From: Oscillospiraceae bacterium
GTDB taxonomy: Bacteria; Bacillota; Clostridia; Oscillospirales; Ruminococcaceae
Assembly: GCA_017427265.1 (NCBI GenBank)
Contig: JAFRTG010000031.1
Coordinates: 30,303-94,302, forward strand
Length of the DNA: 64,000 nucleotides
Direction of reading: 5' to 3'
Shown here: positions 1 through 64,000 of the stretch, one piece after another
Numbering within the stretch: the stretch's first letter is position 1
Layout of the letters: every line of letters begins with the position of its first letter
Notes under the pieces: generated by a model
Told to the model about the DNA's origin: nothing
What the model saw: the letters and a program-made list of their open reading frames with translations, nothing else
The model's database searches: none
Made by a program: the position numbers and the translations under genes

Positions 1-1
1 A

Positions 2-679
2 TACTGCGTCTACGGTCCGCCGCCTGTGTCTGAAGCGGATGCATCGGATACGGGTTCCGTGCTCAGTTCTATGACGAAGGATGACTTTCTCAATATCACA
101 GACGATGAACTGATCGCGCTGGCAGAGCAATACAGCAGTCTCCCGCGGCCGGAATACTGCTCGTTCCTGCCGGATTCTGTACCCTTGGTGAATATCGAGC
201 TAGCAGAAAAATCTGCGAAAAACACAGCGGAGGCATTTGCACTTGTAAGTGAACGCTCCGGCGGGCTGCCGGCGCTCGAACGTGAAAAGAAAAGCGGTCA
301 GTGGTGGCTGTATGCGGCCGGTTCGGGAATTATACATTACTATCTGGTGCTGGACAGCGACTTTTTTGATGTGGAGACACAGACGCTCAACGCAAAGGTC
401 AATGAGGAGAATGTGCTGAAGCTCGCAGCGATGCAGGACTATCGGTTCGGCCACAAGCTCGCGGCCTTTACCGAGGATGAGGGCAGCAGAATCCGCTGCA
501 CTGAGTTCACACTCCATTACAGCAGCGGGGAAGAAGGACAGTGCGATACGGCAGTGATAAACGGCCGCGAGTTTACGGTTGATAAGAAAACCGGAAAGCT
601 CGAAGGCTTTCAGGATGAAGCGTATATGTTTCATCAGGAAGCAGAGCTGCCGGGCACCGGTCAGGCGGAAACAGAATGA
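2..679 (+). CDS. hypothetical protein (5' end probably outside window)
   Basis: The frame of ORF 26..679 stays open back to nt 2. Composition is coding-like. It ends 24 nt before rlmN. No family recognised. Confidence 0.5.
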   Translation, partial: YCVYGPPPVSEADASDTGSVLSSMTKDDFLNITDDELIALAEQYSSLPRPEYCSFLPDSVPLVNIELAEKSAKNTAEAFALVSERSGGLPALEREKKSGQWWLYAAGSGIIHYYLVLDSDFFDVETQTLNAKVNEENVLKLAAMQDYRFGHKLAAFTEDEGSRIRCTEFTLHYSSGEEGQCDTAVINGREFTVDKKTGKLEGFQDEAYMFHQEAELPGTGQAETE

Positions 680-703
680 GATCATACAAAGGAGCTGAAC
701 GGC

Positions 704-1756
704 ATGGAACAGCAGAAAATTGATATTCTCAGCCTTCTGCCGGAGCAGCTCGAAGCGGAGATCAAAGCGATGGGAGCGCCCAAATTCCGCGCAAAACAGA
801 TCTTCCGCCAGATGCATGAAAAGCGCGTTTTTGATTTCACGAAAATGACAGAACTATCTAAACAATTTCAGTGTGAACTCAATGAGCGATTTTATATAAA
901 CATGCCAAATATTGAGAAAAGACTTGCATCTGATGTCGATGATACTGTAAAATATCTATATAGGCTCTCTGACGGCAGCTGTATCGAAACGGTGCGCATG
1001 GTGTACCGTCACGGGATCACTGCGTGTATCTCCACACAGGTCGGCTGCAAGATGGGGTGCAGGTTCTGCGCGTCGGCGCCGCTGGGCTTCGTCCGCAACC
1101 TGACACCCGCAGAGATGCTCGGTCAGATTTACGGCGCGGATGCGGGCTTTCCTGAGGAAGAACGGATCAGCGGCGTGGTGCTGATGGGCATCGGAGAGCC
1201 GCTCGATAACTATGATAATGTCATGCAGTTTCTGCGGCTGCTCTCCTGCAAGGAAGGGCGGAACCTCAGTCTGCGTCATGTGGCACTTTCTACCTGCGGT
1301 GTCGTTCCGCAGATCAGAAGGCTTGCGGAGGAGCAGCTTCCGCTGACGCTTTCTGTTTCGCTCCATGCGGCAACCGATGAAAAGCGCGATGCGCTCATGC
1401 CGGTCAACCGGCGGTATCCGCTTGACGAGCTGCTGGAGGCCTGCGGCGAATACTTCCGGAAAACAGGCAGGAGAGTCACATTTGAATATGCCGTCATCGC
1501 CGGCGAAAATGATACGCCGGAGGCGGCAAAGGAACTCGGAAAACGGCTGAAGCCCGTCTTCCCGAATTACCGGCCGCATGTCAATCTGATTCCGGTCAAT
1601 CCCGTTGCGGGAACCGGCTTCCGGGCAGGCCGTGCGGCGGCATTCCGGAAACTCCTGGAGCAGGAGGGCATCAATGCAACCGTCCGCAGAACGCTGGGCG
1701 ATGATATCAAGGCAGCGTGCGGACAGCTTCGGAGAGATACAATCGAATCCAACTGA
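704..1756 (+). CDS. rlmN: 23S rRNA (adenine2503-C2)-methyltransferase RlmN, radical SAM
   Basis: 350 aa. Radical-SAM cluster motif GCKMGCRFCAS and conserved C-terminal Cys (AACGQL). AAGGAG SD upstream. Classic position ahead of stp-prkC-rsgA. Confidence 0.93.
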   Translation: MEQQKIDILSLLPEQLEAEIKAMGAPKFRAKQIFRQMHEKRVFDFTKMTELSKQFQCELNERFYINMPNIEKRLASDVDDTVKYLYRLSDGSCIETVRMVYRHGITACISTQVGCKMGCRFCASAPLGFVRNLTPAEMLGQIYGADAGFPEEERISGVVLMGIGEPLDNYDNVMQFLRLLSCKEGRNLSLRHVALSTCGVVPQIRRLAEEQLPLTLSVSLHAATDEKRDALMPVNRRYPLDELLEACGEYFRKTGRRVTFEYAVIAGENDTPEAAKELGKRLKPVFPNYRPHVNLIPVNPVAGTGFRAGRAAAFRKLLEQEGINATVRRTLGDDIKAACGQLRRDTIESN

Positions 1757-1777
1757 TAGAAAGCGTGGTGAGCGGCA

Positions 1778-2506
1778 GTGAAAGCGTATCTGGGCTGTGA
1801 TATCGGCAAGACCAGAACGGAGAATCAGGACTCCATCCGGGCAGAGAATTTTCCGGACGGTGTGTTTGCTGTTGTCTGCGACGGCATGGGCGGTATGCAG
1901 AACGGCAGCGCCGCCAGCAAGATCGCTGTTTCTGCTGCGGAGGAACGCTTTCGGTCTGAATACAGCACGGGCATGGAGCCGGAGGCAGTCTGTGAACTGC
2001 TGCGGAGCTGTGCCGCGGATGCGAACCAGAAGGTCTATCAGGCGGCTGTTTACAGCGAGATGCGCGCCAGAATGGGCACAACGCTTGTCGGCGTGTTTGC
2101 GCGGGACGATGTGCTCTGCTCCGTCAATGTCGGCGATTCCAGAGCCTATCTGCTGCCCGCTGAGGGCCCGCTGAAGCAGCTGACCGTCGATCATACGGTC
2201 GTGCAGCTGCTCTTTGAGCAGGGCATGATCCGTGAGGAGGAGCGTGCGACCCACGAAAGGCGCAATGAGCTGATCCGGGCGGTCGGCGTTTCCGGAAGAG
2301 TGCTCGCGGATACACAGATTCTGCCGCTGCAGCCGGGTGAGCGTGTACTGCTCTGTTCGGACGGCCTTTATGCAATGGTTCCGGAGGCGCGGATCGCAGA
2401 GCTGATCCGGAAAAATCCGCCGGAGCAGCTCCCTGAGCTCTGCATCGCAGAGGCGAACGCAAACGGCGGAAGAGATAATATTTCTGTGATTCTGCTGACA
2501 AATTAA
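1778..2506 (+). CDS. stp: PP2C-family Ser/Thr protein phosphatase
   Basis: 242 aa with a GTG start. PP2C motifs (RTENQDS, VCDGMGG, GTTLV, LCSDGL, NGGRDNIS). Immediately upstream of prkC. Confidence 0.9.
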   Translation: MKAYLGCDIGKTRTENQDSIRAENFPDGVFAVVCDGMGGMQNGSAASKIAVSAAEERFRSEYSTGMEPEAVCELLRSCAADANQKVYQAAVYSEMRARMGTTLVGVFARDDVLCSVNVGDSRAYLLPAEGPLKQLTVDHTVVQLLFEQGMIREEERATHERRNELIRAVGVSGRVLADTQILPLQPGERVLLCSDGLYAMVPEARIAELIRKNPPEQLPELCIAEANANGGRDNISVILLTN

Positions 2507-2625
2507 ACAGCGCTCACAACTTTGTTTTTCGGTTATTTTTTTGTGCGGCGTTCCGCACAATGAGAATACAGACCTGATATCAAGAAATTGAGTTTGCCGG
2601 ATCGCAGCCGGCACGGAGGTTCGAG

Positions 2626-4899
2626 ATGGAAAAAGAACGCAATGACAAGAACATCGGAAAGAAGCTCGACGGTCGCTATGAAATTACGGAGTTGATCGGA
2701 GAGGGCGGCATGGCTGATGTGTATCGTGCAACGGATGTTGTCGATAACAAAACGGTCGCCGTCAAAATCCTGAAAAAGGAGTTTGCCGAGAATGAGGAAT
2801 TCCTGCGCAGATTCCGCAATGAGTCCAAGGCGATTGCCGTGCTCAGTCACCCGAACATCGTGAAGATTTTCGATGTCGGGTTCTCGGAGCGCATTCAGTT
2901 TATCGTCATGGAATATATCGACGGCATTACACTGAATGAATATATGGAGCAGCAGGGACAGCTCGGCTGGAAGGATGCCGTGCACTTCATTCTGCAGATC
3001 CTGCGCGCACTCCAGCACGCGCACAGCAAGGGCATCGTGCACCGTGACATCAAGCCGCAGAATATCATGATGCTCCGCGACGGCACCATCAAGGTCATGG
3101 ACTTCGGCATTGCCAAATTCGCCCGCGAGGACGGCAAAACCGGTACCGATAAGGCCATCGGCACCGTGCACTATATCAGCCCGGAGCAGGCCAGAGGCGG
3201 CGTCACCGATGCAAAGAGCGATATTTATTCCGTCGGTGTGATGCTCTACGAGATGCTGACCGGCAAAAAGCCGTTCGATACCGACAATCCTGTCAGTATT
3301 GCGGTTATGCACATGCAGGCCAAGGTTCCGATGCCGCATTCCATCCGTCCCGACATCCAGATCGGTCTGGAGGAGATCATTCTCAAGGCGATGGAAAAGG
3401 ATCCGGTCAACCGGTATCAGTCTGCACGCGATATGATGGACGACCTGCAGACGTTCAAAGAGAACCCGGACGGTGTGTTCGGCTATTACCCCGAGTTGTT
3501 CGGCGGAGATGTGGAGGAAACAGATTTGTTTGATGAAACCGGCGATTCCGGCAAGACGAGATACTATAAGCCTGTAACAGAGGAATCTGAGATTCCGCAG
3601 GAAGAGCGTTATTACGATGACGGTCAGGATCCTTTCTACGAGGAAGAGCAGTACTACGATGAGGATTATGACGACAGAGACTATGACCGCGGATACAGCC
3701 GCGACTATGATGACGAGGACGATGAGGAGGAAGAGGAGGAGAGCAGATCGCTCTTTGTCCCGATTCTCAGTGCTGTCATTATCGTGGTCATTGTTGTGGC
3801 CGGCGTTCTGTTCACAACGCTGATCTACGGTATGCTGAAGAATCAGGGTACCGGAGATAATGCAGAAACCGGTATGCCGAACCTCTACAATATGGATGTG
3901 GAAGAGGCGCGCCGCGCTTACGGCGATCTTGACATTGTCATCATCAGCCGTGAGTATTCCGACCTCGAAAACGGCAAGATCTTCGATCAGGATGTCAAGC
4001 CGAACAACCCGGTCAAGAAGGGCGATACCGTCAACGTCAAGGTTTCGCTCGGCGCAAAGAAGGTGCAGCTCCCTGACGTCAAGGACTGGACCTATGAAAT
4101 GGCAAAGAACGAGATTCTGCGCCTCGGTCTGTTCGTGGACAAGCGTTCTGCTTATGACGATACGGTTCCGGAAGGCAATGTCATCTCGACGGATCCGGCA
4201 GGCCCGACCGAGCTTGAGCCGAACAGCTATGTTCGTGTGACGGTTTCGCTCGGCAAGAACAAGGACGTCGTTGCTGTTCCGAACTTCATCGGCATGGACT
4301 GGGATCTCGCCCAGACCACTGCACAGGGCATGAAGCTCGTTCTCGGTAAAAAAGAGGTTGACGATCCTTCTCCGGAAGGCACCGTTCTGAATCAGAACGT
4401 CCGCGTCGGTGAAGAGGTCTCTGAGGAAACGGTCATTGAGCTGACGGTTTCCAGCGGCAAGAAGAAGGATCAGAGTGTCCGCGTTTCGTTCAGCATCCCG
4501 GCCAATACAAACGGCCTGTTCCACATCATGCTCTATGAGGGAGGCGTGGCAAAGGTCGTCGGCAGCAGCTTCAATCCGGAGTATGCCGCAGGTTCCACCA
4601 GCCTGATGGTCGAGGGTAAGGATACTGCTGATATGCTGGCTGTTCTGGTCAATGACAATACCGGTAAGACTGCGAATATCGGTACCTACCACATTGACTT
4701 CAATGCAGGAACTGCATCGCAGGTAAGCGGTGACATTACTGCTGCATTCCAGGAGGTCGGCGGCCTGGCAGGTGCGCAGCCGCAGACGACACAGGCTCCT
4801 GCAACACAGGCTCCGGTTGAGACACAGGCTCCTGCAACACAGGCTCCGGTTGAAACCCAGGCTCCTGTTGAGAACCAGGATCCGGCCGTGGTGGAATAA
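2626..4899 (+). CDS. prkC: PASTA-domain Ser/Thr protein kinase
   Basis: 757 aa. Hanks kinase motifs (GEGGMADVY, VAVK, HRDIKPQN, DFG, SPEQ). One TM helix (AVIIVVIVVAGVLFTTLIY). PASTA-like repeats. GGAGG SD. Confidence 0.93.
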   Translation: MEKERNDKNIGKKLDGRYEITELIGEGGMADVYRATDVVDNKTVAVKILKKEFAENEEFLRRFRNESKAIAVLSHPNIVKIFDVGFSERIQFIVMEYIDGITLNEYMEQQGQLGWKDAVHFILQILRALQHAHSKGIVHRDIKPQNIMMLRDGTIKVMDFGIAKFAREDGKTGTDKAIGTVHYISPEQARGGVTDAKSDIYSVGVMLYEMLTGKKPFDTDNPVSIAVMHMQAKVPMPHSIRPDIQIGLEEIILKAMEKDPVNRYQSARDMMDDLQTFKENPDGVFGYYPELFGGDVEETDLFDETGDSGKTRYYKPVTEESEIPQEERYYDDGQDPFYEEEQYYDEDYDDRDYDRGYSRDYDDEDDEEEEEESRSLFVPILSAVIIVVIVVAGVLFTTLIYGMLKNQGTGDNAETGMPNLYNMDVEEARRAYGDLDIVIISREYSDLENGKIFDQDVKPNNPVKKGDTVNVKVSLGAKKVQLPDVKDWTYEMAKNEILRLGLFVDKRSAYDDTVPEGNVISTDPAGPTELEPNSYVRVTVSLGKNKDVVAVPNFIGMDWDLAQTTAQGMKLVLGKKEVDDPSPEGTVLNQNVRVGEEVSEETVIELTVSSGKKKDQSVRVSFSIPANTNGLFHIMLYEGGVAKVVGSSFNPEYAAGSTSLMVEGKDTADMLAVLVNDNTGKTANIGTYHIDFNAGTASQVSGDITAAFQEVGGLAGAQPQTTQAPATQAPVETQAPATQAPVETQAPVENQDPAVVE

Positions 4900-5753
4900 T
4901 GGAAGGTTTGATTATCAAAGCTGTTGGGGGACTTTACGATGTAGAGTCCCCCAGCGGTGTATTACAGTGCAAAGCACGCGGGATTTTCCGCAAGCAGGGC
5001 ATCTCGCCCTGTACCGGTGACCGCGTGACGGTGGAGGGCGATGTCATCACGGAGATTCATCCGCGCAGGAATCTGCTGATCCGCCCGCCGCTTGCCAATC
5101 TCGATCAGCTGCTGTTTGTGCTCTCCGTGCGGGAGCCCGCGCCGAATCTTCTGCTGCTTGACCGCTTCCTTGCGGTCTGTGTCTATAAGGAGATTCGTCC
5201 GGTGCTGGTGTTTACCAAGCTCGATCTCGCAGACGCCGAGAAATATGCGGAGATTTACCGCGGAAGCGGCTTTCCGCTGTATTTTGCGGATTATCAGAAG
5301 CCGGAAACAGTGCAGGAGATTTATGCGCTGCTGGAGGGCAAAATCAGTGCGTTTACCGGCAATTCCGGTGTCGGAAAATCTACGCTGCTCAATGCGCTGG
5401 ATGAGCGGCTGCAGCTCGAAACTGCGCATATCAGCAAAAAGCTCGGCAGAGGACGCCACACCACAAGAGAAACGGCACTCTATACGCTGCCGCACGGCGG
5501 AAAAATTGCGGATACACCGGGCTTTTCGACCTTTGAAACCGATGCCTACGCACAGATCGCGCCGGATGAGCTTGCAGACTGCTTCCCGGAACTGCAGCGC
5601 ATTTCTGCGCCCTGCCGCTATGCTGACTGCCGGCATCTGAAGGAGCCGGGATGTGCCGTCCGGCAGGCCGTCGCAGACGGTGAGATCGTGCAGTCGCGCT
5701 ATGACAGCTATACGGTGATGCTGCAGGAAGCAATGGCGCGCAAGGTTTACTGA
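4899..5753 (+). CDS. rsgA: ribosome small-subunit-dependent GTPase A
   Basis: 284 aa. P-loop GNSGVGKST, circularly permuted GTPase layout, zinc knuckle CRYADCRHLKEPGC. Start overlaps the prkC stop (TAATG). Confidence 0.92.
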   Translation: MEGLIIKAVGGLYDVESPSGVLQCKARGIFRKQGISPCTGDRVTVEGDVITEIHPRRNLLIRPPLANLDQLLFVLSVREPAPNLLLLDRFLAVCVYKEIRPVLVFTKLDLADAEKYAEIYRGSGFPLYFADYQKPETVQEIYALLEGKISAFTGNSGVGKSTLLNALDERLQLETAHISKKLGRGRHTTRETALYTLPHGGKIADTPGFSTFETDAYAQIAPDELADCFPELQRISAPCRYADCRHLKEPGCAVRQAVADGEIVQSRYDSYTVMLQEAMARKVY

Positions 5754-5762
5754 TGCGTGCGT

Positions 5763-6410
5763 GCGGGCAGTGCCCGCTGCCATTTCCCTACGGGCGCCGT
5801 CAGCGGAGCTCCCCAAATGAAACAATTTCACGCCGCTGTTCGCGGCTTCTGAAAGGTTACTTCTCCCCAAATCTAAAGTATGCCGCATGTTTTATGAATC
5901 GCTCGCGGCGGGCAGTGCCCGTTGCCAATTCCCTTCGGGCGGGCAGTGCCCGCTGCCATTTCCCTACGGGCGCCGTCAGCGGAGCTCCCCCAATTAAACA
6001 ATTTCACGCCGCTGTTCGCGGCTTCTGAAAGGCAGCTCCTCCCCAAATCTAAAGTACGCCGCATGTTTTATGAATCGCTCGCGGCGGGCAGTGCCCGTTG
6101 CCAATTCCCTTCGGGCGGGCAGTGCCCGCTGCCATTTCCCTACGGGCGCCGTCAGCGGAGCTCCCCAAATGAAACAAACACACGCCGCTGTTCGCGGCTT
6201 CTGAAAGGTTACTTCTCCCCAAATCTAAAGTATGCCGCATGTTTTATGAATCGCTCGCGGCGGGCAGTGCCCGTTGCCAATTCCCTTCGGGCGGGCAGTG
6301 CCCGCTGCCAATTCCCTTCGGAGGGCGGCAGCGGAGCTCCCCAAATGAAACAAACACACGCCGCTGTTCGCGGCTTCTGAAAGGTTACTTCTCCTCAAAT
6401 CTAAAGTACG
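5763..6410. repeat. non-coding tandem repeat array, 176-bp unit, about 3.7 copies
   Basis: Units start at 5763, 5939, 6115 and 6291 and are near-identical. Each unit ends and begins with a ~32-nt sub-repeat GCGGGCAGTGCCCG(C/T)TGCCA(T/A)TTCCCT(A/T)CGG containing the dyad CGGGCA-G-TGCCCG. 176 is not a multiple of 3. Confidence 0.9.
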
Positions 6411-6428
6411 CCGCAAGCGCAGAATCAT

Positions 6429-6474
6429 AAAGTTTTTGGCCGGGCGATTGGAATAAAGCCCGACCAAAAACTTT
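6429..6474. terminator. bidirectional intrinsic terminator between convergent units
   Basis: 17-bp stem AAAGTTTTTGGCCGGGC / GCCCGACCAAAAACTTT (1 mismatch), 12-nt loop, T-rich tail on the + strand. Confidence 0.75.
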
Positions 6475-6504
6475 ATTTTTATACGCTGCCGGCAGGGAAA
6501 GAAA

Positions 6505-7626
6505 TCACAGTGCACGCAGCAGCGCGGAAACCTCCTGCTCCGTGTTCATCACGGACGGCGAAAAGCGAACTGTGCCCTGCGCCGTGCCGAGTGTTTCATG
6601 TGCGAGCGGTGCACATTGCAGACCGCCGCGCAGACAGAATCCCGCTGCTGCAAGACGCGCTGCAGTCTCGTCCGGTGATTCGCCGGACAGCGTGAACGAT
6701 ACAACCGGCGCATACCGTGCGCCCGCAGTACGGTAAACGGCTGCGCCCGGAATCTGCCGCAGACCGTCAGTCAGCCGGCTGCACAGCCTGCTCTCGTATG
6801 CGTGGATGCTGTCAATGCCTTTGGCCGTGACCCACTGCATCCCGGCATCCAGCGCAGCAATGCCCGGTACATTTGCGGTACCTGCTTCCAGTGCGTCCGG
6901 CAGAAAATCCGGCATCTGCAGGGAAGCCGATAACGATCCGGTGCCGCCCTGCATCAGCGGCCGCAGCGGTACGGTGCCGTCTGAAATCAGCATACCGGTT
7001 CCCATGACGCCGTAAAGCCCCTTGTGCCCCGCCGTACAAAGCAGCCGGATGCCGTCCTCGCGGAGAGAAACCGGCAGGACACCGCAGGCCTGCGCGCCGT
7101 CTGCAATCAGAATCAGATTGTGCGCCCTGCAAAGCGCTCCGAGCGCCCGGATCGGCAGAATTTGTCCGGTGACATTGCTGACGAGTGTGCAGATGATTGC
7201 TCTGGTCTGCGGACGGATCATCCGCCTGAATGCGTCAGCGGTCTCGGCATCGTCTGCGGAGACCCTTGCAATATTGTATGAGATCAGGCCTTCTGCGGCC
7301 ATCGCAGCGACCGGACGCGCTGCGGCATTGTGCTCCAGACTGCTGAGAATCACATGGTCACCGCGCTGCAGAACACCGCGGATTGCAAGATTCAGCGCGT
7401 GGGTGCAGTTCTGCGTGAAAACCACATGCTCCGGCTCGGCACTGAAAAAAGCGGCGGCGGTCTCCCGTGCGTGAAACAGGACTTTGCCTGCACGCACCGC
7501 AAGCGGATGTCCGCCGCGTCCGGGATTGCCGCCGTATTCCCGGACGGCCCGCTGCAATGCCGCTCGGACGCACTGCGGCTTCGGCCATGTGGTCGCAGCG
7601 TTGTCAAAATAAACAGGGTTCTGCAA
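6505..7626 (-). CDS. class V aminotransferase / cysteine desulfurase family protein
   Basis: 373 aa with a TTG start after AAAGGAG. N-terminal YFDNAATT. PLP-lysine context TAGHKGLYG. Confidence 0.85.
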   Translation of the reverse strand: MQNPVYFDNAATTWPKPQCVRAALQRAVREYGGNPGRGGHPLAVRAGKVLFHARETAAAFFSAEPEHVVFTQNCTHALNLAIRGVLQRGDHVILSSLEHNAAARPVAAMAAEGLISYNIARVSADDAETADAFRRMIRPQTRAIICTLVSNVTGQILPIRALGALCRAHNLILIADGAQACGVLPVSLREDGIRLLCTAGHKGLYGVMGTGMLISDGTVPLRPLMQGGTGSLSASLQMPDFLPDALEAGTANVPGIAALDAGMQWVTAKGIDSIHAYESRLCSRLTDGLRQIPGAAVYRTAGARYAPVVSFTLSGESPDETAARLAAAGFCLRGGLQCAPLAHETLGTAQGTVRFSPSVMNTEQEVSALLRAL

Positions 7627-7651
7627 CGGTGTCAGCTCCTTTCCGCTGTGT

Positions 7652-7849
7652 TCAGCTGATCTGATAGGGGATGCCCTGTGCCGTCAGCAGCGCGTAAATG
7701 GCGGCGGACGGCGCGGATACCCGGAAATGATATGCACAGCCCGACGAAGCCGTATACTTCTGCATCCGGAAACGGTAGCGGTAGCGCTCCAGCAGAAGGC
7801 GCGCTTTTTCCGCATAGGTCTCTGACAGAACGATAAAATGAGTTTCCAT
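7652..7849 (-). CDS. small DUF3343-like protein (putative partner of the desulfurase)
   Basis: 65 aa from the ATG preceded by AGGAGG. SSGCAY motif. Co-oriented and 25 nt upstream of the desulfurase gene. The longer 82-aa ORF in the track lacks an SD. Confidence 0.6.
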   Translation of the reverse strand: METHFIVLSETYAEKARLLLERYRYRFRMQKYTASSGCAYHFRVSAPSAAIYALLTAQGIPYQIS

Positions 7850-7981
7850 TCTTGTCACCTCCTTTGCGCTATTATATGCGCATTCGACAGGGTCTGACAC
7901 CGGGGCGGAACAGCAAGTTATACAAAAAAAACCGCCGAAATCCGTGACAATGAGAATCTTGTCGGAAAATGTGGAAAACGC

Positions 7982-8010
7982 TTGCTTTTTTCGGCGTTTT
8001 GCGGTAAAAT
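7982..8010 (+). promoter_or_regulatory. candidate sigma-A promoter
   Basis: TTGCTT-17 nt-TAAAAT upstream of the 8057 ORF. Confidence 0.3.
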
Positions 8011-8056
8011 ATAAGGTGCATCATACTGTGCAGCGGCACCTTCGCAGCTGCCGGGG

Positions 8057-9142
8057 ATGCAAAATAAAATAACAGAAAGGCAGAAACAAACTATGGCTCA
8101 GGCTCGCCGCCGGCTGACACCCGGAAAGATTGTCGGCCGCATTTTCATCGTCATTTTTACAACCCTGATTATGCTTGTCATCGCGTTGTATTTTATTATG
8201 CTGGTGATTGCAAAGGGACCTTCCGAAAACGCAAAGCAGAGATTTGTCTGTACCGTGCAGGAAACCAGTGCCCTGAAGTTCCTTGCAACATGGTATTTCA
8301 CAGATGAGGAGATTCAGAATTATCTCGGTGCAAACCGTGACACCATCCCGGTCGAGGAGACCAATACCGCGCTCATCAATATTGCGCAGAAGCCCGGTGA
8401 GAACGGCGAGGCTGCACAGGACGGTGCAGAGGCACATCCTGCAACAGAGCTCGTGGATGTATCCGGCAAGAGCTTCAAGGGCAAGCTGCTGAAAATCTCC
8501 GATCCTTCCCGCGTGATCGTCGGTGTCTCCGGCCCCTACGGTGAAGGCTGCGAGGGCAAGCGCGTCAAGGATATCATTGCCGATTACGGCGCAATGGCCG
8601 GTACAAACGCCGGCGGATTTCTGGATCTCAACGGTGTCGGCAACGGCGGTACCCCGCTCGGCATCGTCATCTCCGAGAATCAGCCCAAAGCGCTCGTTGA
8701 TTCCACAACATATCCGAATGTCGTCGGCTTTGACCAGAACAACATTCTGCATGTCGGCACCATGACCGGTGCACAGGCAAAGGAGCTCGGTCTCCGCGAT
8801 GCAATTTCGTGGGAGCTCGGCCCGGTGCTTGTGGTCAACGGCAAGCCTGCCAACGAAAATGCCCCGCTCGGCGGCGGCTACAATCCGCGTACTGCGATCG
8901 GTCAGACCGCTGACGGTACCGTTCTGCTGCTGGTCGTTGACGGCAGACAGATGTCCTCGATCGGCGCGACCTATGACGATCTGGTGCAGGTCATGATGGA
9001 GAACGGCGCAATCAATGCCGCGAACCTCGACGGCGGAAGCTCCTCTGTTATGTATATGAACGGCGAGCTTAAAAATATCTGCTCCTCGCTCTACGGCCCG
9101 CGTCCGGTTCCGACCTGCTGGCTCGTGAAGCCGGAATCTTGA
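8057..9142 (+). CDS. phosphodiester glycosidase family protein, N-terminal membrane anchor
   Basis: 361 aa. TM segment IFIVIFTTLIMLVIALYFIMLVIA. C-terminal NLDGGSSSVMY motif typical of this family (recalled from memory). Alternative start at ATG 8093. Confidence 0.7.
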   Translation: MQNKITERQKQTMAQARRRLTPGKIVGRIFIVIFTTLIMLVIALYFIMLVIAKGPSENAKQRFVCTVQETSALKFLATWYFTDEEIQNYLGANRDTIPVEETNTALINIAQKPGENGEAAQDGAEAHPATELVDVSGKSFKGKLLKISDPSRVIVGVSGPYGEGCEGKRVKDIIADYGAMAGTNAGGFLDLNGVGNGGTPLGIVISENQPKALVDSTTYPNVVGFDQNNILHVGTMTGAQAKELGLRDAISWELGPVLVVNGKPANENAPLGGGYNPRTAIGQTADGTVLLLVVDGRQMSSIGATYDDLVQVMMENGAINAANLDGGSSSVMYMNGELKNICSSLYGPRPVPTCWLVKPES

Positions 9143-9160
9143 GAGAGGGGGACATCATAA

Positions 9161-11026
9161 ATGGCAAACGATAAGATCAAAAGTGCTGCTGAGCGCGATG
9201 CAGATGCTGCACTTGAGGAAATCCTCAGAGAGGTGGAATCGGCACCGCGCCGCCGGCCGAGAGCCGAGCAGGACGATACACTGGATTTTGTCCGTACCGG
9301 CACGCCGCGCAGCCACGCCGCGACACCCAGAAATACGGAGCCGGATGAAGAGGAACCGCCGCGTCTCCCTGTGAGAAAGCCGCGTACCGCTGAGGGAGAG
9401 ATGCCGCAGCGCCGCCGCCCTGCTCAGCAGAGCCGCGCAGCAGCAGATGCAGAGCCGGTCGGGCAGCCGCCGCGCCGTGCACCGCAGCGCCGTCCGGAAA
9501 CCGCCGGTGAGCAGCGTCAGGCACAGCGTCCGCGGAATCCGCAGCAGAGATCCAATCCGCAGCGCCCGCAGAACCCGCGCAATCCTGAACAGCGCCGCCG
9601 TCCGCAGAATGCAGAAGGTACGCAGCCCGTCCGCAGAACACGCCCTGCGCAGGAAGGCGGTCAGACCCGCAATCCGCAGCAGCGTCCTGCCGGCACCCGC
9701 AGTGCCGCAGATCAGCACCGCCGTCCGCAGAACGGAACAAGACCCGCAGGTGCGCGCAAAAAGAGCGCAGTAGCTGCAAAGCGTCAGCCGAATTACTGGC
9801 GCATCGGTATGCTGATTTACATCATGCTCTTTATCATCGGTACGCTGTTTGCAATGTATCGCCTGCGCACTTATCTCGACGAATATGAGCAGTCGCTGCC
9901 GGAGCACACGATTGACGGCTATGTCAACGGCCTGAACAGCGGCTTCTACAGCGATATGGTTCGTCAGAAGGTCGATCAGCTCGCGGCCACGAAGGTGACG
10001 GACTATGAGACTGCTGACACGATTGCCTCTACGCTCGATATTGAAAATCTCGGCGTGACAGAGTACAAGTGGCTGAAGAAATCCGATGAATACACCGATG
10101 AACGTCCGGTCTATTATATCCGCTACGGCGGCGCTTCGATTGCTACGGTTGCACTGGAGCGCGCAGGCGGTACCCAGAAGTTCGATTTCCCGATCTGGAA
10201 GACCTGCGAGGCAGAGTCTTTGATCGAGATTGCTTCGGAAGCGGAATATTCCGTGGAAGTGAAACTCCCGGCAGGCGGCTCTCTGATGGTGAACGGCATT
10301 GAGGTGCCGAAGGATACCTTCGAGGACAGCGAATATGAAATGCCGATGGACGATGTCATGAAGATGTATGCAGAGCAGCCTGAAACACAGTCTGTCAAGA
10401 TCAGCGGCCTGTTCGTGGCACCGGAGGTGCGCGCCTTCGATGCAGAGGGCAATGCACTGGAGCCTGAAAAGGTTCCCGCAGACAGTGTCAAGGAACAGAT
10501 CTACACCTTCCTGCCGGCTGACGTTGCAGAGCCGAATGAGGCTCTCGTGGACCGTATTGAGGCGCTGACCAATGCGTATATCAACTACATGGTCAAAAAG
10601 GATCAGAACATGGAGGCCAACTGGGGCGCTCTGAGTCCTTACCTGCTCAGAGATGCGGATGCGCACAAGACGCTCCTCAGCCTGTGGGCCGATGTCAACT
10701 GGAACAACCCCTACACGGCGCGTGAGGATAAGCCGCTTGATGTCAAGCATCTCAAGATGTACTCCGAGCAGCTCTGCACCGTCGAGGTTTCCTTCGATGT
10801 GCAGCTGACGAATGCTGAGAGAGGCACCGAGCTCACGAACAGCTATAAGGGCACGGTTCGCTGGACGCTTGTCAAGAACGGCAATACGTGGCTTGCTGCC
10901 CGCTTTGAAACAGTGAGCGCGGACGGCGGCTCGACCGATCTTGTCAGCTCGGATGAGCCTGCTCCGGCAGAGGAGACTCCGGCAGAGGATGCCGCTGCTC
11001 CTGCTGAGGAAGCACCGGTTGAATAA
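9161..11026 (+). CDS. membrane protein with a long R/P/Q-rich disordered N-terminus
   Basis: 621 aa. SD GAGAGGGGG. About 200 aa of RNPQQR-like low complexity, one TM (IGMLIYIMLFIIGTLFAMY), then a globular-looking C-terminal part. The antisense ORF 9155..11041 was rejected. Confidence 0.75.
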   Translation: MANDKIKSAAERDADAALEEILREVESAPRRRPRAEQDDTLDFVRTGTPRSHAATPRNTEPDEEEPPRLPVRKPRTAEGEMPQRRRPAQQSRAAADAEPVGQPPRRAPQRRPETAGEQRQAQRPRNPQQRSNPQRPQNPRNPEQRRRPQNAEGTQPVRRTRPAQEGGQTRNPQQRPAGTRSAADQHRRPQNGTRPAGARKKSAVAAKRQPNYWRIGMLIYIMLFIIGTLFAMYRLRTYLDEYEQSLPEHTIDGYVNGLNSGFYSDMVRQKVDQLAATKVTDYETADTIASTLDIENLGVTEYKWLKKSDEYTDERPVYYIRYGGASIATVALERAGGTQKFDFPIWKTCEAESLIEIASEAEYSVEVKLPAGGSLMVNGIEVPKDTFEDSEYEMPMDDVMKMYAEQPETQSVKISGLFVAPEVRAFDAEGNALEPEKVPADSVKEQIYTFLPADVAEPNEALVDRIEALTNAYINYMVKKDQNMEANWGALSPYLLRDADAHKTLLSLWADVNWNNPYTAREDKPLDVKHLKMYSEQLCTVEVSFDVQLTNAERGTELTNSYKGTVRWTLVKNGNTWLAARFETVSADGGSTDLVSSDEPAPAEETPAEDAAAPAEEAPVE

Positions 11027-11031
11027 AACCC

Positions 11032-11068
11032 AAAGAGACACCTTCGCATGTGAGGGTGTCTCTTTTAT
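11032..11068 (+). terminator. intrinsic terminator
   Basis: AAGAGACACC / GGTGTCTCTT stem followed by TTATG. Confidence 0.7.
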
Positions 11069-11077
11069 GATATGCAG

Positions 11078-11111
11078 AAATCCCGCTGTACGGATTTGTA
11101 CAGCGGGATTT
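11078..11111. terminator. hairpin terminator, copy 1 of a repeated hairpin
   Basis: 14-bp stem AAATCCCGCTGTAC / GTACAGCGGGATTT. The core CCCGCTGTACGGATTTGTACAGCGGG recurs at 11757-11782. Confidence 0.65.
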
Positions 11112-11115
11112 TGTA

Positions 11116-11691
11116 TCAGATAACATCCATATCGGGCGGCGGCTGTTCTGACGGCTGCACAGGCACCGGAATTGGTATCGGATTCGGAGCGGACTCTGCG
11201 TTTTTCTGTTTGTTAAGCGCCGCATAAGAGGTCTGCTGTGCAAACTGTGTCTGCAATGCCTGTTCTTCCGCCGTGAGATCGAACTGCGGGTAGCCTTCTT
11301 CCTGCCGGAGCTGCTGCTCAATGTAATTTGCATAGACCGCACAGCCGTAGGGAATCAGGTGCAGGCACAGGCCGGTCAGAACAAACGCCTGCTGATACTC
11401 TTTGGATATGAGAAAGCCTGCAAGGTAAAGGATGACGGCGATGATATTCATAATCAGGTTCCGTCTGAGGCAGCCGATGAACGCTGCAATGACGGAGATG
11501 CACAGAAAAACAGCATAAATCAGAGTACGTGATTGCCCGCTGCCGATGCTGACAATCAGAGCGATCGAAGCCTCCAGCGCGATTACGCAGATCACGAGAA
11601 AGCAGCATTGGTTGATTTTATCGGTGCGCTGTTTTTTTATTTTCAGCTGTGCAAAGTGCTCTTTTCGGTTCGTGTTGATGAGCGATGCCAT
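11116..11691 (-). CDS. small polytopic membrane protein
   Basis: 191 aa from the ATG 8 nt after AGGAGG. Four hydrophobic segments. Pro-rich C-terminus. Confidence 0.65.
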   Translation of the reverse strand: MASLINTNRKEHFAQLKIKKQRTDKINQCCFLVICVIALEASIALIVSIGSGQSRTLIYAVFLCISVIAAFIGCLRRNLIMNIIAVILYLAGFLISKEYQQAFVLTGLCLHLIPYGCAVYANYIEQQLRQEEGYPQFDLTAEEQALQTQFAQQTSYAALNKQKNAESAPNPIPIPVPVQPSEQPPPDMDVI

Positions 11692-11752
11692 CGTCTGCAC
11701 CTCCTTTCGTTTTGTCCATTATAGCACAGCTGCACAGCGTTGTCAACTAAAA

Positions 11753-11795
11753 AAACACCCGCTGCACGGATTTGTACAGCGGGTGTTTGGTTTAC
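11753..11795 (-). terminator. gap terminator, copy 2 of the repeated hairpin
   Basis: Stem AAACACCCGCTG / CAGCGGGTGTTT, followed on the minus strand by a T7 run. Confidence 0.8.
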
Positions 11796-11818
11796 CAGTA
11801 TTGATTTCGTGCCGGAAA

Positions 11819-12856
11819 TTAGCCGAGCTCTGCGAAATACTTGATGGTGCGAACCATCTGGCTGGTGTAGGAGTTCTCGTTGTCGTACCAGGAAACAACC
11901 TGAACCTCATAGAGATCATCAGCGATCTTTGCAACCATGGTCTGGGTTGCATCGAACAGAGAACCGTAGGTCATGCCGATGACGTCAGAGGAAACGATCT
12001 GATCCTCGTTGTAGCCGAAGGAAGCGGAAGCAGCAGCCTTCATAGCAGCATTGATGCCTTCCTTGGTCACGTCAGCACCCTTGACAACAGCGGTCAGGAT
12101 GGTGGTGGAACCGGTCGGAACCGGAACACGCTGTGCGGAACCGATCAGCTTGCCGTTCAGCTCCGGAATAACCAGGCCGATTGCCTTTGCAGCACCGGTG
12201 GAGTTCGGAACGATGTTGGCAGCGCCTGCGCGTGCACGGCGGAGATCGCCCTTGCGGTGCGGACCGTCGAGGATCATCTGATCGCCGGTGTAAGCGTGAA
12301 TGGTGCTCATGATACCGGACTGGATCGGAGCATAGTCATTCAGAGCCTTTGCCATCGGAGCGAGGCAGTTGGTGGTGCAGGATGCAGCGGAGATGATCTT
12401 GTCATCCTTGGTCAGGGTCTTCTCATTGACGGAGAACACGATGGTCGGGAGATCGTTGCCTGCCGGAGCAGAGATAACAACCTTCTTTGCGCCTGCGTCG
12501 ATGTGAGCCTGGGACTTCTCCTTGGAGCAGTAGAAGCCGGTGCACTCCAGAACAACATCAACACCGAGCTCGCCCCACGGCAGCTCAGCAGCGTTTGCCT
12601 TTGCGTAGATGGTCAGGGTCTTGCCGTCAACCGTGATGGTGCCGGCCTCGTCGTCTGCGGTTACGGTGTGCAGGTTCTCGCCGATGATGCCGCAGTAGCC
12701 CTTCTGTGCGGTGTCATACTTCAGCAGGTGTGCGAGCATGGACGGCTTGGTCAGGTCGTTGATTGCAACAACCTCATAGCCCTGTGCGCCGAACATCTGG
12801 CGGAATGCGAGACGGCCGATACGACCGAAACCATTGATAGCAACTTTAACAGACAT
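11819..12856 (-). CDS. gap: type I glyceraldehyde-3-phosphate dehydrogenase
   Basis: 345 aa. NGFGRIGR Rossmann motif and active-site [17 protein letters not shown]. Confidence 0.95.
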
Positions 12857-12886
12857 GGGAATTACCTCCTAAAATTTGATACTTCT

Positions 12887-12915
12887 ATTTTACACCATTT
12901 TTGCAGAAATTGCAA
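12887..12915 (-). promoter_or_regulatory. candidate gap promoter
   Basis: On the minus strand, TTGCAA-17 nt-TAAAAT, about 30 nt upstream of the start codon. Confidence 0.5.
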
Positions 12916-13084
12916 GCGCTTTGATAAAAAAATAACGGACTTTGGAAAAAGAAAATGCATTTGTACTGTTTGCACAACAGATTTTTTGTAAAACTGTGCA
13001 GAATCACAAATCTTGATAAAACACTCGAAATTCATGTTCAGTTCGTGTATAATAGAGAAAAACCGATCATAAGGGGGGCGGAAT

Positions 13085-14167
13085 ATGACAGACAGGCTGA
13101 AGGACGCGCTTGATCTGCTATACGGAAATGCCGGTTATCCGGTTTGTGCCGCAGACCGCAGCGGAAGCATTCTCTGGCAGTCGGATGAGCAGGCTGCTGC
13201 GCTTGCGGAAAAGCTGCCGAAGGAAGCGCTTGCCCTGCAGAAGAATGGCCGCAGCATCCTGCTTCCGGGAGAGAACAGCGCGGTATGCTGCGAGATTTCG
13301 CCGCTTGCCGGTTCAGAGCAGCCGCTGTTCCTGCTTCGCTTTGTTCCTGCCGATCCGGAACGCCGCCTGAACCGTGCTGAGGCTGAGATGCTCCTGCGTG
13401 AACAGACAGACGCGCTGCATGCGGCCGGCACCGCAATCCTCTATGCTGCAGACCGGATGAACCGGGAACGGGATGAGGACGGTCTGCCTGCCGATTCGGC
13501 AATGCGGGAGCCCTTCCTGATGATCCAGGACAGCTGCTATGCGCTGATGCGGCAGTGCCTCTGCAATCAGGAGCTGCTCTGGTATGAGTCGTTCACGGGC
13601 GCAGCGATGCTTTCTTCTGTTGATGTAAGCGGCTTGCTGCGGCATTTCTTTGCGCAGGCCGAGCTCCTGACGGATCGCTATCTGACAGCGGGCGAATGCG
13701 AGATTCAGCCGCGGATCTATGCAAAAACCGATCCGGAGCGCTTTTCGTTTGCGATGACTGTGCTGCTTGCGGAAATGCTCAAGGAAGCCCGCGGACAGAA
13801 TGTGCTGGATCTGACGGCTGTTCGTGCGGATGAAAATATCAGCATTGAAGCGGTGCTGCGGAGCGATCCCCTGAAACGGAAGGAACCGCTGCCGGTTTCC
13901 GGCAGGCTGAGCAGGGAGTTTTCTGCTGCGTCCGGTGCTGTGCTGCTGGAGCGCTTCTGCAAGGCGTTTGACGCGAAGGCCGTTTGCTTGGTCGCGGACG
14001 GCACTGTGCGGGGAACGCTGACGCTGCCTGCGGCTGCACGTCCGGAGCCGGTGTTCCGTGCAAGCAGGGAACCCGAAGAGGAAAGCCGCCTTTCCCTCTA
14101 TCATGTACTGCTTTCTGAGCTGATTCCGGCGGAGGTTCTGCTGAGCGCTGACCCCTGTTTTTGGTGA
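13085..14167 (+). CDS. hypothetical protein
   Basis: 360 aa. SD AAGGGGGG. No diagnostic motif recognised. The antisense ORF 13313..14104 was rejected. Confidence 0.6.
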   Translation: MTDRLKDALDLLYGNAGYPVCAADRSGSILWQSDEQAAALAEKLPKEALALQKNGRSILLPGENSAVCCEISPLAGSEQPLFLLRFVPADPERRLNRAEAEMLLREQTDALHAAGTAILYAADRMNRERDEDGLPADSAMREPFLMIQDSCYALMRQCLCNQELLWYESFTGAAMLSSVDVSGLLRHFFAQAELLTDRYLTAGECEIQPRIYAKTDPERFSFAMTVLLAEMLKEARGQNVLDLTAVRADENISIEAVLRSDPLKRKEPLPVSGRLSREFSAASGAVLLERFCKAFDAKAVCLVADGTVRGTLTLPAAARPEPVFRASREPEEESRLSLYHVLLSELIPAEVLLSADPCFW

Positions 14168-14239
14168 TATTCAGCATAATGCATAAGGAATGAAAACAGG
14201 TTTTGTGAATTCTGTTCTTCATAAATTGTTCATTTTCTA

Positions 14240-14268
14240 TTGACATTTTGATAAAGATATGCTATACT
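14240..14268 (+). promoter_or_regulatory. strong sigma-A promoter
   Basis: TTGACA-17 nt-TATACT, about 95 nt upstream of the pilin-like ORF. Confidence 0.6.
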
Positions 14269-14364
14269 AATAGCAGTATCACGATTCGTTTGTGAATTTG
14301 TTTATGGGTAAAATAAAATGGCAGCAGAGGGCTCGCACAAACCTCTGTCAGGAAGGGAGAGCTG

Positions 14365-15108
14365 ATGGGCATGAAACAAGTGCAAAAGGATGAAATGCGG
14401 AGAGTTTCCGGCTTTACGCTGATTGAAATGATCATTGTAATCGGTATTATTTCTATTCTGCTTGGCGTTATGGTTCCTGCGCTGAACGGCTACATTACAA
14501 GGAGCCGTCTGAATACCGCGAACAGCAATGCCAAGCTGATGTTCAATTCTCTGCAGACGGTTATGCAGGAGTATGAATTCCGGGAACGGCAGATGAATGA
14601 ATCTGCTTTTTACGGTTCCTTTACGGACGGAAGCGGTAACCAGCAGGGTGCAAAGCACGGTACGCTGTATATTCGCTGTCTCAACGGAACGATGGACAGA
14701 ATTGCGGCCCGGGGTGTGGATGATTCCGGAGTCGGCCTTGCGGCTCGCGTTCTCAGCGATACAGGCTGGACGAACGAGATCGGATATCATGATCCGTCAA
14801 CAGGTGCGCTGACAACAAGTGATTTTATGGGCGTCGGCGGCGGCACAGCGGCAGCAGGCACATTCGGTTCGCGTCTGTTCCGTCTGTTTGCAGATTATGA
14901 TGAAACCTGCTGGGCAGCTTATATCGAGGATTATTATGTCCGCGGTGTGATTGCTTCCAGCACGGAGGACTCGCTGTATGTCGGCGGTTATCCGCTGCGC
15001 GGTGTTGCCAGAATCGGCGATGCGGACAATGTGGAGATTGATAATATTCTCGGCAGTACCACTGAAGCTAATATGTCAGATTACTGCACCCGTGCAGGTA
15101 CAATCTGA
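14365..15108 (+). CDS. prepilin-type N-terminal cleavage/methylation domain protein (pilin or pseudopilin-like)
   Basis: 247 aa. Class III signal sequence G/FTLIEMIIVIGIISILLGVMVPAL. No other pilus genes nearby. Confidence 0.8.
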   Translation: MGMKQVQKDEMRRVSGFTLIEMIIVIGIISILLGVMVPALNGYITRSRLNTANSNAKLMFNSLQTVMQEYEFRERQMNESAFYGSFTDGSGNQQGAKHGTLYIRCLNGTMDRIAARGVDDSGVGLAARVLSDTGWTNEIGYHDPSTGALTTSDFMGVGGGTAAAGTFGSRLFRLFADYDETCWAAYIEDYYVRGVIASSTEDSLYVGGYPLRGVARIGDADNVEIDNILGSTTEANMSDYCTRAGTI

Positions 15109-15132
15109 TGAACGGAAACTGAGCATAACTGA

Positions 15133-15166
15133 AAAACCGGCTGTCAGTGAACAGCCGGTTTTTTGT
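15133..15166 (+). terminator. intrinsic terminator
   Basis: AAAACCGGCTGT / ACAGCCGGTTTT stem followed by TT. Confidence 0.8.
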
Positions 15167-15174
15167 GCGCCCGG

Positions 15175-15213
15175 CAAAAAAACGGATGCTCCGGTCTGAA
15201 CCGGAGCATCCGT
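15175..15213 (-). terminator. intrinsic terminator of the patatin operon
   Basis: 13-bp stem ACGGATGCTCCGG / CCGGAGCATCCGT, followed on the minus strand by a T7 run. Confidence 0.8.
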
Positions 15214-15243
15214 TTTGTATATCATATAAATAAAGGCCGGTGT

Positions 15244-16344
15244 TTATTTTCTCAGCTCCAGCATGGATTCGTATTCGGTCAGTGCGTCCAGCAGCTGCTG
15301 CGGCTGCAAAACCCATGCGACACGGACATTGTTTGCGTCGATAAAACGGTAATGTGACTGCAGACCGATCGTGCGCTGCTGCTGCAGACGCCAGCCGTCT
15401 ACCTCAAAGATGTTGTCATAAAAGACATTGCCGCCGAGCGTCGGGAACTGCACATTCGGTGCGAATCTGCTGCCGTATTCCCGCAGAAAGCCTGCAAGAT
15501 GCGCAGAGGTCAGGAACAGCCGCTGCATCTTTTCCGTGAGGACTGCGTTCATTTCCTCTTTGCTCTGCGGAACCTGCTTGAGTCCTTCAAGTGCGGCCTT
15601 TGTATCCCGGTAGCCCTGCTCCATGCGCGAGTGAATCTTATCCTGTGCAAAGTTCAGTGTTCCGGTCAGCAGATTGCCGAGCGGCCGAAGCGGTTTAATC
15701 AGCGTGAAGCGGCAGTCCGGATACTGCTGCGTCAGATTGCCGTTTCCGACACTCGATCCGCCGTAAAGCGAAATCTGGGATTTCAGGGAGATTGCAAGAA
15801 TATCGCGGTGTCCCTGCGCATAAACCGGCTGGATACAGAGATCACCCTCCGGCGTGACGCTGCCGTCCATCAGATCGCGGCCGAGATAGCGTTCCGGTGC
15901 ATAAATATGCGGAATCGCAGAAGATGCAAGCAGCAGCGTGCGGATGGAATCCCGCGGCAGACCGTTCAGCTCGTAGAAAACCGGCTGGTTTGCTTCAATA
16001 TCATGTACACAGACATGTACGCGGATTCCGGACGAGCTGATGCGCTCCAGCGGAAGCTGATTGATGAGCCGGATCAGGCCTTCACGGGAGAAGAATGCGC
16101 CGTCGGTTCCCTTGGCAAGCAGATCGGACGGAGCGATCTGTTCCCACATGGTGCGGGCAAATGTCAGGTCTCCGAGCGCAAAAAGCACTGCATTCAGTGC
16201 ACCGACAGAACATCCGGCAGCCGCACGGATATCCGTCAGCATTCCTGCCTCTGCCAGAGCCTGCCATGCGCCGATCTGAAATGCGCCCTTTGCTCCGCCG
16301 CCGCCAAGCAGCAGGGCAGTCGGTTTGGTTTGATTCTGTTCCAT
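15244..16344 (-). CDS. patatin-like phospholipase
   Basis: 366 aa. Oxyanion motif GGGGAKG and nucleophile elbow GCSVG. Confidence 0.85.
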   Translation of the reverse strand: MEQNQTKPTALLLGGGGAKGAFQIGAWQALAEAGMLTDIRAAAGCSVGALNAVLFALGDLTFARTMWEQIAPSDLLAKGTDGAFFSREGLIRLINQLPLERISSSGIRVHVCVHDIEANQPVFYELNGLPRDSIRTLLLASSAIPHIYAPERYLGRDLMDGSVTPEGDLCIQPVYAQGHRDILAISLKSQISLYGGSSVGNGNLTQQYPDCRFTLIKPLRPLGNLLTGTLNFAQDKIHSRMEQGYRDTKAALEGLKQVPQSKEEMNAVLTEKMQRLFLTSAHLAGFLREYGSRFAPNVQFPTLGGNVFYDNIFEVDGWRLQQQRTIGLQSHYRFIDANNVRVAWVLQPQQLLDALTEYESMLELRK

Positions 16345-16425
16345 TGATAAACTCCTTTCGTCATCAGGTACGGACGCGGGAGCCGGTTAGGACGGCCGCG
16401 CTCCGTGGCTTTGCTTGAAGTGATC

Positions 16426-17193
16426 TTACAGGCCGAGCTGCTGCTCGTTTACAACAGTATTGTATATGACATACATCGAAGCGGCCTGGTAGTAGGTTTC
16501 AATATGCAGATGCCCGCACATCCATGCGCGGTACCGGACATTGCAGAGAATCTCGTCCAGAAAGAATGCCGTCGGATCCGGAACATACCGTTCCATGCAG
16601 TTTGCTTCGTAGAGCAGCGGACGCATGATGCAGTCCGGCGGCGTATGTGTGAGGACATAGTCAACCGTCCATCCGCAGGCTGCCAGATTCCGGCGGGCAC
16701 GGTTCATTTCATCCGGCTGCGCAATTTCCTCCGGCCACCAGTTCAGTCCGGCTGCACGGTAGGCCATGTCGTGCGATGCGGCTCCGCCGAATGCGAAAAT
16801 CCGCTTGCCGTCAATCGTATAGACCTCGCCGCGCATCAGATGAATGACGTTTTTTGCGTCCGGATGTACATGGACTCTTCCGCCGAATTTTTTTGTGACC
16901 TTCTGCTTTCTCCAGAAAGCGTGATTGTCGTGGTTCCCGTCAATCCATAGAATCGTATACGGCTTTTTGCGCAGGAATTTCATCCATGTGCTGTAATCTT
17001 CGTTGAACGGATCGGTCGTTTTTTTCTTCTTCTTTTTGGATTTGCGGTCTGTGTCGAAAAACGGCAGACCGAAATCTCCGAGTATCACCAGATAGTCGTC
17101 CGGCTCCGGCATTCCGCATGTGCTGCGCATGTATTTGTTTGCGAGCTTTTGGAAATCGACGCCGCCGTGAGTATCGCCGGTAAAGTAGATCAT
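16426..17193 (-). CDS. metallophosphoesterase (calcineurin-like)
   Basis: 255 aa. Motifs GDTHG, GDFG and GNHDN. Confidence 0.8.
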   Translation of the reverse strand: MIYFTGDTHGGVDFQKLANKYMRSTCGMPEPDDYLVILGDFGLPFFDTDRKSKKKKKKTTDPFNEDYSTWMKFLRKKPYTILWIDGNHDNHAFWRKQKVTKKFGGRVHVHPDAKNVIHLMRGEVYTIDGKRIFAFGGAASHDMAYRAAGLNWWPEEIAQPDEMNRARRNLAACGWTVDYVLTHTPPDCIMRPLLYEANCMERYVPDPTAFFLDEILCNVRYRAWMCGHLHIETYYQAASMYVIYNTVVNEQQLGL

Positions 17194-17404
17194 GCGCAGG
17201 TTCCTTTCTGTTTCCGGCGGAGATTGCTTTGCCGGATCCCGATTTTTGTGTACAGGTACCGGCGCGTTTCCTCCGCTGAATTCAGAATGAAATGCACTTT
17301 TCGATTTTCCCCGCCCACATCCCTTTTATCATAGCATATTTTGTGCTTAATTGCAAGTGTTTTGCGGAATTGCAGCAGTGATAAAAATATTTCTTCGATT
17401 CCTC

Positions 17405-17433
17405 TTGACAAATGCGTGCGGATATGGTATAAT
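17405..17433 (+). promoter_or_regulatory. tRNA-Trp promoter, perfect consensus
   Basis: TTGACA (17405-17410), 17-nt spacer, TATAAT (17428-17433), 18 nt before the tRNA 5' end. Confidence 0.8.
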
Positions 17434-17451
17434 AATCTAGTCGTCAGACAA

Positions 17452-17527
17452 AGGGGCATAGCTCAGTTGGTAGAGCAACGGACTCCAAATCCGTGTGCCG
17501 AGGGTTCGATTCCTTCTGCCCCTGCCA
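17452..17527 (+). tRNA. tRNA-Trp (anticodon CCA)
   Basis: 76-nt cloverleaf folded by hand. Acceptor AGGGGCA/TGCCCCT, D arm GCTC/GAGC, anticodon arm ACGGA-CTCCAAA-TCCGT, T arm GAGGG-TTCGATT-CCTTC, encoded CCA. Confidence 0.93.
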
Positions 17528-17534
17528 TTTACCG

Positions 17535-17575
17535 AAGCAAGCTGTGAACATTGCTTCGCAGCTTGCTTTTTGTTT
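17535..17575 (+). terminator. intrinsic terminator after the tRNA
   Basis: AAGCAAGCTG / CAGCTTGCTT stem followed by TTTTGTTT. Confidence 0.75.
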
Positions 17576-17975
17576 ACCTCAATTTGTAGTAGTCAATTAT
17601 CCGTGCGTTTGCAAGACCTACAAAGGCGTATCATTTCATCACCGCCCTTGCGCGTCCGGTTCGCTGTCATCGCAGCCTTCGGTTATGCCTACCGATTCAT
17701 CGTCATGCGCTTAATCGCTCGATACCTTGTCTTGCCGCCTATCTGAAAAGAAAAGGGCAAGATGTTGATTCGGACAAGCCGAACAGGTTGTCTTGGCGGA
17801 GCGTGCGTCTGTGCTGGGAATGTTCCCACCCCCACGAGCCGGAAAGCCGGATAACCAACAATATTCAGTTTTCAAGGTACTGGATATATCGGAACTGATT
17901 GCTAGTCGATGCCGACATATCCGTGCGGAAATAAGTCAAGCCTTCCAGCACGCTGCAAACGACACTGAAAGGCTC

Positions 17976-18004
17976 TTGACAAATATCTAAAACCGTGCTA
18001 TAAT
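17976..18004 (+). promoter_or_regulatory. perfect consensus promoter with no ORF downstream
   Basis: TTGACA-17 nt-TATAAT. Convergent with the minus-strand promoter at 18128-18156. Confidence 0.6.
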
Positions 18005-18010
18005 GAAACA

Positions 18011-18110
18011 CGATAATAGCCATTGCACTAAGTCAGTCAGGTGTGAGTGCACCGAGCTGATTATGGGGCGTAGTCGGATTGGCGTCCGGCTGCGCTCCGT
18101 GTGATGCTTT
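18011..18110 (+). ncRNA. candidate small RNA (about 100 nt)
   Basis: Starts at the predicted TSS of the 17976 promoter. No SD-led ORF. Contains a 14-bp GC-rich hairpin at 18065-18098 (GGGGCGTAGTCGGA / TCCGGCTGCGCTCC with G-U pairs) followed by a U-rich stretch. Confidence 0.3.
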
Positions 18111-18127
18111 ATTATTTCGCTTCTTAT

Positions 18128-18156
18128 ATTATAGCACAATTTTCTGTGCGTGTCAA
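18128..18156 (-). promoter_or_regulatory. outward-facing consensus promoter with a dyad in the spacer
   Basis: On the minus strand, TTGACA-CGCACAGAAAATTGTGC-TATAAT. The spacer holds the dyad GCACA-N6-TGTGC. 29/30 identical to the promoter at 62490-62518. Confidence 0.6.
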
Positions 18157-18177
18157 TAGTTTATCGGCAAAATTTTC

Positions 18178-18205
18178 AAAATCGTCCTGCGGGGCGATTT
18201 TTTCG
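18178..18205. terminator. bidirectional hairpin terminator
   Basis: AAAATCGTCC / GGGCGATTTT stem, T-rich on both sides. Confidence 0.5.
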
Positions 18206-18227
18206 TATTTATGATGTTTTTACAAGA

Positions 18228-18269
18228 ACAGCCCTGCGTTATATTGAAGCGCAGGGCTGTTTTTGTTTT
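18228..18269 (+). terminator. intrinsic terminator
   Basis: ACAGCCCTGCG / CGCAGGGCTGT stem followed by TTTTGTTTTG. Confidence 0.65.
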
Positions 18270-18274
18270 GAAAA

Positions 18275-18292
18275 GTTGCTACTTGTGTCAAC
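18275..18292 (+). repeat. ICE 18-nt motif, copy 1 (exact GTTGCTACTTGTGTCAAC)
   Basis: Intergenic. The flanks make AAAAGTTG...CAACTTTT. The T flank overlaps the PIN gene stop codon. Confidence 0.9.
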
Positions 18293-18294
18293 TT

Positions 18295-18714
18295 TTATTT
18301 GTTTGACTTAAATTTCTCCAGAAAGTCCTGCGGTTCAACCGCATTGATACTGCTGTTCTCAAAATCGCTGACATTCCGAGTTACAATATATTCAGCTCCG
18401 AATTCTTTTGCACATTCCATTTGCAAACAATCTTCAAAGTCTTTGAAATCAGCGTTATTCACAGCAGAACGGAGTTTCAGCTCGTCAACCGGCACGATTG
18501 TAAATATTCTGGAAATTGTATCAAACACTGTTTTTCTTTCAGCCAGTCCGAGATTTTTCCGGAGGATATAGAACATATTTGTTACACTGTGCGCAGCAAT
18601 GCAGCCTTCAATTTCTCGATTTGCGCACAGATAGACAATTTCTCTTGCGTTCTGATAATTGTCCCGATGACTGACCCAATCAATCAGAATATTAGTATCT
18701 ACAAGTATCCTCAT
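18295..18714 (-). CDS. PIN-domain toxin (VapC-like)
   Basis: 139 aa. N-terminal ILVDTNILID, later acidic motifs DFEDC and TRNVSDF. 4-nt overlap with the upstream small ORF. Confidence 0.8.
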   Translation of the reverse strand: MRILVDTNILIDWVSHRDNYQNAREIVYLCANREIEGCIAAHSVTNMFYILRKNLGLAERKTVFDTISRIFTIVPVDELKLRSAVNNADFKDFEDCLQMECAKEFGAEYIVTRNVSDFENSSINAVEPQDFLEKFKSNK

Positions 18715-18950
18715 GCGCCGTATTTCTCCTTGAAGTATTGATCGCGTGCCGCATCTTCGTCAACAGGGAACGCGGGTATACGCTCAATCAGGCTTTCGAG
18801 CTCCTGAAACGCCAGCATGGAATCTGCATTCTCCGGCTTTTTGCTTGCTGCATCCTGCGGATAAAGGCGACCGAATATCGAAAGGAACATCAGCAGATCG
18901 CTTTCGCTCAGATGCTCCAGCAGCGAGAAAGCCATTTCTCTGGTACTCAT
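18711..18950 (-). CDS. putative antitoxin partner of the PIN protein
   Basis: 79 aa and acidic. Translationally coupled to the PIN gene. SD AAGGAG. Confidence 0.55.
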   Translation of the reverse strand: MSTREMAFSLLEHLSESDLLMFLSIFGRLYPQDAASKKPENADSMLAFQELESLIERIPAFPVDEDAARDQYFKEKYGA

Positions 18951-18978
18951 AAGATCATCTCCTTAATCTTTTCAAAAA

Positions 18979-18996
18979 GTTGCTACTTGTGTCAAC
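18979..18996 (+). repeat. ICE 18-nt motif, copy 2 (exact)
   Basis: Intergenic, about 30 nt upstream of the antitoxin-like ORF start. Confidence 0.9.
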
Positions 18997-19034
18997 TCTT
19001 GTAGTTATAGTATGTGCCAAGCTGAAAAAGAAAA

Positions 19035-19232
19035 CTAATCATTGCTTTCAGAAAGCACAAACCCCACCATCTCACGATGAAGCAGATCTAAAATCAATGC
19101 ATTCACACTCTGTCCTTGTGATGATGCAAAGGCTTTGATTCTTTCCTTTTCTCCTTTCGGAACTGTGATTGTCACGCGATCATAATGTGCATTGTTCCAG
19201 CGGTTTTTTACTTCTGCGGTCGGTTTACTCAT
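19035..19232 (-). CDS. ribbon-helix-helix (Arc/CopG-like) DNA-binding protein
   Basis: 65 aa. The pattern RVTITVPKGEKERIKAFASSQGQSVNALILDLL fits beta-alpha-alpha. SD AAGGGGTG. Confidence 0.6.
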   Translation of the reverse strand: MSKPTAEVKNRWNNAHYDRVTITVPKGEKERIKAFASSQGQSVNALILDLLHREMVGFVLSESND

Positions 19233-19253
19233 TTGATCACCCCTTTCAAGAAT

Positions 19254-19282
19254 AGTATATCACAAAAGGCATACTTTTGCAA
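19254..19282 (-). promoter_or_regulatory. promoter of the RHH gene, overlapped by an operator dyad
   Basis: On the minus strand, TTGCAA-17 nt-TATACT. The dyad GGCATACTT-TTGC-AAGTATGCC (19268-19289) covers the -35. Confidence 0.55.
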
Positions 19283-19340
19283 GTATGCCATGCGCACAAA
19301 TATTGCGCGGTATTTCTCTTGATATTCTACATTTTGGATA

Positions 19341-19369
19341 TTGACATACTTTCGCAAGTATGCTATAAT
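19341..19369 (+). promoter_or_regulatory. perfect consensus promoter with a second operator dyad in the spacer
   Basis: TTGACA-17 nt-TATAAT. The dyad ACATACTT-TCGC-AAGTATGC (19344-19363) lies inside it. Confidence 0.65.
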
Positions 19370-19417
19370 AATATTATAGGGAAAGCACGACCCCAAAACG
19401 CAAAGGAGGACGATACT

Positions 19418-19654
19418 ATGACAGGACTTCTCACACGCGGACAGGATGCACAGATCATGAAGTACATCCCGAAATCTAAGCGGCACACGATTGAATCGTG
19501 CTGGAAGGATTCGGACGGCTACTGGATCACGCTCAAGGACGGATTCAATGCCGGTCGCATGGATAACGGCGGATGCCACACAATTCACGAGGACACAATC
19601 GCCGAGCTGCGGTATCAGATCGCCGGTATTGAAGTTGACCGGTACGCGGAATGA
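19418..19654 (+). CDS. hypothetical protein
   Basis: 78 aa from the ATG 8 nt after AGGAGG. Confidence 0.6.
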   Translation: MTGLLTRGQDAQIMKYIPKSKRHTIESCWKDSDGYWITLKDGFNAGRMDNGGCHTIHEDTIAELRYQIAGIEVDRYAE

Positions 19655-19699
19655 AACAAGCCGAGCCGGACGGCTAAATCCGGCAGAAAGGATAACGCC

Positions 19700-19951
19700 A
19701 TGAAGTACACAGTTGTTAAGGGAACGGGTATTCACAGAGCCAGCATTGAGCAGCCGGACGGCACGCGCAAGGTCATTGCACTGTTTGGCAAGGTCAAAGA
19801 GCTTGCGGAGAAGAACATCATCTTTCTGGACGGGAAACCGGCAACGGATATGTGGATAGTCCTTTTCCCCGATCAGGAAGCCAGCAGCCACGAGCTGGTC
19901 GATCTGACCGCTTGCAAGGATTACATCGAGCGACACTATCAGGAATCCTGA
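19700..19951 (+). CDS. hypothetical protein
   Basis: 83 aa. SD AAAGGA. Co-directional small-gene cluster. Confidence 0.55.
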   Translation: MKYTVVKGTGIHRASIEQPDGTRKVIALFGKVKELAEKNIIFLDGKPATDMWIVLFPDQEASSHELVDLTACKDYIERHYQES

Positions 19952-20003
19952 CTGAAAAGAAAAAAGTGGGGGAGCGAAAGCTCCCTCACGGAAAGGAAAG
20001 ACT

Positions 20004-20234
20004 ATGAATAATCCTAGAAGAAAGCAGCTTGCGGAGATTTCAGAAAAGCTGTCAGAGCTGCGCAGTATGCTGGAATCCGTTAAGGACGAGGAAGAAGAAT
20101 ACATGGAGAATATTCCAGAGAATCTGCAATCCTCTGAACGCTATGAGAAAGCGGAGAATGCAGTTGACAATCTGGATGCGGCGCTGGATTCTCTGGACGA
20201 AGCGATTTCCAGCATCGAAAGCGCGTCCGAATGA
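20004..20234 (+). CDS. hypothetical acidic coiled-coil protein
   Basis: 76 aa. SD GGAAAGGAAAG. Confidence 0.55.
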   Translation: MNNPRRKQLAEISEKLSELRSMLESVKDEEEEYMENIPENLQSSERYEKAENAVDNLDAALDSLDEAISSIESASE

Positions 20235-20280
20235 TTCTATGCCGTGCCGGTCGGCAATAACCGGCAGAAAGGAGCTTGTC

Positions 20281-20484
20281 ATGAAAGTTGGAGAGCTTAT
20301 CAAGAAGGTGCATCTCTACGGAGAGCAGAAAATCAAGGTTAATGACCGCAGCACAGCGCAGACGATTACTACCAAAGACCGATACTGCTTTGAGCTGGAT
20401 TCAGATGAAGTCCAGCGTATCCTGAAACTCAAAGTGAACAGCTTTGAAGTCAGAGATACCGGCTTGACCGTGTGGGCAGAATAA
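20281..20484 (+). CDS. hypothetical protein
   Basis: 67 aa from the ATG after AAAGGAG. The longer 151-aa ORF in the track is out of context. Confidence 0.5.
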   Translation: MKVGELIKKVHLYGEQKIKVNDRSTAQTITTKDRYCFELDSDEVQRILKLKVNSFEVRDTGLTVWAE

Positions 20485-20807
20485 GAACAGAGCCGGTGCT
20501 GCTGCGTGCGGCATCGGCTGTCATTTGGCAAAATGCACAAATTCAGCCAAAAGCTAGGCGAATCCCCGAAAAATAATTATGCTTGAAATCTGACGGTTTT
20601 CGTTAGCGTTTCGCCAGCATCCGCCAGCAGAAAATTCTGGACGAAATGAGACTAAATGGAATAGAAAATACTATACGGACTAGAAAGACGAAAAATGCTG
20701 CCATTTTTACAAGCAAAACCATTGAGCGATTGTCCAAAAGGCAATACACTGTCGGTTCGATTTCCGCCAGCACACTGCAACACGATGTAGAAAATGCTTG
20801 AAAACGC

Positions 20808-20836
20808 TTGCGTATCGTTCTGGAATATGATATAGT
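20808..20836 (+). promoter_or_regulatory. candidate promoter
   Basis: TTGCGT-17 nt-TATAGT, about 35 nt upstream of ORF 20873. Confidence 0.45.
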
Positions 20837-20872
20837 GATTGCAACGGGCAACAAAAAGTTGGAGGTGAAAAA

Positions 20873-21958
20873 ATGGGACGAAAGAAAGGCGTGCTTTTTG
20901 TTTCTTCCAAAAACGCATATAGAGCTGTGATTACTTATCAAGGGAAAGATTATCAGCTCAGGCAATCAAAGAATATTGATGACTGCATCGCTATTCGCAA
21001 GGAAGCAGAAACCGCGATTGAGAACGGAAACTTTCTGGAATGGTACGAAAATCAACGACAAACAGCTCGGAGGAAGTCAGATTTGACAGGCAAACGATTT
21101 GGAATGTTAACCGTTATCGGAAGATCGGACACAAGAGTGCAGTATTGGATATGTCAATGTGACTGCGGCAAGACCAAAGAATTCAATGGGAGCAAATTGC
21201 GCAAGGGATTTGCGACATCATGCGGCTGTGATCGTAAAGCAGCAATGATGATAGGGCGAACATCCGGAAAACTGACTGTATTGCGCGAATCAGATCAACG
21301 GAAAGGGTATTGGCTCTGTCAATGCGAATGCGGAAATACAAAAGAGGTCAGGGAGAATTACCTTCGCAGTGGTCTAATCAAATCCTGCGGTTGCCTTCGC
21401 AGAAAATGGAAACATAATCCTCGCACACGAAAAAGGGGCGAGATTCCACGAACGAAAAACCGAATCTATTATGAGGGCGAAACGAAACCGAACGGAACAA
21501 CCGCAACCGGCGTTTCTACTCACAGCACAGGCTTTAAGATTCAATATCTCCGTGAACGCCGGAATAAGACGGCAGAAGATTTATGCAAGTATTGCAATGT
21601 AACAAGAGCTGCTGTTAATCATTGGGAACAAAACAGAAGATTCCCCGATGATAAAACCTTACAGACCATTGCTGACGCATTGAAGGTCGATGTTGCAGCA
21701 CTACTGGAACGAAACATCCGCAGTATTGTCGATGTAATCCACATTCTGTTTGAAATTGCAGAGGACGGCAGTATTGTTCCGGATGCTGACGGTATCCGAA
21801 TTACAAACGATATATTGCGCGATGCACTCGCACAATGGTATGACAAACATGAGCAATGGAAATCCGGACAGATCACCAATGAAGAATACTATGATTGGCA
21901 GGATGCGTACACGATTGCAGACCTGTCTGAAAAAGAAAAAATGGAGGAAGAAAAATGA
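20873..21958 (+). CDS. DNA-binding protein: duplicated Cys-rich (zinc-ribbon-like) modules plus an Xre-type HTH
   Basis: 361 aa. YWICQCDCGKTKE...SCGC and YWLCQCECGNTKE...SCGC repeats. HTH segment TAEDLCKYCNVTRAAVNHWEQ. SD GGAGGTG. Confidence 0.7.
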   Translation: MGRKKGVLFVSSKNAYRAVITYQGKDYQLRQSKNIDDCIAIRKEAETAIENGNFLEWYENQRQTARRKSDLTGKRFGMLTVIGRSDTRVQYWICQCDCGKTKEFNGSKLRKGFATSCGCDRKAAMMIGRTSGKLTVLRESDQRKGYWLCQCECGNTKEVRENYLRSGLIKSCGCLRRKWKHNPRTRKRGEIPRTKNRIYYEGETKPNGTTATGVSTHSTGFKIQYLRERRNKTAEDLCKYCNVTRAAVNHWEQNRRFPDDKTLQTIADALKVDVAALLERNIRSIVDVIHILFEIAEDGSIVPDADGIRITNDILRDALAQWYDKHEQWKSGQITNEEYYDWQDAYTIADLSEKEKMEEEK

Positions 21959-22857
21959 ATCTCGAATTTGTATCTGTGGCTGATGCAGCCGCTATGTTGA
22001 AGTACACTGTGCCGATGATGCTGCGTGTTTGCGCAAGAGCTGCTTGCAGCCACCGTCCGTTTATTGTCCTTCGCGCCGAAGAAGGCGAAGATGATTTGAA
22101 ATACTTTATCGAGCGCAACAGCCTGACGCGCTATTATGAGTCGCGTCCTGCGAATGATCCGCTGATTGACAAGGAGATCGACGATTGGTTCTCTTATGAT
22201 GAAACGCTGGACTTGCTCTGTGGTGTCGATCTGGATTATGATTTTTCCGCACTTGATATTCTCATGTATCAGAATGACATAGCGGTTTCGTTCGCTCCTG
22301 ACGGAAACTGGCAGCTCGTCCGTACCAAAGCAGTTGAATGGAAAGCAGACAATGACGATGAGCTCTCCGCAACATTTGTCAGCCCGTACAAAGCAGCCGG
22401 AATGCTCGGTTACACTTTGCCGATGATGCTGCGTATCTGTGCAAGAGCTGTATGCAGCCATCGTCCACTGATCGTAATCCGTGATGAGGACGGCAGATAT
22501 TGGATTGAAGAACAAAGCCTTCTTCGTCTTTGTAAAACCGAACCGCTAAATGACACGCTTCTTGACGAAATCGAACCTTGTGACAACTGGTTTGAGAATG
22601 AAGGCTGGGCATTTGAGCAGAGCGACCGGCTGGACATTCTCTGCGGAACACAGATTGAAGATAATTTCTCGCTGGATGATCTTTCACTGTATTCCGATGA
22701 GATTGCGAACGGAGAACCGGCTGACGATTTGATTATGGATTTCGATGATGATCCGGAAGTATTCGACATTTTGCATCATGAAGTTCCTATGGACAGAGAG
22801 GAATACAAAAGAGAATACGGCAACGATTACATGGACGAAGGCGACATACCCGAATAA
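21955..22857 (+). CDS. protein with two excisionase/MerR-like HTH repeats and an acidic tail
   Basis: 300 aa. Internal repeat AAMLKYTVPMMLRVCARAACSHRPFIVLR / AGMLGYTLPMMLRICARAVCSHRPLIVIR. 4-nt overlap with the upstream gene. Confidence 0.6.
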   Translation: MNLEFVSVADAAAMLKYTVPMMLRVCARAACSHRPFIVLRAEEGEDDLKYFIERNSLTRYYESRPANDPLIDKEIDDWFSYDETLDLLCGVDLDYDFSALDILMYQNDIAVSFAPDGNWQLVRTKAVEWKADNDDELSATFVSPYKAAGMLGYTLPMMLRICARAVCSHRPLIVIRDEDGRYWIEEQSLLRLCKTEPLNDTLLDEIEPCDNWFENEGWAFEQSDRLDILCGTQIEDNFSLDDLSLYSDEIANGEPADDLIMDFDDDPEVFDILHHEVPMDREEYKREYGNDYMDEGDIPE

Positions 22858-22862
22858 AACAA

Positions 22863-22894
22863 AAAGGCGCAAGGCATCAAAGCCCTGCGCCTTT
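22863..22894. terminator. bidirectional terminator between convergent genes
   Basis: AAAGGCGCAAGGC / GCCCTGCGCCTTT stem. Confidence 0.7.
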
Positions 22895-22899
22895 CACAT

Positions 22900-23112
22900 T
22901 CAATCATTGTCTTTTACATACTCAAAAAGATCTGCGGGTTGACATTCTAATTCGCGGCAGATTGCATTCATAATTTCAAAGCGGATTTGTTTTTTCTTTC
23001 CGGTTTTGATATTTGAAAGGTTGACACTTGTCATACCTATTCGCTTTGCAAGATCGTTCACGGAAATCTTGCGGTCTGCCATTACACGGTCAAGTCTGAT
23101 TATGATTGCCAT
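22900..23112 (-). CDS. Xre-family HTH transcriptional regulator
   Basis: 70 aa. ISVNDLAKRIGMTSVNLSNIKTG helix-turn-helix. Confidence 0.8.
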   Translation of the reverse strand: MAIIIRLDRVMADRKISVNDLAKRIGMTSVNLSNIKTGKKKQIRFEIMNAICRELECQPADLFEYVKDND

Positions 23113-23834
23113 AATGCCCCCTTTATCATCAAAAGCACAATCATGTGTGCCGGATAGTAGACATAGAAGAACCAGCGATTCAGATTTTTGTGTCGGACAA
23201 TGCCACGCTGTCCGTTATACATCGAGATCGGTATGAGAGCAAAGAGAGTACCATACTGAAAAGAAAAAAGAGCGAAGCTGTCAAACTGTTTTGCATAAAC
23301 AAGCGTTTGCAATGTAATCGAAGCCAACACAAACAGGATTACCATTTTTCTTCTATCTCTCTCGTAGTAGCAGAAGAATATGATTGTCCAAGCCGGAATC
23401 AGATACGACCAGTCACCGAAATGCGCTAATGAGATCAGCACGCCGAGCAAGATCAGGCTGGGCGCAGTCTGAATCTTCTCGAAATCGAACAGCATCATGA
23501 CGATCAGACCGAGCGCAAGTGTAAACAATACATTCCAGTGCATCAAAAATTCTGCTGCGCTTTCCGGCATTCTTCCGTAAACGAACAGAAAGTAAATCGG
23601 CTGCGCAATACCGGCAAACATGAACATCCGGCGCAGATACTTTTTTCGATTTCTCGTATGCCGGTATCCTTCTGTCAGAAGAAACACCATAATCGGCGCG
23701 GTCAGCCGACCGAACATCCGCATGAAGTAGTAGAGTAAGCTGTGTTCATCCGCAAACAGATATGCTGTGTGATCGACGGTCATCGCAATGATTGCAAGAA
23801 TTTTCAGTTGTGTTGCAGTTAGTCCGCGCTGCAT
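23100..23834 (-). CDS. TraX family membrane protein
   Basis: 244 aa and polytopic. N-terminal LKILAIIAMTVDH signature of TraX (recalled from memory). Confidence 0.7.
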   Translation of the reverse strand: MQRGLTATQLKILAIIAMTVDHTAYLFADEHSLLYYFMRMFGRLTAPIMVFLLTEGYRHTRNRKKYLRRMFMFAGIAQPIYFLFVYGRMPESAAEFLMHWNVLFTLALGLIVMMLFDFEKIQTAPSLILLGVLISLAHFGDWSYLIPAWTIIFFCYYERDRRKMVILFVLASITLQTLVYAKQFDSFALFSFQYGTLFALIPISMYNGQRGIVRHKNLNRWFFYVYYPAHMIVLLMIKGALWQS

Positions 23835-25711
23835 TAGATGCCACCTCCGTTTGAATATTTCATTCCGTTTGGAACAAACTGGTTTTCGCGCCGCCGCCGT
23901 TCTTCCGCACCGAGCGACTGAACGAAAGTACCGCCGAAAACTTTTTCTGCTGTTGCCAAAGTGTCAGAGCTATCTGCAAGTTCTTTCTGTTTCTGTTCAT
24001 AGTCTGCCGCAGCCTGTCTGACAGTTTCTTCCTGATTCGCAATCAGAGCATCGACATTTCTATAATTCGTACCATTGATAGACGGATAAGATTTCAGAGC
24101 CGCTGCTGCCTGTTCTCTGGTAAAGAGCGTAGATGACTTCCCTTCATAGACAATCAGCAGCTTCTCTTTCAGATCATAAAACTCCTGCAAATCTTTTTCC
24201 TCTGCACGCAGTTTGCTTTCTGCATCTGCTGCTGCTTTTTCTTTTTCAGCAAAGTCTTTGCGCAGAGTATCAAGTGAAGCACCGTCATTGATTTTCTTGT
24301 TCAATGCCAGCAGCGAATCTAATTCAGAATCGTTTGTCCAAGCGTAGGGTTTCTGCTGGTTGCTTTTGCGCATCGGCAAAGCAGCTTTGCCATAAGACAC
24401 TATATAGAATTGCATGGTACGCAGCACAACCGCATTCGGTGCTGACTTCTGACGCGCTTCGGCAACTTTCTTTGCAAGCTCCTGTTCGTAACGCGCTTTT
24501 TCTCGCAGCCGGTTTTTCAGAGCGATTTCACTGTAATGTTCGCCAAGACTTTTCAGACGGATGAATGAACCGCCGTTCTCCGGTTTGACGGAAATATATT
24601 TCCCGCGCTTCACTTCGTATTTATATTCTTGCAGCAATGCAAGCAGATCATCAAAGTCTTTGCTCATCATAAGTAAACGGTCAATGTCATTGCGCAGCTT
24701 CTCGCGCTGATTATTTTTCGGACTGAATTCTTTTTCTATCTTTCGGATTTCTTCTGCATAACACTCTTGCGCTTCAAAGCCGTTCTCTGTTTCGTGATAC
24801 GGAATACCAAGATCATCGAGCCGCGCTTGCACAAATGCTTGCTTCTCTGGAATTGTGTAGAAGAAAGACATGAACGGAGATTTTTTTTCTCGTTTCAACT
24901 TTTCCGATTCATGCTTCACCAGAATCATTTGCTCTTTCAGTTGACGGATATTTTCATCTCTGCGATCACTTTCTGTTACGATGACGGAAGCGCGGAGCTT
25001 TTCTTGATACCTTTTTATATCTTGTGATTGCTTGTAATCTTCAACCGTCATGTGCGCACGATGCACACCTTTATCATCACGCACATATCCGTGTCGATGC
25101 AGGATACTTTCCATTGCTGCGCGTTCTGACGCTTCCCAAGCAACCAAACGATTTTGAGATTTTCCTTTGGCGCGGAATCCCATTTCATCTAATGCTTGCT
25201 TCATGGAAACACCTTTCGACAAACCGTTCTTTCGTCCATGCGTATAGAACGGAACAAAGTTAATGTGAATGTGCGGGCTTGCTTCGTCCAGATGAAGCAC
25301 GGCATTAAATACATGAAGGTTAGGATTTCGCTGCTGAAATTCTTTCATGTACTCGTCAAGCAGTTGTCTTGCAATCTCTCCACGCTGACTTCCGCACGGA
25401 GCTGTTTTCATATCTCCAAACTGAATCACGGCTTCATAAAATGCTTCCTCTCGTTTTCCCGAAGCGATTTGCTCATAATAATCTTTGATTCGGCGGCAAG
25501 GTTGTTTCTGTTTGGCGTTATATTCTTCTACAGCTTGATCGAAAAGCTGATGATATGCTTCGCGCACATCCTGCCGGACATAAGTCACATTCTGCTCTGT
25601 CCGTGACGGATCAATGTTCGGCGCGAGGAATTTCCGGTTGTTGTGTCGGAGGTTTGCTCCATGCGGATTGCTTGCCTTGCCCAGCGTAAAACTGATACTG
25701 TATGCGTCCAT
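23834..25711 (-). CDS. MobV (Mob_Pre) family relaxase
   Basis: 625 aa from the ATG after GAGG. HxxR (LRHNNR) and HxDExxPHxH (HLDEASPHIHINFVP) motifs. Long coiled-coil C-terminus. Confidence 0.85.
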   Translation of the reverse strand: MDAYSISFTLGKASNPHGANLRHNNRKFLAPNIDPSRTEQNVTYVRQDVREAYHQLFDQAVEEYNAKQKQPCRRIKDYYEQIASGKREEAFYEAVIQFGDMKTAPCGSQRGEIARQLLDEYMKEFQQRNPNLHVFNAVLHLDEASPHIHINFVPFYTHGRKNGLSKGVSMKQALDEMGFRAKGKSQNRLVAWEASERAAMESILHRHGYVRDDKGVHRAHMTVEDYKQSQDIKRYQEKLRASVIVTESDRRDENIRQLKEQMILVKHESEKLKREKKSPFMSFFYTIPEKQAFVQARLDDLGIPYHETENGFEAQECYAEEIRKIEKEFSPKNNQREKLRNDIDRLLMMSKDFDDLLALLQEYKYEVKRGKYISVKPENGGSFIRLKSLGEHYSEIALKNRLREKARYEQELAKKVAEARQKSAPNAVVLRTMQFYIVSYGKAALPMRKSNQQKPYAWTNDSELDSLLALNKKINDGASLDTLRKDFAEKEKAAADAESKLRAEEKDLQEFYDLKEKLLIVYEGKSSTLFTREQAAAALKSYPSINGTNYRNVDALIANQEETVRQAAADYEQKQKELADSSDTLATAEKVFGGTFVQSLGAEERRRRENQFVPNGMKYSNGGGI

Positions 25712-25759
25712 TTTTCTCAGACCTCGATTCTTTTTCTTTTCAGCCAAGTGCGATTTTTT

Positions 25760-25870
25760 TGCGGCAAGCCGAATTTTTCGGCTTTTAGTACCCATTTCGT
25801 GCGGAATGGGTACCGTTTACCCAATACCTGTTTTGCATGGACTAAAGTCACAGGCAAAACAGAATTTTCA
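25760..25870 (-). promoter_or_regulatory. candidate oriT / mob promoter region
   Basis: Cluster of inverted repeats directly upstream of the relaxase: AAGCCGAA-TTT-TTCGGCTT, GTACCCATT-N8-AATGGGTAC, CTGTTTTGC-N17-GCAAAACAG. Confidence 0.35.
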
Positions 25871-26055
25871 CTCCGTTCCAATATTGGGCAAAGTCTGCGA
25901 CCTTGACGGCAAAAAACGCTGCGCACCTGTTTTCCGGCTTCCCCGAAAATATTTTTCTCCGAAAAATAATTTGCAGCGTTTTGTCTGCTCCGCAGATTGG
26001 GGAATCCCCAAACCCCTGTGGTATTGCTGCGATGATTTTGTGCGGTCATTTCGTT

Positions 26056-26382
26056 TCACTCCTTCATATTTTTTCTGATTTCAGAAAAATAGTCATGCGG
26101 TTCTGTTCTTCTGAAAGCTGAAATATAAAATAACAACAGCTTGATTAACGGACAGGCTTCCTTCTCATAGAGGATGACCGCAGCGCGGTCATCCCCGTTT
26201 TTTTTCTGCTTCTTTGCAAAACGCATAAATGTGTCACGCATTTTCGCAGCATCCTTTGTGACTTCGTTATCTTCGTCTACTGCCAGCATAAGCTCAATCG
26301 TTTCAATGAGCTGATTGAATTGCTCTCTGGACAAATATAGATAGTACGGTTTATCGCTATGCGGTGTAAAGTTTTTTTCCAT
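26056..26382 (-). CDS. hypothetical protein
   Basis: 108 aa, tightly packed after the primase gene. Confidence 0.55.
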   Translation of the reverse strand: MEKNFTPHSDKPYYLYLSREQFNQLIETIELMLAVDEDNEVTKDAAKMRDTFMRFAKKQKKNGDDRAAVILYEKEACPLIKLLLFYISAFRRTEPHDYFSEIRKNMKE

Positions 26383-26384
26383 GA

Positions 26385-27467
26385 TTACATTCTCCTTGTC
26401 ATTGTCGGATTTGGTCTTTGATTCTCGCGCTGATGAATCGCCGGTTCATGCTGCTGCGTTTCGAGATGTGCGTCCGGATTGCTGGTCTTGAAAACAAGCA
26501 GCTCGTTCCAGTCTTTGAAGCCTTGCTTGTCAAGCTGTTCGATCACACCTTTCGGACGGACGAAACCGTTTTCCTTTTCAAACCGCCGACCGGCATCATC
26601 ATTATCGACGCAAGAGAAGATTTCCACACCCTGCGCTTGCAGAGCTTTCGGAACAGTCGGTTTTAGTCCCGCCATTGAAACCAGCACCGCCCCCTCCAGC
26701 TTTTTCTTGTCACAGAATTTGTAAAAGCTCATGAGATCAATCGCAGACTCAAAAATATAGGCGCGGCGAATGTTACCATCACGCGCAGGGACGGGACTGA
26801 ACATGAATGCGCTGTCACCTGTTCCGGCAGCTATGCCCTTGAATCTTTTGAATGAATTAAGTCCTTGAAGCTCTGCGCCAATCACATTTCCGTCAGCGTC
26901 TTTGTGAACGAAAACCGCATTTGCATTGCGATATGTTTTTGTTTCGCCGCTTGCAGTTTTCGCTGTTGTCATGCGCTCCGACTGATACAGCAGACCGGCG
27001 TGTACCAATTCCTCTACGATTTCCGCAGGAATCTTTCTCGACTGACACATATACGCGAAAAGCTGCCGCATATTTTTCGACTGTTCCGGCATCTCCAATT
27101 CTTTTTTCTCCGGTGCTGGACGGTCAAGTTTTGGCGGCGCGGTATACTGCGGCTTGTATTCGCCGCTGTGTTCATATGACCTCGCAGCCGTCACATCCCG
27201 TCCGGTCAATTCAAAGACTGCTTGCTTGAAATCTCTGCCCAGCACTTTCGTCAGACAGTCAATCGCGCTGCTGCCGCCCTCTCCGGTATAATGATGAAAC
27301 CAGAGATGTTTTTCCGGATTGATACACAGTCCTGCAAATTCTTTGATGTAATATTCTGCACCTTTGCGCTGAACAGTATATCCGCTGCTGCGGAAATAAT
27401 CCAGCAGACTTGCTTTGCGTGCTTCCTCGCTTAAACGCTTGAATTCGTCATTGTTCATGTTCTTCAC
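26385..27467 (-). CDS. DUF3991-Toprim domain protein (conjugative primase-like)
   Basis: 360 aa. Toprim Glu (IFESAIDLMS) and DxD (VDNDDAG). The N-terminal part resembles DUF3991 (recalled from memory). Confidence 0.75.
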   Translation of the reverse strand: MKNMNNDEFKRLSEEARKASLLDYFRSSGYTVQRKGAEYYIKEFAGLCINPEKHLWFHHYTGEGGSSAIDCLTKVLGRDFKQAVFELTGRDVTAARSYEHSGEYKPQYTAPPKLDRPAPEKKELEMPEQSKNMRQLFAYMCQSRKIPAEIVEELVHAGLLYQSERMTTAKTASGETKTYRNANAVFVHKDADGNVIGAELQGLNSFKRFKGIAAGTGDSAFMFSPVPARDGNIRRAYIFESAIDLMSFYKFCDKKKLEGAVLVSMAGLKPTVPKALQAQGVEIFSCVDNDDAGRRFEKENGFVRPKGVIEQLDKQGFKDWNELLVFKTSNPDAHLETQQHEPAIHQRENQRPNPTMTRRM

Positions 27468-27521
27468 CTCATGGAAAGGAAAATGCCCTCACGATAATCG
27501 CAAGGGCATTCCCTGTTCGAT

Positions 27522-30500
27522 TTACATTCGCGGCGCGACCGGCGGCAGCGTTTCGCTGTCCGTGTTCGGATTCAGATCGTTGTTGTCATCGTCATCATCG
27601 GTCTTAAAGAAACTTTCACGCGCTGTCCGTTCAGCATCGGTTTCTTCAACCGGCACTTCATCCGGATCAAGAATTGCCGCTTCCATTTCTGTAATGCCGA
27701 GAAGTTCTGCTTCGACCTTTTCCAATTCCGCCTGTGCATCCGCAAGCTCTTGTTCGTGCGGAAATGTCTGTTCAGCGCGTTCCGCAGCCTGAACCATATC
27801 CGCTTCCAGCTTTTCAATTCTGCTTTCGCATTTCGATTTTTCATTCGGAACACCGTTGCCTAGCAGATTCATGAGTCGCTGTGCATTGTCGCTCTTTTCG
27901 TTGAATTCAGCCGCTGCGCGATACGCGACCGGACTCTCACCCTGAACGACAAAGGCGAAGTCCTGCTGCGAACCGTTCATCTGAATCGTCACAGAAAAAT
28001 CTCCGATCTGGAATGCGGGGAGATCGTCAAACGGATTTTTCTGTTTCTGATACAGCAAACTGTGCAGATATTGATTGATGTCCTCACGCTTTGTCAGCGT
28101 TTTGCCCATCGCTGTCCTGACAGTCAGACCGTCGATCTTGCCTTCCGGATTTCTCATTCGGTCAACCGCTACAATGTCTTTCTCAATATCGGTGATGCGT
28201 TCGCGGAGTGAAGCGATCTCACTCGGAATGGTTGCGATCTTGCTGCGCATCTCTCCGGTTTCACGCTGGAATTCTGCTTTTGCAAATTGCAACTCGGAAA
28301 TTTTCATGCCTAGCTCGATACGCTTCCGGAAATTCGGATTGCCCTCTGCCGCAGCTTGCATCTCGCCGTAAGTGAGAACCTTATCGTCACAATCTTCGGA
28401 CACACGAGCCGGTGTTTCATCATCAAGAAGCTGCGCGATGAATCTTGCCTTGTCCGTAACAATCTGATACAGATAGCTGTCCATTGTGCCTTGCGTGATG
28501 TAATTGAAAATCTGAACCTCGCTGAATGTGTTGCCTTGACGAAGTATTCTTCCTTCGCGTTGTTCCAGATCGCTTGGCTTCCACGGCACATCGACATGAT
28601 GCACTGCGGCAAGACGCTCCTGAACATTCGCGCCTGTTCCCAGCGTACCGGTTGATGCAATGACAACACGATATTTACCCGCGTTAATATCACGGAAAAT
28701 ATCTTCACGGTTTTTCGCTTCGGACTTCGGCGCATAAATGATTTCGTCTGCTGGAATCCCTTTTGCAATCAGTTCCTTGCGGATGTAGTCGTAAACAGAG
28801 AAGTTTCCGTCATCGGAATTGACAGCCACATCGGAGAAGATGATCTGTACGCCTTTCTGTTCTGTTGTTTCCGCGTAAATCTCTGCGACCTTATCCACGC
28901 ACGCATCGACCTTACTCGTCTTTGCATCCTCAAAGCCCTCCGGCACTTCGAGCTGGTGCTTTCTCATCAGAGCAGCGACGGCAGAATTGCAAAGACCGGT
29001 CAAACGCGCTTCACTTGTAATGACGAGCATATTGTCGTTACGCGGATCGACTCTGCCTTCGGAAATTAGCCGTGCTCGTTCGACGAGCATCTTGACGAAA
29101 TCTTTTTGCTCCGGAGATGCTTGCACAGTAACAATTTGCGGCTTGCCGGTCTTGAGCTTCGGACGCGGAAGATCGAGCTTTTTTGCAGACTGAATGTCCG
29201 CAAACTCTTTATACATCTGCATCAGTTCCGGAAGATTTGCAAACTTTGCAAAGGTTGTTTTCAGTTTCAGCTCACCGGTCGCACTTTGCTTATGCTGTGT
29301 GGTGACTTTTCCGAATGTCGCTGCCCAATCGTCAAAGCGTTCGACTCCCGCAGCAGCCAGCAAATCGGGACGGAGATAGCGGAGCATGACATAGAGTTCC
29401 GTCATCGAATTACTGACGGGCGTTCCCGTACAAAAAAGCAGATGACCTTGACCAAGTTGTTCGTTGAAGTAGTCACATTTCATTTGCATATCCTGCGCTC
29501 TGCCGGATGCGGAAGTTGTTACGCCGGAAACATTGCCCATTTTCGTTTGAACGAAGCCGTTTTTGAAATTGTGTGCCTCGTCAACAACAAGGTAATCAAA
29601 GCCGAGCTGTTCAAAGTCAAGCAGAATGTCTTTGCCTTTCTGTTTCGACTTCGGATTCATGATACTGTCAAGACGAGCTTTCAGTTTTTTCTTTGCACCC
29701 TCGATCTGTTTTGTTGTCGCGTCTTTCCGATTGCCGTTTGCATTTCGCGTTTCGCGGAGCATATCTTCCAACTCATCGAGCTGCCTTAACAGATACGCTT
29801 TCTGAAATTCCAACGACATGGGCATCTTTTCAAACTGTTCCATTGAAACGATAACCGCATCATAATCGCCGGTAGCGACACGAGCTGCAAACTGATCGCG
29901 CTTTGCTTCGGACGAGAGATCAGCCGCCGACATGGTCAGCAATCTTGCATCCGGATAGAGCTTTCTCCATTCACGCGCCGTCTGTTCGACCAGCGGCTTC
30001 GGAACGACCACGCAAGCCTTGTTAATCAGACCGAGCTGCTTTTTCTTCATGACCGCTGTCTGGAATACAGCGGACTTTCCTGCGCCGACAACATGAGCTG
30101 CCAGCGTATTGCCGCCGTATACCGCACGCGCAACACAGTCACGCTGATGCGGACGGAGAGAGAATGATGCAGATTGTCCGTCGAATGTCAGATGTGAACC
30201 GTCATACTTGCGACCAACCAGCGAATTGAACAGATCGTTATATCTGCGTTCGTATTTCGCTCTCCGCGCCGGATCAGCAAAAATCCATTCCGCAAACTTT
30301 TCTTCGATCAGCTTCGCTTTCTCCATTGCTTTTTTCGTTTCGACCGGATCGGTGCGTGTAACTGTTTTACTTGCGTCTTTCGGTGAAGGCACGGTCATCA
30401 TGACAGCAATGCGCCGCTGGTTCAGGAGCTTCTGCGCGATCTCATACATTGTCAATTTGTCTGTTCCGTATGTTGTCCCTTCGTTCACATTGATGTCCTT

Positions 30501-33500
30501 GCGGCTTCCTGCTTGCATAATGTCAAATTCGCCGGTCACAGGAGAATACTTCACTTCGCAGCGCGTATCCCACGACCGTCTACCGGAAAGTTCTTGCAGA
30601 AATTTCGTGTAATCTTCCGCATCAATCCACGGGCATCCCATACGGACAGCAATTTCCTCTGCATGAATATCATCCGGAATTACCTCTTGCAGCGCGTCAA
30701 CATTTCGCTGGAAGTCCGGATTATTTTTTGCCATTTCCTGCGCATACGCCAGCTTGCGCCGTACATTGCCGGACAGGTATTCGGCACGCTCCACGATACC
30801 GGAGAATTCTTCTCCTGCGATTTCCTTTTCCGGATCAATGAACACCATGCCTTTTTCCAGCAGTTCTGCCTGAACCTGTTTTGTCAATTCTGTAAAAGGT
30901 GTGTCCGGATATTGCGCTTGCAGCAGCGTCGCCATATACGGAATGTTCGGCTTGCCGCGCCGGTCAAGTGAAACCTGATAGGCTTCCTCAAGCGTTTCAA
31001 CCGCTGTGATCTCCATGACAGGATTGACCGTGCGCTTATTGAAGATTTCTGCCTTGTGATATGTTTTTGTATCGGAGTCGTATTCTTCCAGAGATTGCAG
31101 CAAAGCATAATCGGCATCCGCGCCGAAAGCCTTTTTGACTGCATCGGAATTGAGCTGACCGTATTTTGCAACAAATTCGTCATACTGCCGGTTCAAGTGT
31201 TCCCGCAGCGGTATCAGCGCAAAATCCTCGACTGCTGTTTTCTGTTTGTCGATCAACTGTCTTGTCAGGATGCGCAGCTCAATCAACCTTTTCAGCCGGT
31301 CAATTTCCGCAGCCGAGCCGGTGATCTGCCGCATCGTCTTTCCTTCGTTGTAGTATAATTTGCCTTCTTTTTCCTGATAGGTAAACTGTTTACCCCACGG
31401 CTGAATAAATCCGCGCCGTTCCTGCGCAGCCTTTTCCCGTTTTGTGACTGTGATTTTCGCGTTAAGCTGTTTTACAGCAGCGGCAAGCTGCTTTTTCAGG
31501 TCTGCACCTTCAATCGGATCACAGGTCAGCCGGTCAAAATGGCTTGTCTGCCGCATTGTTCCGAGCATCATCTGCGGATTCTGCACGAAATAGGAATTGA
31601 TACGCATATCCGGATTCTCATCAGAAATCGGCGCGACATAGCACCAGTCCGGTTTCGGTGCATCCGGCGACAGCGGTTCAGCGCGTTTTTGCAGGAAGAT
31701 AATATCCGTCGATACGCCAGTACCCGCATCGGAGAAAGCAGTATTCGGCAATCTGATTGCGCCGATCAAATCAGCGTGCGTCGCAAGGTACTCACGCACC
31801 TTCGGATTCTTCTTGTCAAGCGTACCGGTTGAAGTCACGAATGCGACTACGCCGCCAGCAGCAACCTTGTCAAGAGCTTTCCGGAAGAATGCGTCATGAA
31901 TCAGCCAGTCCTGCGTATAGTCCGGATCGTTCATTTTATAGTCACCGAACGGCACATTCCCGATGACGAGATCAAAGCTGTTATCTTCCTGACCGCTTCG
32001 CTCGAATGCGCTGTGCATGATTGTAACATTTGAATTATCTGCATTCAGGCGCATAGCGATCTGTGCTGTAATGTCATCGAGTTCCACGCCGACCACACCG
32101 GCATTGCCGATACTGTGCGGCATTCTTGTGATAAAGTTTCCTGTTCCGCAAGCCGGTTCCAATACTCTGGAATCACGCGGAAGCCCCATGCTCTGAATTG
32201 CGGAATACATTGCATCAATGACAATCTGCGGCGTATAGTGCGCGTCCGTCGAGCTTGCTTTTGCAGATGCGTATTCTTCCGGAGTCAGCAGCTTTTGCAG
32301 CTCTGCACGCAGCTCCGCGTACCGTCCGGACTTTGCATCAAACACCTGACTCAAACCGCCCCAGCCGGAATATTTACGCAGCCTTTCATCGGAATTCTCC
32401 CTGCAATGCCATTGATTGCGTCTTGGATCGTAAAGCGGTTCTCCTGCCGCTTCGCAGCGTGCTAATCTGTGCAGTTCACGGATAGCTTCGATGTTGTCGC
32501 GTACCTTTTGCAGCGGAGCTTTTGCATAGACGATTTCCGGCAGCGAATCCGGCACAGGCGGCAGTTCTGACTTGCCCCTTGCGGAAACTGCATATTTTCT
32601 GCCGTTTGCGTCCTCTACTCTGTGTCCGCGCCGTCTTTCCGTTTCTACGAACCGTTGCAGTATCTCGGTGCATTCAGTCGGACTAATCTGATCGTTGTCA
32701 CCCCAATAGGGCTGTTCACCGAGCTGCTTATCCGAGCCGTCTGCATAAGTCTCAAAAATACCAACCTCACGCGATCCTGTAAAACGAAGATCGAGCGCAC
32801 CAAGCCCATGTTCTTCCGAAAAATCGTTCAGAATGCCGCGCAGATGCGCATTTTCATCTGTCCTGACCGGTTCTTCCGGTTCTGCAACATCCTGAATCTC
32901 GTCCTTATCCGGCACAAGCACGATTTCCTCACCGAGCCGGTCATGATACCGCGTCAGCGTCCGGTCAGCAAACTGCGCGTTTTTGAGGTTTTGCAGGAAA
33001 GTCTGTTCCAGTGATGCTTGCAGCTTCGTGTCTACGCGCCCGTTCTCGTCAGCGACTTCCACATAGTATGTTCCATGCGGCGGCACGCCGTCCTGCTGGA
33101 ACGAGAATACATGACAGGTCTTTTCATCATGATCGAGCAGGAATGTAATGTCCGGATCGGACAAAGCGTCGCCGTTTTGATAATAGTAGGTCGTAAACGC
33201 ATACATCCCATCACCGATCATTTGAACAGACAACGGCTCATATCCGCTGTTTTCGTCTGCTTCATAGTGTTCGTGCGTATGCTCTCCGCTGATAATCTGC
33301 GGATACATCTCCGAAAGGAGCTTGTAGAGTTCTTCCGGTCGTGTCAGCCGTCCGCGCCGCCTTGCCGGTTCTTCCGGTTCGGATTGTTTATCCGTGTCGT
33401 TTTCAGGATTGACATTTGTGTCAACCTTTTCCGATTCGGCTTCCGCTGTCGCTTGTGGCTCAACTCTTTGGAAATCACCGCTATTGATAAACTCCTGTGC

Positions 33501-36500
33501 AACAAAGGTCACGCGGGAAACAAGTCTCGGCGCATTTTCCAGAGCTGTATCTTTCAGCGTGATGAAACTGTCCATATCAAGGCTTTCGACTTCATATTCC
33601 TTGCCTTTGTAAATCAGGTGATCTCCCACCGCAAGCTCCGGTGCAGAATGTTCGGGATTGACATTTGTGTCAACTTCCGGAGCAATGCTTGTTTCAGGCA
33701 TCTTCGCTGCCGCTGCATCCGCAAGCTGCTGCACGACCGATGCCTTTACAACGCTGATCGGAGCATTCCCGGCTTCATTCAGCAACATTTCTTTCCAGTT
33801 TCCGATTCTGCTGCCGGTGTTTCCGGTTTCGTCTGAACGCAGATCAATCTTGAAATCGCCGTCAATCGCTGTTACAGTGTAGTTTCCGTTCGGTAGTCCG
33901 ATAGAATCACCGACCGCCAGCTCGTCCAGTACACGCCGGTTCTCGTCCCGCACAAAGGTGATGAGATTTGACAGCGGTTTACCGTCCGCAATCTGCGGCG
34001 GCTGTTTATCAATCTGCTGATCTGCATTCTGTGCATCAGAAGTCAGGTTTACATGATATTTGCCTTCAGCGATGATTGCAAACGCCTTTTCGGTTTTTTC
34101 TTCGTCACCGAGAATCTCATACAATGCTCGTTTGATGTGATTGATCTTCGGTCTGTTGTCGCCTTTTTCCCAATCAGCCATTCTTGCCCCGTCAAATGCT
34201 GTAATCAAATCACGCATCTGTTCATCGGTCATTTCGGGGAATGCTTCGTGCAGATCATCGCGCACCCACCAGAACGCGAGGTCGTTGAATTCCTCGTGAA
34301 TATGGTCAAGAAACGCCTGCCCGATTTCTTCAAACGACACATTTCTCTCAATTCCGTTGAAATAGCAACTGTAACCGTCCGCTGTTCTCTGCGTTTCCAG
34401 CGTGTGACGCTCACTCTCCGGATGATAGAATGTTCTGCCCGAAATCTTGCCTTCTTCAAAGACAAATTCAATACGCGAAGTGCCGCTTCCTTCCAGCAGT
34501 CCAAGTGCCAGCTCACGCCGAATATCCTCGCCGTCATGGAAGCGGCGTGCAAGATCGTACAAAGCCGATTCGCTTAAATGATACCCGAACGCGGCTTTAT
34601 CACTCGGCTGATGTTTGTCGAGATAGCCGCGATCATAAAGCGGATACGCCAGATCTTCCCATTCGTCCGAAGAAAGCGTGCGATCTGCGAGAAATCCGGC
34701 AAGGTCTGCGTTTCGGAAATCGGCTGCATCAGCTTTCTGCGTCATTTTACGCTGAACATCAGCACGCTGTTCGCTTGTCAGATGTACGAGATCATCGAAG
34801 CTCATATCCTCAAGACCGTGTTCCACCATATCTTCCAATGATGCAAACTGCATGACCGCTGCATCCAGACCGGCATACTGCGTAACAATCCGGAAGTTTT
34901 GGAGATCAGCATACACCTGAATTTCTGCTTCTGTGTCCTCGTCAGTCGTATATGCAAGATTCACATGGGAAAGATCATTGAAATCTGCTTCGCTATTGTA
35001 TTCAGCCACGCAGAAATCGTTGATAAGGTTCACGGCACGGTCAAAGAGCATATCCGAAATGTATTCCTCAAAGCCGTTTTCAGCAGCTCTGCGGCTGGAA
35101 TAACCGGTCTGATCTTCGATCTTTGAACCGCGAATCTCAATATCGAATGTTCCTTCGGGGTTCGCAACGATAAAATAACGATCTCCGTTCATCGTTTCCG
35201 TAGCGTAGACGGTCGGTTCTCCGTCATCATTTTCTGTTTCCGAGATCGGTGTCCATACTCTTGCTGCCGTCTGTTCGTTCTGCGTTTCCTGCGGACTGTT
35301 TTTCAGGGCTTCTGCGATATAACCGCGAATCTCAGCCGCCTGTGTCGGAGAATAATTAGAAGCATGATACCGGTCAAAGAATTCCTGCGCACTGATTTTC
35401 ATACCCTCGCTGTCAAAAAGTACCATACCGGCGATTTCATAGCTGTCCATTTGCCGGTTTGTATCTCTGTTGAGATAGCGATTTTTCAGGGCTTCTACCG
35501 TCAGCGGTTCACTGACCGCCGCAGCTTGCTTTTGCCCGTCTGCCGGAAAGTCCTCTGAATGGAAGATGACCGACTTTTCGTATTTTGCAATGGTCTGATC
35601 GGCGGGAAGTCTATCACCGATGATCTGAACGAGCTGTGTCGGATTCGCTGTCTGCATAATCCGCATCAGCTTTTCCGTATCCGGCAGCGCGTTCCATTGC
35701 TCCGTAAACTTTGCAAGCTGCCGCGCTGCTTCCGCTTCAATCCGTTTCCTGTTAGAATCGGAAACTTCTGCGTAATACTGCACATTGCCTTCTTCGGAGA
35801 TATGTGCAACCGTCAGATAGTCAGAGGAATGCGGCTGCGTCCGTGCCGTGTCATAGACCGTGATGCCGTTTCCAAGCAGACCAAATTCGATAGTCGATTC
35901 CGGTTCTGTTTCAGCAAGCTGCGCCGGTTCATCATCGTGCAGCGCGGGAAGCGGAGCTTCTGTGTGAACGGTCAATGTCTGGAAAGGGCTGTTTGCATAG
36001 ACTTCATCGCTGAATACGCCGCTGGTAGGAAAATCGCCGTCATAGACTTCGACTTTGTGTTCATGCTGATTCAGAATCGCATATCCGATTGCTTTGCCGT
36101 CCCATATCGCTTCATTTCCTGCATCCTGCGCATCTTCCAGCCTGTCAAAAGTATCGCCTAGCTGCACATCCGGCACATTCAGCATCAGAATATAACGCGG
36201 CTTCGGCTTTTCTGCTTTCGGTTCGCTTGATACTGTCAGTTGCTCTGCACGGTCAACAAACCGGTACATATCAGCAAACAACCTGTCACGCTCTGCCGGA
36301 CTGTAAAGATTATAGGTATCCGTAATGGGATAGTCATTCTTATCAGACCACATTTCCGACTCAACAATGCCATTTCCGCGATAAGTGAATGTGAGTGACT
36401 GCGAATGACCGGAATAATTATCTCTGCGCTCGTGTCCGTCACTGTCCATACCGCCTTCATACTGCGAATAGCTGTCTGTCAGCGTGAAGCTCTCAACGGC

Positions 36501-39500
36501 AGCAAGGTCAATGGTCTGATCGGACTCCGGAATCTCAAAAACTGTTTTCACGGGCGGCAGTTCCGGCATGAAGCCCTTTCCAAAGCGTTCTGTCAGATAT
36601 GCGACAGAATCTGCGGTCAGATAGCAGTTGTTATCATATGCCGTCTGAATAACTTTCTGCACATCTGCAAGGTTCGCGTTTTCAGAAAGACGCGCATAGA
36701 ATACCTGCGTGTCAGCAATCAGCATATTCGTTTCACCGGTATCCTCAAAGGAATCTGTCCGAGCTGCGACCTTGATCGCGTTAAACCCCTGCGGATTGCC
36801 GGTAAACTGAATGTCGATCAGGTCATACTTGTGAGCAAAGAAGTCCGGCATGACTTCAAAGCCGACCGGTTGGACATAGTACGGTGTTCTGCCGCTGCCT
36901 TCGGTCACGACAACCACATCGCTGGTACTCATAGAACGCCCGAAGAAGTCGGCTGGATGATCTGTATTGAACTTTTCAAACAGCGCATTCAGTTTCTGCT
37001 GGACGGTATCGCCCTCAATGTCCCGCAGATCGCCGGAGTAAACGAGATCGTAATCATCCTGCGTCAGATGCGCGTACTTGTTGGATTCCATGCTCTCAAA
37101 GCGGTGATAATGATGTTCTTCGCCGGATTTCAACTGGTAGATTTCATAGGTGAAAGCCGGTTCAACGCTTTCTACTTCAAAGCCCATAGCCTGTACTTCA
37201 CGCAGTACAGCAGAGCTGTCTGCCATTCCGAAGTTGCGGATAATCAGATCATCTTCCCTGTCGCCGTCCGCCATAAGAAGATACCCCTGTTCCGCATCGA
37301 AGTGTAACCGATAGTTGTAAAAATCCTGCTTTCTTGCGTTCGTGATATATCCGCTTTCGTCAGAATCGCGTGTATCGTCCAGATACACATCGCGGTGATG
37401 ATCGAGCGCGTCAGCAGCTTCCAAATTTGCAGAAACCTCTCGCTCCGCAGCTTCTTCCCACTCCCGTTCCACATTGGCATCAAGCTGTGCTTCACGCTCC
37501 TGCGCTCTTTTCGCACGGAAAGCGTCCATTGCTTCCTGTGTGATTTCGATATGCTCCGCATCAGCCGACTGCAAGAATGCAATGTTATCTTCTAACTCCT
37601 GCCGCTTTTCAAGCGTCAGCTCCGAGCTTTCCAGTCTGCGCTGCATGGACTGGATTGCTTTGTCAATCTCACGCTGACGAATCGCAATAGATTCCGCATC
37701 CATTTCCGGTTCAGAGTTGCTACTTGTGTCAACTTTTTCATCTTCCGGCTGATCGAACAGCGTGTGCTGTCCCTGTCTGAAAGAAAGAAACTGCTGAAAC
37801 GCCGCCGACTGCTCCAGTTTTGCAAGTGCAGATTCCAGTACAGCTTCTGTGAAACGCGCTCCCTGCTCCAGCGTAAAGATACGCGCCTGAAATTCAACTG
37901 TTCTACCGTTCTTTATCAGGAGATCATAGGCTCTGCCTTCACCGGCATAGTCCTTATCCTTCTTGACAAACACATCCAGTCCATCAAGACCATACTTTGC
38001 AGAGAATGCTGCAAGCATTTCAGCTCTGCGCTCCTTGCTGATCGGCTTTTCCGGTTCGGTTGTGGGCGAATTCTGTGCAGAAATTTCAGATAACCTCTTG
38101 ACATTTTCATCCGTATATGTTATACTATCATCAAAGCAGAGAATGTCTGTCCACTTGGGAAATTGGATCCCTATGTCCGCAGACAGTTTCTCTGCTTTTT
38201 CTATGTTTACTGCAAGGATGTTTCCGTTTGAAAGCTCCCGTTGAATATAGTCACCTATGTTTTTCTTTCCATACACGGATGTGATATTGTTTACTTCGCT
38301 TCTTCGACCGGCTGCGTTCAGTTTCAGCGAAACCAGAAGATGATTTCCGTCCCGATCAATCAAATCAGTAATCACAGCCAATGATTCCGGTTTACTGCCC
38401 TTGAGAACAAAAATGGGATTACGCAATGCCGAAGGAAGCTGCTTTATTATATCGGGAGATAACTCATGCCCTTCCGTATGCACGCGACTTGCTTTTCCGG
38501 CTGCAAGACTGTTTTTCAAAACAGACTGCTTGATAATAATCGGTATTGCATCCGCACCAACAATCCGCAGACTATACGGCGTAGTACCTACGCGGAACAC
38601 TTCTTCCGAAGATATGCTGCCATTGATATAGGAATCAATCTTGCTGCTGAAATCTTCATCCTCTGCGGCATTGCGCTCAATCTTCTGCTGCTGTCCATGT
38701 GTCAGCGGCTTTGACTGCTGTTCCAGCACAACAAAACCGTCAGTCTGATCGGCTGACGGTTTCTCTGTCGGCGCAAACGCCTGTGCAATTTTATCGGTTA
38801 CGGAGTCGTGACTGCCAGATGCACGATGTCCCTGATCGTCGCGCTGTCCGTGTAGTGTGTCCTCGTCTGCTCCCATTCCAGAATCTTCTCGAAGCCGTGC
38901 GGACGGGGATTCGCTTCCATGTACTGCTCGTCCAGCCGGTTCCGGTATTCCCATGCTCTCTTGTCCACTGACCGCGCTACCGTCAGATAACGGTGATGAA
39001 ACTTCATCACTTCGACTTTCTCCGGATGATTGTCCTCCATCCACTGCATCCACATCATTCCGTAAGTCCCTATCGGTTCTTGCTGCATCGTCGGTTCTTC
39101 TTGTTCCGTCCGCATCTCGTATGTCCCGTTCTCCGGATTCACCTGATACCAGAATGTCACCCCGTACCGCTGTTCCGCTTTCATCAACGGGAGGAATAAT
39201 GTCTTGATGCCGTTCTCCGTTTCCTGCACCACTTCCCAGCCCAGCACGCCGTCCTTCCTCATCGCTCTGGACTGCGTCAGGAAGTTGTGCAGCATCTCCT
39301 TCGGGACTTCCGGCAGCTCCGCGTCCGGAATCTGCTGCATTTCCTCTGCCGCCAGCTTCTGAAATTCCTCGTACTTCATCCTGAACCATCCTTTCTGCTC
39401 TCTGTTTCTGCAAATCAGCAACTACCTGTTCGATTTGCTCCAGCGTGCGTTTTGTTACCGCCGCAGCCATTGTAATAAAGCCGATCTGCTGTTCTTCGGT

Positions 39501-40088
39501 CATGATCTTAAAGATTGACTGATCTGTTACCGTCGGAAAAGAATTGCCGCCGACTTCCAGCCGTCCTGCGATCATGGTAGCAACTGTGGTAAGAAACGAA
39601 TTTTTGAATGTTTCCGCATTCTGCGGCTGAACGCCGAGCTGCTGCATTGCTGCCGTAACATATTCGGACGAATATGCTCTGCCGACCAGTCCGTTCAGAA
39701 ACTCCCGATCTGCCGGAAGCCTCAGCGTACTGCGCACGGCAGCTTCGATTTCCGCGCTCATGTGCCATTGCTGCGGCACACGCTCCGGATGCTCGCACTG
39801 CGTAATGTCGTACATCGGCACAATACGGTCGCGTGAATCACGAAACCGAATTGCGCTGCTGTCCGGCAGAACCGGATTGCCAAGCCGTTCCCACTGTGCA
39901 AGCGTCGCCACAAAGCGGCTTTCCGGTCTTTGTACGAAGAATTCCAGCGAAACTGACGGAGATTGCTTATACATCCGTCCGTGAAATTTCAGGTACTCCG
40001 CATAGACCGTCGTATTATCAGCCATTTCGCGCAGCATCTCTGCACCGGCTTGGCTGAATCCGCCGATAGGTGTGACATTCTCTGCCAT
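27522..40088 (-). CDS. giant polyvalent protein (4188 aa): ArdC-N-like, MuF-C-like, many unassigned modules, N6-adenine DNA methyltransferase, SNF2-family helicase
   Basis: Uninterrupted 12.6-kb ORF with SD AAGGAGGAAACAGTCAG before the ATG. MTase motif I LEPACGTGNF and motif IV GNVPFG. Helicase motifs GAGKS, DEAH, TGTP and QREGRILRQGN. Confidence 0.85.
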   Translation of the reverse strand: MAENVTPIGGFSQAGAEMLREMADNTTVYAEYLKFHGRMYKQSPSVSLEFFVQRPESRFVATLAQWERLGNPVLPDSSAIRFRDSRDRIVPMYDITQCEHPERVPQQWHMSAEIEAAVRSTLRLPADREFLNGLVGRAYSSEYVTAAMQQLGVQPQNAETFKNSFLTTVATMIAGRLEVGGNSFPTVTDQSIFKIMTEEQQIGFITMAAAVTKRTLEQIEQVVADLQKQRAERMVQDEVRGISEAGGRGNAADSGRGAAGSPEGDAAQLPDAVQSDEEGRRAGLGSGAGNGERHQDIIPPVDESGTAVRGDILVSGESGERDIRDADGTRRTDDAARTDRDLRNDVDAVDGGQSSGESRSDEVSSPLSDGSAVSGQESMGIPEPAGRAVHGSESPSARLREDSGMGADEDTLHGQRDDQGHRASGSHDSVTDKIAQAFAPTEKPSADQTDGFVVLEQQSKPLTHGQQQKIERNAAEDEDFSSKIDSYINGSISSEEVFRVGTTPYSLRIVGADAIPIIIKQSVLKNSLAAGKASRVHTEGHELSPDIIKQLPSALRNPIFVLKGSKPESLAVITDLIDRDGNHLLVSLKLNAAGRRSEVNNITSVYGKKNIGDYIQRELSNGNILAVNIEKAEKLSADIGIQFPKWTDILCFDDSITYTDENVKRLSEISAQNSPTTEPEKPISKERRAEMLAAFSAKYGLDGLDVFVKKDKDYAGEGRAYDLLIKNGRTVEFQARIFTLEQGARFTEAVLESALAKLEQSAAFQQFLSFRQGQHTLFDQPEDEKVDTSSNSEPEMDAESIAIRQREIDKAIQSMQRRLESSELTLEKRQELEDNIAFLQSADAEHIEITQEAMDAFRAKRAQEREAQLDANVEREWEEAAEREVSANLEAADALDHHRDVYLDDTRDSDESGYITNARKQDFYNYRLHFDAEQGYLLMADGDREDDLIIRNFGMADSSAVLREVQAMGFEVESVEPAFTYEIYQLKSGEEHHYHRFESMESNKYAHLTQDDYDLVYSGDLRDIEGDTVQQKLNALFEKFNTDHPADFFGRSMSTSDVVVVTEGSGRTPYYVQPVGFEVMPDFFAHKYDLIDIQFTGNPQGFNAIKVAARTDSFEDTGETNMLIADTQVFYARLSENANLADVQKVIQTAYDNNCYLTADSVAYLTERFGKGFMPELPPVKTVFEIPESDQTIDLAAVESFTLTDSYSQYEGGMDSDGHERRDNYSGHSQSLTFTYRGNGIVESEMWSDKNDYPITDTYNLYSPAERDRLFADMYRFVDRAEQLTVSSEPKAEKPKPRYILMLNVPDVQLGDTFDRLEDAQDAGNEAIWDGKAIGYAILNQHEHKVEVYDGDFPTSGVFSDEVYANSPFQTLTVHTEAPLPALHDDEPAQLAETEPESTIEFGLLGNGITVYDTARTQPHSSDYLTVAHISEEGNVQYYAEVSDSNRKRIEAEAARQLAKFTEQWNALPDTEKLMRIMQTANPTQLVQIIGDRLPADQTIAKYEKSVIFHSEDFPADGQKQAAAVSEPLTVEALKNRYLNRDTNRQMDSYEIAGMVLFDSEGMKISAQEFFDRYHASNYSPTQAAEIRGYIAEALKNSPQETQNEQTAARVWTPISETENDDGEPTVYATETMNGDRYFIVANPEGTFDIEIRGSKIEDQTGYSSRRAAENGFEEYISDMLFDRAVNLINDFCVAEYNSEADFNDLSHVNLAYTTDEDTEAEIQVYADLQNFRIVTQYAGLDAAVMQFASLEDMVEHGLEDMSFDDLVHLTSEQRADVQRKMTQKADAADFRNADLAGFLADRTLSSDEWEDLAYPLYDRGYLDKHQPSDKAAFGYHLSESALYDLARRFHDGEDIRRELALGLLEGSGTSRIEFVFEEGKISGRTFYHPESERHTLETQRTADGYSCYFNGIERNVSFEEIGQAFLDHIHEEFNDLAFWWVRDDLHEAFPEMTDEQMRDLITAFDGARMADWEKGDNRPKINHIKRALYEILGDEEKTEKAFAIIAEGKYHVNLTSDAQNADQQIDKQPPQIADGKPLSNLITFVRDENRRVLDELAVGDSIGLPNGNYTVTAIDGDFKIDLRSDETGNTGSRIGNWKEMLLNEAGNAPISVVKASVVQQLADAAAAKMPETSIAPEVDTNVNPEHSAPELAVGDHLIYKGKEYEVESLDMDSFITLKDTALENAPRLVSRVTFVAQEFINSGDFQRVEPQATAEAESEKVDTNVNPENDTDKQSEPEEPARRRGRLTRPEELYKLLSEMYPQIISGEHTHEHYEADENSGYEPLSVQMIGDGMYAFTTYYYQNGDALSDPDITFLLDHDEKTCHVFSFQQDGVPPHGTYYVEVADENGRVDTKLQASLEQTFLQNLKNAQFADRTLTRYHDRLGEEIVLVPDKDEIQDVAEPEEPVRTDENAHLRGILNDFSEEHGLGALDLRFTGSREVGIFETYADGSDKQLGEQPYWGDNDQISPTECTEILQRFVETERRRGHRVEDANGRKYAVSARGKSELPPVPDSLPEIVYAKAPLQKVRDNIEAIRELHRLARCEAAGEPLYDPRRNQWHCRENSDERLRKYSGWGGLSQVFDAKSGRYAELRAELQKLLTPEEYASAKASSTDAHYTPQIVIDAMYSAIQSMGLPRDSRVLEPACGTGNFITRMPHSIGNAGVVGVELDDITAQIAMRLNADNSNVTIMHSAFERSGQEDNSFDLVIGNVPFGDYKMNDPDYTQDWLIHDAFFRKALDKVAAGGVVAFVTSTGTLDKKNPKVREYLATHADLIGAIRLPNTAFSDAGTGVSTDIIFLQKRAEPLSPDAPKPDWCYVAPISDENPDMRINSYFVQNPQMMLGTMRQTSHFDRLTCDPIEGADLKKQLAAAVKQLNAKITVTKREKAAQERRGFIQPWGKQFTYQEKEGKLYYNEGKTMRQITGSAAEIDRLKRLIELRILTRQLIDKQKTAVEDFALIPLREHLNRQYDEFVAKYGQLNSDAVKKAFGADADYALLQSLEEYDSDTKTYHKAEIFNKRTVNPVMEITAVETLEEAYQVSLDRRGKPNIPYMATLLQAQYPDTPFTELTKQVQAELLEKGMVFIDPEKEIAGEEFSGIVERAEYLSGNVRRKLAYAQEMAKNNPDFQRNVDALQEVIPDDIHAEEIAVRMGCPWIDAEDYTKFLQELSGRRSWDTRCEVKYSPVTGEFDIMQAGSRKDINVNEGTTYGTDKLTMYEIAQKLLNQRRIAVMMTVPSPKDASKTVTRTDPVETKKAMEKAKLIEEKFAEWIFADPARRAKYERRYNDLFNSLVGRKYDGSHLTFDGQSASFSLRPHQRDCVARAVYGGNTLAAHVVGAGKSAVFQTAVMKKKQLGLINKACVVVPKPLVEQTAREWRKLYPDARLLTMSAADLSSEAKRDQFAARVATGDYDAVIVSMEQFEKMPMSLEFQKAYLLRQLDELEDMLRETRNANGNRKDATTKQIEGAKKKLKARLDSIMNPKSKQKGKDILLDFEQLGFDYLVVDEAHNFKNGFVQTKMGNVSGVTTSASGRAQDMQMKCDYFNEQLGQGHLLFCTGTPVSNSMTELYVMLRYLRPDLLAAAGVERFDDWAATFGKVTTQHKQSATGELKLKTTFAKFANLPELMQMYKEFADIQSAKKLDLPRPKLKTGKPQIVTVQASPEQKDFVKMLVERARLISEGRVDPRNDNMLVITSEARLTGLCNSAVAALMRKHQLEVPEGFEDAKTSKVDACVDKVAEIYAETTEQKGVQIIFSDVAVNSDDGNFSVYDYIRKELIAKGIPADEIIYAPKSEAKNREDIFRDINAGKYRVVIASTGTLGTGANVQERLAAVHHVDVPWKPSDLEQREGRILRQGNTFSEVQIFNYITQGTMDSYLYQIVTDKARFIAQLLDDETPARVSEDCDDKVLTYGEMQAAAEGNPNFRKRIELGMKISELQFAKAEFQRETGEMRSKIATIPSEIASLRERITDIEKDIVAVDRMRNPEGKIDGLTVRTAMGKTLTKREDINQYLHSLLYQKQKNPFDDLPAFQIGDFSVTIQMNGSQQDFAFVVQGESPVAYRAAAEFNEKSDNAQRLMNLLGNGVPNEKSKCESRIEKLEADMVQAAERAEQTFPHEQELADAQAELEKVEAELLGITEMEAAILDPDEVPVEETDAERTARESFFKTDDDDDNNDLNPNTDSETLPPVAPRM
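28450..30200 (-). other. SNF2/DEAD-like helicase domain of the giant ORF
   Basis: Walker A AHVVGAGKSAVFQ (about 30061-30099), DYLVVDEAHN (about 29570-29600), motif VI QREGRILRQGN (about 28531-28566). Confidence 0.85.
31700..32260 (-). other. N6-adenine DNA methyltransferase domain of the giant ORF
   Basis: Motif I VLEPACGTGNFI is encoded at 32131-32166. Motif IV LVIGNVPFGD is encoded at 31941-31970. Confidence 0.8.
33408..33425 (+). repeat. ICE 18-nt motif, copy 3 (variant ATTGACATTTGTGTCAAC)
   Basis: Inside the giant ORF, read as VDTNVN. Confidence 0.8.
33657..33674 (+). repeat. ICE 18-nt motif, copy 4 (variant ATTGACATTTGTGTCAAC)
   Basis: Inside the giant ORF, read as VDTNVN. The 20 nt GGATTGACATTTGTGTCAAC are identical to copy 3, 249 nt away. 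Confidence 0.8.
37716..37733 (+). repeat. ICE 18-nt motif, copy 5 (exact)
   Basis: Inside the giant ORF, read as VDTSSN. 29 nt including flanks are identical to copy 9. Confidence 0.9.
38170..38610 (-). other. MuF-C-like module of the giant ORF
   Basis: The segment FRVGTTPYSLRIVG...IIKQSVLKNSL...HELSPDIIKQLPSALRNPIFVL...ITSVYGKK resembles the phage MuF C-terminal domain common in polyvalent proteins (from memory). Confidence 0.4.
38798..39379 (-). CDS. TnpV-like protein, nested out of frame (+1) inside the giant ORF
   Basis: 193 aa from ATG 39379 (AAAGGA upstream). Globular W/Y/F/M-rich sequence, IGTYGMMWMQWMEDNHPEK...RYLTVARSVDKRAWEYRNRLDEQY, recalling the TnpV family (from memory). GC3-rich codons like neighbouring genes. 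Confidence 0.6.
   Translation of the reverse strand: MKYEEFQKLAAEEMQQIPDAELPEVPKEMLHNFLTQSRAMRKDGVLGWEVVQETENGIKTLFLPLMKAEQRYGVTFWYQVNPENGTYEMRTEQEEPTMQQEPIGTYGMMWMQWMEDNHPEKVEVMKFHHRYLTVARSVDKRAWEYRNRLDEQYMEANPRPHGFEKILEWEQTRTHYTDSATIRDIVHLAVTTP
39420..40088 (-). other. ArdC-N-like (ssDNA-binding antirestriction) module of the giant ORF
   Basis: The pattern Y-x-x-S-x(9)-Q-x-P-x(10)-W-x-x-LG-x-x-V is reminiscent of the ArdC N-terminal domain. Recalled from memory and needs an HMM search. Confidence 0.4.
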
Positions 40089-40131
40089 CTGACTGTTTCC
40101 TCCTTGATTTTAGCACATTAAACTGTAAAAG

Positions 40132-40653
40132 TCAAGACCTATTTAGACCAAATTTAGACCAAATTCCAATATCGCCCTCTTTCGCCTGTTGTTCAATCTG
40201 CACAAATCGTGCAGCGTATCGTGTATTCGGCTGAATTGTCAGCACTGTTGCCATGCCGTTTTCCAGCAGCGTTTCCTCGACCATTTTGTGATCGAGCCAA
40301 ACATACGCAAGTGTTCTGCCGTAACTGTCAGTCCGTTCTCTGTCATATTCCAGATACACTTGCTTGCCGGTCAACAGCTCTGCTGTAAATTCTGAGGCGA
40401 TCTTGCCGGACTCCGAATTTCTGGACGAATCGGGATGCACAGATTCCGGCGCATCAACTCCGATCAGCCGGACTGTTGTTTCGCTGCCCTCAATGGAAAC
40501 GATGATCGTGTCACCGTCCACAACACGCAGCACCTCATACGCGCCGAAATGTTCCGTTTGCTTCACTAGAAAGTAAAGCAAAACGGTTCCTGCAAATGCA
40601 GACAGCAACAGGCAATGCTGCAAAGCTGCCAAAGGCTTTCGCTTTCGTTTCAT
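40132..40653 (-). CDS. thermonuclease (SNase-like) with N-terminal signal/anchor
   Basis: 173 aa from the ATG after AAGGAG. Hydrophobic N-terminus. VVDGDTIIV...VRLIGVDAPE...GRTLAYVW motifs. Confidence 0.8.
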   Translation of the reverse strand: MKRKRKPLAALQHCLLLSAFAGTVLLYFLVKQTEHFGAYEVLRVVDGDTIIVSIEGSETTVRLIGVDAPESVHPDSSRNSESGKIASEFTAELLTGKQVYLEYDRERTDSYGRTLAYVWLDHKMVEETLLENGMATVLTIQPNTRYAARFVQIEQQAKEGDIGIWSKFGLNRS

Positions 40654-40894
40654 CGCATCACTCCTTGCATACCTAGCTGAAAAGAAAAAAGACGCCGCCG
40701 ATCTGAACCGCACCGCGCCGAAATTGATTGCAGCGCAAAGAATCAGAATGCTGAAAACCGATCACGCTTATTGCTTGCATCCTGTGACTGCGGAAATAAA
40801 ATTCAAAAAAATTTTTTCGCGCCTTTATCTAATATAATATACTGTGAGTATAATCGCTTTTTTTCTTTTTCAGTTCAGTAAAAACTTTGGGTAC

Positions 40895-41647
40895 TTAATA
40901 ATGAGCCGCATTTTGCGGACTACCCCTCACCGAAAAATCTTGTTTCACCACTTGACAAAACCTCTCATTTCTGATATAATCATAGTGAGCATTGGCTTTG
41001 CTATCCAGCAAGCCCGTTCTGCGGTTGTATGTCCGGTACAGCCGCTTTATTTTTTTTCTGATTTTTCCAGTCATATAACGCACGATCTGATAGAGATTGT
41101 CTACGAACACTCTGCGATTGTCCTGCGACCTTCTGCGCATCCGCGTGATGAAATGTCCTGCGACCAGCTCGTTGACGGTCTGGATTACTGTTTCACGCTT
41201 CATACCAGTCTGCTCTGCAATATCATTGTAGCTGTTCCAGCAGCGTCCGAGCTGCGGACTGTATGACTTGCACATGAACAGATATATCATCATCTGACGC
41301 GGGACAAGCTGACCGAACACGCGCCGTTCTACAAAGAAATAGCCGTCATGGAGCGATTGCTGCGTGACGGCGTAAATATATGTACCTCTTTTCGGAGCTG
41401 CTTTTTTCGTGCGTTCCAGCGGCTCTGTAAGCCCTTTCTCATTCAGCCGGTCAATGATGCGTGAAACCGTTGTTGTGGACTTGATACCGCAATTCTGACC
41501 GATTGTGGCTTGCTTCACGCTGATAACCGATGCGCCGGTCAATGTCTTTGCAACTGCGGGTAGGCTGCACAGATAAGCGTACACACTCAATTCCTGCGCG
41601 TCCAGTCCCAATGAAAACAACTTGTTGCTTAATTTGAACAGGCTCAT
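40895..41647 (-). CDS. winged-helix DNA-binding protein (possible replication/maintenance initiator or regulator)
   Basis: 250 aa. Two wHTH-like segments (QELSVYAYL..., TVSRIIDRLNEKGL; RETVIQTVNELV). SD AAAGGGGGG. Confidence 0.55.
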   Translation of the reverse strand: MSLFKLSNKLFSLGLDAQELSVYAYLCSLPAVAKTLTGASVISVKQATIGQNCGIKSTTTVSRIIDRLNEKGLTEPLERTKKAAPKRGTYIYAVTQQSLHDGYFFVERRVFGQLVPRQMMIYLFMCKSYSPQLGRCWNSYNDIAEQTGMKRETVIQTVNELVAGHFITRMRRRSQDNRRVFVDNLYQIVRYMTGKIRKKIKRLYRTYNRRTGLLDSKANAHYDYIRNERFCQVVKQDFSVRGSPQNAAHY

Positions 41648-41666
41648 CTTGCAGCCCCCCTTTCGC

Positions 41667-42104
41667 TTATTCTAAGTAGTATCGCCAATGGTCGTATTCT
41701 TCTCGTGTGATAATACCTCTCCGCATCTTTTCAGCCATATCCGACCATTGCTGAAAATAAATCTCAAATAGTCGCCCTTCATCTGTCTTATTCGTTGCAT
41801 TGAAAGATAAGATAGGGATTCCATAGGCAGTATTGATCTGAAGCATCTGGTCATCTTCCAGTGAAAATAACAGTTGCATTTTTCCTATTGGATTTCGTGT
41901 ATCCGGATTTAGGAAGCCTACATCCACATCCAAGACATCGGCAATGCGTTCCAGTAAAGCGTCACGCGGCTTTTTATTGTCCGTTTCATATTGCACGATC
42001 CTTACATGGGCTGAATTCTCATTAAATCCACACAGTAATCCAAGTTGACGCTGTGTCAAACCTTTTTTCATCCGGAGAGCGCGGATTCTTGAACCGATTG
42101 ACAT
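41667..42104 (-). CDS. Xre-family HTH protein
   Basis: 145 aa from ATG 42104 (TGAtATG junction with the upstream gene). IRALRMKKGLTQRQLGLLCG HTH. Confidence 0.75.
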   Translation of the reverse strand: MSIGSRIRALRMKKGLTQRQLGLLCGFNENSAHVRIVQYETDNKKPRDALLERIADVLDVDVGFLNPDTRNPIGKMQLLFSLEDDQMLQINTAYGIPILSFNATNKTDEGRLFEIYFQQWSDMAEKMRRGIITREEYDHWRYYLE

Positions 42105-42105
42105 A

Positions 42106-42540
42106 TCATCCACCGTCCTCGCACGCGCCGACCATTGATTCCAGTTCATCCAAACCGGTTATTACTCCATACATCAGCTCGAAGGCTGCGGTTGGAATAT
42201 AAGGGAACGGAGTTAATAACGGGATAAGGCTATCAATAGATGTGCCTTGAGATATTTGCTCCATACAGAACAAAAGCATCGCATAAGTATATGCTTCTTT
42301 CAGTTCAGCATCATATTGGAAATTCTCTTTTGCTAAACTGCTCAGTTTATCGGTGTTGATTTCCTTAATAAGAGGTTTTGCTTTTGTCTGAACAATGGCG
42401 AGTTGTTCTGACATATATCGCGGTGATACAGCAATCGCTGCTGATAGTTCAAACAAAGCATCTTTTCCTCTTGCAACGAGATCATTTCCCAAAGCATTGG
42501 CGACAGCGTCAAAATCAAAATCCTTATCGTATGCTTCCAT
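42106..42540 (-). CDS. hypothetical protein
   Basis: 144 aa. SD AGGAGG. Confidence 0.6.
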   Translation of the reverse strand: MEAYDKDFDFDAVANALGNDLVARGKDALFELSAAIAVSPRYMSEQLAIVQTKAKPLIKEINTDKLSSLAKENFQYDAELKEAYTYAMLLFCMEQISQGTSIDSLIPLLTPFPYIPTAAFELMYGVITGLDELESMVGACEDGG

Positions 42541-42566
42541 TTATTCTATCCTCCTAGCACTTTCGG

Positions 42567-42953
42567 TTACGACATGATTGATTCCATGTCATCAAAATCA
42601 ATGAGCGAATCGGAGAAGTAGTCTGCCACAGCAGCGGCGTACTTCGACGGTGCTGCTATAACTTCCGGAATGTCGTTATCCAGTCTGATCTCACCATGAC
42701 TGTCCAGCTTATTCTCATAAAAATCAAGTGTACGGTTCAGAATCGAAATCGTTTCTTCCTGACTACGGATTGTTTCTTGCATATTATGAATAATGAATTC
42801 ATAACCGGACTGTATATCTTCGTACATTGCGATCATTTTAGCCTGTTCGCGGATTTCATGGTTCTTCTTCCGGATTATCAGCTTTCTTCTTCTCCGGATA
42901 CGCTCGATGATGATTTGTTTGCGCCTATTCAAAGAAATCCCCCAATTCCGCAT
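42567..42953 (-). CDS. hypothetical protein ending in the DDMESIMS tail
   Basis: 128 aa. Basic N-terminus then coiled coil. Start uncertain (weak SD; overlaps the upstream HTH gene by 29 nt). The last 23 coding nt are identical to the T4CP gene end. Confidence 0.5.
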   Translation of the reverse strand: MRNWGISLNRRKQIIIERIRRRRKLIIRKKNHEIREQAKMIAMYEDIQSGYEFIIHNMQETIRSQEETISILNRTLDFYENKLDSHGEIRLDNDIPEVIAAPSKYAAAVADYFSDSLIDFDDMESIMS

Positions 42954-43158
42954 CCAATGCTTCGCAGAGCTTCATAATTGTTGTTGTATTCGCCCGTGTC
43001 AGCCCGTTTTCGAGATTCATAATCGTATTACGGGAAACGCCGGAGCGTTCAGCAAGCTCACGCTGCGACATTTTCTTTGCCATGCGCAGCTCATACAGTC
43101 TGCAATGATGCTTTTCCCGTTTGTTGACTGCGCGGGGAATATCATTTTTAGCGATCAT
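42925..43158 (-). CDS. Xre-family HTH regulator
   Basis: 77 aa from the ATG after AAGGGGTGA. MSQRELAERSGVSRNTIMNLENG HTH. Confidence 0.8.
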   Translation of the reverse strand: MIAKNDIPRAVNKREKHHCRLYELRMAKKMSQRELAERSGVSRNTIMNLENGLTRANTTTIMKLCEALDAELGDFFE

Positions 43159-43162
43159 GTAA

Positions 43163-45214
43163 TCACCCCTTCTTTGTTTTCCATTGCCAGCTCGTTTTGC
43201 CGTTATAAGTATGCTCAACAGCTTCCGGCAGAACTATCGTTTTCCTGCCGTCTGCGGTAAAAGATGTTTCCTTTCCGGACAGCAGCCGCAGGAGCTGATT
43301 GTCTGTCAGCACCTTACCGTATACCTTTGCAAGATACATTCCGCACTTCTGTGTGCAGTAATAACCGTACTGACCTTTCTTGACTTCTCCGCCGCAATGC
43401 GGGCATTTGCCGACTGCTTCGGACTGTTTCCGGAATGATACACTGTCATCCTCTGCGCTGTATTTGGTGCAGATTTCTCGGACATAAGCAATTATGCTGT
43501 CCATAAACGCCGATGCGGAAGCCTTGCCGTGTTCGATCTGCTGCAACTGCATTTCCCATTCAGCGGTCAGTTTCGGGCTTTTGACTTCATCCGGCACGAC
43601 AGATATGAGCTTTACGCCCTTTTCGGTTGCCGTGATCTGCTTGCCCTTGCGCTGGATGTATTCGTTTGCAACAAGTTCTTCGATGATACCGGCTCTGGTT
43701 GCAGGAGTACCCAGCCCTTTCTTCTCGGTTCCCTCGTCGTATTCCTCATTTCCGGCGCGTTCCATTGCAGAGAGAAGTGTCGCTTCCGTATACGGACGCG
43801 GCGGAGTTGTCCAATGCTCCGCCTTTGCAGCCGTCACATTGGAGAACGACTGTCCCTGTGTCAGTTCCGGCAGCGATTTTGCTTCACCATCATCCGTATC
43901 ATCGTCCGTAGTCTTTGTCCGGATCAGCGCATTCACTTTCGCTTCCAGCGCTTTCCAGCCGCTTTGCAAGACCGTTTTGCCGTTTGCCGTGAAATCTGTT
44001 CCGGCGCAGCGCACCGTCGCTTTGACCGCTTCGTATCTGTGCGGTTCAGCCGTCGCCAGAATGAGCCGTGCGGCGATCAAGCAGAGGATATTCCGCTGCG
44101 CTTCCGGAAGCTCTGAGAGGTCAGCATCGCTGATCTTTGCTGTTGGAATGATTGGATGGTGTCCGGTGACTTTCTTGTTGTTGATGCACCGCTGGACGCT
44201 GATATTCTGCGGCTGACCGAACTGCGGAAACTTTGCAAACACTCTGTTAGCTACATCCAGCGCAGTCTGTTCCATATCGTCTGTTATGTACTGTGAATCG
44301 GTGCGCGGATAGGTAGTCAGCTTCGCTTCGTAGAGAGCTTGCTGCGCATCCAGCGTTTGCTGTGCGGTATAACCGAAATACCGGTTTGCTTCCCGCTGCA
44401 AGGTTGTGAGATCAAAGAGCTTCGGCGGATTCTCCGTCTTGACTTCCTTTTCCAGATTCGCAAGCACGGCAGTCTGACCGGCACACGCGGAAATGAGAGC
44501 AGCAGCTTTGCTTTCATCGTCAATCCGTTCCGATTCAGCGGTGAAAGCTCCGCAGTCCAGCATAACTGTGAAATACTTTTGCTTCACAAAATGGGCAACA
44601 TCATAATCACGCTGGACGATCATTGCCAGTGTAGGTGTTTTTACTCTGCCGATATGAACAGTACCATGATACCGCAGCTTAAATAGCGAGCTTGCATTCA
44701 TGCCGACCAGCCAGTCTGCTTTGGCACGGGCAAATCCTGCCTGAAAAAGAGAATCGTATACACTTGCCGCTTTCATTCTGGAAAGCCCGTCCCTGATCGC
44801 AGATTCTTCCAGCGAGGAAGTCCACAACCGCATGACCGGTTTTCTGCATCCGACAAGGTTATACACATACCGGAAGATGCACTCTCCTTCACGATCTGCA
44901 TCCGTTGCACAGATGATCTCCGTTACGCTGCCGTCCTGCATGAGCTTTTTCAGCACATCGAACTGCGCTTTGCAATCTTTGCCGATATGGAATTTCCATG
45001 TATCCGGCAGCATCGGCAGCATTGCAAAGGTGACTGTTTTATACGACCAGTCCTCGCGGTATTCGTTCGGAAGGTACAATCCGACCAGATGCCCATAACA
45101 CCATGACACGATATAGCCGTTTCCCTCAAAGAATCCGTCTTTTCTTGATTTCGCACCGACTACCGGCGCGATTGCTTTCGCCACAGAGGGCTTTTCTGCG
45201 ATGACAAGTTTCAT
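43163..45214 (-). CDS. topB: DNA topoisomerase III
   Basis: 683 aa from the ATG after AAAGGAG. Toprim (LVIAEKPS, DADREGE), active-site region YPRTDSQY, C-terminal zinc finger CPHCGG...C. Confidence 0.9.
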   Translation of the reverse strand: MKLVIAEKPSVAKAIAPVVGAKSRKDGFFEGNGYIVSWCYGHLVGLYLPNEYREDWSYKTVTFAMLPMLPDTWKFHIGKDCKAQFDVLKKLMQDGSVTEIICATDADREGECIFRYVYNLVGCRKPVMRLWTSSLEESAIRDGLSRMKAASVYDSLFQAGFARAKADWLVGMNASSLFKLRYHGTVHIGRVKTPTLAMIVQRDYDVAHFVKQKYFTVMLDCGAFTAESERIDDESKAAALISACAGQTAVLANLEKEVKTENPPKLFDLTTLQREANRYFGYTAQQTLDAQQALYEAKLTTYPRTDSQYITDDMEQTALDVANRVFAKFPQFGQPQNISVQRCINNKKVTGHHPIIPTAKISDADLSELPEAQRNILCLIAARLILATAEPHRYEAVKATVRCAGTDFTANGKTVLQSGWKALEAKVNALIRTKTTDDDTDDGEAKSLPELTQGQSFSNVTAAKAEHWTTPPRPYTEATLLSAMERAGNEEYDEGTEKKGLGTPATRAGIIEELVANEYIQRKGKQITATEKGVKLISVVPDEVKSPKLTAEWEMQLQQIEHGKASASAFMDSIIAYVREICTKYSAEDDSVSFRKQSEAVGKCPHCGGEVKKGQYGYYCTQKCGMYLAKVYGKVLTDNQLLRLLSGKETSFTADGRKTIVLPEAVEHTYNGKTSWQWKTKKG

Positions 45215-45305
45215 TACATCATTCTCCTTTCGTTCGACCGACAAGCCAGCAGAATTTATCCTTTAACATTTATATAACTTATTCATGATGTATTGAGTCT
45301 ATTAT

Positions 45306-45620
45306 CTACATCCATGTTTTCAAAAACTGCTGCATTAGCTGTGCATCCTCACTTTGTAGAAATTCAGGGTGTTCAGCAGCAAGATAGCGTGTCATGCAAC
45401 GAAAAATCTCAGTACATATCTCTGAAATAGTTCTCGGATGCTCAGGAATCTCAATGCATTCAAGCGGAACGGTGCATCTTCGGAAGCCGCTGCACTCAAT
45501 TATATCAATTTTTGCTTGCTGATCGTTTATCTCACGGACACAGCACAAGTCGCCTTGAATTGCGATTCTGTATTTCGACTTAATATGGCACATAACATTA
45601 AGCAGCTTTTCGTTTTCCAT
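45306..45620 (-). CDS. hypothetical Cys-rich protein
   Basis: 104 aa. SD GAAGGGA. Confidence 0.5.
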   Translation of the reverse strand: MENEKLLNVMCHIKSKYRIAIQGDLCCVREINDQQAKIDIIECSGFRRCTVPLECIEIPEHPRTISEICTEIFRCMTRYLAAEHPEFLQSEDAQLMQQFLKTWM

Positions 45621-45670
45621 GTGTATTCAATCCCTTCTTAATAGCAGTAATCATTCAAAGGAAAATGCGT

Positions 45671-46063
45671 TTAGCTGCTATAATCATCCTGCGATTCCGG
45701 AATCGGATCAAGAATCATCTCATCATCCTGCGGCGCAGATTCTGTTTGTTGCCGTTCGCCGGTGAAAGAAACCGTTTGAACGGTCATGCTCATTCCGTAG
45801 TGCTTTACGCCGTCCTTGTCGGTGTAATCGTCATTGTGCATAGAGCCTTCCAGCAGAATCATCGAACCTTTTTTGAAATTTCTGCCGATGAAAGCCGCCG
45901 TGCTGCCCCATGCCGTGCAGCGGAAGAAATCCGTTTTCTTTTCGCCGTTTCTCGGCGGCTGATCGACAGCCACCGAGAAATTCGTGTACTCCTTATCGGA
46001 ATTTGTTTTCCGCATCACAATGTCAGCCGTGATTCTGCCCATGATAATGACTTTATTCAGCAT
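45671..46063 (-). CDS. ssb: single-stranded DNA-binding protein
   Basis: 130 aa. OB-fold pattern MLNKVIIMGRIT...FFRCTAWG...EGSM. Acidic C-terminus. SD GGAGG. Confidence 0.85.
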   Translation of the reverse strand: MLNKVIIMGRITADIVMRKTNSDKEYTNFSVAVDQPPRNGEKKTDFFRCTAWGSTAAFIGRNFKKGSMILLEGSMHNDDYTDKDGVKHYGMSMTVQTVSFTGERQQTESAPQDDEMILDPIPESQDDYSS

Positions 46064-46066
46064 AGG

Positions 46067-46588
46067 TTATTCCTCCGTATTCTGTGTTCCGGTCTGATCG
46101 CCGGTCTGAATTGAAGTGGTGCTGCCGATATTTGCATTTGCCGGTTGTGCAGCACGCTCTCTTTTCCGTCCCGCTTCTGCGCGGATGATCTTTGTCAGCT
46201 CGTCAATGTCAATGTCATCCAGATCACCGTCAAGCTCCTGCACAATATCCAGAGCTTTCATAACCTGATCTTCTGTCATGTGTTTGGACTTCATTCGGAA
46301 AGCATCGCGCATTTTACGCTCTGTTTCTTCCTGTTGAAGCTGCTTGACAAGTGCAGTCATTGACCGAATTTCCGGTTTCAGCGCGGCAATTTCCTTTTTC
46401 AGCACAGCAAGCTGTTCCGTTTTCTTGTCCATATCAGCTTGCATACGCTTCAGCGCAGTCTGTGCAGATTTCAGCGAATACCGTTTTGGTTTTTCGGATT
46501 CATCCGGAAAGTTGACACTTGTGTCAACTTCGTCTGTTTCCGTAATATCCGGTTCAGCGGGTACAACAGGCTTCAAATACTCATCCAT
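46067..46588 (-). CDS. hypothetical coiled-coil protein
   Basis: 173 aa. Contains motif copy 6. Overlaps the upstream gene end by 8 nt. Confidence 0.6.
   Translation of the reverse strand: MDEYLKPVVPAEPDITETDEVDTSVNFPDESEKPKRYSLKSAQTALKRMQADMDKKTEQLAVLKKEIAALKPEIRSMTALVKQLQQEETERKMRDAFRMKSKHMTEDQVMKALDIVQELDGDLDDIDIDELTKIIRAEAGRKRERAAQPANANIGSTTSIQTGDQTGTQNTEE
46511..46528 (+). repeat. ICE 18-nt motif, copy 6 (palindromic variant GTTGACACTTGTGTCAAC)
   Basis: Inside the 173-aa ORF, read as VDTSVN. Confidence 0.8.
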
Positions 46589-48740
46589 TCTGACTTTCCT
46601 CCTGAATTACTGTTTTTGCAAAAAGGTCTTTTATCGTTTCGGGATAAGCAAGGCTTCCGGTTTCGTCACCGAATTCACCCTGTTCTCCGAACATAAAGCA
46701 GCCGGTGAAGATTTCCTTTGGATTTTTAGGTGTGACGGTATTGCGATTTATGACCGTCTGAATGTTCTCCTGATAGAATGCAAACGCAGGAGCAACGCGG
46801 ACTGTATCATCGAAATTGGACTTGTCCTTTTTGCCGATTACTGGAAAGTCTGACAAGGAAACCGTATTTATGATTGTATGCCCGTGCTTTCCGGAGCCGT
46901 CCAGCGCGATCACACCGCCGGTAACACCCTGCTTAATGACTTGCAGCCGGTCTGTATCTTCAAATTCGCCGCACTTGATAGTCAGCTCATTTGCATAACT
47001 GTTTGAAATCAGCGCATTTTCGGCATCGGAGCTTCCGACAGCAGCAATGCCGCCAGCAGCCATTTCGCTGTTCAGAATGATATTGCGTGCGACACAGCCT
47101 TTGATGTTTCCCCCGTAGTATTCCGGAAGTTCCTTGCCTTTTGCATCGTATGTCCGAGCGCCCTCTGCGCTGCCGACAATGCCGCCAGCATTGAAGATAT
47201 TGCCGTTTGCGGAATAATAATACACGACGGAATTGATAACATTCGCCGGTTTACCGGATATGCCGCCAGCATAAAGGATGTAATCATCGAGATATGCGAA
47301 GATGCCGAAGTCAGTTACATAGCAGTCCTCGATCTGACCGCCGTTGCCGGTGATGCCGCCAACGGCAAATTCTGCTTTCTTCGTTTCCTCTGGAACAGTC
47401 GTTGTTGTTTCAATGGGATTGCCCTCATCATCGTATTCAATCAGATCAGGCGGCACAACCTCCGGCGCATAGACAACAGCCGTTGTCGTGACAGGTGTTT
47501 CTTCCTGCGGAATCTCTGCCCTGATTGCACTGTGCGATACCGAGCAATGCTGAATCAGCGTTTCACCGGTTTCGTAGGTTGTACCGTCCTCTGTCTTATA
47601 GTGATAATTGTAGGCATTACAGACGATAAAGCCATAATCGCGGTATACTTGCGTATTGATATTTGAGCTGCGGATATTCACATTCTTAATAACCGCGCCC
47701 GAAACCTTATCAAACAGCGGAGCGTCCAGATTTTCAATGAGAAAACCGCCGCCGTCGTACTCGAAGTATTCCGCTTTTGGATCGGCTTTCAGCTCGTTTA
47801 CTGTGCTGATCGGCGTATGTGAAGCCCATTCCGGAAAAGTAATATCTGCGGTCTGCTTGAAATAGCCGCGTGCCTTTTCTTCTCCCATCAGCTCCAATTG
47901 ATCGAAATAGTCAATCAGGTACGGATCGTCCTTTGTACCGCTGCCGCCGCCATACTTGACAAGCACGCGATAGAGCTTTGTGTCAGCAGAGAATTCATAT
48001 TCCCGACCACCGTAATATTCGATTTTCTTCCCGTTCGGATCAGAAGTAAAGCCCCATGAGTAGCCCTGCACATGGGTAAAATAGTCCGTCTTGTCGAATT
48101 GCGGCAGCTCGATAACCGCTTTCCCGTTGCTGACTGCACCCTTAAGCTGCAAATCTTCAACCGGAGTTGCAGAATAGCTGCGGTCAATCGTGACCGTGAT
48201 CTGCTCTGCATCGTCAGCAATCGCGTTCTGCGCGGGAATAATCAAACCGTCCTCTGCCGTGTTCGCCGTCGGCGTATTGGTCGTTTCCGAACCCGCACGC
48301 GCCATACCAAGCATCTTGCCGCCCATGAAGCTGAACAGCGCGATCACGCCAGCACCGGCAAAAATGCCGAGAATCAGAAACGGTGATGTTTTCTTCTTCT
48401 TTCGCACGACACCGTGCTTATCCTTCTTTTCAGACGGTTCGATCAGCAATTCACCGCTGGACAGAAACACAGCCTTGCCGGTGTCGATCAAATCCTCGAA
48501 TACTTCCGGCTGCAATGCTGCATGAATTTTCTCGTCCGTCTGATACAGCGTGTAGTCCACCATAATTGCAGATTTCGGTTTGTACTGTGATACAAATTCT
48601 TTGTATTCGTGCTGTTCAAACAGCACTTCCTTTTCCAGCTTCGGCGGAGAGCTGCTTTCCTTATCCTCCGTCAGAATCGGGTAGAATGTGCGGACTTTTC
48701 CTTTTCCCGCTTCTACCGTTGCTTTGCAAAAATAATTCAA
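46581..48740 (-). CDS. membrane-anchored surface protein with GLUG-like glycine repeats
   Basis: 719 aa. TM FLILGIFAGAGVIALFSF. Repeated GGI(T/S/V/A)G...N(S/C)Y-type motifs in the C-terminal half. Confidence 0.65.
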   Translation of the reverse strand: MNYFCKATVEAGKGKVRTFYPILTEDKESSSPPKLEKEVLFEQHEYKEFVSQYKPKSAIMVDYTLYQTDEKIHAALQPEVFEDLIDTGKAVFLSSGELLIEPSEKKDKHGVVRKKKKTSPFLILGIFAGAGVIALFSFMGGKMLGMARAGSETTNTPTANTAEDGLIIPAQNAIADDAEQITVTIDRSYSATPVEDLQLKGAVSNGKAVIELPQFDKTDYFTHVQGYSWGFTSDPNGKKIEYYGGREYEFSADTKLYRVLVKYGGGSGTKDDPYLIDYFDQLELMGEEKARGYFKQTADITFPEWASHTPISTVNELKADPKAEYFEYDGGGFLIENLDAPLFDKVSGAVIKNVNIRSSNINTQVYRDYGFIVCNAYNYHYKTEDGTTYETGETLIQHCSVSHSAIRAEIPQEETPVTTTAVVYAPEVVPPDLIEYDDEGNPIETTTTVPEETKKAEFAVGGITGNGGQIEDCYVTDFGIFAYLDDYILYAGGISGKPANVINSVVYYYSANGNIFNAGGIVGSAEGARTYDAKGKELPEYYGGNIKGCVARNIILNSEMAAGGIAAVGSSDAENALISNSYANELTIKCGEFEDTDRLQVIKQGVTGGVIALDGSGKHGHTIINTVSLSDFPVIGKKDKSNFDDTVRVAPAFAFYQENIQTVINRNTVTPKNPKEIFTGCFMFGEQGEFGDETGSLAYPETIKDLFAKTVIQEESQNG

Positions 48741-49036
48741 TTCAACCCCTCCTTCGCCTTTTTCCGTTCGCGTATAATCATGATTGTGCAGAAACCGCCG
48801 CCGACACCGAGAACGACCAGATCAATCGGATAGAAACGCCAGCCGGTTTCTTCCGTTTCATCAGTCACGGATTGTTCCGTCTGTTCTGTTTCAGGCTGCT
48901 GCGTATTTCTGTTTACCGTTCTGAAAAGAAGAAACACAATCAGAATCACCGCAATAACAGTGAATATCTTGTTATGCGATGTAAAATCACGGACTTTCTC
49001 AACCCGTTTGCTGTGACCGCCTTTCAAGTTACGCAC
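48737..49036 (-). CDS. small membrane protein
   Basis: 99 aa with two hydrophobic segments. 4-nt overlaps on both sides. Confidence 0.55.
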   Translation of the reverse strand: MRNLKGGHSKRVEKVRDFTSHNKIFTVIAVILIVFLLFRTVNRNTQQPETEQTEQSVTDETEETGWRFYPIDLVVLGVGGGFCTIMIIRERKKAKEGLN

Positions 49037-50996
49037 CTCCTGTCAAATCAAGATTCATGCCCAGCTCGATCAGATTTTCCCATTGCTTGTCTGCATCGGT
49101 AAATCCGAGAGCCGTCATGACGGTATCCTTATCATAGGTGAATAAACCGATAGAATGCAGCGTATGCTGATGATCGCAAGTATAATATGTCGTTGAAATA
49201 TATTGGTCAGTGTTATTAAGTGCTGTTGCCGCTGCTGATACTTCGCCGTTTAATTGTGATAACATACTTGCACCGAGATTTTCATCAATATACAGCCCCC
49301 ACCTATTAAAAGCATACGACCAATTATTGACTGCCTGTTCAAATACGGCATAGGTATTCTCTACTTGCTGCCATGCATAGGATTGTCCAGCAGCCGGTGT
49401 ATTGTAATAGGTATTGAGTGCAGCGACATAATCATTGCAGCGCGGAACAACCATGATATTCCAGTCATCGCGCCGCGTAATTGCATCAGTTAATGCTTGT
49501 TGTGCTGTTGCATACGCAGGATTTGGATGAGAATCGTGATGCTCCGAGCAGTTGTTTTGCGCACATTGCTGATTTGCGTGTGTGGTATCCGACCATTGCA
49601 CGGCAGCATCCACAATCTGATTGAATATATCCTGTGTGTAGGTGATCTGATAGATTTGCTGTTGTGTTCCGTGTGTATTGTTCTCCTGCATTTGCAGATA
49701 CACATAGGCAATAGCGATTGCTTCTTCTTCCGGCATAGAGATCATCCACGCATTGATAAGCGATGCTTTCCATGTAGGAATCGCAAATCCTCTGGTATAT
49801 TGCGTCACAGTACCAACCTCGCTTCGCTCCATGTATACGAGATCACTTCTCCGCAAGTCTGATGCGCTGTAATACAAGCCGTTAATCAAGGTTGAGAAGT
49901 TCCCCTTGTTTCGGTCACAGGCGATACGGTAATACTCTCGCGCATCATCCAAATCGGTATCGTCAATACCGACTTGCTGGGTATAGGAGATTGCTTGTGT
50001 CGCGTCCTGCGTGCTTGCACCGCCCATGAGGATAACTACAATGCTCAATATGACATAAATGACTACCGCAAAAAAGAGAATCACCCATGTAACCGGATTG
50101 ATAAGCGCAGCAGCAATGTGAACGACAATGTTTGCCATAATCCGTGCTGTCTTTGCTGTCACTTTTGCCGTGCGCTTTGCAGTATTGGCGATAACACGGG
50201 GAGCTTTTTTGACTACCTTTCCCGTTGCCTTTACTGTCTTTGCAGCAGATTTCGCAGTCTGAACAGTTGTCTTTGCTGTGCTGATTGTTTTCTTTCCGGT
50301 ACGGTATGCAAGCCGCAGACTTTCGATGCCGTGATCGGCGGTATCGCTGCGGTTGATTTTCCTGTCCAGAACATTGGCTCTACGCGCCGTGTCCCGCAAG
50401 GTTCTCCGAATCGGTGCGGCAAGGATTTTTCTTGCACGCCCTGTCCGTTTATTGACGATTTCCCGATTTTCCTCTAAACGCGGCTGTAAATCTGCTTCCG
50501 TCTTTTTTACAAATTCATCAATAGGCTTTGTCCGTTTCTGTACCTGTTGCAGCGCATCATCTGTCTGATTGCGCAGTTCCGTGAGCTGCACCTTCTGCTC
50601 TGAAAGCTGTTCGCGCTGTTCGGTGAGCTGATTGATCTCTTTTTGCAGAGAGCTTTTTACTGCTTCATCATCGGTTTCGCGCAATGCCTGTTGTTTTTCT
50701 GCCAGCGAATTGTTTGTCTGTGTGAGCTGCCGTTCGGTCTTGTTCAGTTCATTTGTAATCTCTGTCCGCTGCTGTTTTAACTGTTCATCAGTCTTTTTCA
50801 GGTCTTGCTGAACAGCCCTTAATTCCTGCGCATTCTGGATTTTTTGTTCCCCGACGAATACAGACTGCTGATTGGAAGAATTCTCCTTGATTTTGGTATC
50901 CGCTTTTTCGACAACAAGCTGTGCCTTTTTCAAAAGAGCATCCGACTTTGATTTCAATTCTTCCAGCTTCGCTTTCGGTGCATCGTCCACATTCAT
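49029..50996 (-). CDS. T4SS-associated membrane protein with N-terminal coiled coil
   Basis: About 655 aa. ATG 50996 after AAAGG. Long Q/E/K coiled coil, TM cluster, Cys/His-containing C-terminal domain. No hydrolase motif recognised. Confidence 0.6.
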   Translation of the reverse strand: MNVDDAPKAKLEELKSKSDALLKKAQLVVEKADTKIKENSSNQQSVFVGEQKIQNAQELRAVQQDLKKTDEQLKQQRTEITNELNKTERQLTQTNNSLAEKQQALRETDDEAVKSSLQKEINQLTEQREQLSEQKVQLTELRNQTDDALQQVQKRTKPIDEFVKKTEADLQPRLEENREIVNKRTGRARKILAAPIRRTLRDTARRANVLDRKINRSDTADHGIESLRLAYRTGKKTISTAKTTVQTAKSAAKTVKATGKVVKKAPRVIANTAKRTAKVTAKTARIMANIVVHIAAALINPVTWVILFFAVVIYVILSIVVILMGGASTQDATQAISYTQQVGIDDTDLDDAREYYRIACDRNKGNFSTLINGLYYSASDLRRSDLVYMERSEVGTVTQYTRGFAIPTWKASLINAWMISMPEEEAIAIAYVYLQMQENNTHGTQQQIYQITYTQDIFNQIVDAAVQWSDTTHANQQCAQNNCSEHHDSHPNPAYATAQQALTDAITRRDDWNIMVVPRCNDYVAALNTYYNTPAAGQSYAWQQVENTYAVFEQAVNNWSYAFNRWGLYIDENLGASMLSQLNGEVSAAATALNNTDQYISTTYYTCDHQHTLHSIGLFTYDKDTVMTALGFTDADKQWENLIELGMNLDLTGGA

Positions 50997-51030
50997 CACC
51001 GCCTTTCAAAAGCCGATATGTACTGGCTTC

Positions 51031-53508
51031 TTATGTGTGCTGCTCTCCGAATTTCGTCGAAATGATCTTATATATCTTCGTATCAGACGGGAATCGTGCG
51101 TCGAATGGGATTGTTCCGTATGCACCAGCGTATATTAGTCCGCTGCCGCTTGGCGGATTGTTGACATACTGCATCGTATCCGGCGAGATGTGCAGCAGAT
51201 CGGAAAGTTGTTCGCGGTCAGTCGTATTTTGCGCCAGCATAACGACAAACTGCGTATTCGAGAGCATTGTTCTTGCGAGCTGTGAACGAAGCAAATCATC
51301 CACATTCTGCGTGATGCCGGTCGGAATACCGCCCCATTTTCTCGCACGCTTGTAAAGCTCATAGAAGAAGTTTGCTGACTGTTCGGATTTGAACAAAAGA
51401 TACATCTCGTCGATATATATGCGCGTGCCGATACCGCGTGCGCGGTTCTTTGCCACTCTGTCCCACAGGTTTTCCAGCACGATCATCATGCCGAGCGTTT
51501 GCAGATTCTTTCCAAGCTCTTTAATGTCATAGACCACGATGCGCTTATTGATATTCACATTGGATTCATTCGCAAAAACGCTCATGCTGCCATGCACATA
51601 CAAATGCAAGGTCTGACGGAGATATGTCACAGCACTCTTTGTTTCGTCCGGAGCTTCCTTCTCGTACAGTTCCAATTCTGCGTAGTATTCCTTCAAAGTC
51701 GGTTTTTCATATTTGTTGTAAGTGTTGTGCATGACCGTATCAATGATCGTTTTCTGAATCGGGCTGATTTCCTGATTGCCCATGATGCAGGAGAAGAATG
51801 AAAGCAGGAAGTCCAGCTTCGCCGTGATCGGATTGTATTCCTTATCGTCTTTATCCGGATTCTCCGTCAAGTCAAGAGGATTGATGTGAGTCTTGGAATT
51901 CTCGGAAATGTAGATTACCTCACCGCCTAGCAATTCTGCCAGCGCGGTATATTCCCGTTCGGGATCGAGGATTAGGATTTCATCCGTTGTGGCAAGGATT
52001 GAAAAAATCATTTCCAGCTTTGCAAGGAAGCTCTTGCCGCTTCCGGGCACGCCGAAAATAAAGCCGTTCGGATTGGCAAGCTGTCTGCGATCAAACATAA
52101 TGATGCTGTGCGCAAGCTGATTCTCGCCATAATACAAGCCACCCTTATGCAGCAGTTCACGCGCATTGAACGGCATGAAAACCGCCGTACTCGCAGTTGA
52201 CATGGTACGGCGCACTTGCAAATTGTTTTCAGTGTCACAGGAATTGCTGTTTCCGACCGGCAATGCCGAAGCAAATGCGACCTCCTGACGGTACGGCGCA
52301 TTCATGGATTCAATCTGATTTGTACGAAGAATCGTCTGGATTGTTTCCGTTGCACTTTGCAATTCATCGTAAGAATCCGCAGTCAGCATAATAATCCATT
52401 GGCAAAATGTCATCTTCTGATTCTTGCTTTCAAGACTTTCAATGAATTCAGCGGTTTCCTCCATGCTCTTTTCAAGTGCAGTACCCTTGACCGGATCGAC
52501 AAATGCGCCCTTTGCTGCATCAGATGCCTTTTTGGTCTTTGTAATTGCTTCCTGATTCATGTCAGTCTGCTTATGCCGAAGCATCTTGATTGCGTCAGCC
52601 TGTTCGACAAACTCGATGTTTTCCGTGATAATCATGGAGAGATTCGTTTCAAGCAGTTCCTTGAACAGCGAATCCTTCATTTCAATCGAAGGAAGTTTTC
52701 GGAAATACAGGCATCGTGCAAATTTTGCGTTATACATGAAATAGTCACGCTTAAACTCGAAATACTCCGGACAGCAAAGCTGTTTTTCTGCTTTCCGTTC
52801 AAATTCCTGCCGAGTAATCGGTTCAAGTTCTTCATTGGCATCATAGAGAATGTCTGTCATAAGACGGACGCGGTCATTTGCTGTCATCGGGATAGGCTGT
52901 GTACCGATCTGTGTCAGGCAGCTTCTCAGGTGAAGTTCGATATTAAAGAATTTTTCGTTCGCGGCTTCGAGAGAAATTGCCGTTGTTGTCACCGTGAAAT
53001 ACTTTTTGCATTGCAGACCGTTCTGACCGTTCATGATCTTGTCGTGCATGATTCCGTTAAATTCATGCCGTTCTTCATCAAGACCGTCACTCATATCTTT
53101 CAGCAGCAGCCGTTCGCTGAATTCATCCCTGTTGATCTGACTGTTTACGAGCGATACTTGCAGAGAAACCGTGCTGTCAAAGCCATTCAAAAGTGTCATA
53201 TACACACCGAAGATTTCTTCCTGCTGTTCCCGCGTCAGCGCAGAATAGTTAATATCCGGCACGAGATACGATTTTGAATAGAGATTCATTGTTTCTCTGC
53301 CAACGCGGACACCGCTGCGCAGGAGCATGACATGATTACTGACAAACTTTTCATACGGCAGGGTATCCATTACCGTCCGCTTCACTTTTCGCTTTGACTT
53401 TGTTTTCTTCTGTTTGGACTGCTTTTTCTGTTCTGCTTCACGAATTTTGTCGAGATCGCGTGCTGACGGAGCATCTGTACTGTTCTTCTTTTTGCTGAAA
53501 AGTCCCAT
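51031..53508 (-). CDS. VirB4-family conjugative ATPase
   Basis: 825 aa from the ATG after AGGAG. Walker A GVPGSGKS, Walker B RIYIDEMY. Confidence 0.88.
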   Translation of the reverse strand: MGLFSKKKNSTDAPSARDLDKIREAEQKKQSKQKKTKSKRKVKRTVMDTLPYEKFVSNHVMLLRSGVRVGRETMNLYSKSYLVPDINYSALTREQQEEIFGVYMTLLNGFDSTVSLQVSLVNSQINRDEFSERLLLKDMSDGLDEERHEFNGIMHDKIMNGQNGLQCKKYFTVTTTAISLEAANEKFFNIELHLRSCLTQIGTQPIPMTANDRVRLMTDILYDANEELEPITRQEFERKAEKQLCCPEYFEFKRDYFMYNAKFARCLYFRKLPSIEMKDSLFKELLETNLSMIITENIEFVEQADAIKMLRHKQTDMNQEAITKTKKASDAAKGAFVDPVKGTALEKSMEETAEFIESLESKNQKMTFCQWIIMLTADSYDELQSATETIQTILRTNQIESMNAPYRQEVAFASALPVGNSNSCDTENNLQVRRTMSTASTAVFMPFNARELLHKGGLYYGENQLAHSIIMFDRRQLANPNGFIFGVPGSGKSFLAKLEMIFSILATTDEILILDPEREYTALAELLGGEVIYISENSKTHINPLDLTENPDKDDKEYNPITAKLDFLLSFFSCIMGNQEISPIQKTIIDTVMHNTYNKYEKPTLKEYYAELELYEKEAPDETKSAVTYLRQTLHLYVHGSMSVFANESNVNINKRIVVYDIKELGKNLQTLGMMIVLENLWDRVAKNRARGIGTRIYIDEMYLLFKSEQSANFFYELYKRARKWGGIPTGITQNVDDLLRSQLARTMLSNTQFVVMLAQNTTDREQLSDLLHISPDTMQYVNNPPSGSGLIYAGAYGTIPFDARFPSDTKIYKIISTKFGEQHT

Positions 53509-53510
53509 GT

Positions 53511-53903
53511 TCACTCACTCCTTTCCTCATATTCTCCGCTTGCGATTCGCTGCTGTACGATTTCTTCTTCAATCTGCATATTTCGCAGAATCAGACCGCA
53601 GTTTTCTTCGGTATTTTCAAATACCCGTTTCTGCGGCAGAAATGTAAAACGGAGCATTGACTTTGCGTATTCCTCAAATCGCATATCCTGAAATGTTACA
53701 AACCCCCATGCGAGAATCGGGGCTGAAATAATAATAATTGCCCACATAAGAATATCCGTTGAAATGTAATTCCGACCGAACACACCAAGCGGGACACCGA
53801 TCAAAATTGCCAGACCGAGAGAAATAACCTGTCTGACCGATAAACCGGCAATCAGCTTCGATTTATATGCGCGAATCTCTGCGGGGATTTTTTGTTCGAG
53901 CAT
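53511..53903 (-). CDS. PrgI/TcpE-family (VirB3-like) membrane protein
   Basis: 130 aa from ATG 53903 after GGAGGTG. Two adjacent TM helices. Directly precedes virB4. Confidence 0.75.
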   Translation of the reverse strand: MLEQKIPAEIRAYKSKLIAGLSVRQVISLGLAILIGVPLGVFGRNYISTDILMWAIIIISAPILAWGFVTFQDMRFEEYAKSMLRFTFLPQKRVFENTEENCGLILRNMQIEEEIVQQRIASGEYEERSE

Positions 53904-53921
53904 TTGCTTCACCTCCAAAAA

Positions 53922-53939
53922 GTTGCTACTTGTGTCAAC
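53922..53939 (+). repeat. ICE 18-nt motif, copy 7 (exact)
   Basis: Intergenic, between the VirB6-like stop codon and the SD of the PrgI-like gene. Confidence 0.9.
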
Positions 53940-53940
53940 T

Positions 53941-55116
53941 CTAGCTTGTGCCGCATATTCGCTTTGCCCACGCTCCGGACTTAATGACACCCAAGCCGAG
54001 CGAGATCAGAGCGATAAACTGCATCATTTTCGTGTGATTCAGTCCGTTTGCGCCGGATGCAATGTAGCTCGTAACACCGACATATACAACAAACATACAG
54101 ACAATCACACCGATCTGGATGACCGTTGCGATATAATTCTTGAGAAAGCTCTTTGCAACATCTGTTGTCGTATCAGATGCAAAGGTAGCAATGGGCAGCG
54201 GGGCAAAAATGGTATAGACTGCCAGCTCGAAGATACGACCAATCGCAATGACAAAGATAATGTATGCTATCGCTTTCATAACAAGAAAATATGGTTGCCA
54301 GAACAGAATTTCCAGCGTCGGCGTAAACGAAAGCATTGTTGTCGGATTACCAAAGGGATGTGCTTCAAAGTTGTATACCGTTCCGGACGGAAATGTGGCA
54401 TTCGGGTAAAACATCTTCACAGCGTCCTGCGATATTTCATAGGTAAAGGGATGACGAAGGTTGCTTGCACCGACATTCTCCCAAAAGCGAATCCAGCCCT
54501 GATACCAGTGATCGGCTTGAAACACATCCTGCAAAAGACCTTCCTCGACATTGATTGTATATGTTACACGGTGTCCAGCCGGCAAGAAGTTTGGAACAGC
54601 ACCGGCACGATTCAGAGTTGAAAACGCGCTGTAAATATGACCGATAATCACATCTGCATTCTGCACGACCTGTTTCACAACGACGATCTTGATTAAGAAT
54701 ATCAGCACATTTTCCCATTTACTAGACCACTCGAAATTTACGGTCTTGCGAAAGAAATCGACCATCAAGAGCAGCACCGCAACAATCAGAGCAAGTGATC
54801 TGCTTGCGCTGATAATTCCGGACGCAACGCCGGTTGATGTACTCATGTTTATGACTGTATACGGAGATACTTGCGAAAACTGAAACGCTTTTTGCAGCAC
54901 TTCATTCGCTTCATCGACATTTTCTGTGATCGTTACATAAACATCCTGAATGTCGTTATTGAAAATATCTGTTCCTGCGTAGGCAACTACCGGAAAAAAG
55001 ATATTCATGAGTCCCGCGATAATCACAAACAGATATATATTTCTCCGAATCTTCTCAAATTTGCTCATCGGCGGCTTTACGCGATGCTTCCGGAGCGTCG
55101 GAGCTTTTATTCGCAT
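53941..55116 (-). CDS. VirB6-like polytopic T4SS membrane protein
   Basis: 391 aa from the ATG after GAGGGGGGTG. At least 6 TM segments. Position between the pilin-like and PrgI-like genes. Confidence 0.7.
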   Translation of the reverse strand: MRIKAPTLRKHRVKPPMSKFEKIRRNIYLFVIIAGLMNIFFPVVAYAGTDIFNNDIQDVYVTITENVDEANEVLQKAFQFSQVSPYTVINMSTSTGVASGIISASRSLALIVAVLLLMVDFFRKTVNFEWSSKWENVLIFLIKIVVVKQVVQNADVIIGHIYSAFSTLNRAGAVPNFLPAGHRVTYTINVEEGLLQDVFQADHWYQGWIRFWENVGASNLRHPFTYEISQDAVKMFYPNATFPSGTVYNFEAHPFGNPTTMLSFTPTLEILFWQPYFLVMKAIAYIIFVIAIGRIFELAVYTIFAPLPIATFASDTTTDVAKSFLKNYIATVIQIGVIVCMFVVYVGVTSYIASGANGLNHTKMMQFIALISLGLGVIKSGAWAKRICGTS

Positions 55117-55130
55117 CTGAATCACCCCCC

Positions 55131-55616
55131 TCACGAAACGAAAAGCGGCAGAAGCGCGGATACCGACATACAAATAGCACCCGCTGCAAATGTTTTCAAA
55201 CCGTTGATTTTATTACCGGCATTTTCATCTTTAATCGCAAAGCCGAACATTGTCGCGCCGATCAATGCAGCAAGCGCACCAACGCGCCGTGTCCATCTGC
55301 CGATGAATGTCATAATAGCTGTAAAAATAGTTGTCGCATTCCCTGCTGTCAATGAGAAAAAGCCCATGTTCCGGACTGCTGAAATTATCATGAAGCCGGA
55401 AACCATGACAAGTGCCGCCTGAATCTGCTCCCGTGCATCATCAGCTTTGATTGACAGCGCAAACTTAATTGCGCCGATAAATGCAACCATACCGCCGATC
55501 CGTGCAATCCACAGGCTAAAAAAGTCTATACCGGTCTGTGCAAGCTGTGCCGGTGTTCCGGCAGGAGGAGCCGGTAAGATTGCGGCAATCGTCATCATCA
55601 TTTGCGATAATACCAT
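55131..55616 (-). CDS. tandem-duplicated Maff2/VirB2-like small membrane protein
   Basis: 161 aa from the ATG after AGGAGG. Two internal repeats (WIARIGGMVAFIGAIKFALSIKADD / IGRWTRRVGALAALIGATMFGFAIKDEN), each like the neighbouring 112-aa protein. Confidence 0.65.
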   Translation of the reverse strand: MVLSQMMMTIAAILPAPPAGTPAQLAQTGIDFFSLWIARIGGMVAFIGAIKFALSIKADDAREQIQAALVMVSGFMIISAVRNMGFFSLTAGNATTIFTAIMTFIGRWTRRVGALAALIGATMFGFAIKDENAGNKINGLKTFAAGAICMSVSALLPLFVS

Positions 55617-55639
55617 AATACCTCCTGTTCTGAAAAGTG

Positions 55640-55672
55640 TGCTGCCCCTGACGGGCAGGGGCAGCAGCACAA
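55640..55672 (-). terminator. weak terminator/attenuator between the pilin-like paralogues
   Basis: On the minus strand, GCTGCCCCTG-CCCGT-CAGGGGCAGC followed by ACACTTTTC. Confidence 0.45.
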
Positions 55673-55720
55673 AGTAAGGAAATAGGGAATATCGGGAAAA
55701 TCGGGAAAGGACTCTGCTGA

Positions 55721-56059
55721 TTAGCCGAACAGGTTGAACATCGAGGAAGCTGCGCACAGTGCCGCAACAACAAAACCAGCAACCATTGTAATCAGACCGG
55801 ACTGCTTGCGCTCTGCATCATCATTCTTGATTGCGAGGGCGAACATAATGCCGCCAACGAAAGCGACCATCATACCAACGCGGCGAATCCATGTGATGAA
55901 GAATTCAATAGTGGACCGGTATGCTGCTTCAGCACCAGTACCACCGCCGCCACCACCGGCAGCAGATGCAACAACGGTGCAGACTGCCATCATCAGGGCA
56001 GCGGCTGCGACGGACACAAAGAGCTTCGCGCCCTTGTTTTTCTTCGTAGAAAGTTTCAT
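55721..56059 (-). CDS. Maff2/VirB2-like small membrane protein with signal peptide
   Basis: 112 aa. Signal-like N-terminus, Gly run, two TM helices around AIKNDDAERK. Confidence 0.65.
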   Translation of the reverse strand: MKLSTKKNKGAKLFVSVAAAALMMAVCTVVASAAGGGGGGTGAEAAYRSTIEFFITWIRRVGMMVAFVGGIMFALAIKNDDAERKQSGLITMVAGFVVAALCAASSMFNLFG

Positions 56060-56080
56060 GAGAATACCTCTCTTTCATAA

Positions 56081-58888
56081 TCAGGACATGATTGATTCCA
56101 TGTCATCGTCATACAAAGCATCATCGGAGATCAATGTGCTTGTTCGCGGATAGTGCGGGGATGTTTCTGTTGTGACAGACACAGCAGCTTCAATGCTGTC
56201 AACAGTCAGCTCAGCTTCGGCAAGCGGTTCTTCATCGGGGATGCCGTAATGCTGTGTGTCATCTGGTTCTGTCACGGGGGGAATCTCGACTTCTTCATCT
56301 GTATCACCGTCCTCTCTTTCTTTGATAGGCTCACCGAAATCATCTGATCTTAAAGGATCAGGGACGCCGAATTCCGTTTTGCCTTCACTATACTTTACTT
56401 CACCACTCGTGACCGAAATCTGCTGTTTGGTTTCTTCCAAGTAATCAGCAGCTTCTTCGTATGATGAAGGTAGTACCATATCTGCGGACACGGAAACCGT
56501 ATCTGCTTGCTTAAAGATTGTCTTGACCTTTTCAGGTTCCTTCTCCGGCTCTGTATTCGCTGTACTGCCGGTATCAGGGTTGTTACTTGTGTCAACTTTC
56601 TGGTGTTTTGCTTTCTGTTCCGCTTCAAATTCCTCGACCGTGACAGAATGTACCTTTGATACATCAAATGGCGGAAGAATATCACCGGAATCACCGAGAT
56701 ATTTATAATTCGGATGCTGTTCAATCGGGTATTTCGTACAGTAAAACGGATTGTGCGAACGAATCATGACAATACAGTCGCTGATCGGCATAGTCGAAAG
56801 CTCATTTGGCTGCATCAGTTCACGACCGAGAATGCTGTTATTCTCCGATGTGCTGGACTGTCTGCCTTTTGTGCGGTTTGTCCCGCGCACATCAATCGTT
56901 TCCTTTCCGAGCTGTTCGGAAATAGATTTCAGCGTGCTTTCTTCTTTTCCGCCGAGAAAGATCGTTGTATCGCAGTTACCGGTGATGACTTCCCATGTCT
57001 TTTCGTACCGCGCTTTGAGCTGCGCGATATTCTGAATGATAACATTCAGGCTCATACCCATAGAACGGACAAAAGCAATGACCTTGTCGAAGTCTGGAAT
57101 TTGTCCGATATTGGCGAATTCGTCCATGATGCAACGCACATGAACGGGAAGCACGCCCTTGTGTACGAAGTTCGCTCGATTTGAAAGCGTGTCAAAAAGC
57201 TGCGTATACATCATAGCAGCCATGAAGTTATAGGTTGCATCAGTTGCAGAAATGATGATGAACAGCGCGGTCTTTTCGTCACCCAGCGTTTCAAGATGAA
57301 TATTATCGCAGCAAGTGAGATTGCGCAGATTCTTCAAATTGAAAGTGAATGTATTGACATTCGCGCTGGACAGGAAGCTCTGTCCGGTTTCTTCCGGCGC
57401 ATTACGCACTTCCTTATACAAGCGAATTGCCAGCGAATCCGGCTTGCGTCTTGCCAGCTCAAGAAAGTCCTTGTCCAGATCACAAAGGAATGCTTTTGCG
57501 CGTCGTGCTTCAAAGTCAGCTTCCGATTCTCCTGCATTGGGTGAGAGGAAATAACCGTCAGGCAACTGACTTCCACGCGGCGGGTATTGCAGACGGCGCA
57601 TCTTTTCCGTGACTGAAAAGAAATTCAAATGTGATTCATCGCGGGTTTTCGGAATAATCAGACCGTTTGAATCCTTTTCTGCATTGTATTCCGATTCTTC
57701 AAACAGCAGGAAGATGATTGCTTGCAGCATTGACTGACCTTTTTTAGACCAGAAATCTTCCTTTTCTCCGTCTTTCTTTGTTGCTGAAAACAGCACATTG
57801 ACCATCTTATTGACATTATCCTCGCTGACCTGTCCGTGTTCATCGTAGACATAATGGAACGGATTGTAGTTGTTTGAATGCTCCATCTGAATCAGATTGA
57901 ATACGCGCACCTTATAACCGGCGGCGCGGAGCATTTCGCCGCAGCTTTGGAGTATTTCGCCCTTCGGATCGGTAATAACATAGCTCGTATTGAGCTGCAT
58001 AATGTTTGGCTTCGCGTAAAAGCGCGTTTTACCCGAACCGGAACCGCCGATAATCAGAACATTGAAGTTCAGCAAGTGCTGTTTTGCATTCAGGGATAGG
58101 AAAACCTCTTTTGTCAGCAGAATGTTGTTGTCCACCATAACGCCCATAAAGTTTCCGTCTTTATCGTAAACACGGTGACTGTCCGGCGATACGGCGTGAA
58201 TTGTTTGCGTCCCGTCTTTATCCGTGCTGATCTCGTCAATCACACACCGCCGACCGACACAATCCTGATCGGGATGCTCTGTGATTTTCAGTTCCATGCC
58301 GATACGCAGCTTATCAGAGTTGCTACTTGTGTCAACTTTTTCAGCTTCCGGTTCGGCATTCAATATGCGGAACGAAATGACAAGCTGCTTTTTATCGGAA
58401 ATCAGGGTATAAACCCCGTTATCGTATTTCCAGTTATCAGGTTTGCCCCATTCAGCTTGGAATTCAAAGGTATCAAATGCTTTGATCGGCTGGATTTTTC
58501 GAGGAGCCGGATCAGCAAGTTTCTTCATTTCCTTATCGTCACCCCATTTTGCTGAACCGTGTTCAGTTCCGCGACGGTGCAGCCGCTTGGCTTCGTTGCT
58601 ATACTTGTATAGAGCAAGAATGCCGATAACTGCTGCACCAAGAAACAGCATTTTCGGGATGTAGCTGTTCTTATCTGCAAGATGTTTGAATATGAAAGAG
58701 GGATGCGAAAGAATATACTGAAATCCCTTGCTCAATCGTGAAAACACGATATGACCGCTCTGATCTACCGAACAGTCCATTGCACCGCCCAGCAGGATAC
58801 AGCCGATTAAAGCAACAACGCCGATTATGCAATAGATAATCAGCGTCGTTTTGTCGATTTTCGGTTTTGGTTTCGGAGGACTCGGCAT
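56081..58888 (-). CDS. VirD4/TraG-family type IV coupling protein
   Basis: 935 aa. Two N-terminal TM helices, HGSAKWG, Walker A GGSGSGKT, long acidic C-terminal tail ending DDMESIMS. Start overlaps the upstream stop (TAATG). Confidence 0.88.
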   Translation of the reverse strand: MPSPPKPKPKIDKTTLIIYCIIGVVALIGCILLGGAMDCSVDQSGHIVFSRLSKGFQYILSHPSFIFKHLADKNSYIPKMLFLGAAVIGILALYKYSNEAKRLHRRGTEHGSAKWGDDKEMKKLADPAPRKIQPIKAFDTFEFQAEWGKPDNWKYDNGVYTLISDKKQLVISFRILNAEPEAEKVDTSSNSDKLRIGMELKITEHPDQDCVGRRCVIDEISTDKDGTQTIHAVSPDSHRVYDKDGNFMGVMVDNNILLTKEVFLSLNAKQHLLNFNVLIIGGSGSGKTRFYAKPNIMQLNTSYVITDPKGEILQSCGEMLRAAGYKVRVFNLIQMEHSNNYNPFHYVYDEHGQVSEDNVNKMVNVLFSATKKDGEKEDFWSKKGQSMLQAIIFLLFEESEYNAEKDSNGLIIPKTRDESHLNFFSVTEKMRRLQYPPRGSQLPDGYFLSPNAGESEADFEARRAKAFLCDLDKDFLELARRKPDSLAIRLYKEVRNAPEETGQSFLSSANVNTFTFNLKNLRNLTCCDNIHLETLGDEKTALFIIISATDATYNFMAAMMYTQLFDTLSNRANFVHKGVLPVHVRCIMDEFANIGQIPDFDKVIAFVRSMGMSLNVIIQNIAQLKARYEKTWEVITGNCDTTIFLGGKEESTLKSISEQLGKETIDVRGTNRTKGRQSSTSENNSILGRELMQPNELSTMPISDCIVMIRSHNPFYCTKYPIEQHPNYKYLGDSGDILPPFDVSKVHSVTVEEFEAEQKAKHQKVDTSNNPDTGSTANTEPEKEPEKVKTIFKQADTVSVSADMVLPSSYEEAADYLEETKQQISVTSGEVKYSEGKTEFGVPDPLRSDDFGEPIKEREDGDTDEEVEIPPVTEPDDTQHYGIPDEEPLAEAELTVDSIEAAVSVTTETSPHYPRTSTLISDDALYDDDMESIMS
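56579..56596 (+). repeat. ICE 18-nt motif, copy 8 (GTTGTTACTTGTGTCAAC)
   Basis: Inside the T4CP C-terminal tail, read as VDTSNN. Confidence 0.85.
58319..58336 (+). repeat. ICE 18-nt motif, copy 9 (exact)
   Basis: Inside the T4CP N-terminal insertion, read as VDTSSN. Confidence 0.9.
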
Positions 58889-61206
58889 TATCTTCTCGCC
58901 CCCATTGATTGCGGCGGAAGGTCAGGCAGCGGCATTTCGGGCAGCGGCATTTCGGGCAGCGGCGCATCAGATGCAGCGGCTGCACCGAAACCGGCGGCTG
59001 CTTCATTCAGAACATTTCCTTCCGGATGTGCTTCATGACCGTTTCCGAATGCTTCGGCAACACTTTCGGCGGCAGCTTCTTCGCTGGTTGGCACGACTTC
59101 CTCATCACCGTCAATCAGGTCAAGCACATCGTAGTTTTCCGGATGTACTTCTTTATCGGCTGCAAGATATTCGTCGTATGCTTCCTGCGATTCAAAGACC
59201 AGCACATCACCTTTAATGCCTTGTTGATCTGCAAATTCCTGTACTTTCGATACATCAGTTGTTTCAGGCAGACTGCCTGATTTATTCGCCCCGTTATAGG
59301 TTGCTGCGGAATGATTGCCGTCATCACCGTTGTAAATATACATAGTCTTTTTTGGTTCATCTGCACTGCACACGAAGATGAATTCCTGTTTGCGCTCATC
59401 CATTTGCTTCACTGCATTATTGATGTTTGTCCGTGTCTGCTGCGCGGCTTCTACACGATCTCTTGCAGTATCCTGTTTGATTTCCTCTGCTTTCTCCACG
59501 ATCACTTCGGCGGTTTCTGCCGGAACACCAAATTCCTCAGCGATTTTGCTTGCAGCCGCCTGTTTGTCGGCAGTCGATACTTCCGCAGACTGTGTGCCAT
59601 AGGCAACCGTCATAGCCTTTTCCCGTACTTCCTGAATCTGAATTGGCTTCTCCGGATTCTGCATTTCGGCTTTTTTGAATACTTCCTTTGCCATTTGCTT
59701 TGCGACATGAGCCGGTACGCCCTGCGCTTCGTACATCTCCCGAAGCTGCTGCAACGATGATTTCTTGTCTGAAAAGGAAAGGACAAGCTGCTGCTTGTCA
59801 TGTAGTTCGTGATCGACACCGTTTGCATCCGTTTCAATCGCCGTGACCGTGCTGTCAACACGAAAAAAGTCTTTTTCGGTTCTGGTAATTTCGCTGTTCA
59901 TGCTGCTGACCGGCAGCTTTCTGGAAGAAATCGTATTGCCTTCTTCATCGGTCTTGCGTAAGCCCATAGTATTCCGCACATCCGAAAGATCGAAATCGCT
60001 CTTTTTGAATGTATACTCTGCGGTATGAGCTTCACTTTGCGCATGGAAGGAGGCAATACTTTCCGCTTTGTGAATCAGCGCATCCTGCACCTTTCTGTCC
60101 GTTAAGCCGAGCTGTTCATTCAGAACATTACGCATCTGCCGCCGTGTCATCTTCTCCGGTTCAAGCACGGCAAATTCGCCGTTGTCGTTCTGGAATACAA
60201 TACGCGGTCTTTCGTCAGCCTTCGGTGTCACGCGCCAGCACTGATATTCCTTGCAGACGGAATCCTCGCCCTCGACCATGATGTTCGCATCGACCTGTTT
60301 GAATTCCTGCTGTGCGCTGTCCGAGAAGAATTTTGCTTTTTGATCGCCGGTCAGCATTTCCTCACCGAATCGTGCAGCAGCGATTTTTGATTGAATATCA
60401 TCGTAACCGAATGCCTTTTGCATATTCTCCGCCAGTGTTTTCTTATCCGGAATCTCGTCAAAGGAAATCTCCTTGCCTGTTTTCAGGTTTTTGATTGTAA
60501 TGAATCCCGCTTCATCCCGATCAAATGCAAGATTGCTCTTGACTTCGCTGCACTGTCGGACAAATGTATCTCTGGTAAGTTCAATCGCCTTACGGTCTTT
60601 CTTTTCAAAGACGCAAAGGTTCTTCCCGTCACTTGTCTGGATGAATTGTGCGGAAAGATCATTTTTGTTCAGATGTGCGGTCAGGAACGGAATCTCCCAT
60701 GCTTCGCAATGGAAATTCCCCAGCTCCTGCGGACGCTCTGCAATCTTCGATTTCATCAGCTCCGTGCAAATCTGCTTGAACAGCGGCAAATCAGCGGTAC
60801 GGACGCTTGCAAAGATATTATCCTTGCTTCTTTCGTTAGAAAACGCAACCGGAATGCCGTATGCCTTTGCTTTCTTTGCGATAAACTTCATATCCTCTTT
60901 TGTCAGCGCATTTTCTGACATAGACAGCGTATCGCCGATAGCTTTTGCATTGTCCCGCAGCGTTTTCATCTCGACGCGACCGGTCTTAATATCCGTTAGA
61001 TCGGTGCTTTTCACTTCGGGAGTATGCTCGTTCGCATTCGCTCGTGTCTGATTATTGGAATTGTTGCCGCGATCTCGGCTGCGCCCCAGCTCGGCGAATA
61101 ACCGCATCAGAGCATCAAACAGTTCCTTCGCAGCGTGTGCTGCAACATCTGCGCCCTTCTGGACGATTTGTAGGGTAACGCCAGTTACATCATCGGACAT
61201 ATTCAT
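58888..61206 (-). CDS. PcfB/DUF3801-like protein with a long C-terminal extension
   Basis: About 772 aa. ATG 61206 is 8 nt after AAAGGAGG (the track start 61212 is too close to the SD). The N-terminal 130 aa resemble PcfB (from memory), and the gene sits directly upstream of the T4CP as in pCF10. C-terminal PLPEM repeats. Confidence 0.65.
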   Translation of the reverse strand: MNMSDDVTGVTLQIVQKGADVAAHAAKELFDALMRLFAELGRSRDRGNNSNNQTRANANEHTPEVKSTDLTDIKTGRVEMKTLRDNAKAIGDTLSMSENALTKEDMKFIAKKAKAYGIPVAFSNERSKDNIFASVRTADLPLFKQICTELMKSKIAERPQELGNFHCEAWEIPFLTAHLNKNDLSAQFIQTSDGKNLCVFEKKDRKAIELTRDTFVRQCSEVKSNLAFDRDEAGFITIKNLKTGKEISFDEIPDKKTLAENMQKAFGYDDIQSKIAAARFGEEMLTGDQKAKFFSDSAQQEFKQVDANIMVEGEDSVCKEYQCWRVTPKADERPRIVFQNDNGEFAVLEPEKMTRRQMRNVLNEQLGLTDRKVQDALIHKAESIASFHAQSEAHTAEYTFKKSDFDLSDVRNTMGLRKTDEEGNTISSRKLPVSSMNSEITRTEKDFFRVDSTVTAIETDANGVDHELHDKQQLVLSFSDKKSSLQQLREMYEAQGVPAHVAKQMAKEVFKKAEMQNPEKPIQIQEVREKAMTVAYGTQSAEVSTADKQAAASKIAEEFGVPAETAEVIVEKAEEIKQDTARDRVEAAQQTRTNINNAVKQMDERKQEFIFVCSADEPKKTMYIYNGDDGNHSAATYNGANKSGSLPETTDVSKVQEFADQQGIKGDVLVFESQEAYDEYLAADKEVHPENYDVLDLIDGDEEVVPTSEEAAAESVAEAFGNGHEAHPEGNVLNEAAAGFGAAAASDAPLPEMPLPEMPLPDLPPQSMGARR

Positions 61207-61239
61207 TTGCATTTCCTCCTTTGTTTTTCAGCAGGGTAT

Positions 61240-61275
61240 AAGAAAAGCTCCGGTAAGGAATACCAGAGCTTTCTT
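61240..61275 (-). terminator. intrinsic terminator after the lipoprotein gene
   Basis: On the minus strand, AAGCTCTGG-N9-CCGGAGCTT followed by TTCTTAT. Confidence 0.5.
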
Positions 61276-61297
61276 TCACATATTCAGTTTTCGGAAA

Positions 61298-61315
61298 GTT
61301 GACACAAGTAGCAAC
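61298..61315 (-). repeat. ICE 18-nt motif, copy 10 (exact, the only inverted copy)
   Basis: Intergenic, between the lipoprotein stop and its terminator. Confidence 0.9.
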
Positions 61316-61330
61316 TTTTCTGAAAAGGAA

Positions 61331-62455
61331 TCAGGAAACCGTTGACTTGTAATCATAGAGATCGACGCGCTGAGTTACAACTTCATTGAACAGCGTATCC
61401 AGATCAGCGTAGCCGATATAATTCAGACCGTTATGCTCAAAGGTTGTTCCCCAAGTCGTTCCTAATGCAACAGTCCCGACTGGTTTCATTGCTTCTGCAA
61501 GATTAAACGAGCAAGTGCCGTCGCTCAAGATCATTACATTGCCGTATTCGACATATGAGTAATACGAAAAGTCTTTTGCCTTGACTTCGTAGACATACAC
61601 CAAAACATTATTGGTATTCTGCACATACCCTTCCTTTGTGGTGAGCAGATAGTTTCCGAGAAGTGTAATACCGTCCAGATCAGCGGGATTATCCCAATAG
61701 GAAGCAATTTCTGCTTCAATCAGATCACTGCCGTTCTTTTTCATCTTCTCACTTGCATCTGCCGGAAGATCATCCAGTGACTTGAGGTAGGAATCCAGTC
61801 CATCGACTTTGTATTCGTGTTCCGTTTCGGTCAAACGGTATCCCGCAGATAAACAGGCTTCCTCAGTACCTTTAATCACCGAAACCTTTACCGTGTCCCC
61901 GACATTCAGACCGTCACGCGGCGAAATTTCAAAGCTGATATTCATCGGCAGATTCAGATCGGCAAGTGCAGAATTATCAATCATAGCAGAAGCGTTCGGA
62001 GCTGTACCGGTGTATTGCAGCTTGATACTGTCAAACACATTCAATTCAACGACTTCCTGCAAGCCGGAAACGGTCATCTCAACATCTTCTGTTTCAAACT
62101 TAACCTTATAATCTGATTCCAGCGTCTTGAAATTGGAAGTGTCCCATGTGAATTTAATTGTATCACCGTTTGACAGTTCTTCTGCCTTGTCATAATCGGC
62201 TTTCATATTGTTCTTGAGTTTTTCCAGAACAGCCTGATATTCCATGACGGAATATCCTTCTTTCAGTCCGAATGCCTGATAGTTGTCTTTCACGAGCTGT
62301 CCGAGATCAACATTCCATCCTGCATATCCGTTTCCGTCATACCCGTTGACTTCTGTGGTAAGATAGTTGTTGACATTGATCTCTGTTCTGCCGCAGCCGG
62401 TCAACAAGCAGCACATGACGGATGCGACTGTAACTACAATAGGTTTTACTTTCAT
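61331..62455 (-). CDS. lipoprotein
   Basis: 374 aa from ATG 62455 after AGGAGG. Signal peptide with lipobox LLTGC. Confidence 0.75.
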   Translation of the reverse strand: MKVKPIVVTVASVMCCLLTGCGRTEINVNNYLTTEVNGYDGNGYAGWNVDLGQLVKDNYQAFGLKEGYSVMEYQAVLEKLKNNMKADYDKAEELSNGDTIKFTWDTSNFKTLESDYKVKFETEDVEMTVSGLQEVVELNVFDSIKLQYTGTAPNASAMIDNSALADLNLPMNISFEISPRDGLNVGDTVKVSVIKGTEEACLSAGYRLTETEHEYKVDGLDSYLKSLDDLPADASEKMKKNGSDLIEAEIASYWDNPADLDGITLLGNYLLTTKEGYVQNTNNVLVYVYEVKAKDFSYYSYVEYGNVMILSDGTCSFNLAEAMKPVGTVALGTTWGTTFEHNGLNYIGYADLDTLFNEVVTQRVDLYDYKSTVS

Positions 62456-62489
62456 AATGTACCTCCTGTTCGGAATAGATTGCACTATG

Positions 62490-62518
62490 ATTATAGCACA
62501 ATTTTCTGTGCTTGTCAA
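62490..62518 (-). promoter_or_regulatory. consensus promoter with a dyad spacer (twin of 18128-18156)
   Basis: On the minus strand, TTGACA-AGCACAGAAAATTGTGC-TATAAT, about 28 nt upstream of the lipoprotein start. Overlaps the last codons of the exonuclease gene. Confidence 0.65.
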
Positions 62519-63492
62519 TCAGATGCAAACGGCAGTTCCTGCATCTTCTGATAACAATACAGGGTAGCGCGACAGTCTGCCAAGCTGTCATGCGCGGAAT
62601 CCTCGCCCCAATCATAACCATAATAATCGGCACATACTGTTAGCTTTTGCCATTTGTAGCTGCCGTAATTCTCCTTGTACTCGCCATAGATCGGAGCGAA
62701 ATCCTCCGTTACATCAACTACCGGTGTATGTTCCGGCAGTATTGCGCCGACTGCTTTTAACATCCGCAAATCAAATTGCGTGTTATAGCCGATTACGCGG
62801 TCAGCACCTTGCAGAATTGCGATGATCTCCGGCAGTTTGTCGTAGATACACGGCTTATCCGCGACCATTTCCGGCGTGATATGATTGACTGCCATTGCCC
62901 TTTCCCATGACTTAGCGAACAGCGGTTTGAAATATTCGTTGAACAATACCTCGCCGTCCTGATTGATAATTGAAAGCTGGAGTATTTCCGCGCCGTCATC
63001 AGGGGATAAGCCTGTTGTTTCGGTATCCAGTGTGATTGACGCTGATTTAATCGGCGTTACATCAAAAGCAGGAAGTTCCACTCTGAAAAGAGAATAAAGC
63101 GGGACAGTTCCTTTCAGCCGCCGGTATTCTCGGACAGCGAATCGTGACGCTGTGCATATCGCTTTTATCAGCTCGTCATCGCTGCCCTGATGCGCATTCA
63201 GGAAATTGGTCATCGGAGCAATATCACGCTCGATCTTCTCGCGCTTCATTTTGCGCAGTTCCTTTGCACGAGCTGATTTTGCCGCCTTAATCGGCTTCCA
63301 GTATGCTTCCAACTCGGAGTCGGTTGCCTGATGTACCTGATTTGGCATAAAGTAGATACTTTTGACCTTGCGCATTCCGTTCGTCCACATTTCCTCGCCG
63401 GTCACGCCTTCATTTATGACATACCCGCGTATAGCCCATGTTCTTTCAGTTCGCGGTTGGTTCTCTTTCGGCAGATACGAAGCAACTTTCAT
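62515..63492 (-). CDS. DEDDh 3'-5' exonuclease (DnaQ-like) with an N-terminal extension
   Basis: 325 aa. ExoI LDTETTG, ExoII YNTQFDLRML, ExoIII HDSLADC. SD AGGAGGTG. Confidence 0.8.
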   Translation of the reverse strand: MKVASYLPKENQPRTERTWAIRGYVINEGVTGEEMWTNGMRKVKSIYFMPNQVHQATDSELEAYWKPIKAAKSARAKELRKMKREKIERDIAPMTNFLNAHQGSDDELIKAICTASRFAVREYRRLKGTVPLYSLFRVELPAFDVTPIKSASITLDTETTGLSPDDGAEILQLSIINQDGEVLFNEYFKPLFAKSWERAMAVNHITPEMVADKPCIYDKLPEIIAILQGADRVIGYNTQFDLRMLKAVGAILPEHTPVVDVTEDFAPIYGEYKENYGSYKWQKLTVCADYYGYDWGEDSAHDSLADCRATLYCYQKMQELPFASD

Positions 63493-63670
63493 TCAAACTT
63501 TTCACCTCCTGCATCTCACATTCGTTTGTCAGTTGATTATAGATCAATTCCAGCCTGCACGCGAACGCCTTGCCATAGCTGGGCGTTCCGTATTTTACTT
63601 TTTCCATATCCATGCCCATTTCAGACGCATAATCTGATAATGTTTTGAAACCACCGCCAGCTTCATCCAT
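63446..63670 (-). CDS. hypothetical small protein
   Basis: 74 aa from the ATG after AAAGGAG. Its 3' end overlaps the exonuclease start by 47 nt, so the call is tentative. Confidence 0.4.
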   Translation of the reverse strand: MDEAGGGFKTLSDYASEMGMDMEKVKYGTPSYGKAFACRLELIYNQLTNECEMQEVKSLNESCFVSAEREPTAN

Positions 63671-63675
63671 CGCCT

Positions 63676-64000
63676 TCACTCTCCTTTGTACGCTTCCCTT
63701 GCTTCTTCATCGCTCTTGGTGTTCAAAATCTGGTACATCATAAGCTGTGCATCGCTGATTGTTTCAGGATTCATGCCCATTGCTTGCAGCGTCAGCGTCA
63801 GATAGCCGATCATCGTGCGGCGATGCTGGCGCTTCAGAACCGACACGACCTTTTCAGCATCCTCATGGTAATGGTCTGTCAGATCGTCCTCAACTTCGAT
63901 TTCTTCCTCCGCATCATCCTCAAAGGTGAATTGCCCGTCAAGCTCCGAATCGTCAGCCGTATCGGTTTCCGGTTTGTCCGCATTGACTTCATCTTCCGTA
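63676..64000 (-). CDS. hypothetical protein, 5' end outside window
   Basis: Open minus-strand frame from the window edge to the TGA at 63676-63678 (...DLTDHYHEDAEKVVSVLKRQHRRTMIGYLTLTLQAMGMNPE...KGE*). Not in the ORF track because the start lies beyond nt 64000. Confidence 0.5.
   Translation of the reverse strand, partial: TEDEVNADKPETDTADDSELDGQFTFEDDAEEEIEVEDDLTDHYHEDAEKVVSVLKRQHRRTMIGYLTLTLQAMGMNPETISDAQLMMYQILNTKSDEEAREAYKGE

Follow-up and report, generated by a model that had tools for sequence, protein, structure and literature searches.

Copies of the dyad and boundaries of the element

The 64,000-nucleotide stretch of Oscillospiraceae DNA analysed here (the window) carries a short dyad that recurs between genes and in-frame inside them, which raises the question of what reads such a site. 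An earlier note had counted ten copies of the 18-bp dyad GTTGCTACTTGTGTCAAC, six of them exact, and had judged this beyond chance. Both statements held in mismatch and degenerate-dyad searches: six exact and four variant copies were found in the window, where 0.02–0.05 were expected. Exact GTTGCTACTTGTGTCAAC started at 18275, 18979, 37716, 53922 and 58319 on the + strand as written, and at 61298 on the − strand. The variants were at 56579 (one mismatch), 46511 (two mismatches; a perfect 8-2-8 palindrome) and 33408 and 33657 (ATTGACATTTGTGTCAAC; four mismatches each, confirmed). A search of the window allowing up to three mismatches gave eight matches (0.05 expected), and the degenerate dyad RTTGNNAYAWRTNNCAAY matched exactly the same ten copies (0.02 expected). 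Nine of the ten copies were co-oriented. Since the genes of the integrative conjugative element (ICE) lie on the − strand, the coding-sense word is GTTGACACAAGTAGCAAC.

The general form of the dyad was GTTGnnAyA-wrTnnCAAC, usually flanked by A-runs and T-runs. Its commonest form was asymmetric (half-sites GACAC and GCTAC), an uncommon feature where a homodimer binds, and many site variants were perfect palindromes with a 0–2-nt centre. The conserved unit spanned only ~18–26 bp, with no longer element surrounding it. The flank identity described earlier for copies 2/7 and copies 5/9 was real and extended over 27–30 nt.

All ten copies lay to the right of a tRNA-Trp gene, inside an ICE of ~50.8 kb (~51 kb) bounded by 27-nt att repeats, and the G+C content fell at ~18000. 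As stated earlier, the 17.5 kb of chromosome on the left side was free of copies, with none in positions 1–18000 of the window. The public contig L045 carries the same element (99.99% identical to window 52515–64000) and was used to read its right end. There the right att repeat (L045 2900–2926, about window 68263–68289) adjoins a tyrosine integrase, and the gene order is integrase, parA, HTH gene (HTH_3), parB, with parA and the HTH gene just beyond the window. Two further exact copies, 11 and 12, were read on L045 at ~64003–64020 and ~64366–64383, within parB; the count of ten is correct for the window, and the element therefore holds 12. The features of the window are as follows.

17452..17529, + strand: tRNA-Trp gene (ARAGORN and Rfam)
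17503–17529, + strand: left att repeat GGTTCGATTCCTTCTGCCCCTGCCATT, the 3' 27 nt of tRNA-Trp; the 27-nt repeat recurs in L045
18275..18292, − strand: site 1, exact, sense GTTGACACAAGTAGCAAC; intergenic, 2 nt past the PIN toxin stop and before a bidirectional terminator
18979..18996, − strand: site 2, exact; intergenic, ~12 nt upstream of the SD of a 79-aa antitoxin-like gene
33408..33425, − strand: site 3, variant, sense GTTGACACAAATGTCAAT; in-frame in the giant 4188-aa ORF, aa 2222–2227, before DUF6908
33657..33674, − strand: site 4, same variant as site 3; in-frame in the giant ORF, aa 2139–2144
37716..37733, − strand: site 5, exact; in-frame in the giant ORF, aa 786–791, MuF_C/YodL linker
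46511..46528, − strand: site 6, perfect palindrome GTTGACACAAGTGTCAAC; in-frame, aa 21–26 of a 173-aa coiled-coil ORF
53922..53939, − strand: site 7, exact; fills the VirB6-like/PrgI junction, 1 nt past the TAG stop and 5 nt before the GGAGG SD
56579..56596, − strand: site 8, one mismatch, sense GTTGACACAAGTAACAAC; in-frame in the C-terminal tail of the type IV coupling protein (T4CP), aa 765–770
58319..58336, − strand: site 9, exact; in-frame in the T4CP N-terminal region, aa 185–190
61298..61315, + strand: site 10, exact, the sole copy in opposite orientation; intergenic, between a 395-aa ORF stop and a terminator-like hairpin
63676..64000, − strand: 3' end of parB (last 107 codons); the gene runs off the window and its product is the proposed binder

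The element is almost entirely coding sequence, so that sites fall at gene junctions or in-frame in linkers. The intergenic copies were placed at gene junctions as the earlier note had described, and the six intragenic copies of the window shared the sense strand and one frame (GTT GAC ACA), encoding (K/E)VDT(S/N)(S/V)N.

Occurrence in related elements

The exact 18-mer was found in only 13 stretches in 596 Gb of genomes searched. Three of these (Bacteroidaceae, Chloracidobacterium, Pseudorhodobacter) were without A/T flanks and look like chance; the other ten were Oscillospiraceae, Ruminococcus or Clostridia MAG contigs, nine of which matched the window at 62–89% nucleotide identity. The related element L049 had 14 sites within 12 kb of ICE sequence, and its 9 kb of flanking chromosome had no site. 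The strict pattern had no match in control phage loci totalling 1.05 Mb. The motif is confined to the element as opposed to the host chromosome, yet it is common to a family of related ICEs; the earlier term "element-specific" applies in the first sense and fails in the second.

Conservation of the DNA symmetry and of the encoded peptide

Orthologous sites were identical at 14–18 of 18 positions, with flanks 67–86% identical. All 18 positions were kept at site 2 in L023 (flanks 86%), at site 6 in L007 (69%), at the site 7 junction in L042 and L020 (72%) and at site 10 in L028 and L042 (75%), the last with position and orientation kept; the site 8 orthologue retained 15 of 18 (67%). The site 7 junction also held a site in L047 (flipped), L051 and L052 (variant). 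Synonymous positions within sites were conserved. The encoded peptide varied by clade (VDTSSN, VDIYIN, GDRPVT, ATCST, VATYGN) under a retained dyad symmetry, and antisense in-frame copies in L049 parA encoded VATCNN. The peptide changes between clades while the dyad symmetry stays, so conservation is at the level of the DNA and not of the peptide, with selection on double-stranded symmetry. The comparison of nucleotides with peptide proposed in the earlier note, which also concerned intergenic copies, came out on the side of the DNA, with intergenic copies present.

The constant frame, the location in acidic disordered linkers of several proteins and the tandem peptide repeats would suit a different account, in which the peptide (K)VDTSSN(F) would itself be functional, as a short linear motif of transfer-protein linkers, with DNA identity secondary. 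This is hardly credible, as ~30% of sites are intergenic and exact, synonymous positions are conserved, the clade variants encode unrelated peptides while the palindrome is kept, and the antisense copies encode VATCNN. Together, the intergenic copies and the dyad-preserving, peptide-changing variants largely refute it.

A single-stranded hairpin, acting as RNA of the long conjugation transcript in processing, stability or translational control or as a priming or ssDNA signal on the transferred strand, is very unlikely. The A/T flanks lengthen the dyad, several intergenic copies lie 5–15 nt upstream of an SD, and the perfect-palindrome copy folds at −12.2 kcal/mol (z = −3.1). However, the 8-bp RNA hairpin envisaged earlier was not borne out for the commonest form, which folded at −2.6 to −5.1 kcal/mol, with z ~0 against shuffled sequence in three of the four copies tested. 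The variable arm positions 5–6/13–14 were complementary in only 39 of 103 sites, and perfect palindromes with a 0–2-nt centre cannot form a loop. The co-orientation of nine of ten copies, which would also fit a strand-specific signal, follows from co-oriented genes together with the frame constraint. The flipped site in L047 and the antisense in-frame copies in L049 parA likewise speak against a hairpin. An uptake or transfer signal, also raised in the earlier note, is disfavoured because sites at orthologous junctions do not keep their orientation and many sites are perfect palindromes. Its view that the motif is not a promoter, terminator or oriT stands: no −10 box is suitably spaced, and only a weak hairpin forms.

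A ParB-family protein as candidate binder

The parB product contains a Pfam ParB_N domain and a GHRRRAA box corresponding to the GxxR CTP box. Residues G73, R76, N115 and R119 were invariant across homologues, and the sequence aligned with Noc and Spo0J; the Pfam HTH_ParB match was below threshold (E = 0.0065). An AlphaFold2 model (mean pLDDT 81.6) matched Noc, ParB, KorB and Spo0J across both its N-terminal and its DNA-binding domain (target-normalised TM-scores 0.6–0.69). The motif peptides coincided with low-confidence linkers of the model (residues 229–238 and 352–392).

The dyad was present in-frame in ~100 of 120 ParB homologues, where its first copy followed immediately on the HTH, at ~aa 228. 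Across a handful of clades, site variants co-varied with the recognition helix: QVGKxQN with GTTG...CAAC, QVSKLQH with GTTGACACACCTGTCAC, QVSKLKH with GGTGACAGACCTGTCACC, QVRKIQN with GTTGACACATGTGTCAC and QIGKMEN with GTGCTACATGTAGCAC. The link of the sites to ParB is correlative and in part trivial, given that parB itself contains some of them. Where relatives had few sites (L048, L053, L054), all or almost all of these were in or next to parB. The region immediately upstream of parA in the window's element held no site.

The dyads are probably parS/OB-like sites of this ICE-encoded ParB-CTPase, judging from the gene neighbourhood, the modelled fold, the tracking of parB by the sites and the analogy with known systems. 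A possible but unlikely alternative is that they are operators of another dimeric regulator of the element, a global repressor or activator to which ParB is unrelated. The element encodes several HTH and RHH proteins that remain candidate binders for the main clade.

19035–19232: RHH protein
20873–21958 and 41667–42149: Xre-type HTH proteins
40895–41647: HTH_36 winged-helix protein, its gene kept in relatives of 70–75% identity

Half-site centres ~10 bp apart suit any HTH dimer, and some sites abut promoters or SDs, such as that upstream of the antitoxin gene and that at 9294 in L051, directly after a TATAAT box. Against another regulator, most sites have no promoter near them, few-site clades hold most of theirs in or beside parB, nearly all ParB homologues have the site at the same place despite differing neighbour genes, and site variants shift with the ParB recognition helix. 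Nor do sites require the HTH_3 gene beside parB, which L048–L051, L053 and L054 lack while still having sites.

With ParB as the binder, dimers would read the two half-sites through their HTH domains and, by analogy with ParB, KorB and BisD, close into CTP-dependent clamps. These would load at the 12 sites and slide across the 51-kb element, helping to segregate the excised element with ParA, to control conjugation genes at long range, or both. Sites inside genes may be tolerated as they would fall in disordered inter-domain linkers, in a single frame giving a harmless hydrophilic (K)VDTSSN(F).

Comparison with known site systems

The closest known kin of the site system are KorB-OB on RK2 and BisD-bisS on ICEclc. 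KorB is a CTP-dependent sliding clamp that gives long-range control (PMC11790492). The operator or centromere analogy with its OB sites, drawn in the earlier note, was favoured by parA and parB, the CTP box, the fold, the sites in parB and the clade tracking. As on the IncP plasmid (KorA/IncC), a ParB-family CTPase gene lies beside a ParA homologue on a conjugative element, and a short palindrome occurs ~12 times across it, both close to promoters and at places distant from all of them. The N-terminal and DNA-binding domain fold matches 8qa9 (target-normalised TM-score 0.61), and the HTH gene between parA and parB is reminiscent of korA. In contrast to the 13-bp OB (TTTAGCSGCTAAA), the site here is the 18-bp GTTGnnAyAwrTnnCAAC, most copies are in-frame in protein linkers, relatives do not retain the KorA-like gene, and this ParB contains an additional middle domain. 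The sites are carried by an ICE of Gram-positive Oscillospiraceae and those of RK2 by a proteobacterial plasmid; if the ParB reading is true, the system would be a Gram-positive counterpart of RK2 KorB/OB.

BisD of ICEclc (Pseudomonas) is a ParB-like CTP clamp that loads at palindromic intragenic sites (inrR, ssb), spreads across tens of kb and is needed for transfer competence (PMC12409273). Palindromic clamp sites inside genes of an ICE would be common to both systems. ICEclc has only two functional 23-bp bisS (GAGCTATCCCCnGGGGATAGCTC), whereas 12 sites occur here; BisD carries an activator domain and works with a partner, BisC, neither recognisable here, where the partner is parA.

The CTP box, HTH and fold are shared with chromosomal ParB(Spo0J)/parS and Noc/NBS of Firmicutes, as is, for Spo0J/parS, a palindromic site inside the parB gene itself. 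Lin and Grossman reportedly found in 1998 that parS is repeated 8–10 times, mostly in coding sequences and once in parB (spo0J). Canonical parS (TGTTNCACGTGNAACA) was not present. The site here differs in its 18-bp length, a half-site one base longer, a 2-bp centre and a distance of 15 bp between the GTT/AAC triplets, against 11 in parS; a mobile element carries the sites, and their reading frame and peptide are conserved.

Sites at domain and cassette boundaries

The sites also mark boundaries of domain insertions and deletions. ParB homologue identity broke right after the motif, and a 120-aa middle domain between two motif copies was present or absent, its absence leaving a single copy. Site 9 lies inside a ~276-nt T4CP stretch (58190–58481) that related elements are without, sites 1 and 2 bracket the PIN toxin-antitoxin (TA) cassette, and tandem site arrays had 63-bp and 57-bp periods.

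These observations, with the flanks common to copies, would also fit a self-propagating linker or junction module without a dedicated binder, which recombination and gene conversion would have carried from gene to gene in the element and between related ICEs, and which would be kept since identical in-frame joints allow exchange of domains and cassettes. We consider this decidedly unlikely. Dyad symmetry is kept through many variants in every clade, for which recombination alone is inadequate; intergenic copies are 18/18 where flanks are 72–86%; the unit is very short, with no transposase or dedicated recombinase found; and recombination between repeats is to be expected as a side effect wherever identical sites are dispersed.

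Rickettsia palindromic elements (RPEs) are 100–150 bp long, and REPs lie outside genes, where RAYT transposases mobilise them. Like RPE or REP/MITE-like repeats, the dyad is a short palindrome found between genes and in-frame in ORFs, in tolerant surface or linker regions. It differs in its 18–26-bp unit, its confinement to one ICE family, its co-variation with the ParB gene and the lack of a transposase signature among the features found. As sites of ParB, the identical in-frame repeats would also act as joints for domain insertions and deletions.

The element and its borders

The G+C content dropped from ~0.55 to ~0.47 at 18 kb, and the genes to the right of a tRNA-Trp gene, nearly all on the - strand, were those of a Firmicutes-type conjugative element. 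A look-up of the window's last complete protein led to a 70-kb public contig, a stretch of which (L045) was 99.99% identical to window positions 52515-64000 and continued the element past the window's right end. The features were, in order:

17452-17527: tRNA-Trp gene
Block 1: PIN toxin and antitoxin, RHH protein, Xre-type HTH protein
Block 2: TraX, Mob_Pre relaxase, DUF3991/Toprim protein
Block 3: 27522-40088, - strand, giant ORF of 4188 aa with MuF_C, YodL, DUF6908, N6-adenine methylase and SNF2/DEAD helicase domains
Block 4: SNase, wHTH protein, second Xre-type protein, TopoIII, SSB
Block 5: VirB4, PrgI, VirB6-like protein, type IV coupling protein (T4CP)
Block 6: RNase_T exonuclease
63676-64000: last 107 codons of parB
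Past the window's end, in order: parB (462 aa), HTH_3 gene, parA, two small ORFs, tyrosine integrase

Beyond the integrase, the 3' end of the tRNA-Trp gene recurred as a 27-nt direct repeat, giving the ICE a length of ~50.8 kb. HipA_C-like kinase genes (L045 430-2651) lay just outside this right att repeat, in the host chromosome and not in the element.

Number and placement of the sites

The site had the layout GTTGACAC-AA-GTAGCAAC, 18 bp. With up to three mismatches allowed, a search of the window gave eight matches against 0.05 expected. The core TTGTGTCAAC was common to two more distant copies and absent from the rest of the window, and the degenerate dyad RTTGNNAYAWRTNNCAAY recovered exactly the same ten copies (0.02 expected). 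The count of six exact copies and four variants claimed in an earlier note was thus borne out, as was its statement that the chromosome to the left is free of copies (none in positions 1-18000). parB contributes two further exact copies, at aa 228 and aa 349 of its product, bringing the element total to 12 sites, eight of them exact:

18275, 18979, 37716, 53922 and 58319, + strand: exact copies of GTTGCTACTTGTGTCAAC
61298, - strand: exact copy
56579: copy with one mismatch
46511: copy with two mismatches, a perfect palindrome
33408 and 33657: distant copies
~64003-64020 and ~64366-64383: sites 11 and 12, exact, in parB, read from L045

Since almost all genes of the element lie on the - strand, the coding-sense word is GTTGACACAAGTAGCAAC. 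All six intragenic copies in the window encoded V-D-T-S/N-S/V/N-N in the frame of their host gene, the shared frame that the earlier note had reported. The four intergenic copies lay at the junctions it had described: abutting the PIN stop, upstream of the antitoxin-like gene, between the VirB6-like and PrgI-like genes, and between a lipoprotein stop and its terminator. The giant ORF held three copies, all in inter-domain stretches.

Distribution and conservation

The exact 18-mer was present in only 13 stretches when 596 Gb of species-representative genomes were searched; chance alone would give ~17 for a word of this length. Three stretches (Bacteroidaceae, Chloracidobacterium and Pseudorhodobacter) were without A/T flanks and look like chance matches. 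The other ten were MAG contigs of Oscillospiraceae, Ruminococcus or Clostridia, and nine of them aligned to the window at 62-89% nucleotide identity. A metagenome scan returned 29 further stretches, mixed like the genome set. In relatives at ~70-75% identity, the site was retained at the VirB6/PrgI junction, in the T4CP tail and in the 173-aa ORF, and the copy after the 395-aa ORF was retained in the same reversed orientation. The orthologous sites compared were 14-18/18 identical, versus 67-86% for the flanks. The extended consensus was A-rich/GTTGnnAyAwrTnnCAAC/T-rich. The motif is a cheap marker with which to find and delimit this ICE family in metagenomes. It also accounts for assembly breaks: a Logan contig of 5711 bp (L046) started within 10 nt of one copy and ended exactly on another, and the repeat evidently breaks up short-read assemblies in this family of elements.

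Scanning viral contigs with the DNA word gave two matches, neither with A/T flanks and both probably due to chance; when the ParB profile was used instead, a single true relative (L056) came up, whose HTH is followed by a site. No site matches were found in ~79 distant phage ParB-like loci (1.05 Mb) used as a negative control. A search of a plasmid collection with ParB yielded only 34-38%-identical homologues (pCP13-like and P. sordellii plasmids), and around the parB of pBCNF5603 there was no comparable dyad. A full-text literature search for four sequence forms of the site returned no paper.

Level of selection

Among 103 distinct sites, 61 of the ~74 within long ORFs used the sense frame V-x-T-x-x-N, and ~31 were intergenic. 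Other clades carried other sites, each still a dyad:

Table. Sites of other clades and the peptides they encode
Site; peptide
GTTGATATATATATCAAC; VDIYIN
GTTGATACAAATATCAAC; VDTNIN
GTTGCCACATATGGCAAC; VATYGN
GGTGACAGACCTGTCACC; GDRPVT
GTGCTACATGTAGCAC; ATCST
GTTGACACATGTGTCAC; VDTCVT

In addition, the parA of the relative L049 held one reverse-orientation copy, in-frame and read as VATCNN. The peptide was rejected as the functional unit, given the exact intergenic copies and the variants that change the peptide and keep the dyad; on the question of whether nucleotides or only the peptide are conserved, it was the dyad that was kept across clades while the encoded peptide differed. Reading the word in six frames, we found one with a stop and four that were hydrophobic or cysteine-rich, leaving (K)VDTSSN(F) as the sole hydrophilic one; the frame bias follows from these properties of the other frames. 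A DNA-binding code and a protein code meet in a gene-dense element, with the site held to one frame and to disordered linkers, and its trace is a recognisable hexapeptide in unrelated proteins.

The earlier note had also considered an 8-bp RNA hairpin, which fared less well. For the commonest form, folding energies ranged from -2.6 to -5.1 kcal/mol, and three of the four copies tested had z ~0. Among six copies folded, only 46511, the perfect palindrome, and the flank-extended 18275 and 61298 did better than shuffled sequences. The variable arm positions were complementary in only 39 of the 103 sites, many variants were perfect palindromes, which leave no space for a loop, and Rfam gave no family at the sites at either gathering or E-value thresholds. 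An RNA or ssDNA hairpin, a terminator or a structured RNA is accordingly disfavoured.

The motif contains TTGACA, which invites a sigma-70 promoter reading. Such a promoter has its -10 hexamer 16-18 nt past the -35, and no copy had one at that spacing; the sequence 7-12 nt beyond the motif was AAACAA, AAAAGA, CGAGAG and similar. A promoter scan covering the sites at 18275 and 18979 also gave no match. The promoter reading was rejected, in agreement with the earlier view that the motif is neither promoter nor terminator.

A DNA uptake or transfer signal, the other alternative raised at the outset, would call for a high density throughout the genome, together with a bias in strand or orientation. 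The motif was absent from the flanking chromosome examined, the exact word was limited to the 13 stretches in 596 Gb, and orientation was unfixed, being reversed at the same VirB6/PrgI junction in the relative L047; this alternative is disfavoured. Peptide change, weak hairpin and unfixed orientation together place selection on the symmetry of double-stranded DNA.

A ParB homologue as candidate binder

The parB product matched Pfam PF02195 (ParB_N) with 28.7 bits (cut-off 26.3), and HTH_ParB on its own was sub-threshold (E = 0.0065). The sequence could be aligned to Noc and Spo0J, its GHRRRAA box (the GxxRxxA arginine box of the CTP pocket) falling on GERRWRA of Noc, and G73, H74, R76, A78, A79, N115 and R119 were invariant in 54 homologues. 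An AlphaFold2 model (mean pLDDT 81.6 overall) matched Noc 7nfu, ParB 6t1f, KorB 8qa9 and Spo0J 1vz0 over 185-227 aligned columns, spanning both the N-terminal and the DNA-binding domains; the TM-scores, normalised to the target, were 0.6-0.69. Judged by Pfam, the box, the invariant residues, the alignment and the predicted fold, the protein is a genuine member of the ParB-CTPase family. Upstream of parB, this element and all relatives fetched encoded a ParA/CbiA/AAA_31 protein (222 aa here).

The sites were linked to parB itself. One or more dyad peptides were encoded by approximately 100 of the 120 listed ParB homologues, with the first directly after the HTH (~aa 228), and in the few-site relatives L048, L053 and L054 the sites were in or abutting parB. 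The two motif peptides fell in the only internal low-confidence segments of the ParB model (residues 229-238 and 352-392), which are inter-domain linkers. Site variants tracked the putative recognition helix of ParB; like the other links to parB, this is correlative as far as binding is concerned:

Table. Putative ParB recognition helices and accompanying sites
Helix; site
QVGKxQN; GTTG...CAAC
QVSKLQH; ...CCTGTCAC
QVSKLKH; GGTG...CACC
QVRKIQN; ...ATGTGTCAC
QIGKMEN; GTGCTACATGTAGCAC

These clade-specific pairs of ParB and site offer natural specificity-swap experiments. Upstream of parA in the relative L051, a TATAAT box was immediately followed by a site, an arrangement that looks like autoregulation.

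The ParB fold and box, the adjacent parA, the parB-linked sites and the co-variation with the helix make the dispersed-operator analogy with KorB, suggested in the earlier note, the best-supported reading; on these comparisons ParB is the putative, and rather probable, binder. It is possible that other regulators encoded by the element bind the sites instead of ParB. The HTH_3 protein, encoded between parA and parB here, is unlikely to do so because its gene is missing from relatives rich in sites (absent from L048-L051, L053 and L054).

Comparison with known ParB-site systems

Control or organisation of whole mobile elements by ParB-type CTP clamps has come to light recently, with KorB on RK2 and BisD on ICEclc, both from Proteobacteria. 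Canonical chromosomal parS is the 16-bp TGTTNCACGTGNAACA. The present site resembles it (GTT..CAC/GTG..AAC) but is 18 bp long with the GTT/AAC triplets 15 bp apart rather than 11, and because the spacing differs we do not claim it as parS. The KorB operator OB is TTTAGCSGCTAAA, and its partner KorA locks the clamp; the site is not OB either, as its sequence is different and the HTH_3 gene is not constant in relatives. The systems nearest to it are KorB-OB on RK2 (PMC11790492) and BisD-bisS on ICEclc (PMC12409273), where the bisS sites lie inside genes. Like bisS, the sites described here also occur within genes. Of the features of the ParB-CTPase/site class, the CTP box, an HTH after the N-terminal domain, an adjacent ParA and palindromes in or near parB were found. 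We file the system as of the ParB-site kind in a Gram-positive ICE family, with many sites that are systematically in-frame in protein linkers. These findings suggest that the Oscillospiraceae/Ruminococcus ICEs of gut and rumen include a large, uncharacterised family with KorB/BisD logic and many sites, 12 per 51 kb in this ICE and 14 per 12 kb in a relative.

Module boundaries and repeat arrays

Identity among ParB homologues broke off right after the motif. Homologues such as P0024, P0025, P0027 and P0029 were without the middle domain, which is flanked by two copies here, and kept one copy. In the N-terminal region of the T4CP gene, ~276 nt (window 58190-58481) carrying copy 58319 were absent from relatives at 70-76% identity; the alignments jump ~15 nt there, indicating an in-frame insertion/deletion polymorphism. 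The PIN toxin (139 aa) and the 79-aa antitoxin-like gene (window 18295-18950) were bracketed by the co-oriented exact copies 18275 and 18979, and in L047 the same PIN cassette and the next small ORF were each followed by a motif copy.

Two relatives carried arrays. A giant-ORF homologue in a Clostridia MAG (L012 4312-4896) contained ten tandem copies with a 63-bp period, as a 21-aa repeat ...EKVDTSSNFSENDSAQKEKPT...; the period equals six helical turns, which gives this coding array a centromere-like look. In a bovine metagenome (L052 5209-5460), parB had four copies of a different perfect palindrome, GTGCTACATGTAGCAC: three were spaced 57 bp apart, and the fourth followed after another 114 bp. 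The VirB6/PrgI junction of the same locus bore a further variant, GGTGCTATATATATCACC.

From the parB, T4CP, toxin-antitoxin and array cases, sites coincide with insertions/deletions and module boundaries, as expected of dispersed identical in-frame repeats. In a comparison with REP, MITE and RPE elements, which are recognised by a defined unit exceeding the core, target-site duplication and an associated RAYT or transposase, the conserved unit here was only 18-26 bp and no transposase was among the element's genes. The motif marks probable joints of recombination within the giant modular proteins that these elements encode. A rather improbable extension is that the sites serve a dual purpose, as ParB docking sites and as standardised in-frame joints for domain and cassette swaps among related ICEs, a grammar of modular assembly. 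One 18-26-bp word in a constant frame, always in linkers or junctions, would allow recombination without frame breaks, and ParB-bound sites might even promote exchange.

Non-coding stretches at the left end

The non-coding stretch at window positions 17860-18270 was conserved, with 76-86% identity across five or more related loci, and had a perfect sigma-70 promoter (+ strand, 17976-18004), a convergent perfect promoter (- strand, 18156-18128) and terminators at 18178-18201 and 18225-18268. Its + transcript of ~260 nt folded at -110 kcal/mol (z = -9.3), and Rfam gave no family at threshold for this stretch. Possible readings are an sRNA or antisense pair, and a type I toxin-antitoxin-like locus. 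The counterpart of the stretch in relatives was again directly followed by a motif copy. Another pair of promoter matches marked the RHH gene boundary (19229-19370): one perfect for sigma-70 (+ strand, 19341-19369) and, facing it, one of 9/12 (- strand, 19282-19254). Hairpins lay at 19268-19309, and the element's left end may have a divergent regulatory region here.

Follow-up and report, generated by a model that had tools for sequence, protein, structure and literature searches.

Can the 582 bases that a tnpV-like gene shares with a 4188-aa ORF encode two proteins at once and, if so, how might such an arrangement have arisen? The window, meaning the whole 64,000-nucleotide stretch of Oscillospiraceae bacterium DNA analysed here (contig JAFRTG010000031.1), was taken from a metagenome-assembled genome. 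On its minus strand, a 207-codon ORF with a TTG start occupies 38798..39421, and an ATG at 39379 inside this ORF opens a 193-codon tnpV, which terminates at a TAA and specifies a 193-aa TnpV. The tnpV reading frame lies wholly within the 4188-aa ORF at 27522..40088, on the same strand and with a +1 offset; 38798-39379 in 27522-40088 thus meets the criterion for same-strand out-of-frame nesting, in which the inner ORF is entirely inside the outer one. The overlap covers residues 237-431 of the outer protein. An earlier note, made from the letters alone, had described a TnpV-like gene nested in the +1 frame of the 4188-aa ORF, and the ORF coordinates and translation agree with that description.

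Layout of the nested pair and its host element

The features of the locus are as follows.

27522..40088, minus strand: outer gene, predicted to encode a 4188-aa polyvalent protein of a conjugative element (ORF list, Pfam domains, ENA/Logan gene calls)
39399..40088, minus strand: N-terminal domain of the outer protein, aa 1-230, maybe distantly ArdC-N-like (conservation, codon periodicity)
38796..39380, minus strand: outer-frame linker, aa 237-431, acidic and probably disordered, on the same bases as tnpV (composition, stop-free in relatives)
38798..39379, minus strand: nested tnpV, 193 aa, with ATG at 39379 and TAA at 38800-38798 (translation, Pfam, homologues, AF2)
39389..39394, minus strand: AAAGGA Shine-Dalgarno-like motif, 9 nt 5' of the tnpV ATG and within the outer CDS (sequence)
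38190..38486, minus strand: MuF_C, at aa 535-633 of the outer protein, which is the first domain to be recognised past the linker (PF18819, E=4.9e-22)
40107..40135, minus strand: promoter-like site just 5' of the outer ATG, with TTGACT, a 17 nt spacer, TAAAAT and an upstream TG (consensus scan only)

The outer protein is composed, in order, of the N-terminal domain, the linker, MuF_C, YodL, DUF6908, an N6 DNA methylase and an SNF2/DEAD helicase, with N6_Mtase and DEAD/SNF2/Helicase_C among its Pfam domains. Its gene is accompanied by genes for VirD4, VirB4, a topoisomerase, a Mob_Pre relaxase and a DUF3991/Toprim protein. Judged by the criterion of multiple domains together with conjugative neighbours, which it meets, the outer gene is predicted to encode a polyvalent protein of a conjugative element. 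The promoter-like site is weak evidence, since such sites are no more numerous here than in shuffled sequence, and the consensus scan found none in front of tnpV on the minus strand. An Rfam search of the region gave no match. Additionally, none of the further long alternative-frame ORFs in the giant gene has a Pfam match, and these ORFs are treated as chance.

Annotation pipelines mishandle this locus. The NCBI record contains the identical inner protein as MBQ6041500.1 ("TnpV protein"), and its model of the giant protein is cut to 3784 aa with a start at Met405 (MBQ6041499.1, "N-6 DNA methylase"), a trimming that loses 404 residues, a conserved domain included. The exact 4188-aa product is present in the ENA and Logan gene calls. 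In the gene table of Ruminococcus albus 7, which carries a like nesting, only the giant CDS is listed and tnpV is omitted. The expectation that automatic annotation would report nothing but the giant ORF is therefore only partly correct: it holds for the R. albus 7 table, but not for NCBI, where TnpV was annotated.

Identity, predicted fold and start signals of the inner gene

Residues 97-173 of the window TnpV match Pfam PF14198 with 26.0 bits (E=9.4e-6), just missing the gathering cutoff of 27, whereas 13 of 14 aligned homologues match at E<=0.001 (best 3.5e-7). For the TnpV assignment that the earlier note had drawn from a residue pattern, the 193-aa protein itself is thus borderline, and nearly all of its aligned homologues match. 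TnpV homologues of about 193 aa number 19, several of them with precomputed PF14198 hits and the NCBI name "TnpV protein"; an NCBIfam search with the window TnpV gave no match. By homology, the predicted inner protein belongs to a TnpV subfamily. Its AlphaFold2 (AF2) model, with a pLDDT of 90.1, has two parts, a beta domain of some 95 aa at the N-terminus and the four-helix TnpV domain, and it is the added beta domain that makes the window TnpV twice the canonical length. No relative of TnpV was found in the PDB, either by sequence search or by Foldseek fold search.

The start region of tnpV was compared across 47 non-redundant nested loci, which reach down to 39% identity. The start codon is ATG in 46 and the stop is present in all 47, and a Shine-Dalgarno-like 4-mer lies at -20..-4 in 41, compared with 14% of background windows. 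The distance from this motif to the ATG is 7-12 nt. Reading back from the ATG in the TnpV frame, one meets the first stop after a median of 14 codons, and in several loci after only 0-2. Moreover, the nested ATG stands in the alignment where free-standing homologues begin. The comparison demonstrates that these putative start signals of tnpV are conserved.

Codon usage and stop avoidance in the window

After its ATG, tnpV has 16 T-ending codons, of which 14 are followed by a C-initial codon, 2 by a T-initial codon and none by an A- or G-initial codon, exactly the count given in the earlier note, even though A- or G-initial codons make up 62% of tnpV and are, as that note also stated, the majority. 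In a recoding test, in which the same TnpV protein was back-translated with codon frequencies taken from the giant ORF outside tnpV, 9.4 +/- 2.3 outer-frame stops were expected over tnpV against 0 observed (P(0)<1/20000), so that the absence of stops is not what the codon usage of the giant ORF would lead one to expect. When tnpV's own synonymous codons, which are already skewed, were permuted, the mean was 3.2 outer-frame stops, with P(0)=0.019. Third positions are G in 54% and T in 8% of tnpV codons, as opposed to 29% and 26% elsewhere in the giant ORF. The suggestion that tnpV has a GC3 bias like that of the neighbouring genes is contradicted by this difference; the third-position skew is itself a signature of the overlap.

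Related loci and natural controls

Loci were collected along two routes. A scan via TnpV used a trimmed alignment, the untrimmed first alignment being too divergent, and in the loci so found (42-100% aa identity) the outer frame is stop-free in 41 of 46 and extends for 500 to >2800 aa, while the remaining alternative frame carries 10-27 stops. An independent search with the N-terminal domain gave 50 loci with enough downstream sequence, and 40 of these have a full +1-frame TnpV directly after the domain and 0 outer stops. Altogether there are 73 nested sequences, drawn from metagenomes of the human gut, the rumen and other sources; clustering reduces them to 47 at 90% aa identity and to 16 at 60%. 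No outer-frame stop occurs in any of the 73, compared with about 12 expected in each from the codon usage of its own locus. The nested sequences are phylogenetically related, so the per-locus statistics are not independent tests.

Free-standing long-form TnpV homologues serve as the counterpart. They contain 12-23 outer-frame stops and have a G3 of 15-24%, and 57% of their T-ending codons precede A or G, compared with 4% in the nested genes; codon usage in these free-standing homologues is normal. Short free-standing TnpVs carry 3-6 stops per ~97 codons. The check on homologues that had been proposed for this locus therefore comes out in favour of nesting, with an open outer frame in nested relatives and stops in free-standing ones. 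The nesting family also includes copies that escaped from nesting or lack the outer gene, in which TnpV is still intact, as well as decayed copies and copies without TnpV. A TnpV domain read in frame within a large protein was considered and rejected: none was found among 1.84 billion representative proteins, in which all 132 TnpV relatives are small proteins of 49-468 aa.

The closed genome of the cultured bacterium R. albus 7 contains a like nesting, with a short TnpV that scores 31.6 bits against PF14198, above the cutoff. On pRUMAL02 (NC_014825.1), this nested tnpV lies at 215849-216205 and the giant CDS at 208116-216926. The window N-terminal domain is homologous to the N-terminus of the giant protein of R. 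albus pRUMAL02 (hhalign probability 97.9%), and a search of a plasmid collection returned matches in two R. albus records only.

Within the overlap, TnpV position 3 becomes the codon position with the least conservation, and the best-conserved one is TnpV position 2, equivalent to outer position 3. In line with this, aa identity is higher in the TnpV frame than in the outer frame in all 22 pairs tested. Conservation in the overlap is dominated by the frame of the predicted TnpV. Across dozens of lineages, comparison of the sequences nonetheless demonstrates conservation of, and selection on, both putative coding frames, and the data on relatives strongly support the earlier proposal of true dual coding, in which selection keeps the giant frame open across a genuine gene.

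N-terminal domain and linker of the outer protein

The N-terminal domain is kept in 66 metagenome loci and lies upstream of tnpV, in the outer frame, at every nested locus, with identity across the family as low as 21%. Its region has the codon periodicity of the outer frame, position 3 being least conserved. The window domain has neither a Pfam match nor a PDB sequence match; within the domain family, one of 13 members matches ArdcN (E=0.0027) and one of 13 matches BHD_2 (0.24). Because the window domain lacks any Pfam or PDB match, the ArdC-like identity proposed for it remains unconfirmed and has only the weak support of that single ArdcN match.

The linker was described in the earlier note as a linker-like stretch rich in G, S, D, E, R and A, an apt description: these residues constitute 72% of aa 237-431, aromatic residues are 0, GRAVY is -1.01 and the net charge is -22. 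Given the absence of stops, Y/C/W amount to 0.4% against 7.1% expected, hydrophobic residues to 14.6% against 23.7%, and G/S/D/E/A to 56% against 39%, with shifts in these directions in every locus. Composition of the putative linker is therefore under selection beyond stop avoidance, as inferred from these expectations. In 20 of 22 pairs, fourfold sites are better conserved within tnpV than in its upstream flank, and fourfold identity among distant lineages is 0.466, compared with 0.405 expected from composition. Site-specific constraint on the predicted outer product is modest by this measure, which implies that the linker may need only to be open and hydrophilic. Some sites are fixed, among them the third position of the TnpV Leu132 codon, which is G in all 47 sequences and thereby makes an outer Asp invariant.

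The linker evolves faster than TnpV. An AF2 model of outer aa 1-660 has a pLDDT of 42 from a shallow alignment and is too poor for a fold search; over the linker, no secondary structure is predicted and the pLDDT is about 30. With an alignment so shallow and confidence low throughout, the model is weak evidence for disorder, which remains an inference. Word-indexed searches for homologues of the outer protein yielded no more than 6 and 3 hits, a shortfall that probably reflects candidate lists crowded with matches to the low-complexity linker.

Alternative explanations

If tnpV and a shorter giant gene starting downstream of it were the sole real genes, as the NCBI model has it, the outer frame would be open by composition or chance, and the N-terminal ORF would be separate or dead. 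Such a reading matches the NCBI annotation and suits a linker that is of low complexity and faster-evolving than TnpV. It does not explain why 73 sequences have 0 outer stops when about 12 are expected per sequence and free-standing TnpV homologues have 12-23, why an N-terminal domain with coding periodicity always lies upstream in the same frame, or why the linker composition appears selected beyond stop avoidance; we regard it as highly improbable. Met405 was rejected as a conserved start, its codon being Val in the closest relatives. The converse, that the giant ORF alone is translated and the TnpV frame is the silent relic of a swallowed gene kept by outer constraint, would suit the R. albus 7 gene table with its giant CDS only and the lack of a promoter-like site directly upstream of tnpV. 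Outer-only selection, however, would produce the opposite of the observed pattern, in which outer position 3 (TnpV position 2) is most conserved; a relic is also hard to reconcile with an intact ORF with its ATG (46/47), Shine-Dalgarno motif (41/47) and stop (47/47) down to 39% identity, with a confidently predicted fold (pLDDT 90) and with TnpV remaining intact in copies that lost the outer gene. We give this possibility very little credence.

Two further explanations were weighed. Internal Shine-Dalgarno motifs act as frameshift stimulators in prfB and dnaX, and TnpV could be made wholly or partly by a programmed +1 ribosomal frameshift with such a stimulator, yielding a fusion of the N-terminal domain to TnpV. 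The +1 frame of TnpV and the conserved Shine-Dalgarno-like motif in the CDS just upstream are what a frameshift would require, but the conserved ATG aligned with the starts of free-standing homologues and the 7-12 nt spacing fit initiation; where the upstream TnpV-frame stop is 0-2 codons before the ATG, as in several loci, there is no room for a shift, and no conserved slippery motif was noticed, although no systematic search was made. A frameshift thus seems very unlikely. An artefact, such as compensating indels that merged separate genes and opened the outer frame, had to be considered in a window from a metagenome-assembled genome, and an assembly indel was a stated worry of the earlier note. 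The same architecture in 73 independently assembled sequences and in the closed R. albus 7 genome refutes it and leaves an artefact next to no probability.

Proposed model and origin

Weighing these alternatives, we consider it very probable that the conjugative element truly carries two protein-coding genes here, one nested in the other on the same strand, although there are no expression data for either frame. Ribosomes starting at the ATG at 40088 would produce a single giant polyvalent protein, in which an acidic, probably disordered linker of about 195 residues would tie the N-terminal domain to the MuF_C/YodL/methylase/helicase body. Ribosomes starting at the internal Shine-Dalgarno motif and ATG (39394-39377) would read the same DNA one base on and would yield a separate folded 193-aa TnpV with its beta domain and four-helix TnpV domain. 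That both products come from one mRNA is inferred. TnpV would be the older and more constrained frame, on which the linker frame was overlaid, and the choice of wobble bases in TnpV would keep the linker frame open and hydrophilic, with G-ending codons preferred and T-ending codons avoided and placed almost only before C- or T-initial codons.

As to origin, we infer that the arrangement arose when a gene for the N-terminal domain fused to the giant gene via read-through of tnpV. An overprinting fusion of an N-terminal-domain gene, tnpV and a helicase/methylase gene, which the earlier note had listed beside dual coding, is plausible and compatible with it, but unproven. A fuller version of this history must be held tentatively, as it is somewhat more likely to be wrong than right. 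It would be an undescribed route of gene fusion, in which an N-terminal (possibly ArdC-N-like) gene was joined to a giant conjugation-effector gene through a still-essential tnpV by an overprinted disordered tether; it further supposes that the pair co-evolved for long (outer N-terminal-domain identity is down to 21%), that copies escaped repeatedly and then reverted to ordinary codon usage, and that the beta domain of long-form TnpV may have arisen inside the overlap. If it is true, the nesting would also mean that TnpV and the transferred polyvalent protein are linked in function.

The function of TnpV itself is unknown, and its tight link to conjugation polyvalent proteins offers a first hint. 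The arrangement points to a way in which two genes can fuse even though a third lies between them, the overprinted product being a disordered linker. Additionally, because free-standing, recently escaped, decayed and TnpV-less copies exist, the family is a clean natural system for gauging the effects of dual coding on codon usage, evolutionary rate and protein composition.

Comparison with known systems

No prior description of the nesting of TnpV in a giant gene was found in the searchable literature, which comprised open-access papers only. The window TnpV is homologous to TnpV of Tn4451/Tn4453 over the C-terminal helical domain, and both are found on a mobile element with a Mob_Pre relaxase; the window protein differs in its extra N-terminal beta domain of about 95 aa and in being nested rather than free-standing. 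An Xis-like role of TnpV in excision has only been postulated (PMC3158075). The outer protein resembles the polyvalent proteins of Iyer, Burroughs, Anand, de Souza and Aravind (2017, PMC5512222) in being a giant multidomain protein of a type IV secretion element, and that paper makes no mention of TnpV, overlapping genes or frameshifting. In polyvalent proteins an N-terminal ArdC-N is typical, not obligatory, whereas in the window outer protein it is unconfirmed.

The comS peptide is about 46 aa long. According to a 2025 preprint, comS and rpmH were the only out-of-frame nested bacterial genes characterised before 2019, and the preprint's own topic, GndA, encoded in gnd of E. coli, is a 36-aa microprotein (PMC11230408). 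Like the window pair, comS in srfA (Bacillus subtilis) and GndA in gnd are cases of a same-strand out-of-frame protein lying wholly in a larger gene with its own internal start (PMC11230408). Unlike comS and GndA, which are small and young and in which the inner frame is overprinted, the window inner gene encodes a folded protein of 193 aa whose family is old and widespread, and it is the outer frame that is overprinted; the window pair is also conserved over dozens of species, with the outer N-terminal domain diverging to 21% identity.

Rz/Rz1 and other phage or viral overprinted genes share with the window a gene fully embedded in the +1 frame, and viral overprinted pairs also share a division into one ordered, ancestral frame and another with a biased composition and probable disorder. 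Such a division matches the general finding of increased disorder in the products of overlapping regions (bioRxiv 10.1101/229690). Rz/Rz1-type pairs belong to size-limited viruses, whereas the window pair belongs to a conjugative element, and the overprinted product of the window is a linker joining two parts of a polyvalent protein rather than a new protein. In the window pair, a folded 193-aa protein from an old family and the linker of a 4188-aa protein draw on the same 582 bases, and the pair is conserved in about 47 non-redundant lineages; for overlapping bacterial genes, it is unusually long and well-controlled.

A tnpV gene nested out of frame within the giant ORF

The ORF at 38798-39421 lies inside the giant ORF, one base out of register (+1); its tnpV gene starts with an ATG at 39379, encodes 193 aa and ends with a TAA stop.

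The giant gene, its Pfam domains and its upstream neighbour
40088 to 27522, minus strand: giant ORF, 4188 codons
Giant protein, aa 535-633: MuF_C domain
Giant protein, aa 981-1083: YodL domain
Giant protein: DUF6908 domain
Giant protein, aa 2604-2803: N6 DNA methylase
Giant protein, aa 3309-3852: DEAD/SNF2/Helicase_C module
40132-40713, minus strand: staphylococcal-nuclease homologue, immediate upstream neighbour of the giant gene, same strand

Over the tnpV bases the giant frame (aa 237-431, hereafter the linker) is 72% G/S/D/E/A/R with zero aromatic residues, a GRAVY of -1.01 and a net charge of -22. The nested product is identical to NCBI MBQ6041500.1, annotated as "TnpV protein", and a protein search returned 19 homologues (43-100% identity), nearly all of about 193 aa and stand-alone. 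The family, which the earlier note had named, is borne out: although the window's copy scores 26.0 bits against Pfam TnpV (PF14198) over residues 97-173, just below the cutoff of 27, 13 of 14 aligned homologues match that profile. An AlphaFold2 model built on the family alignment (pLDDT 90.1) shows a beta domain of six strands (residues 34-89) followed by a C-terminal domain of four helices (105-186), and neither sequence nor fold search found a solved structure resembling it. For the TnpV of Tn4451, an Xis-like role in excision is no more than a postulate (PMC3158075). When 1.84 billion representative proteins were searched exhaustively with a profile, 132 TnpV relatives emerged, all of 49-468 aa, and no giant protein carried TnpV in frame.

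The codons of tnpV keep the giant frame open beyond chance, as had been proposed. The 16 T-ending codons after the ATG had been counted exactly: the next codon starts with C in 14 cases, with T in two and never with A or G, even though A- and G-initial codons make up 62% of tnpV codons. When TnpV was recoded using the codon frequencies found elsewhere in the giant ORF, 9.4 +/- 2.3 giant-frame stops arose and none of 20000 trials was free of stops, and shuffling TnpV's own synonymous codons gave a mean of 3.2 stops (P(0)=0.019). The suggestion that this codon bias resembles that of neighbouring genes was wrong, as G and T take up 54% and 8% of wobble positions in tnpV, compared with 29% and 26% elsewhere in the giant gene.

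The neighbours of the giant ORF, namely the staphylococcal-nuclease homologue, an HTH protein, a topoisomerase, a VirB4-like ATPase, a VirD4 coupling protein, a DUF3991/Toprim protein and a Mob_Pre relaxase, identify a conjugative element; together with its domains, they place the giant protein among the "polyvalent proteins", a protein class of such elements (PMC5512222). A promoter-like site (40107-40135) occupies the short gap between the nuclease homologue and the giant gene. The only RNA gene in the window, a tRNA-Trp (CCA anticodon) at 17452-17527 on the plus strand, may mark an integration site or boundary of the element. Other alternative-frame or antisense ORFs of 152-300 aa lie inside the giant gene (28310-28768, minus strand; 29106-29789, 33018-33836, 35559-36161 and 36405-37307, plus strand), and none of them has a Pfam match.

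Both frames are open in related loci

We compared related loci sampled by two routes. Among loci encoding TnpV relatives, taken from one genome per species, 41 of the 46 with a full-length homologue keep the giant (-1) frame free of stops throughout tnpV; this frame continues over 500 to more than 2800 codons, in most cases as far as the locus end, and the third frame holds 10-27 stops. Independently, metagenome contigs were searched with the giant protein's N-terminal domain (aa 1-230), and loci with at least 230 codons downstream were counted. In 40 of these 50, a complete +1-frame TnpV directly follows the domain and the outer frame is free of stops; of the other ten, five have a truncated, partial or decayed copy and five lack TnpV. 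The 73 nested sequences in total (47 clusters at 90% and 16 at 60% TnpV identity) are 39-80% identical to the window's TnpV.

A nested short-form TnpV (119 aa, Pfam 31.6 bits) is found on plasmid pRUMAL02 in the closed genome of Ruminococcus albus 7.

Nested tnpV of R. albus 7
NC_014825.1 215849-216205 (L136 5911-6270), minus strand: tnpV, in the +1 frame of RUMAL_RS21095 (208116-216926), annotated "SNF2-related protein"

Its wobble positions are 44% G and 6% T, it leaves zero outer-frame stops and an SD lies upstream; the outer N-terminal domain, at 21% identity to the family profile, is homologous (hhalign probability 97.9%). An assembly artefact is ruled out, because the arrangement recurs in many related loci and in this closed genome, and R. 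albus 7 offers a cultured strain in which the overlap is open to testing. At another locus (L110, 4713-5033), the nested copy consists of just TnpV's C-terminal helical half (profile positions 86-192), under a shorter linker; this and the R. albus case raise the question of whether the long-form beta domain arose inside the overlap.

TnpV probably has its own translation start

An SD-like AAAGGA or AGGAGG lies 7-12 nt upstream of the tnpV ATG; in this window it is AAAGGA at 39389-39394. Across the 47 non-redundant loci, an SD-like 4-mer occurs in 41, against a background of 14% of windows from the same genes, and the start is ATG in 46. The nearest upstream in-frame stop in the TnpV frame is a median of 14 codons away, and only 0-2 codons away in several loci. 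The conserved ATG and the close upstream stops argue against a frameshift fusion of the outer frame with TnpV. Independent internal initiation fits these features and is probable, in the absence of expression data. As the sole promoter-like site on the minus strand stands in front of the giant ATG, which is weak evidence, the simplest model would be one mRNA with two reading frames, the expression of both being inferred.

Each frame is constrained

In a codon alignment of 25 non-redundant loci, the third codon position of the giant frame is the least conserved in the single-coding flanks (0.29-0.42). Across the overlap this pattern moves by one base, with the lowest conservation at the third position of TnpV (0.47-0.59) and the highest at its second (0.60-0.79). 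TnpV amino acid identity exceeds outer-frame identity in 22 of 22 pairs, and fourfold sites are more conserved in TnpV than in the upstream flank in 20 of 22. Because of this shift, these identities and the fourfold-site conservation, TnpV is the dominant frame, yet its synonymous sites are not free.

We then redrew TnpV's synonymous codons by Gibbs sampling from each locus's own flank usage, given no outer-frame stop.

Outer-frame composition, observed and under the null
Y/C/W: 0.4% observed, 7.1% null, z about -4.7
Hydrophobic residues: 14.6% observed, 23.7% null, z about -5.4
G/S/D/E/A: 56% observed, 39% null, z about +6.6

Since the real outer frame departs from this null in every locus, selection favours a hydrophilic and flexible make-up there, and codons a single mutation away from a stop may be selected against as well. 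At the level of single sites the constraint on the outer frame is modest overall, with fourfold identity among distant lineages of 0.466 compared with 0.405 expected from composition. Some sites are fixed all the same: the TnpV Leu132 codon (region of 38876-38878) has wobble G in 47 of 47 non-redundant nested sequences, giving an invariant linker Asp, and the Val138 and Arg183 codons nearly always end in G, giving outer Gly. The linker may contain a few functionally fixed residues.

Free-standing copies and the origin of the nesting

Stand-alone long-form TnpVs (L006-8, L026, L038, L043) serve as natural controls. They have 12-23 stops in the -1 frame and 15-24% wobble G, and 57% of their T-ending codons precede an A- or G-initial codon, compared with 4% (24/604) in 33 nested genes, whose wobble G is 39-62%. 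The corresponding count in an independent nested set is 46/744, and the short TnpVs that stand alone contain 3-6 stops in roughly 97 codons. In an NJ tree, the free-standing long forms, 62-71% identical to one nested copy (L014), branch inside the nested diversity, which suggests that they are old escapes with since-relaxed codon usage rather than an ancestral free state. In L006, HicAB precedes tnpV and a resolvase follows it; a related giant gene and DUF3991/Toprim and Mob_Pre genes lie upstream.

Other copies look like escapes at early stages. In L031, L033 and R. albus pRUMAL01 (L135) the -1 frame is still open, now stop-bounded; within its TnpV-homologous stretch L032 has acquired one stop, and L132 has ten.

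Free-standing long-form tnpV genes with an open -1 frame
pRUMAL01, NC_014824.1 193050-193631 (L135 9001-9582): RUMAL_RS17615
L033 4242-4826

The open -1 frames of L135, L033, L031 and L032 span 216-268 aa, that of L135 taking in the tail of the N-terminal domain, and these four look like recent escapes in which TnpV was retained and the outer gene lost.

Small free-standing genes encoding the TnpV helical domain are widespread; the linker itself is without relatives. Three relatives connect the same N-terminal domain to the remainder of the protein and lack TnpV in any forward frame.

N-terminal-domain relatives without TnpV
L095 3907-6606
L092
L128 1106-2728, a high-GC variant

In L092 and L095, an unrelated K/E-rich segment, probably helical, joins the same domain to the protein body. 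A midpoint-rooted NJ tree of the domain places these two within clades of nested TnpV and has nested members on either side of its root. From this tree, these two loci and the linker's lack of relatives, we infer that nesting looks ancestral to the sampled family and that the linker looks like the overprinted frame. The earlier idea of three genes fused by overprinting is compatible with this origin and is not demonstrated. Its ArdC-like label for the N-terminal piece has weak support: the domain in this window gave no Pfam or PDB hit, and ArdcN matched one of 13 family members (E=0.0027).

Annotation and comparison with known nested genes

The NCBI model pairs TnpV with a 3784-aa "N-6 DNA methylase" (MBQ6041499.1) that starts from Met405, inside the overlap, and omits the conserved N-terminal domain; close relatives have Val in place of Met405. 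The 4188-aa product is present among the gene calls of ENA and Logan, and the R. albus 7 gene table lists only the giant CDS, without the nested tnpV. We found no description of nested TnpV or dual coding in polyvalent proteins in open-access full text; a report in a subscription journal is possible. Taken together, the comparative loci, the controls and the constraint on both frames support true dual coding, the reading first raised from this locus alone, with expression evidence for both frames still lacking.

As a phenomenon, a gene nested on the same strand, with an overprinted and probably disordered frame, belongs to a known kind. Only comS and rpmH had been characterised as out-of-frame nested bacterial genes before 2019, according to a 2025 preprint (PMC11230408). 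What is new here is that the old folded protein is the inner gene and not the outer frame, that the overprinted product is a linker fusing parts of a polyvalent protein, that the nested pair is deeply conserved, that the family itself supplies escaped and relaxed controls, and that the inner gene is long, at 193 codons, whereas GndA, the subject of that preprint, is a 36-aa microprotein.
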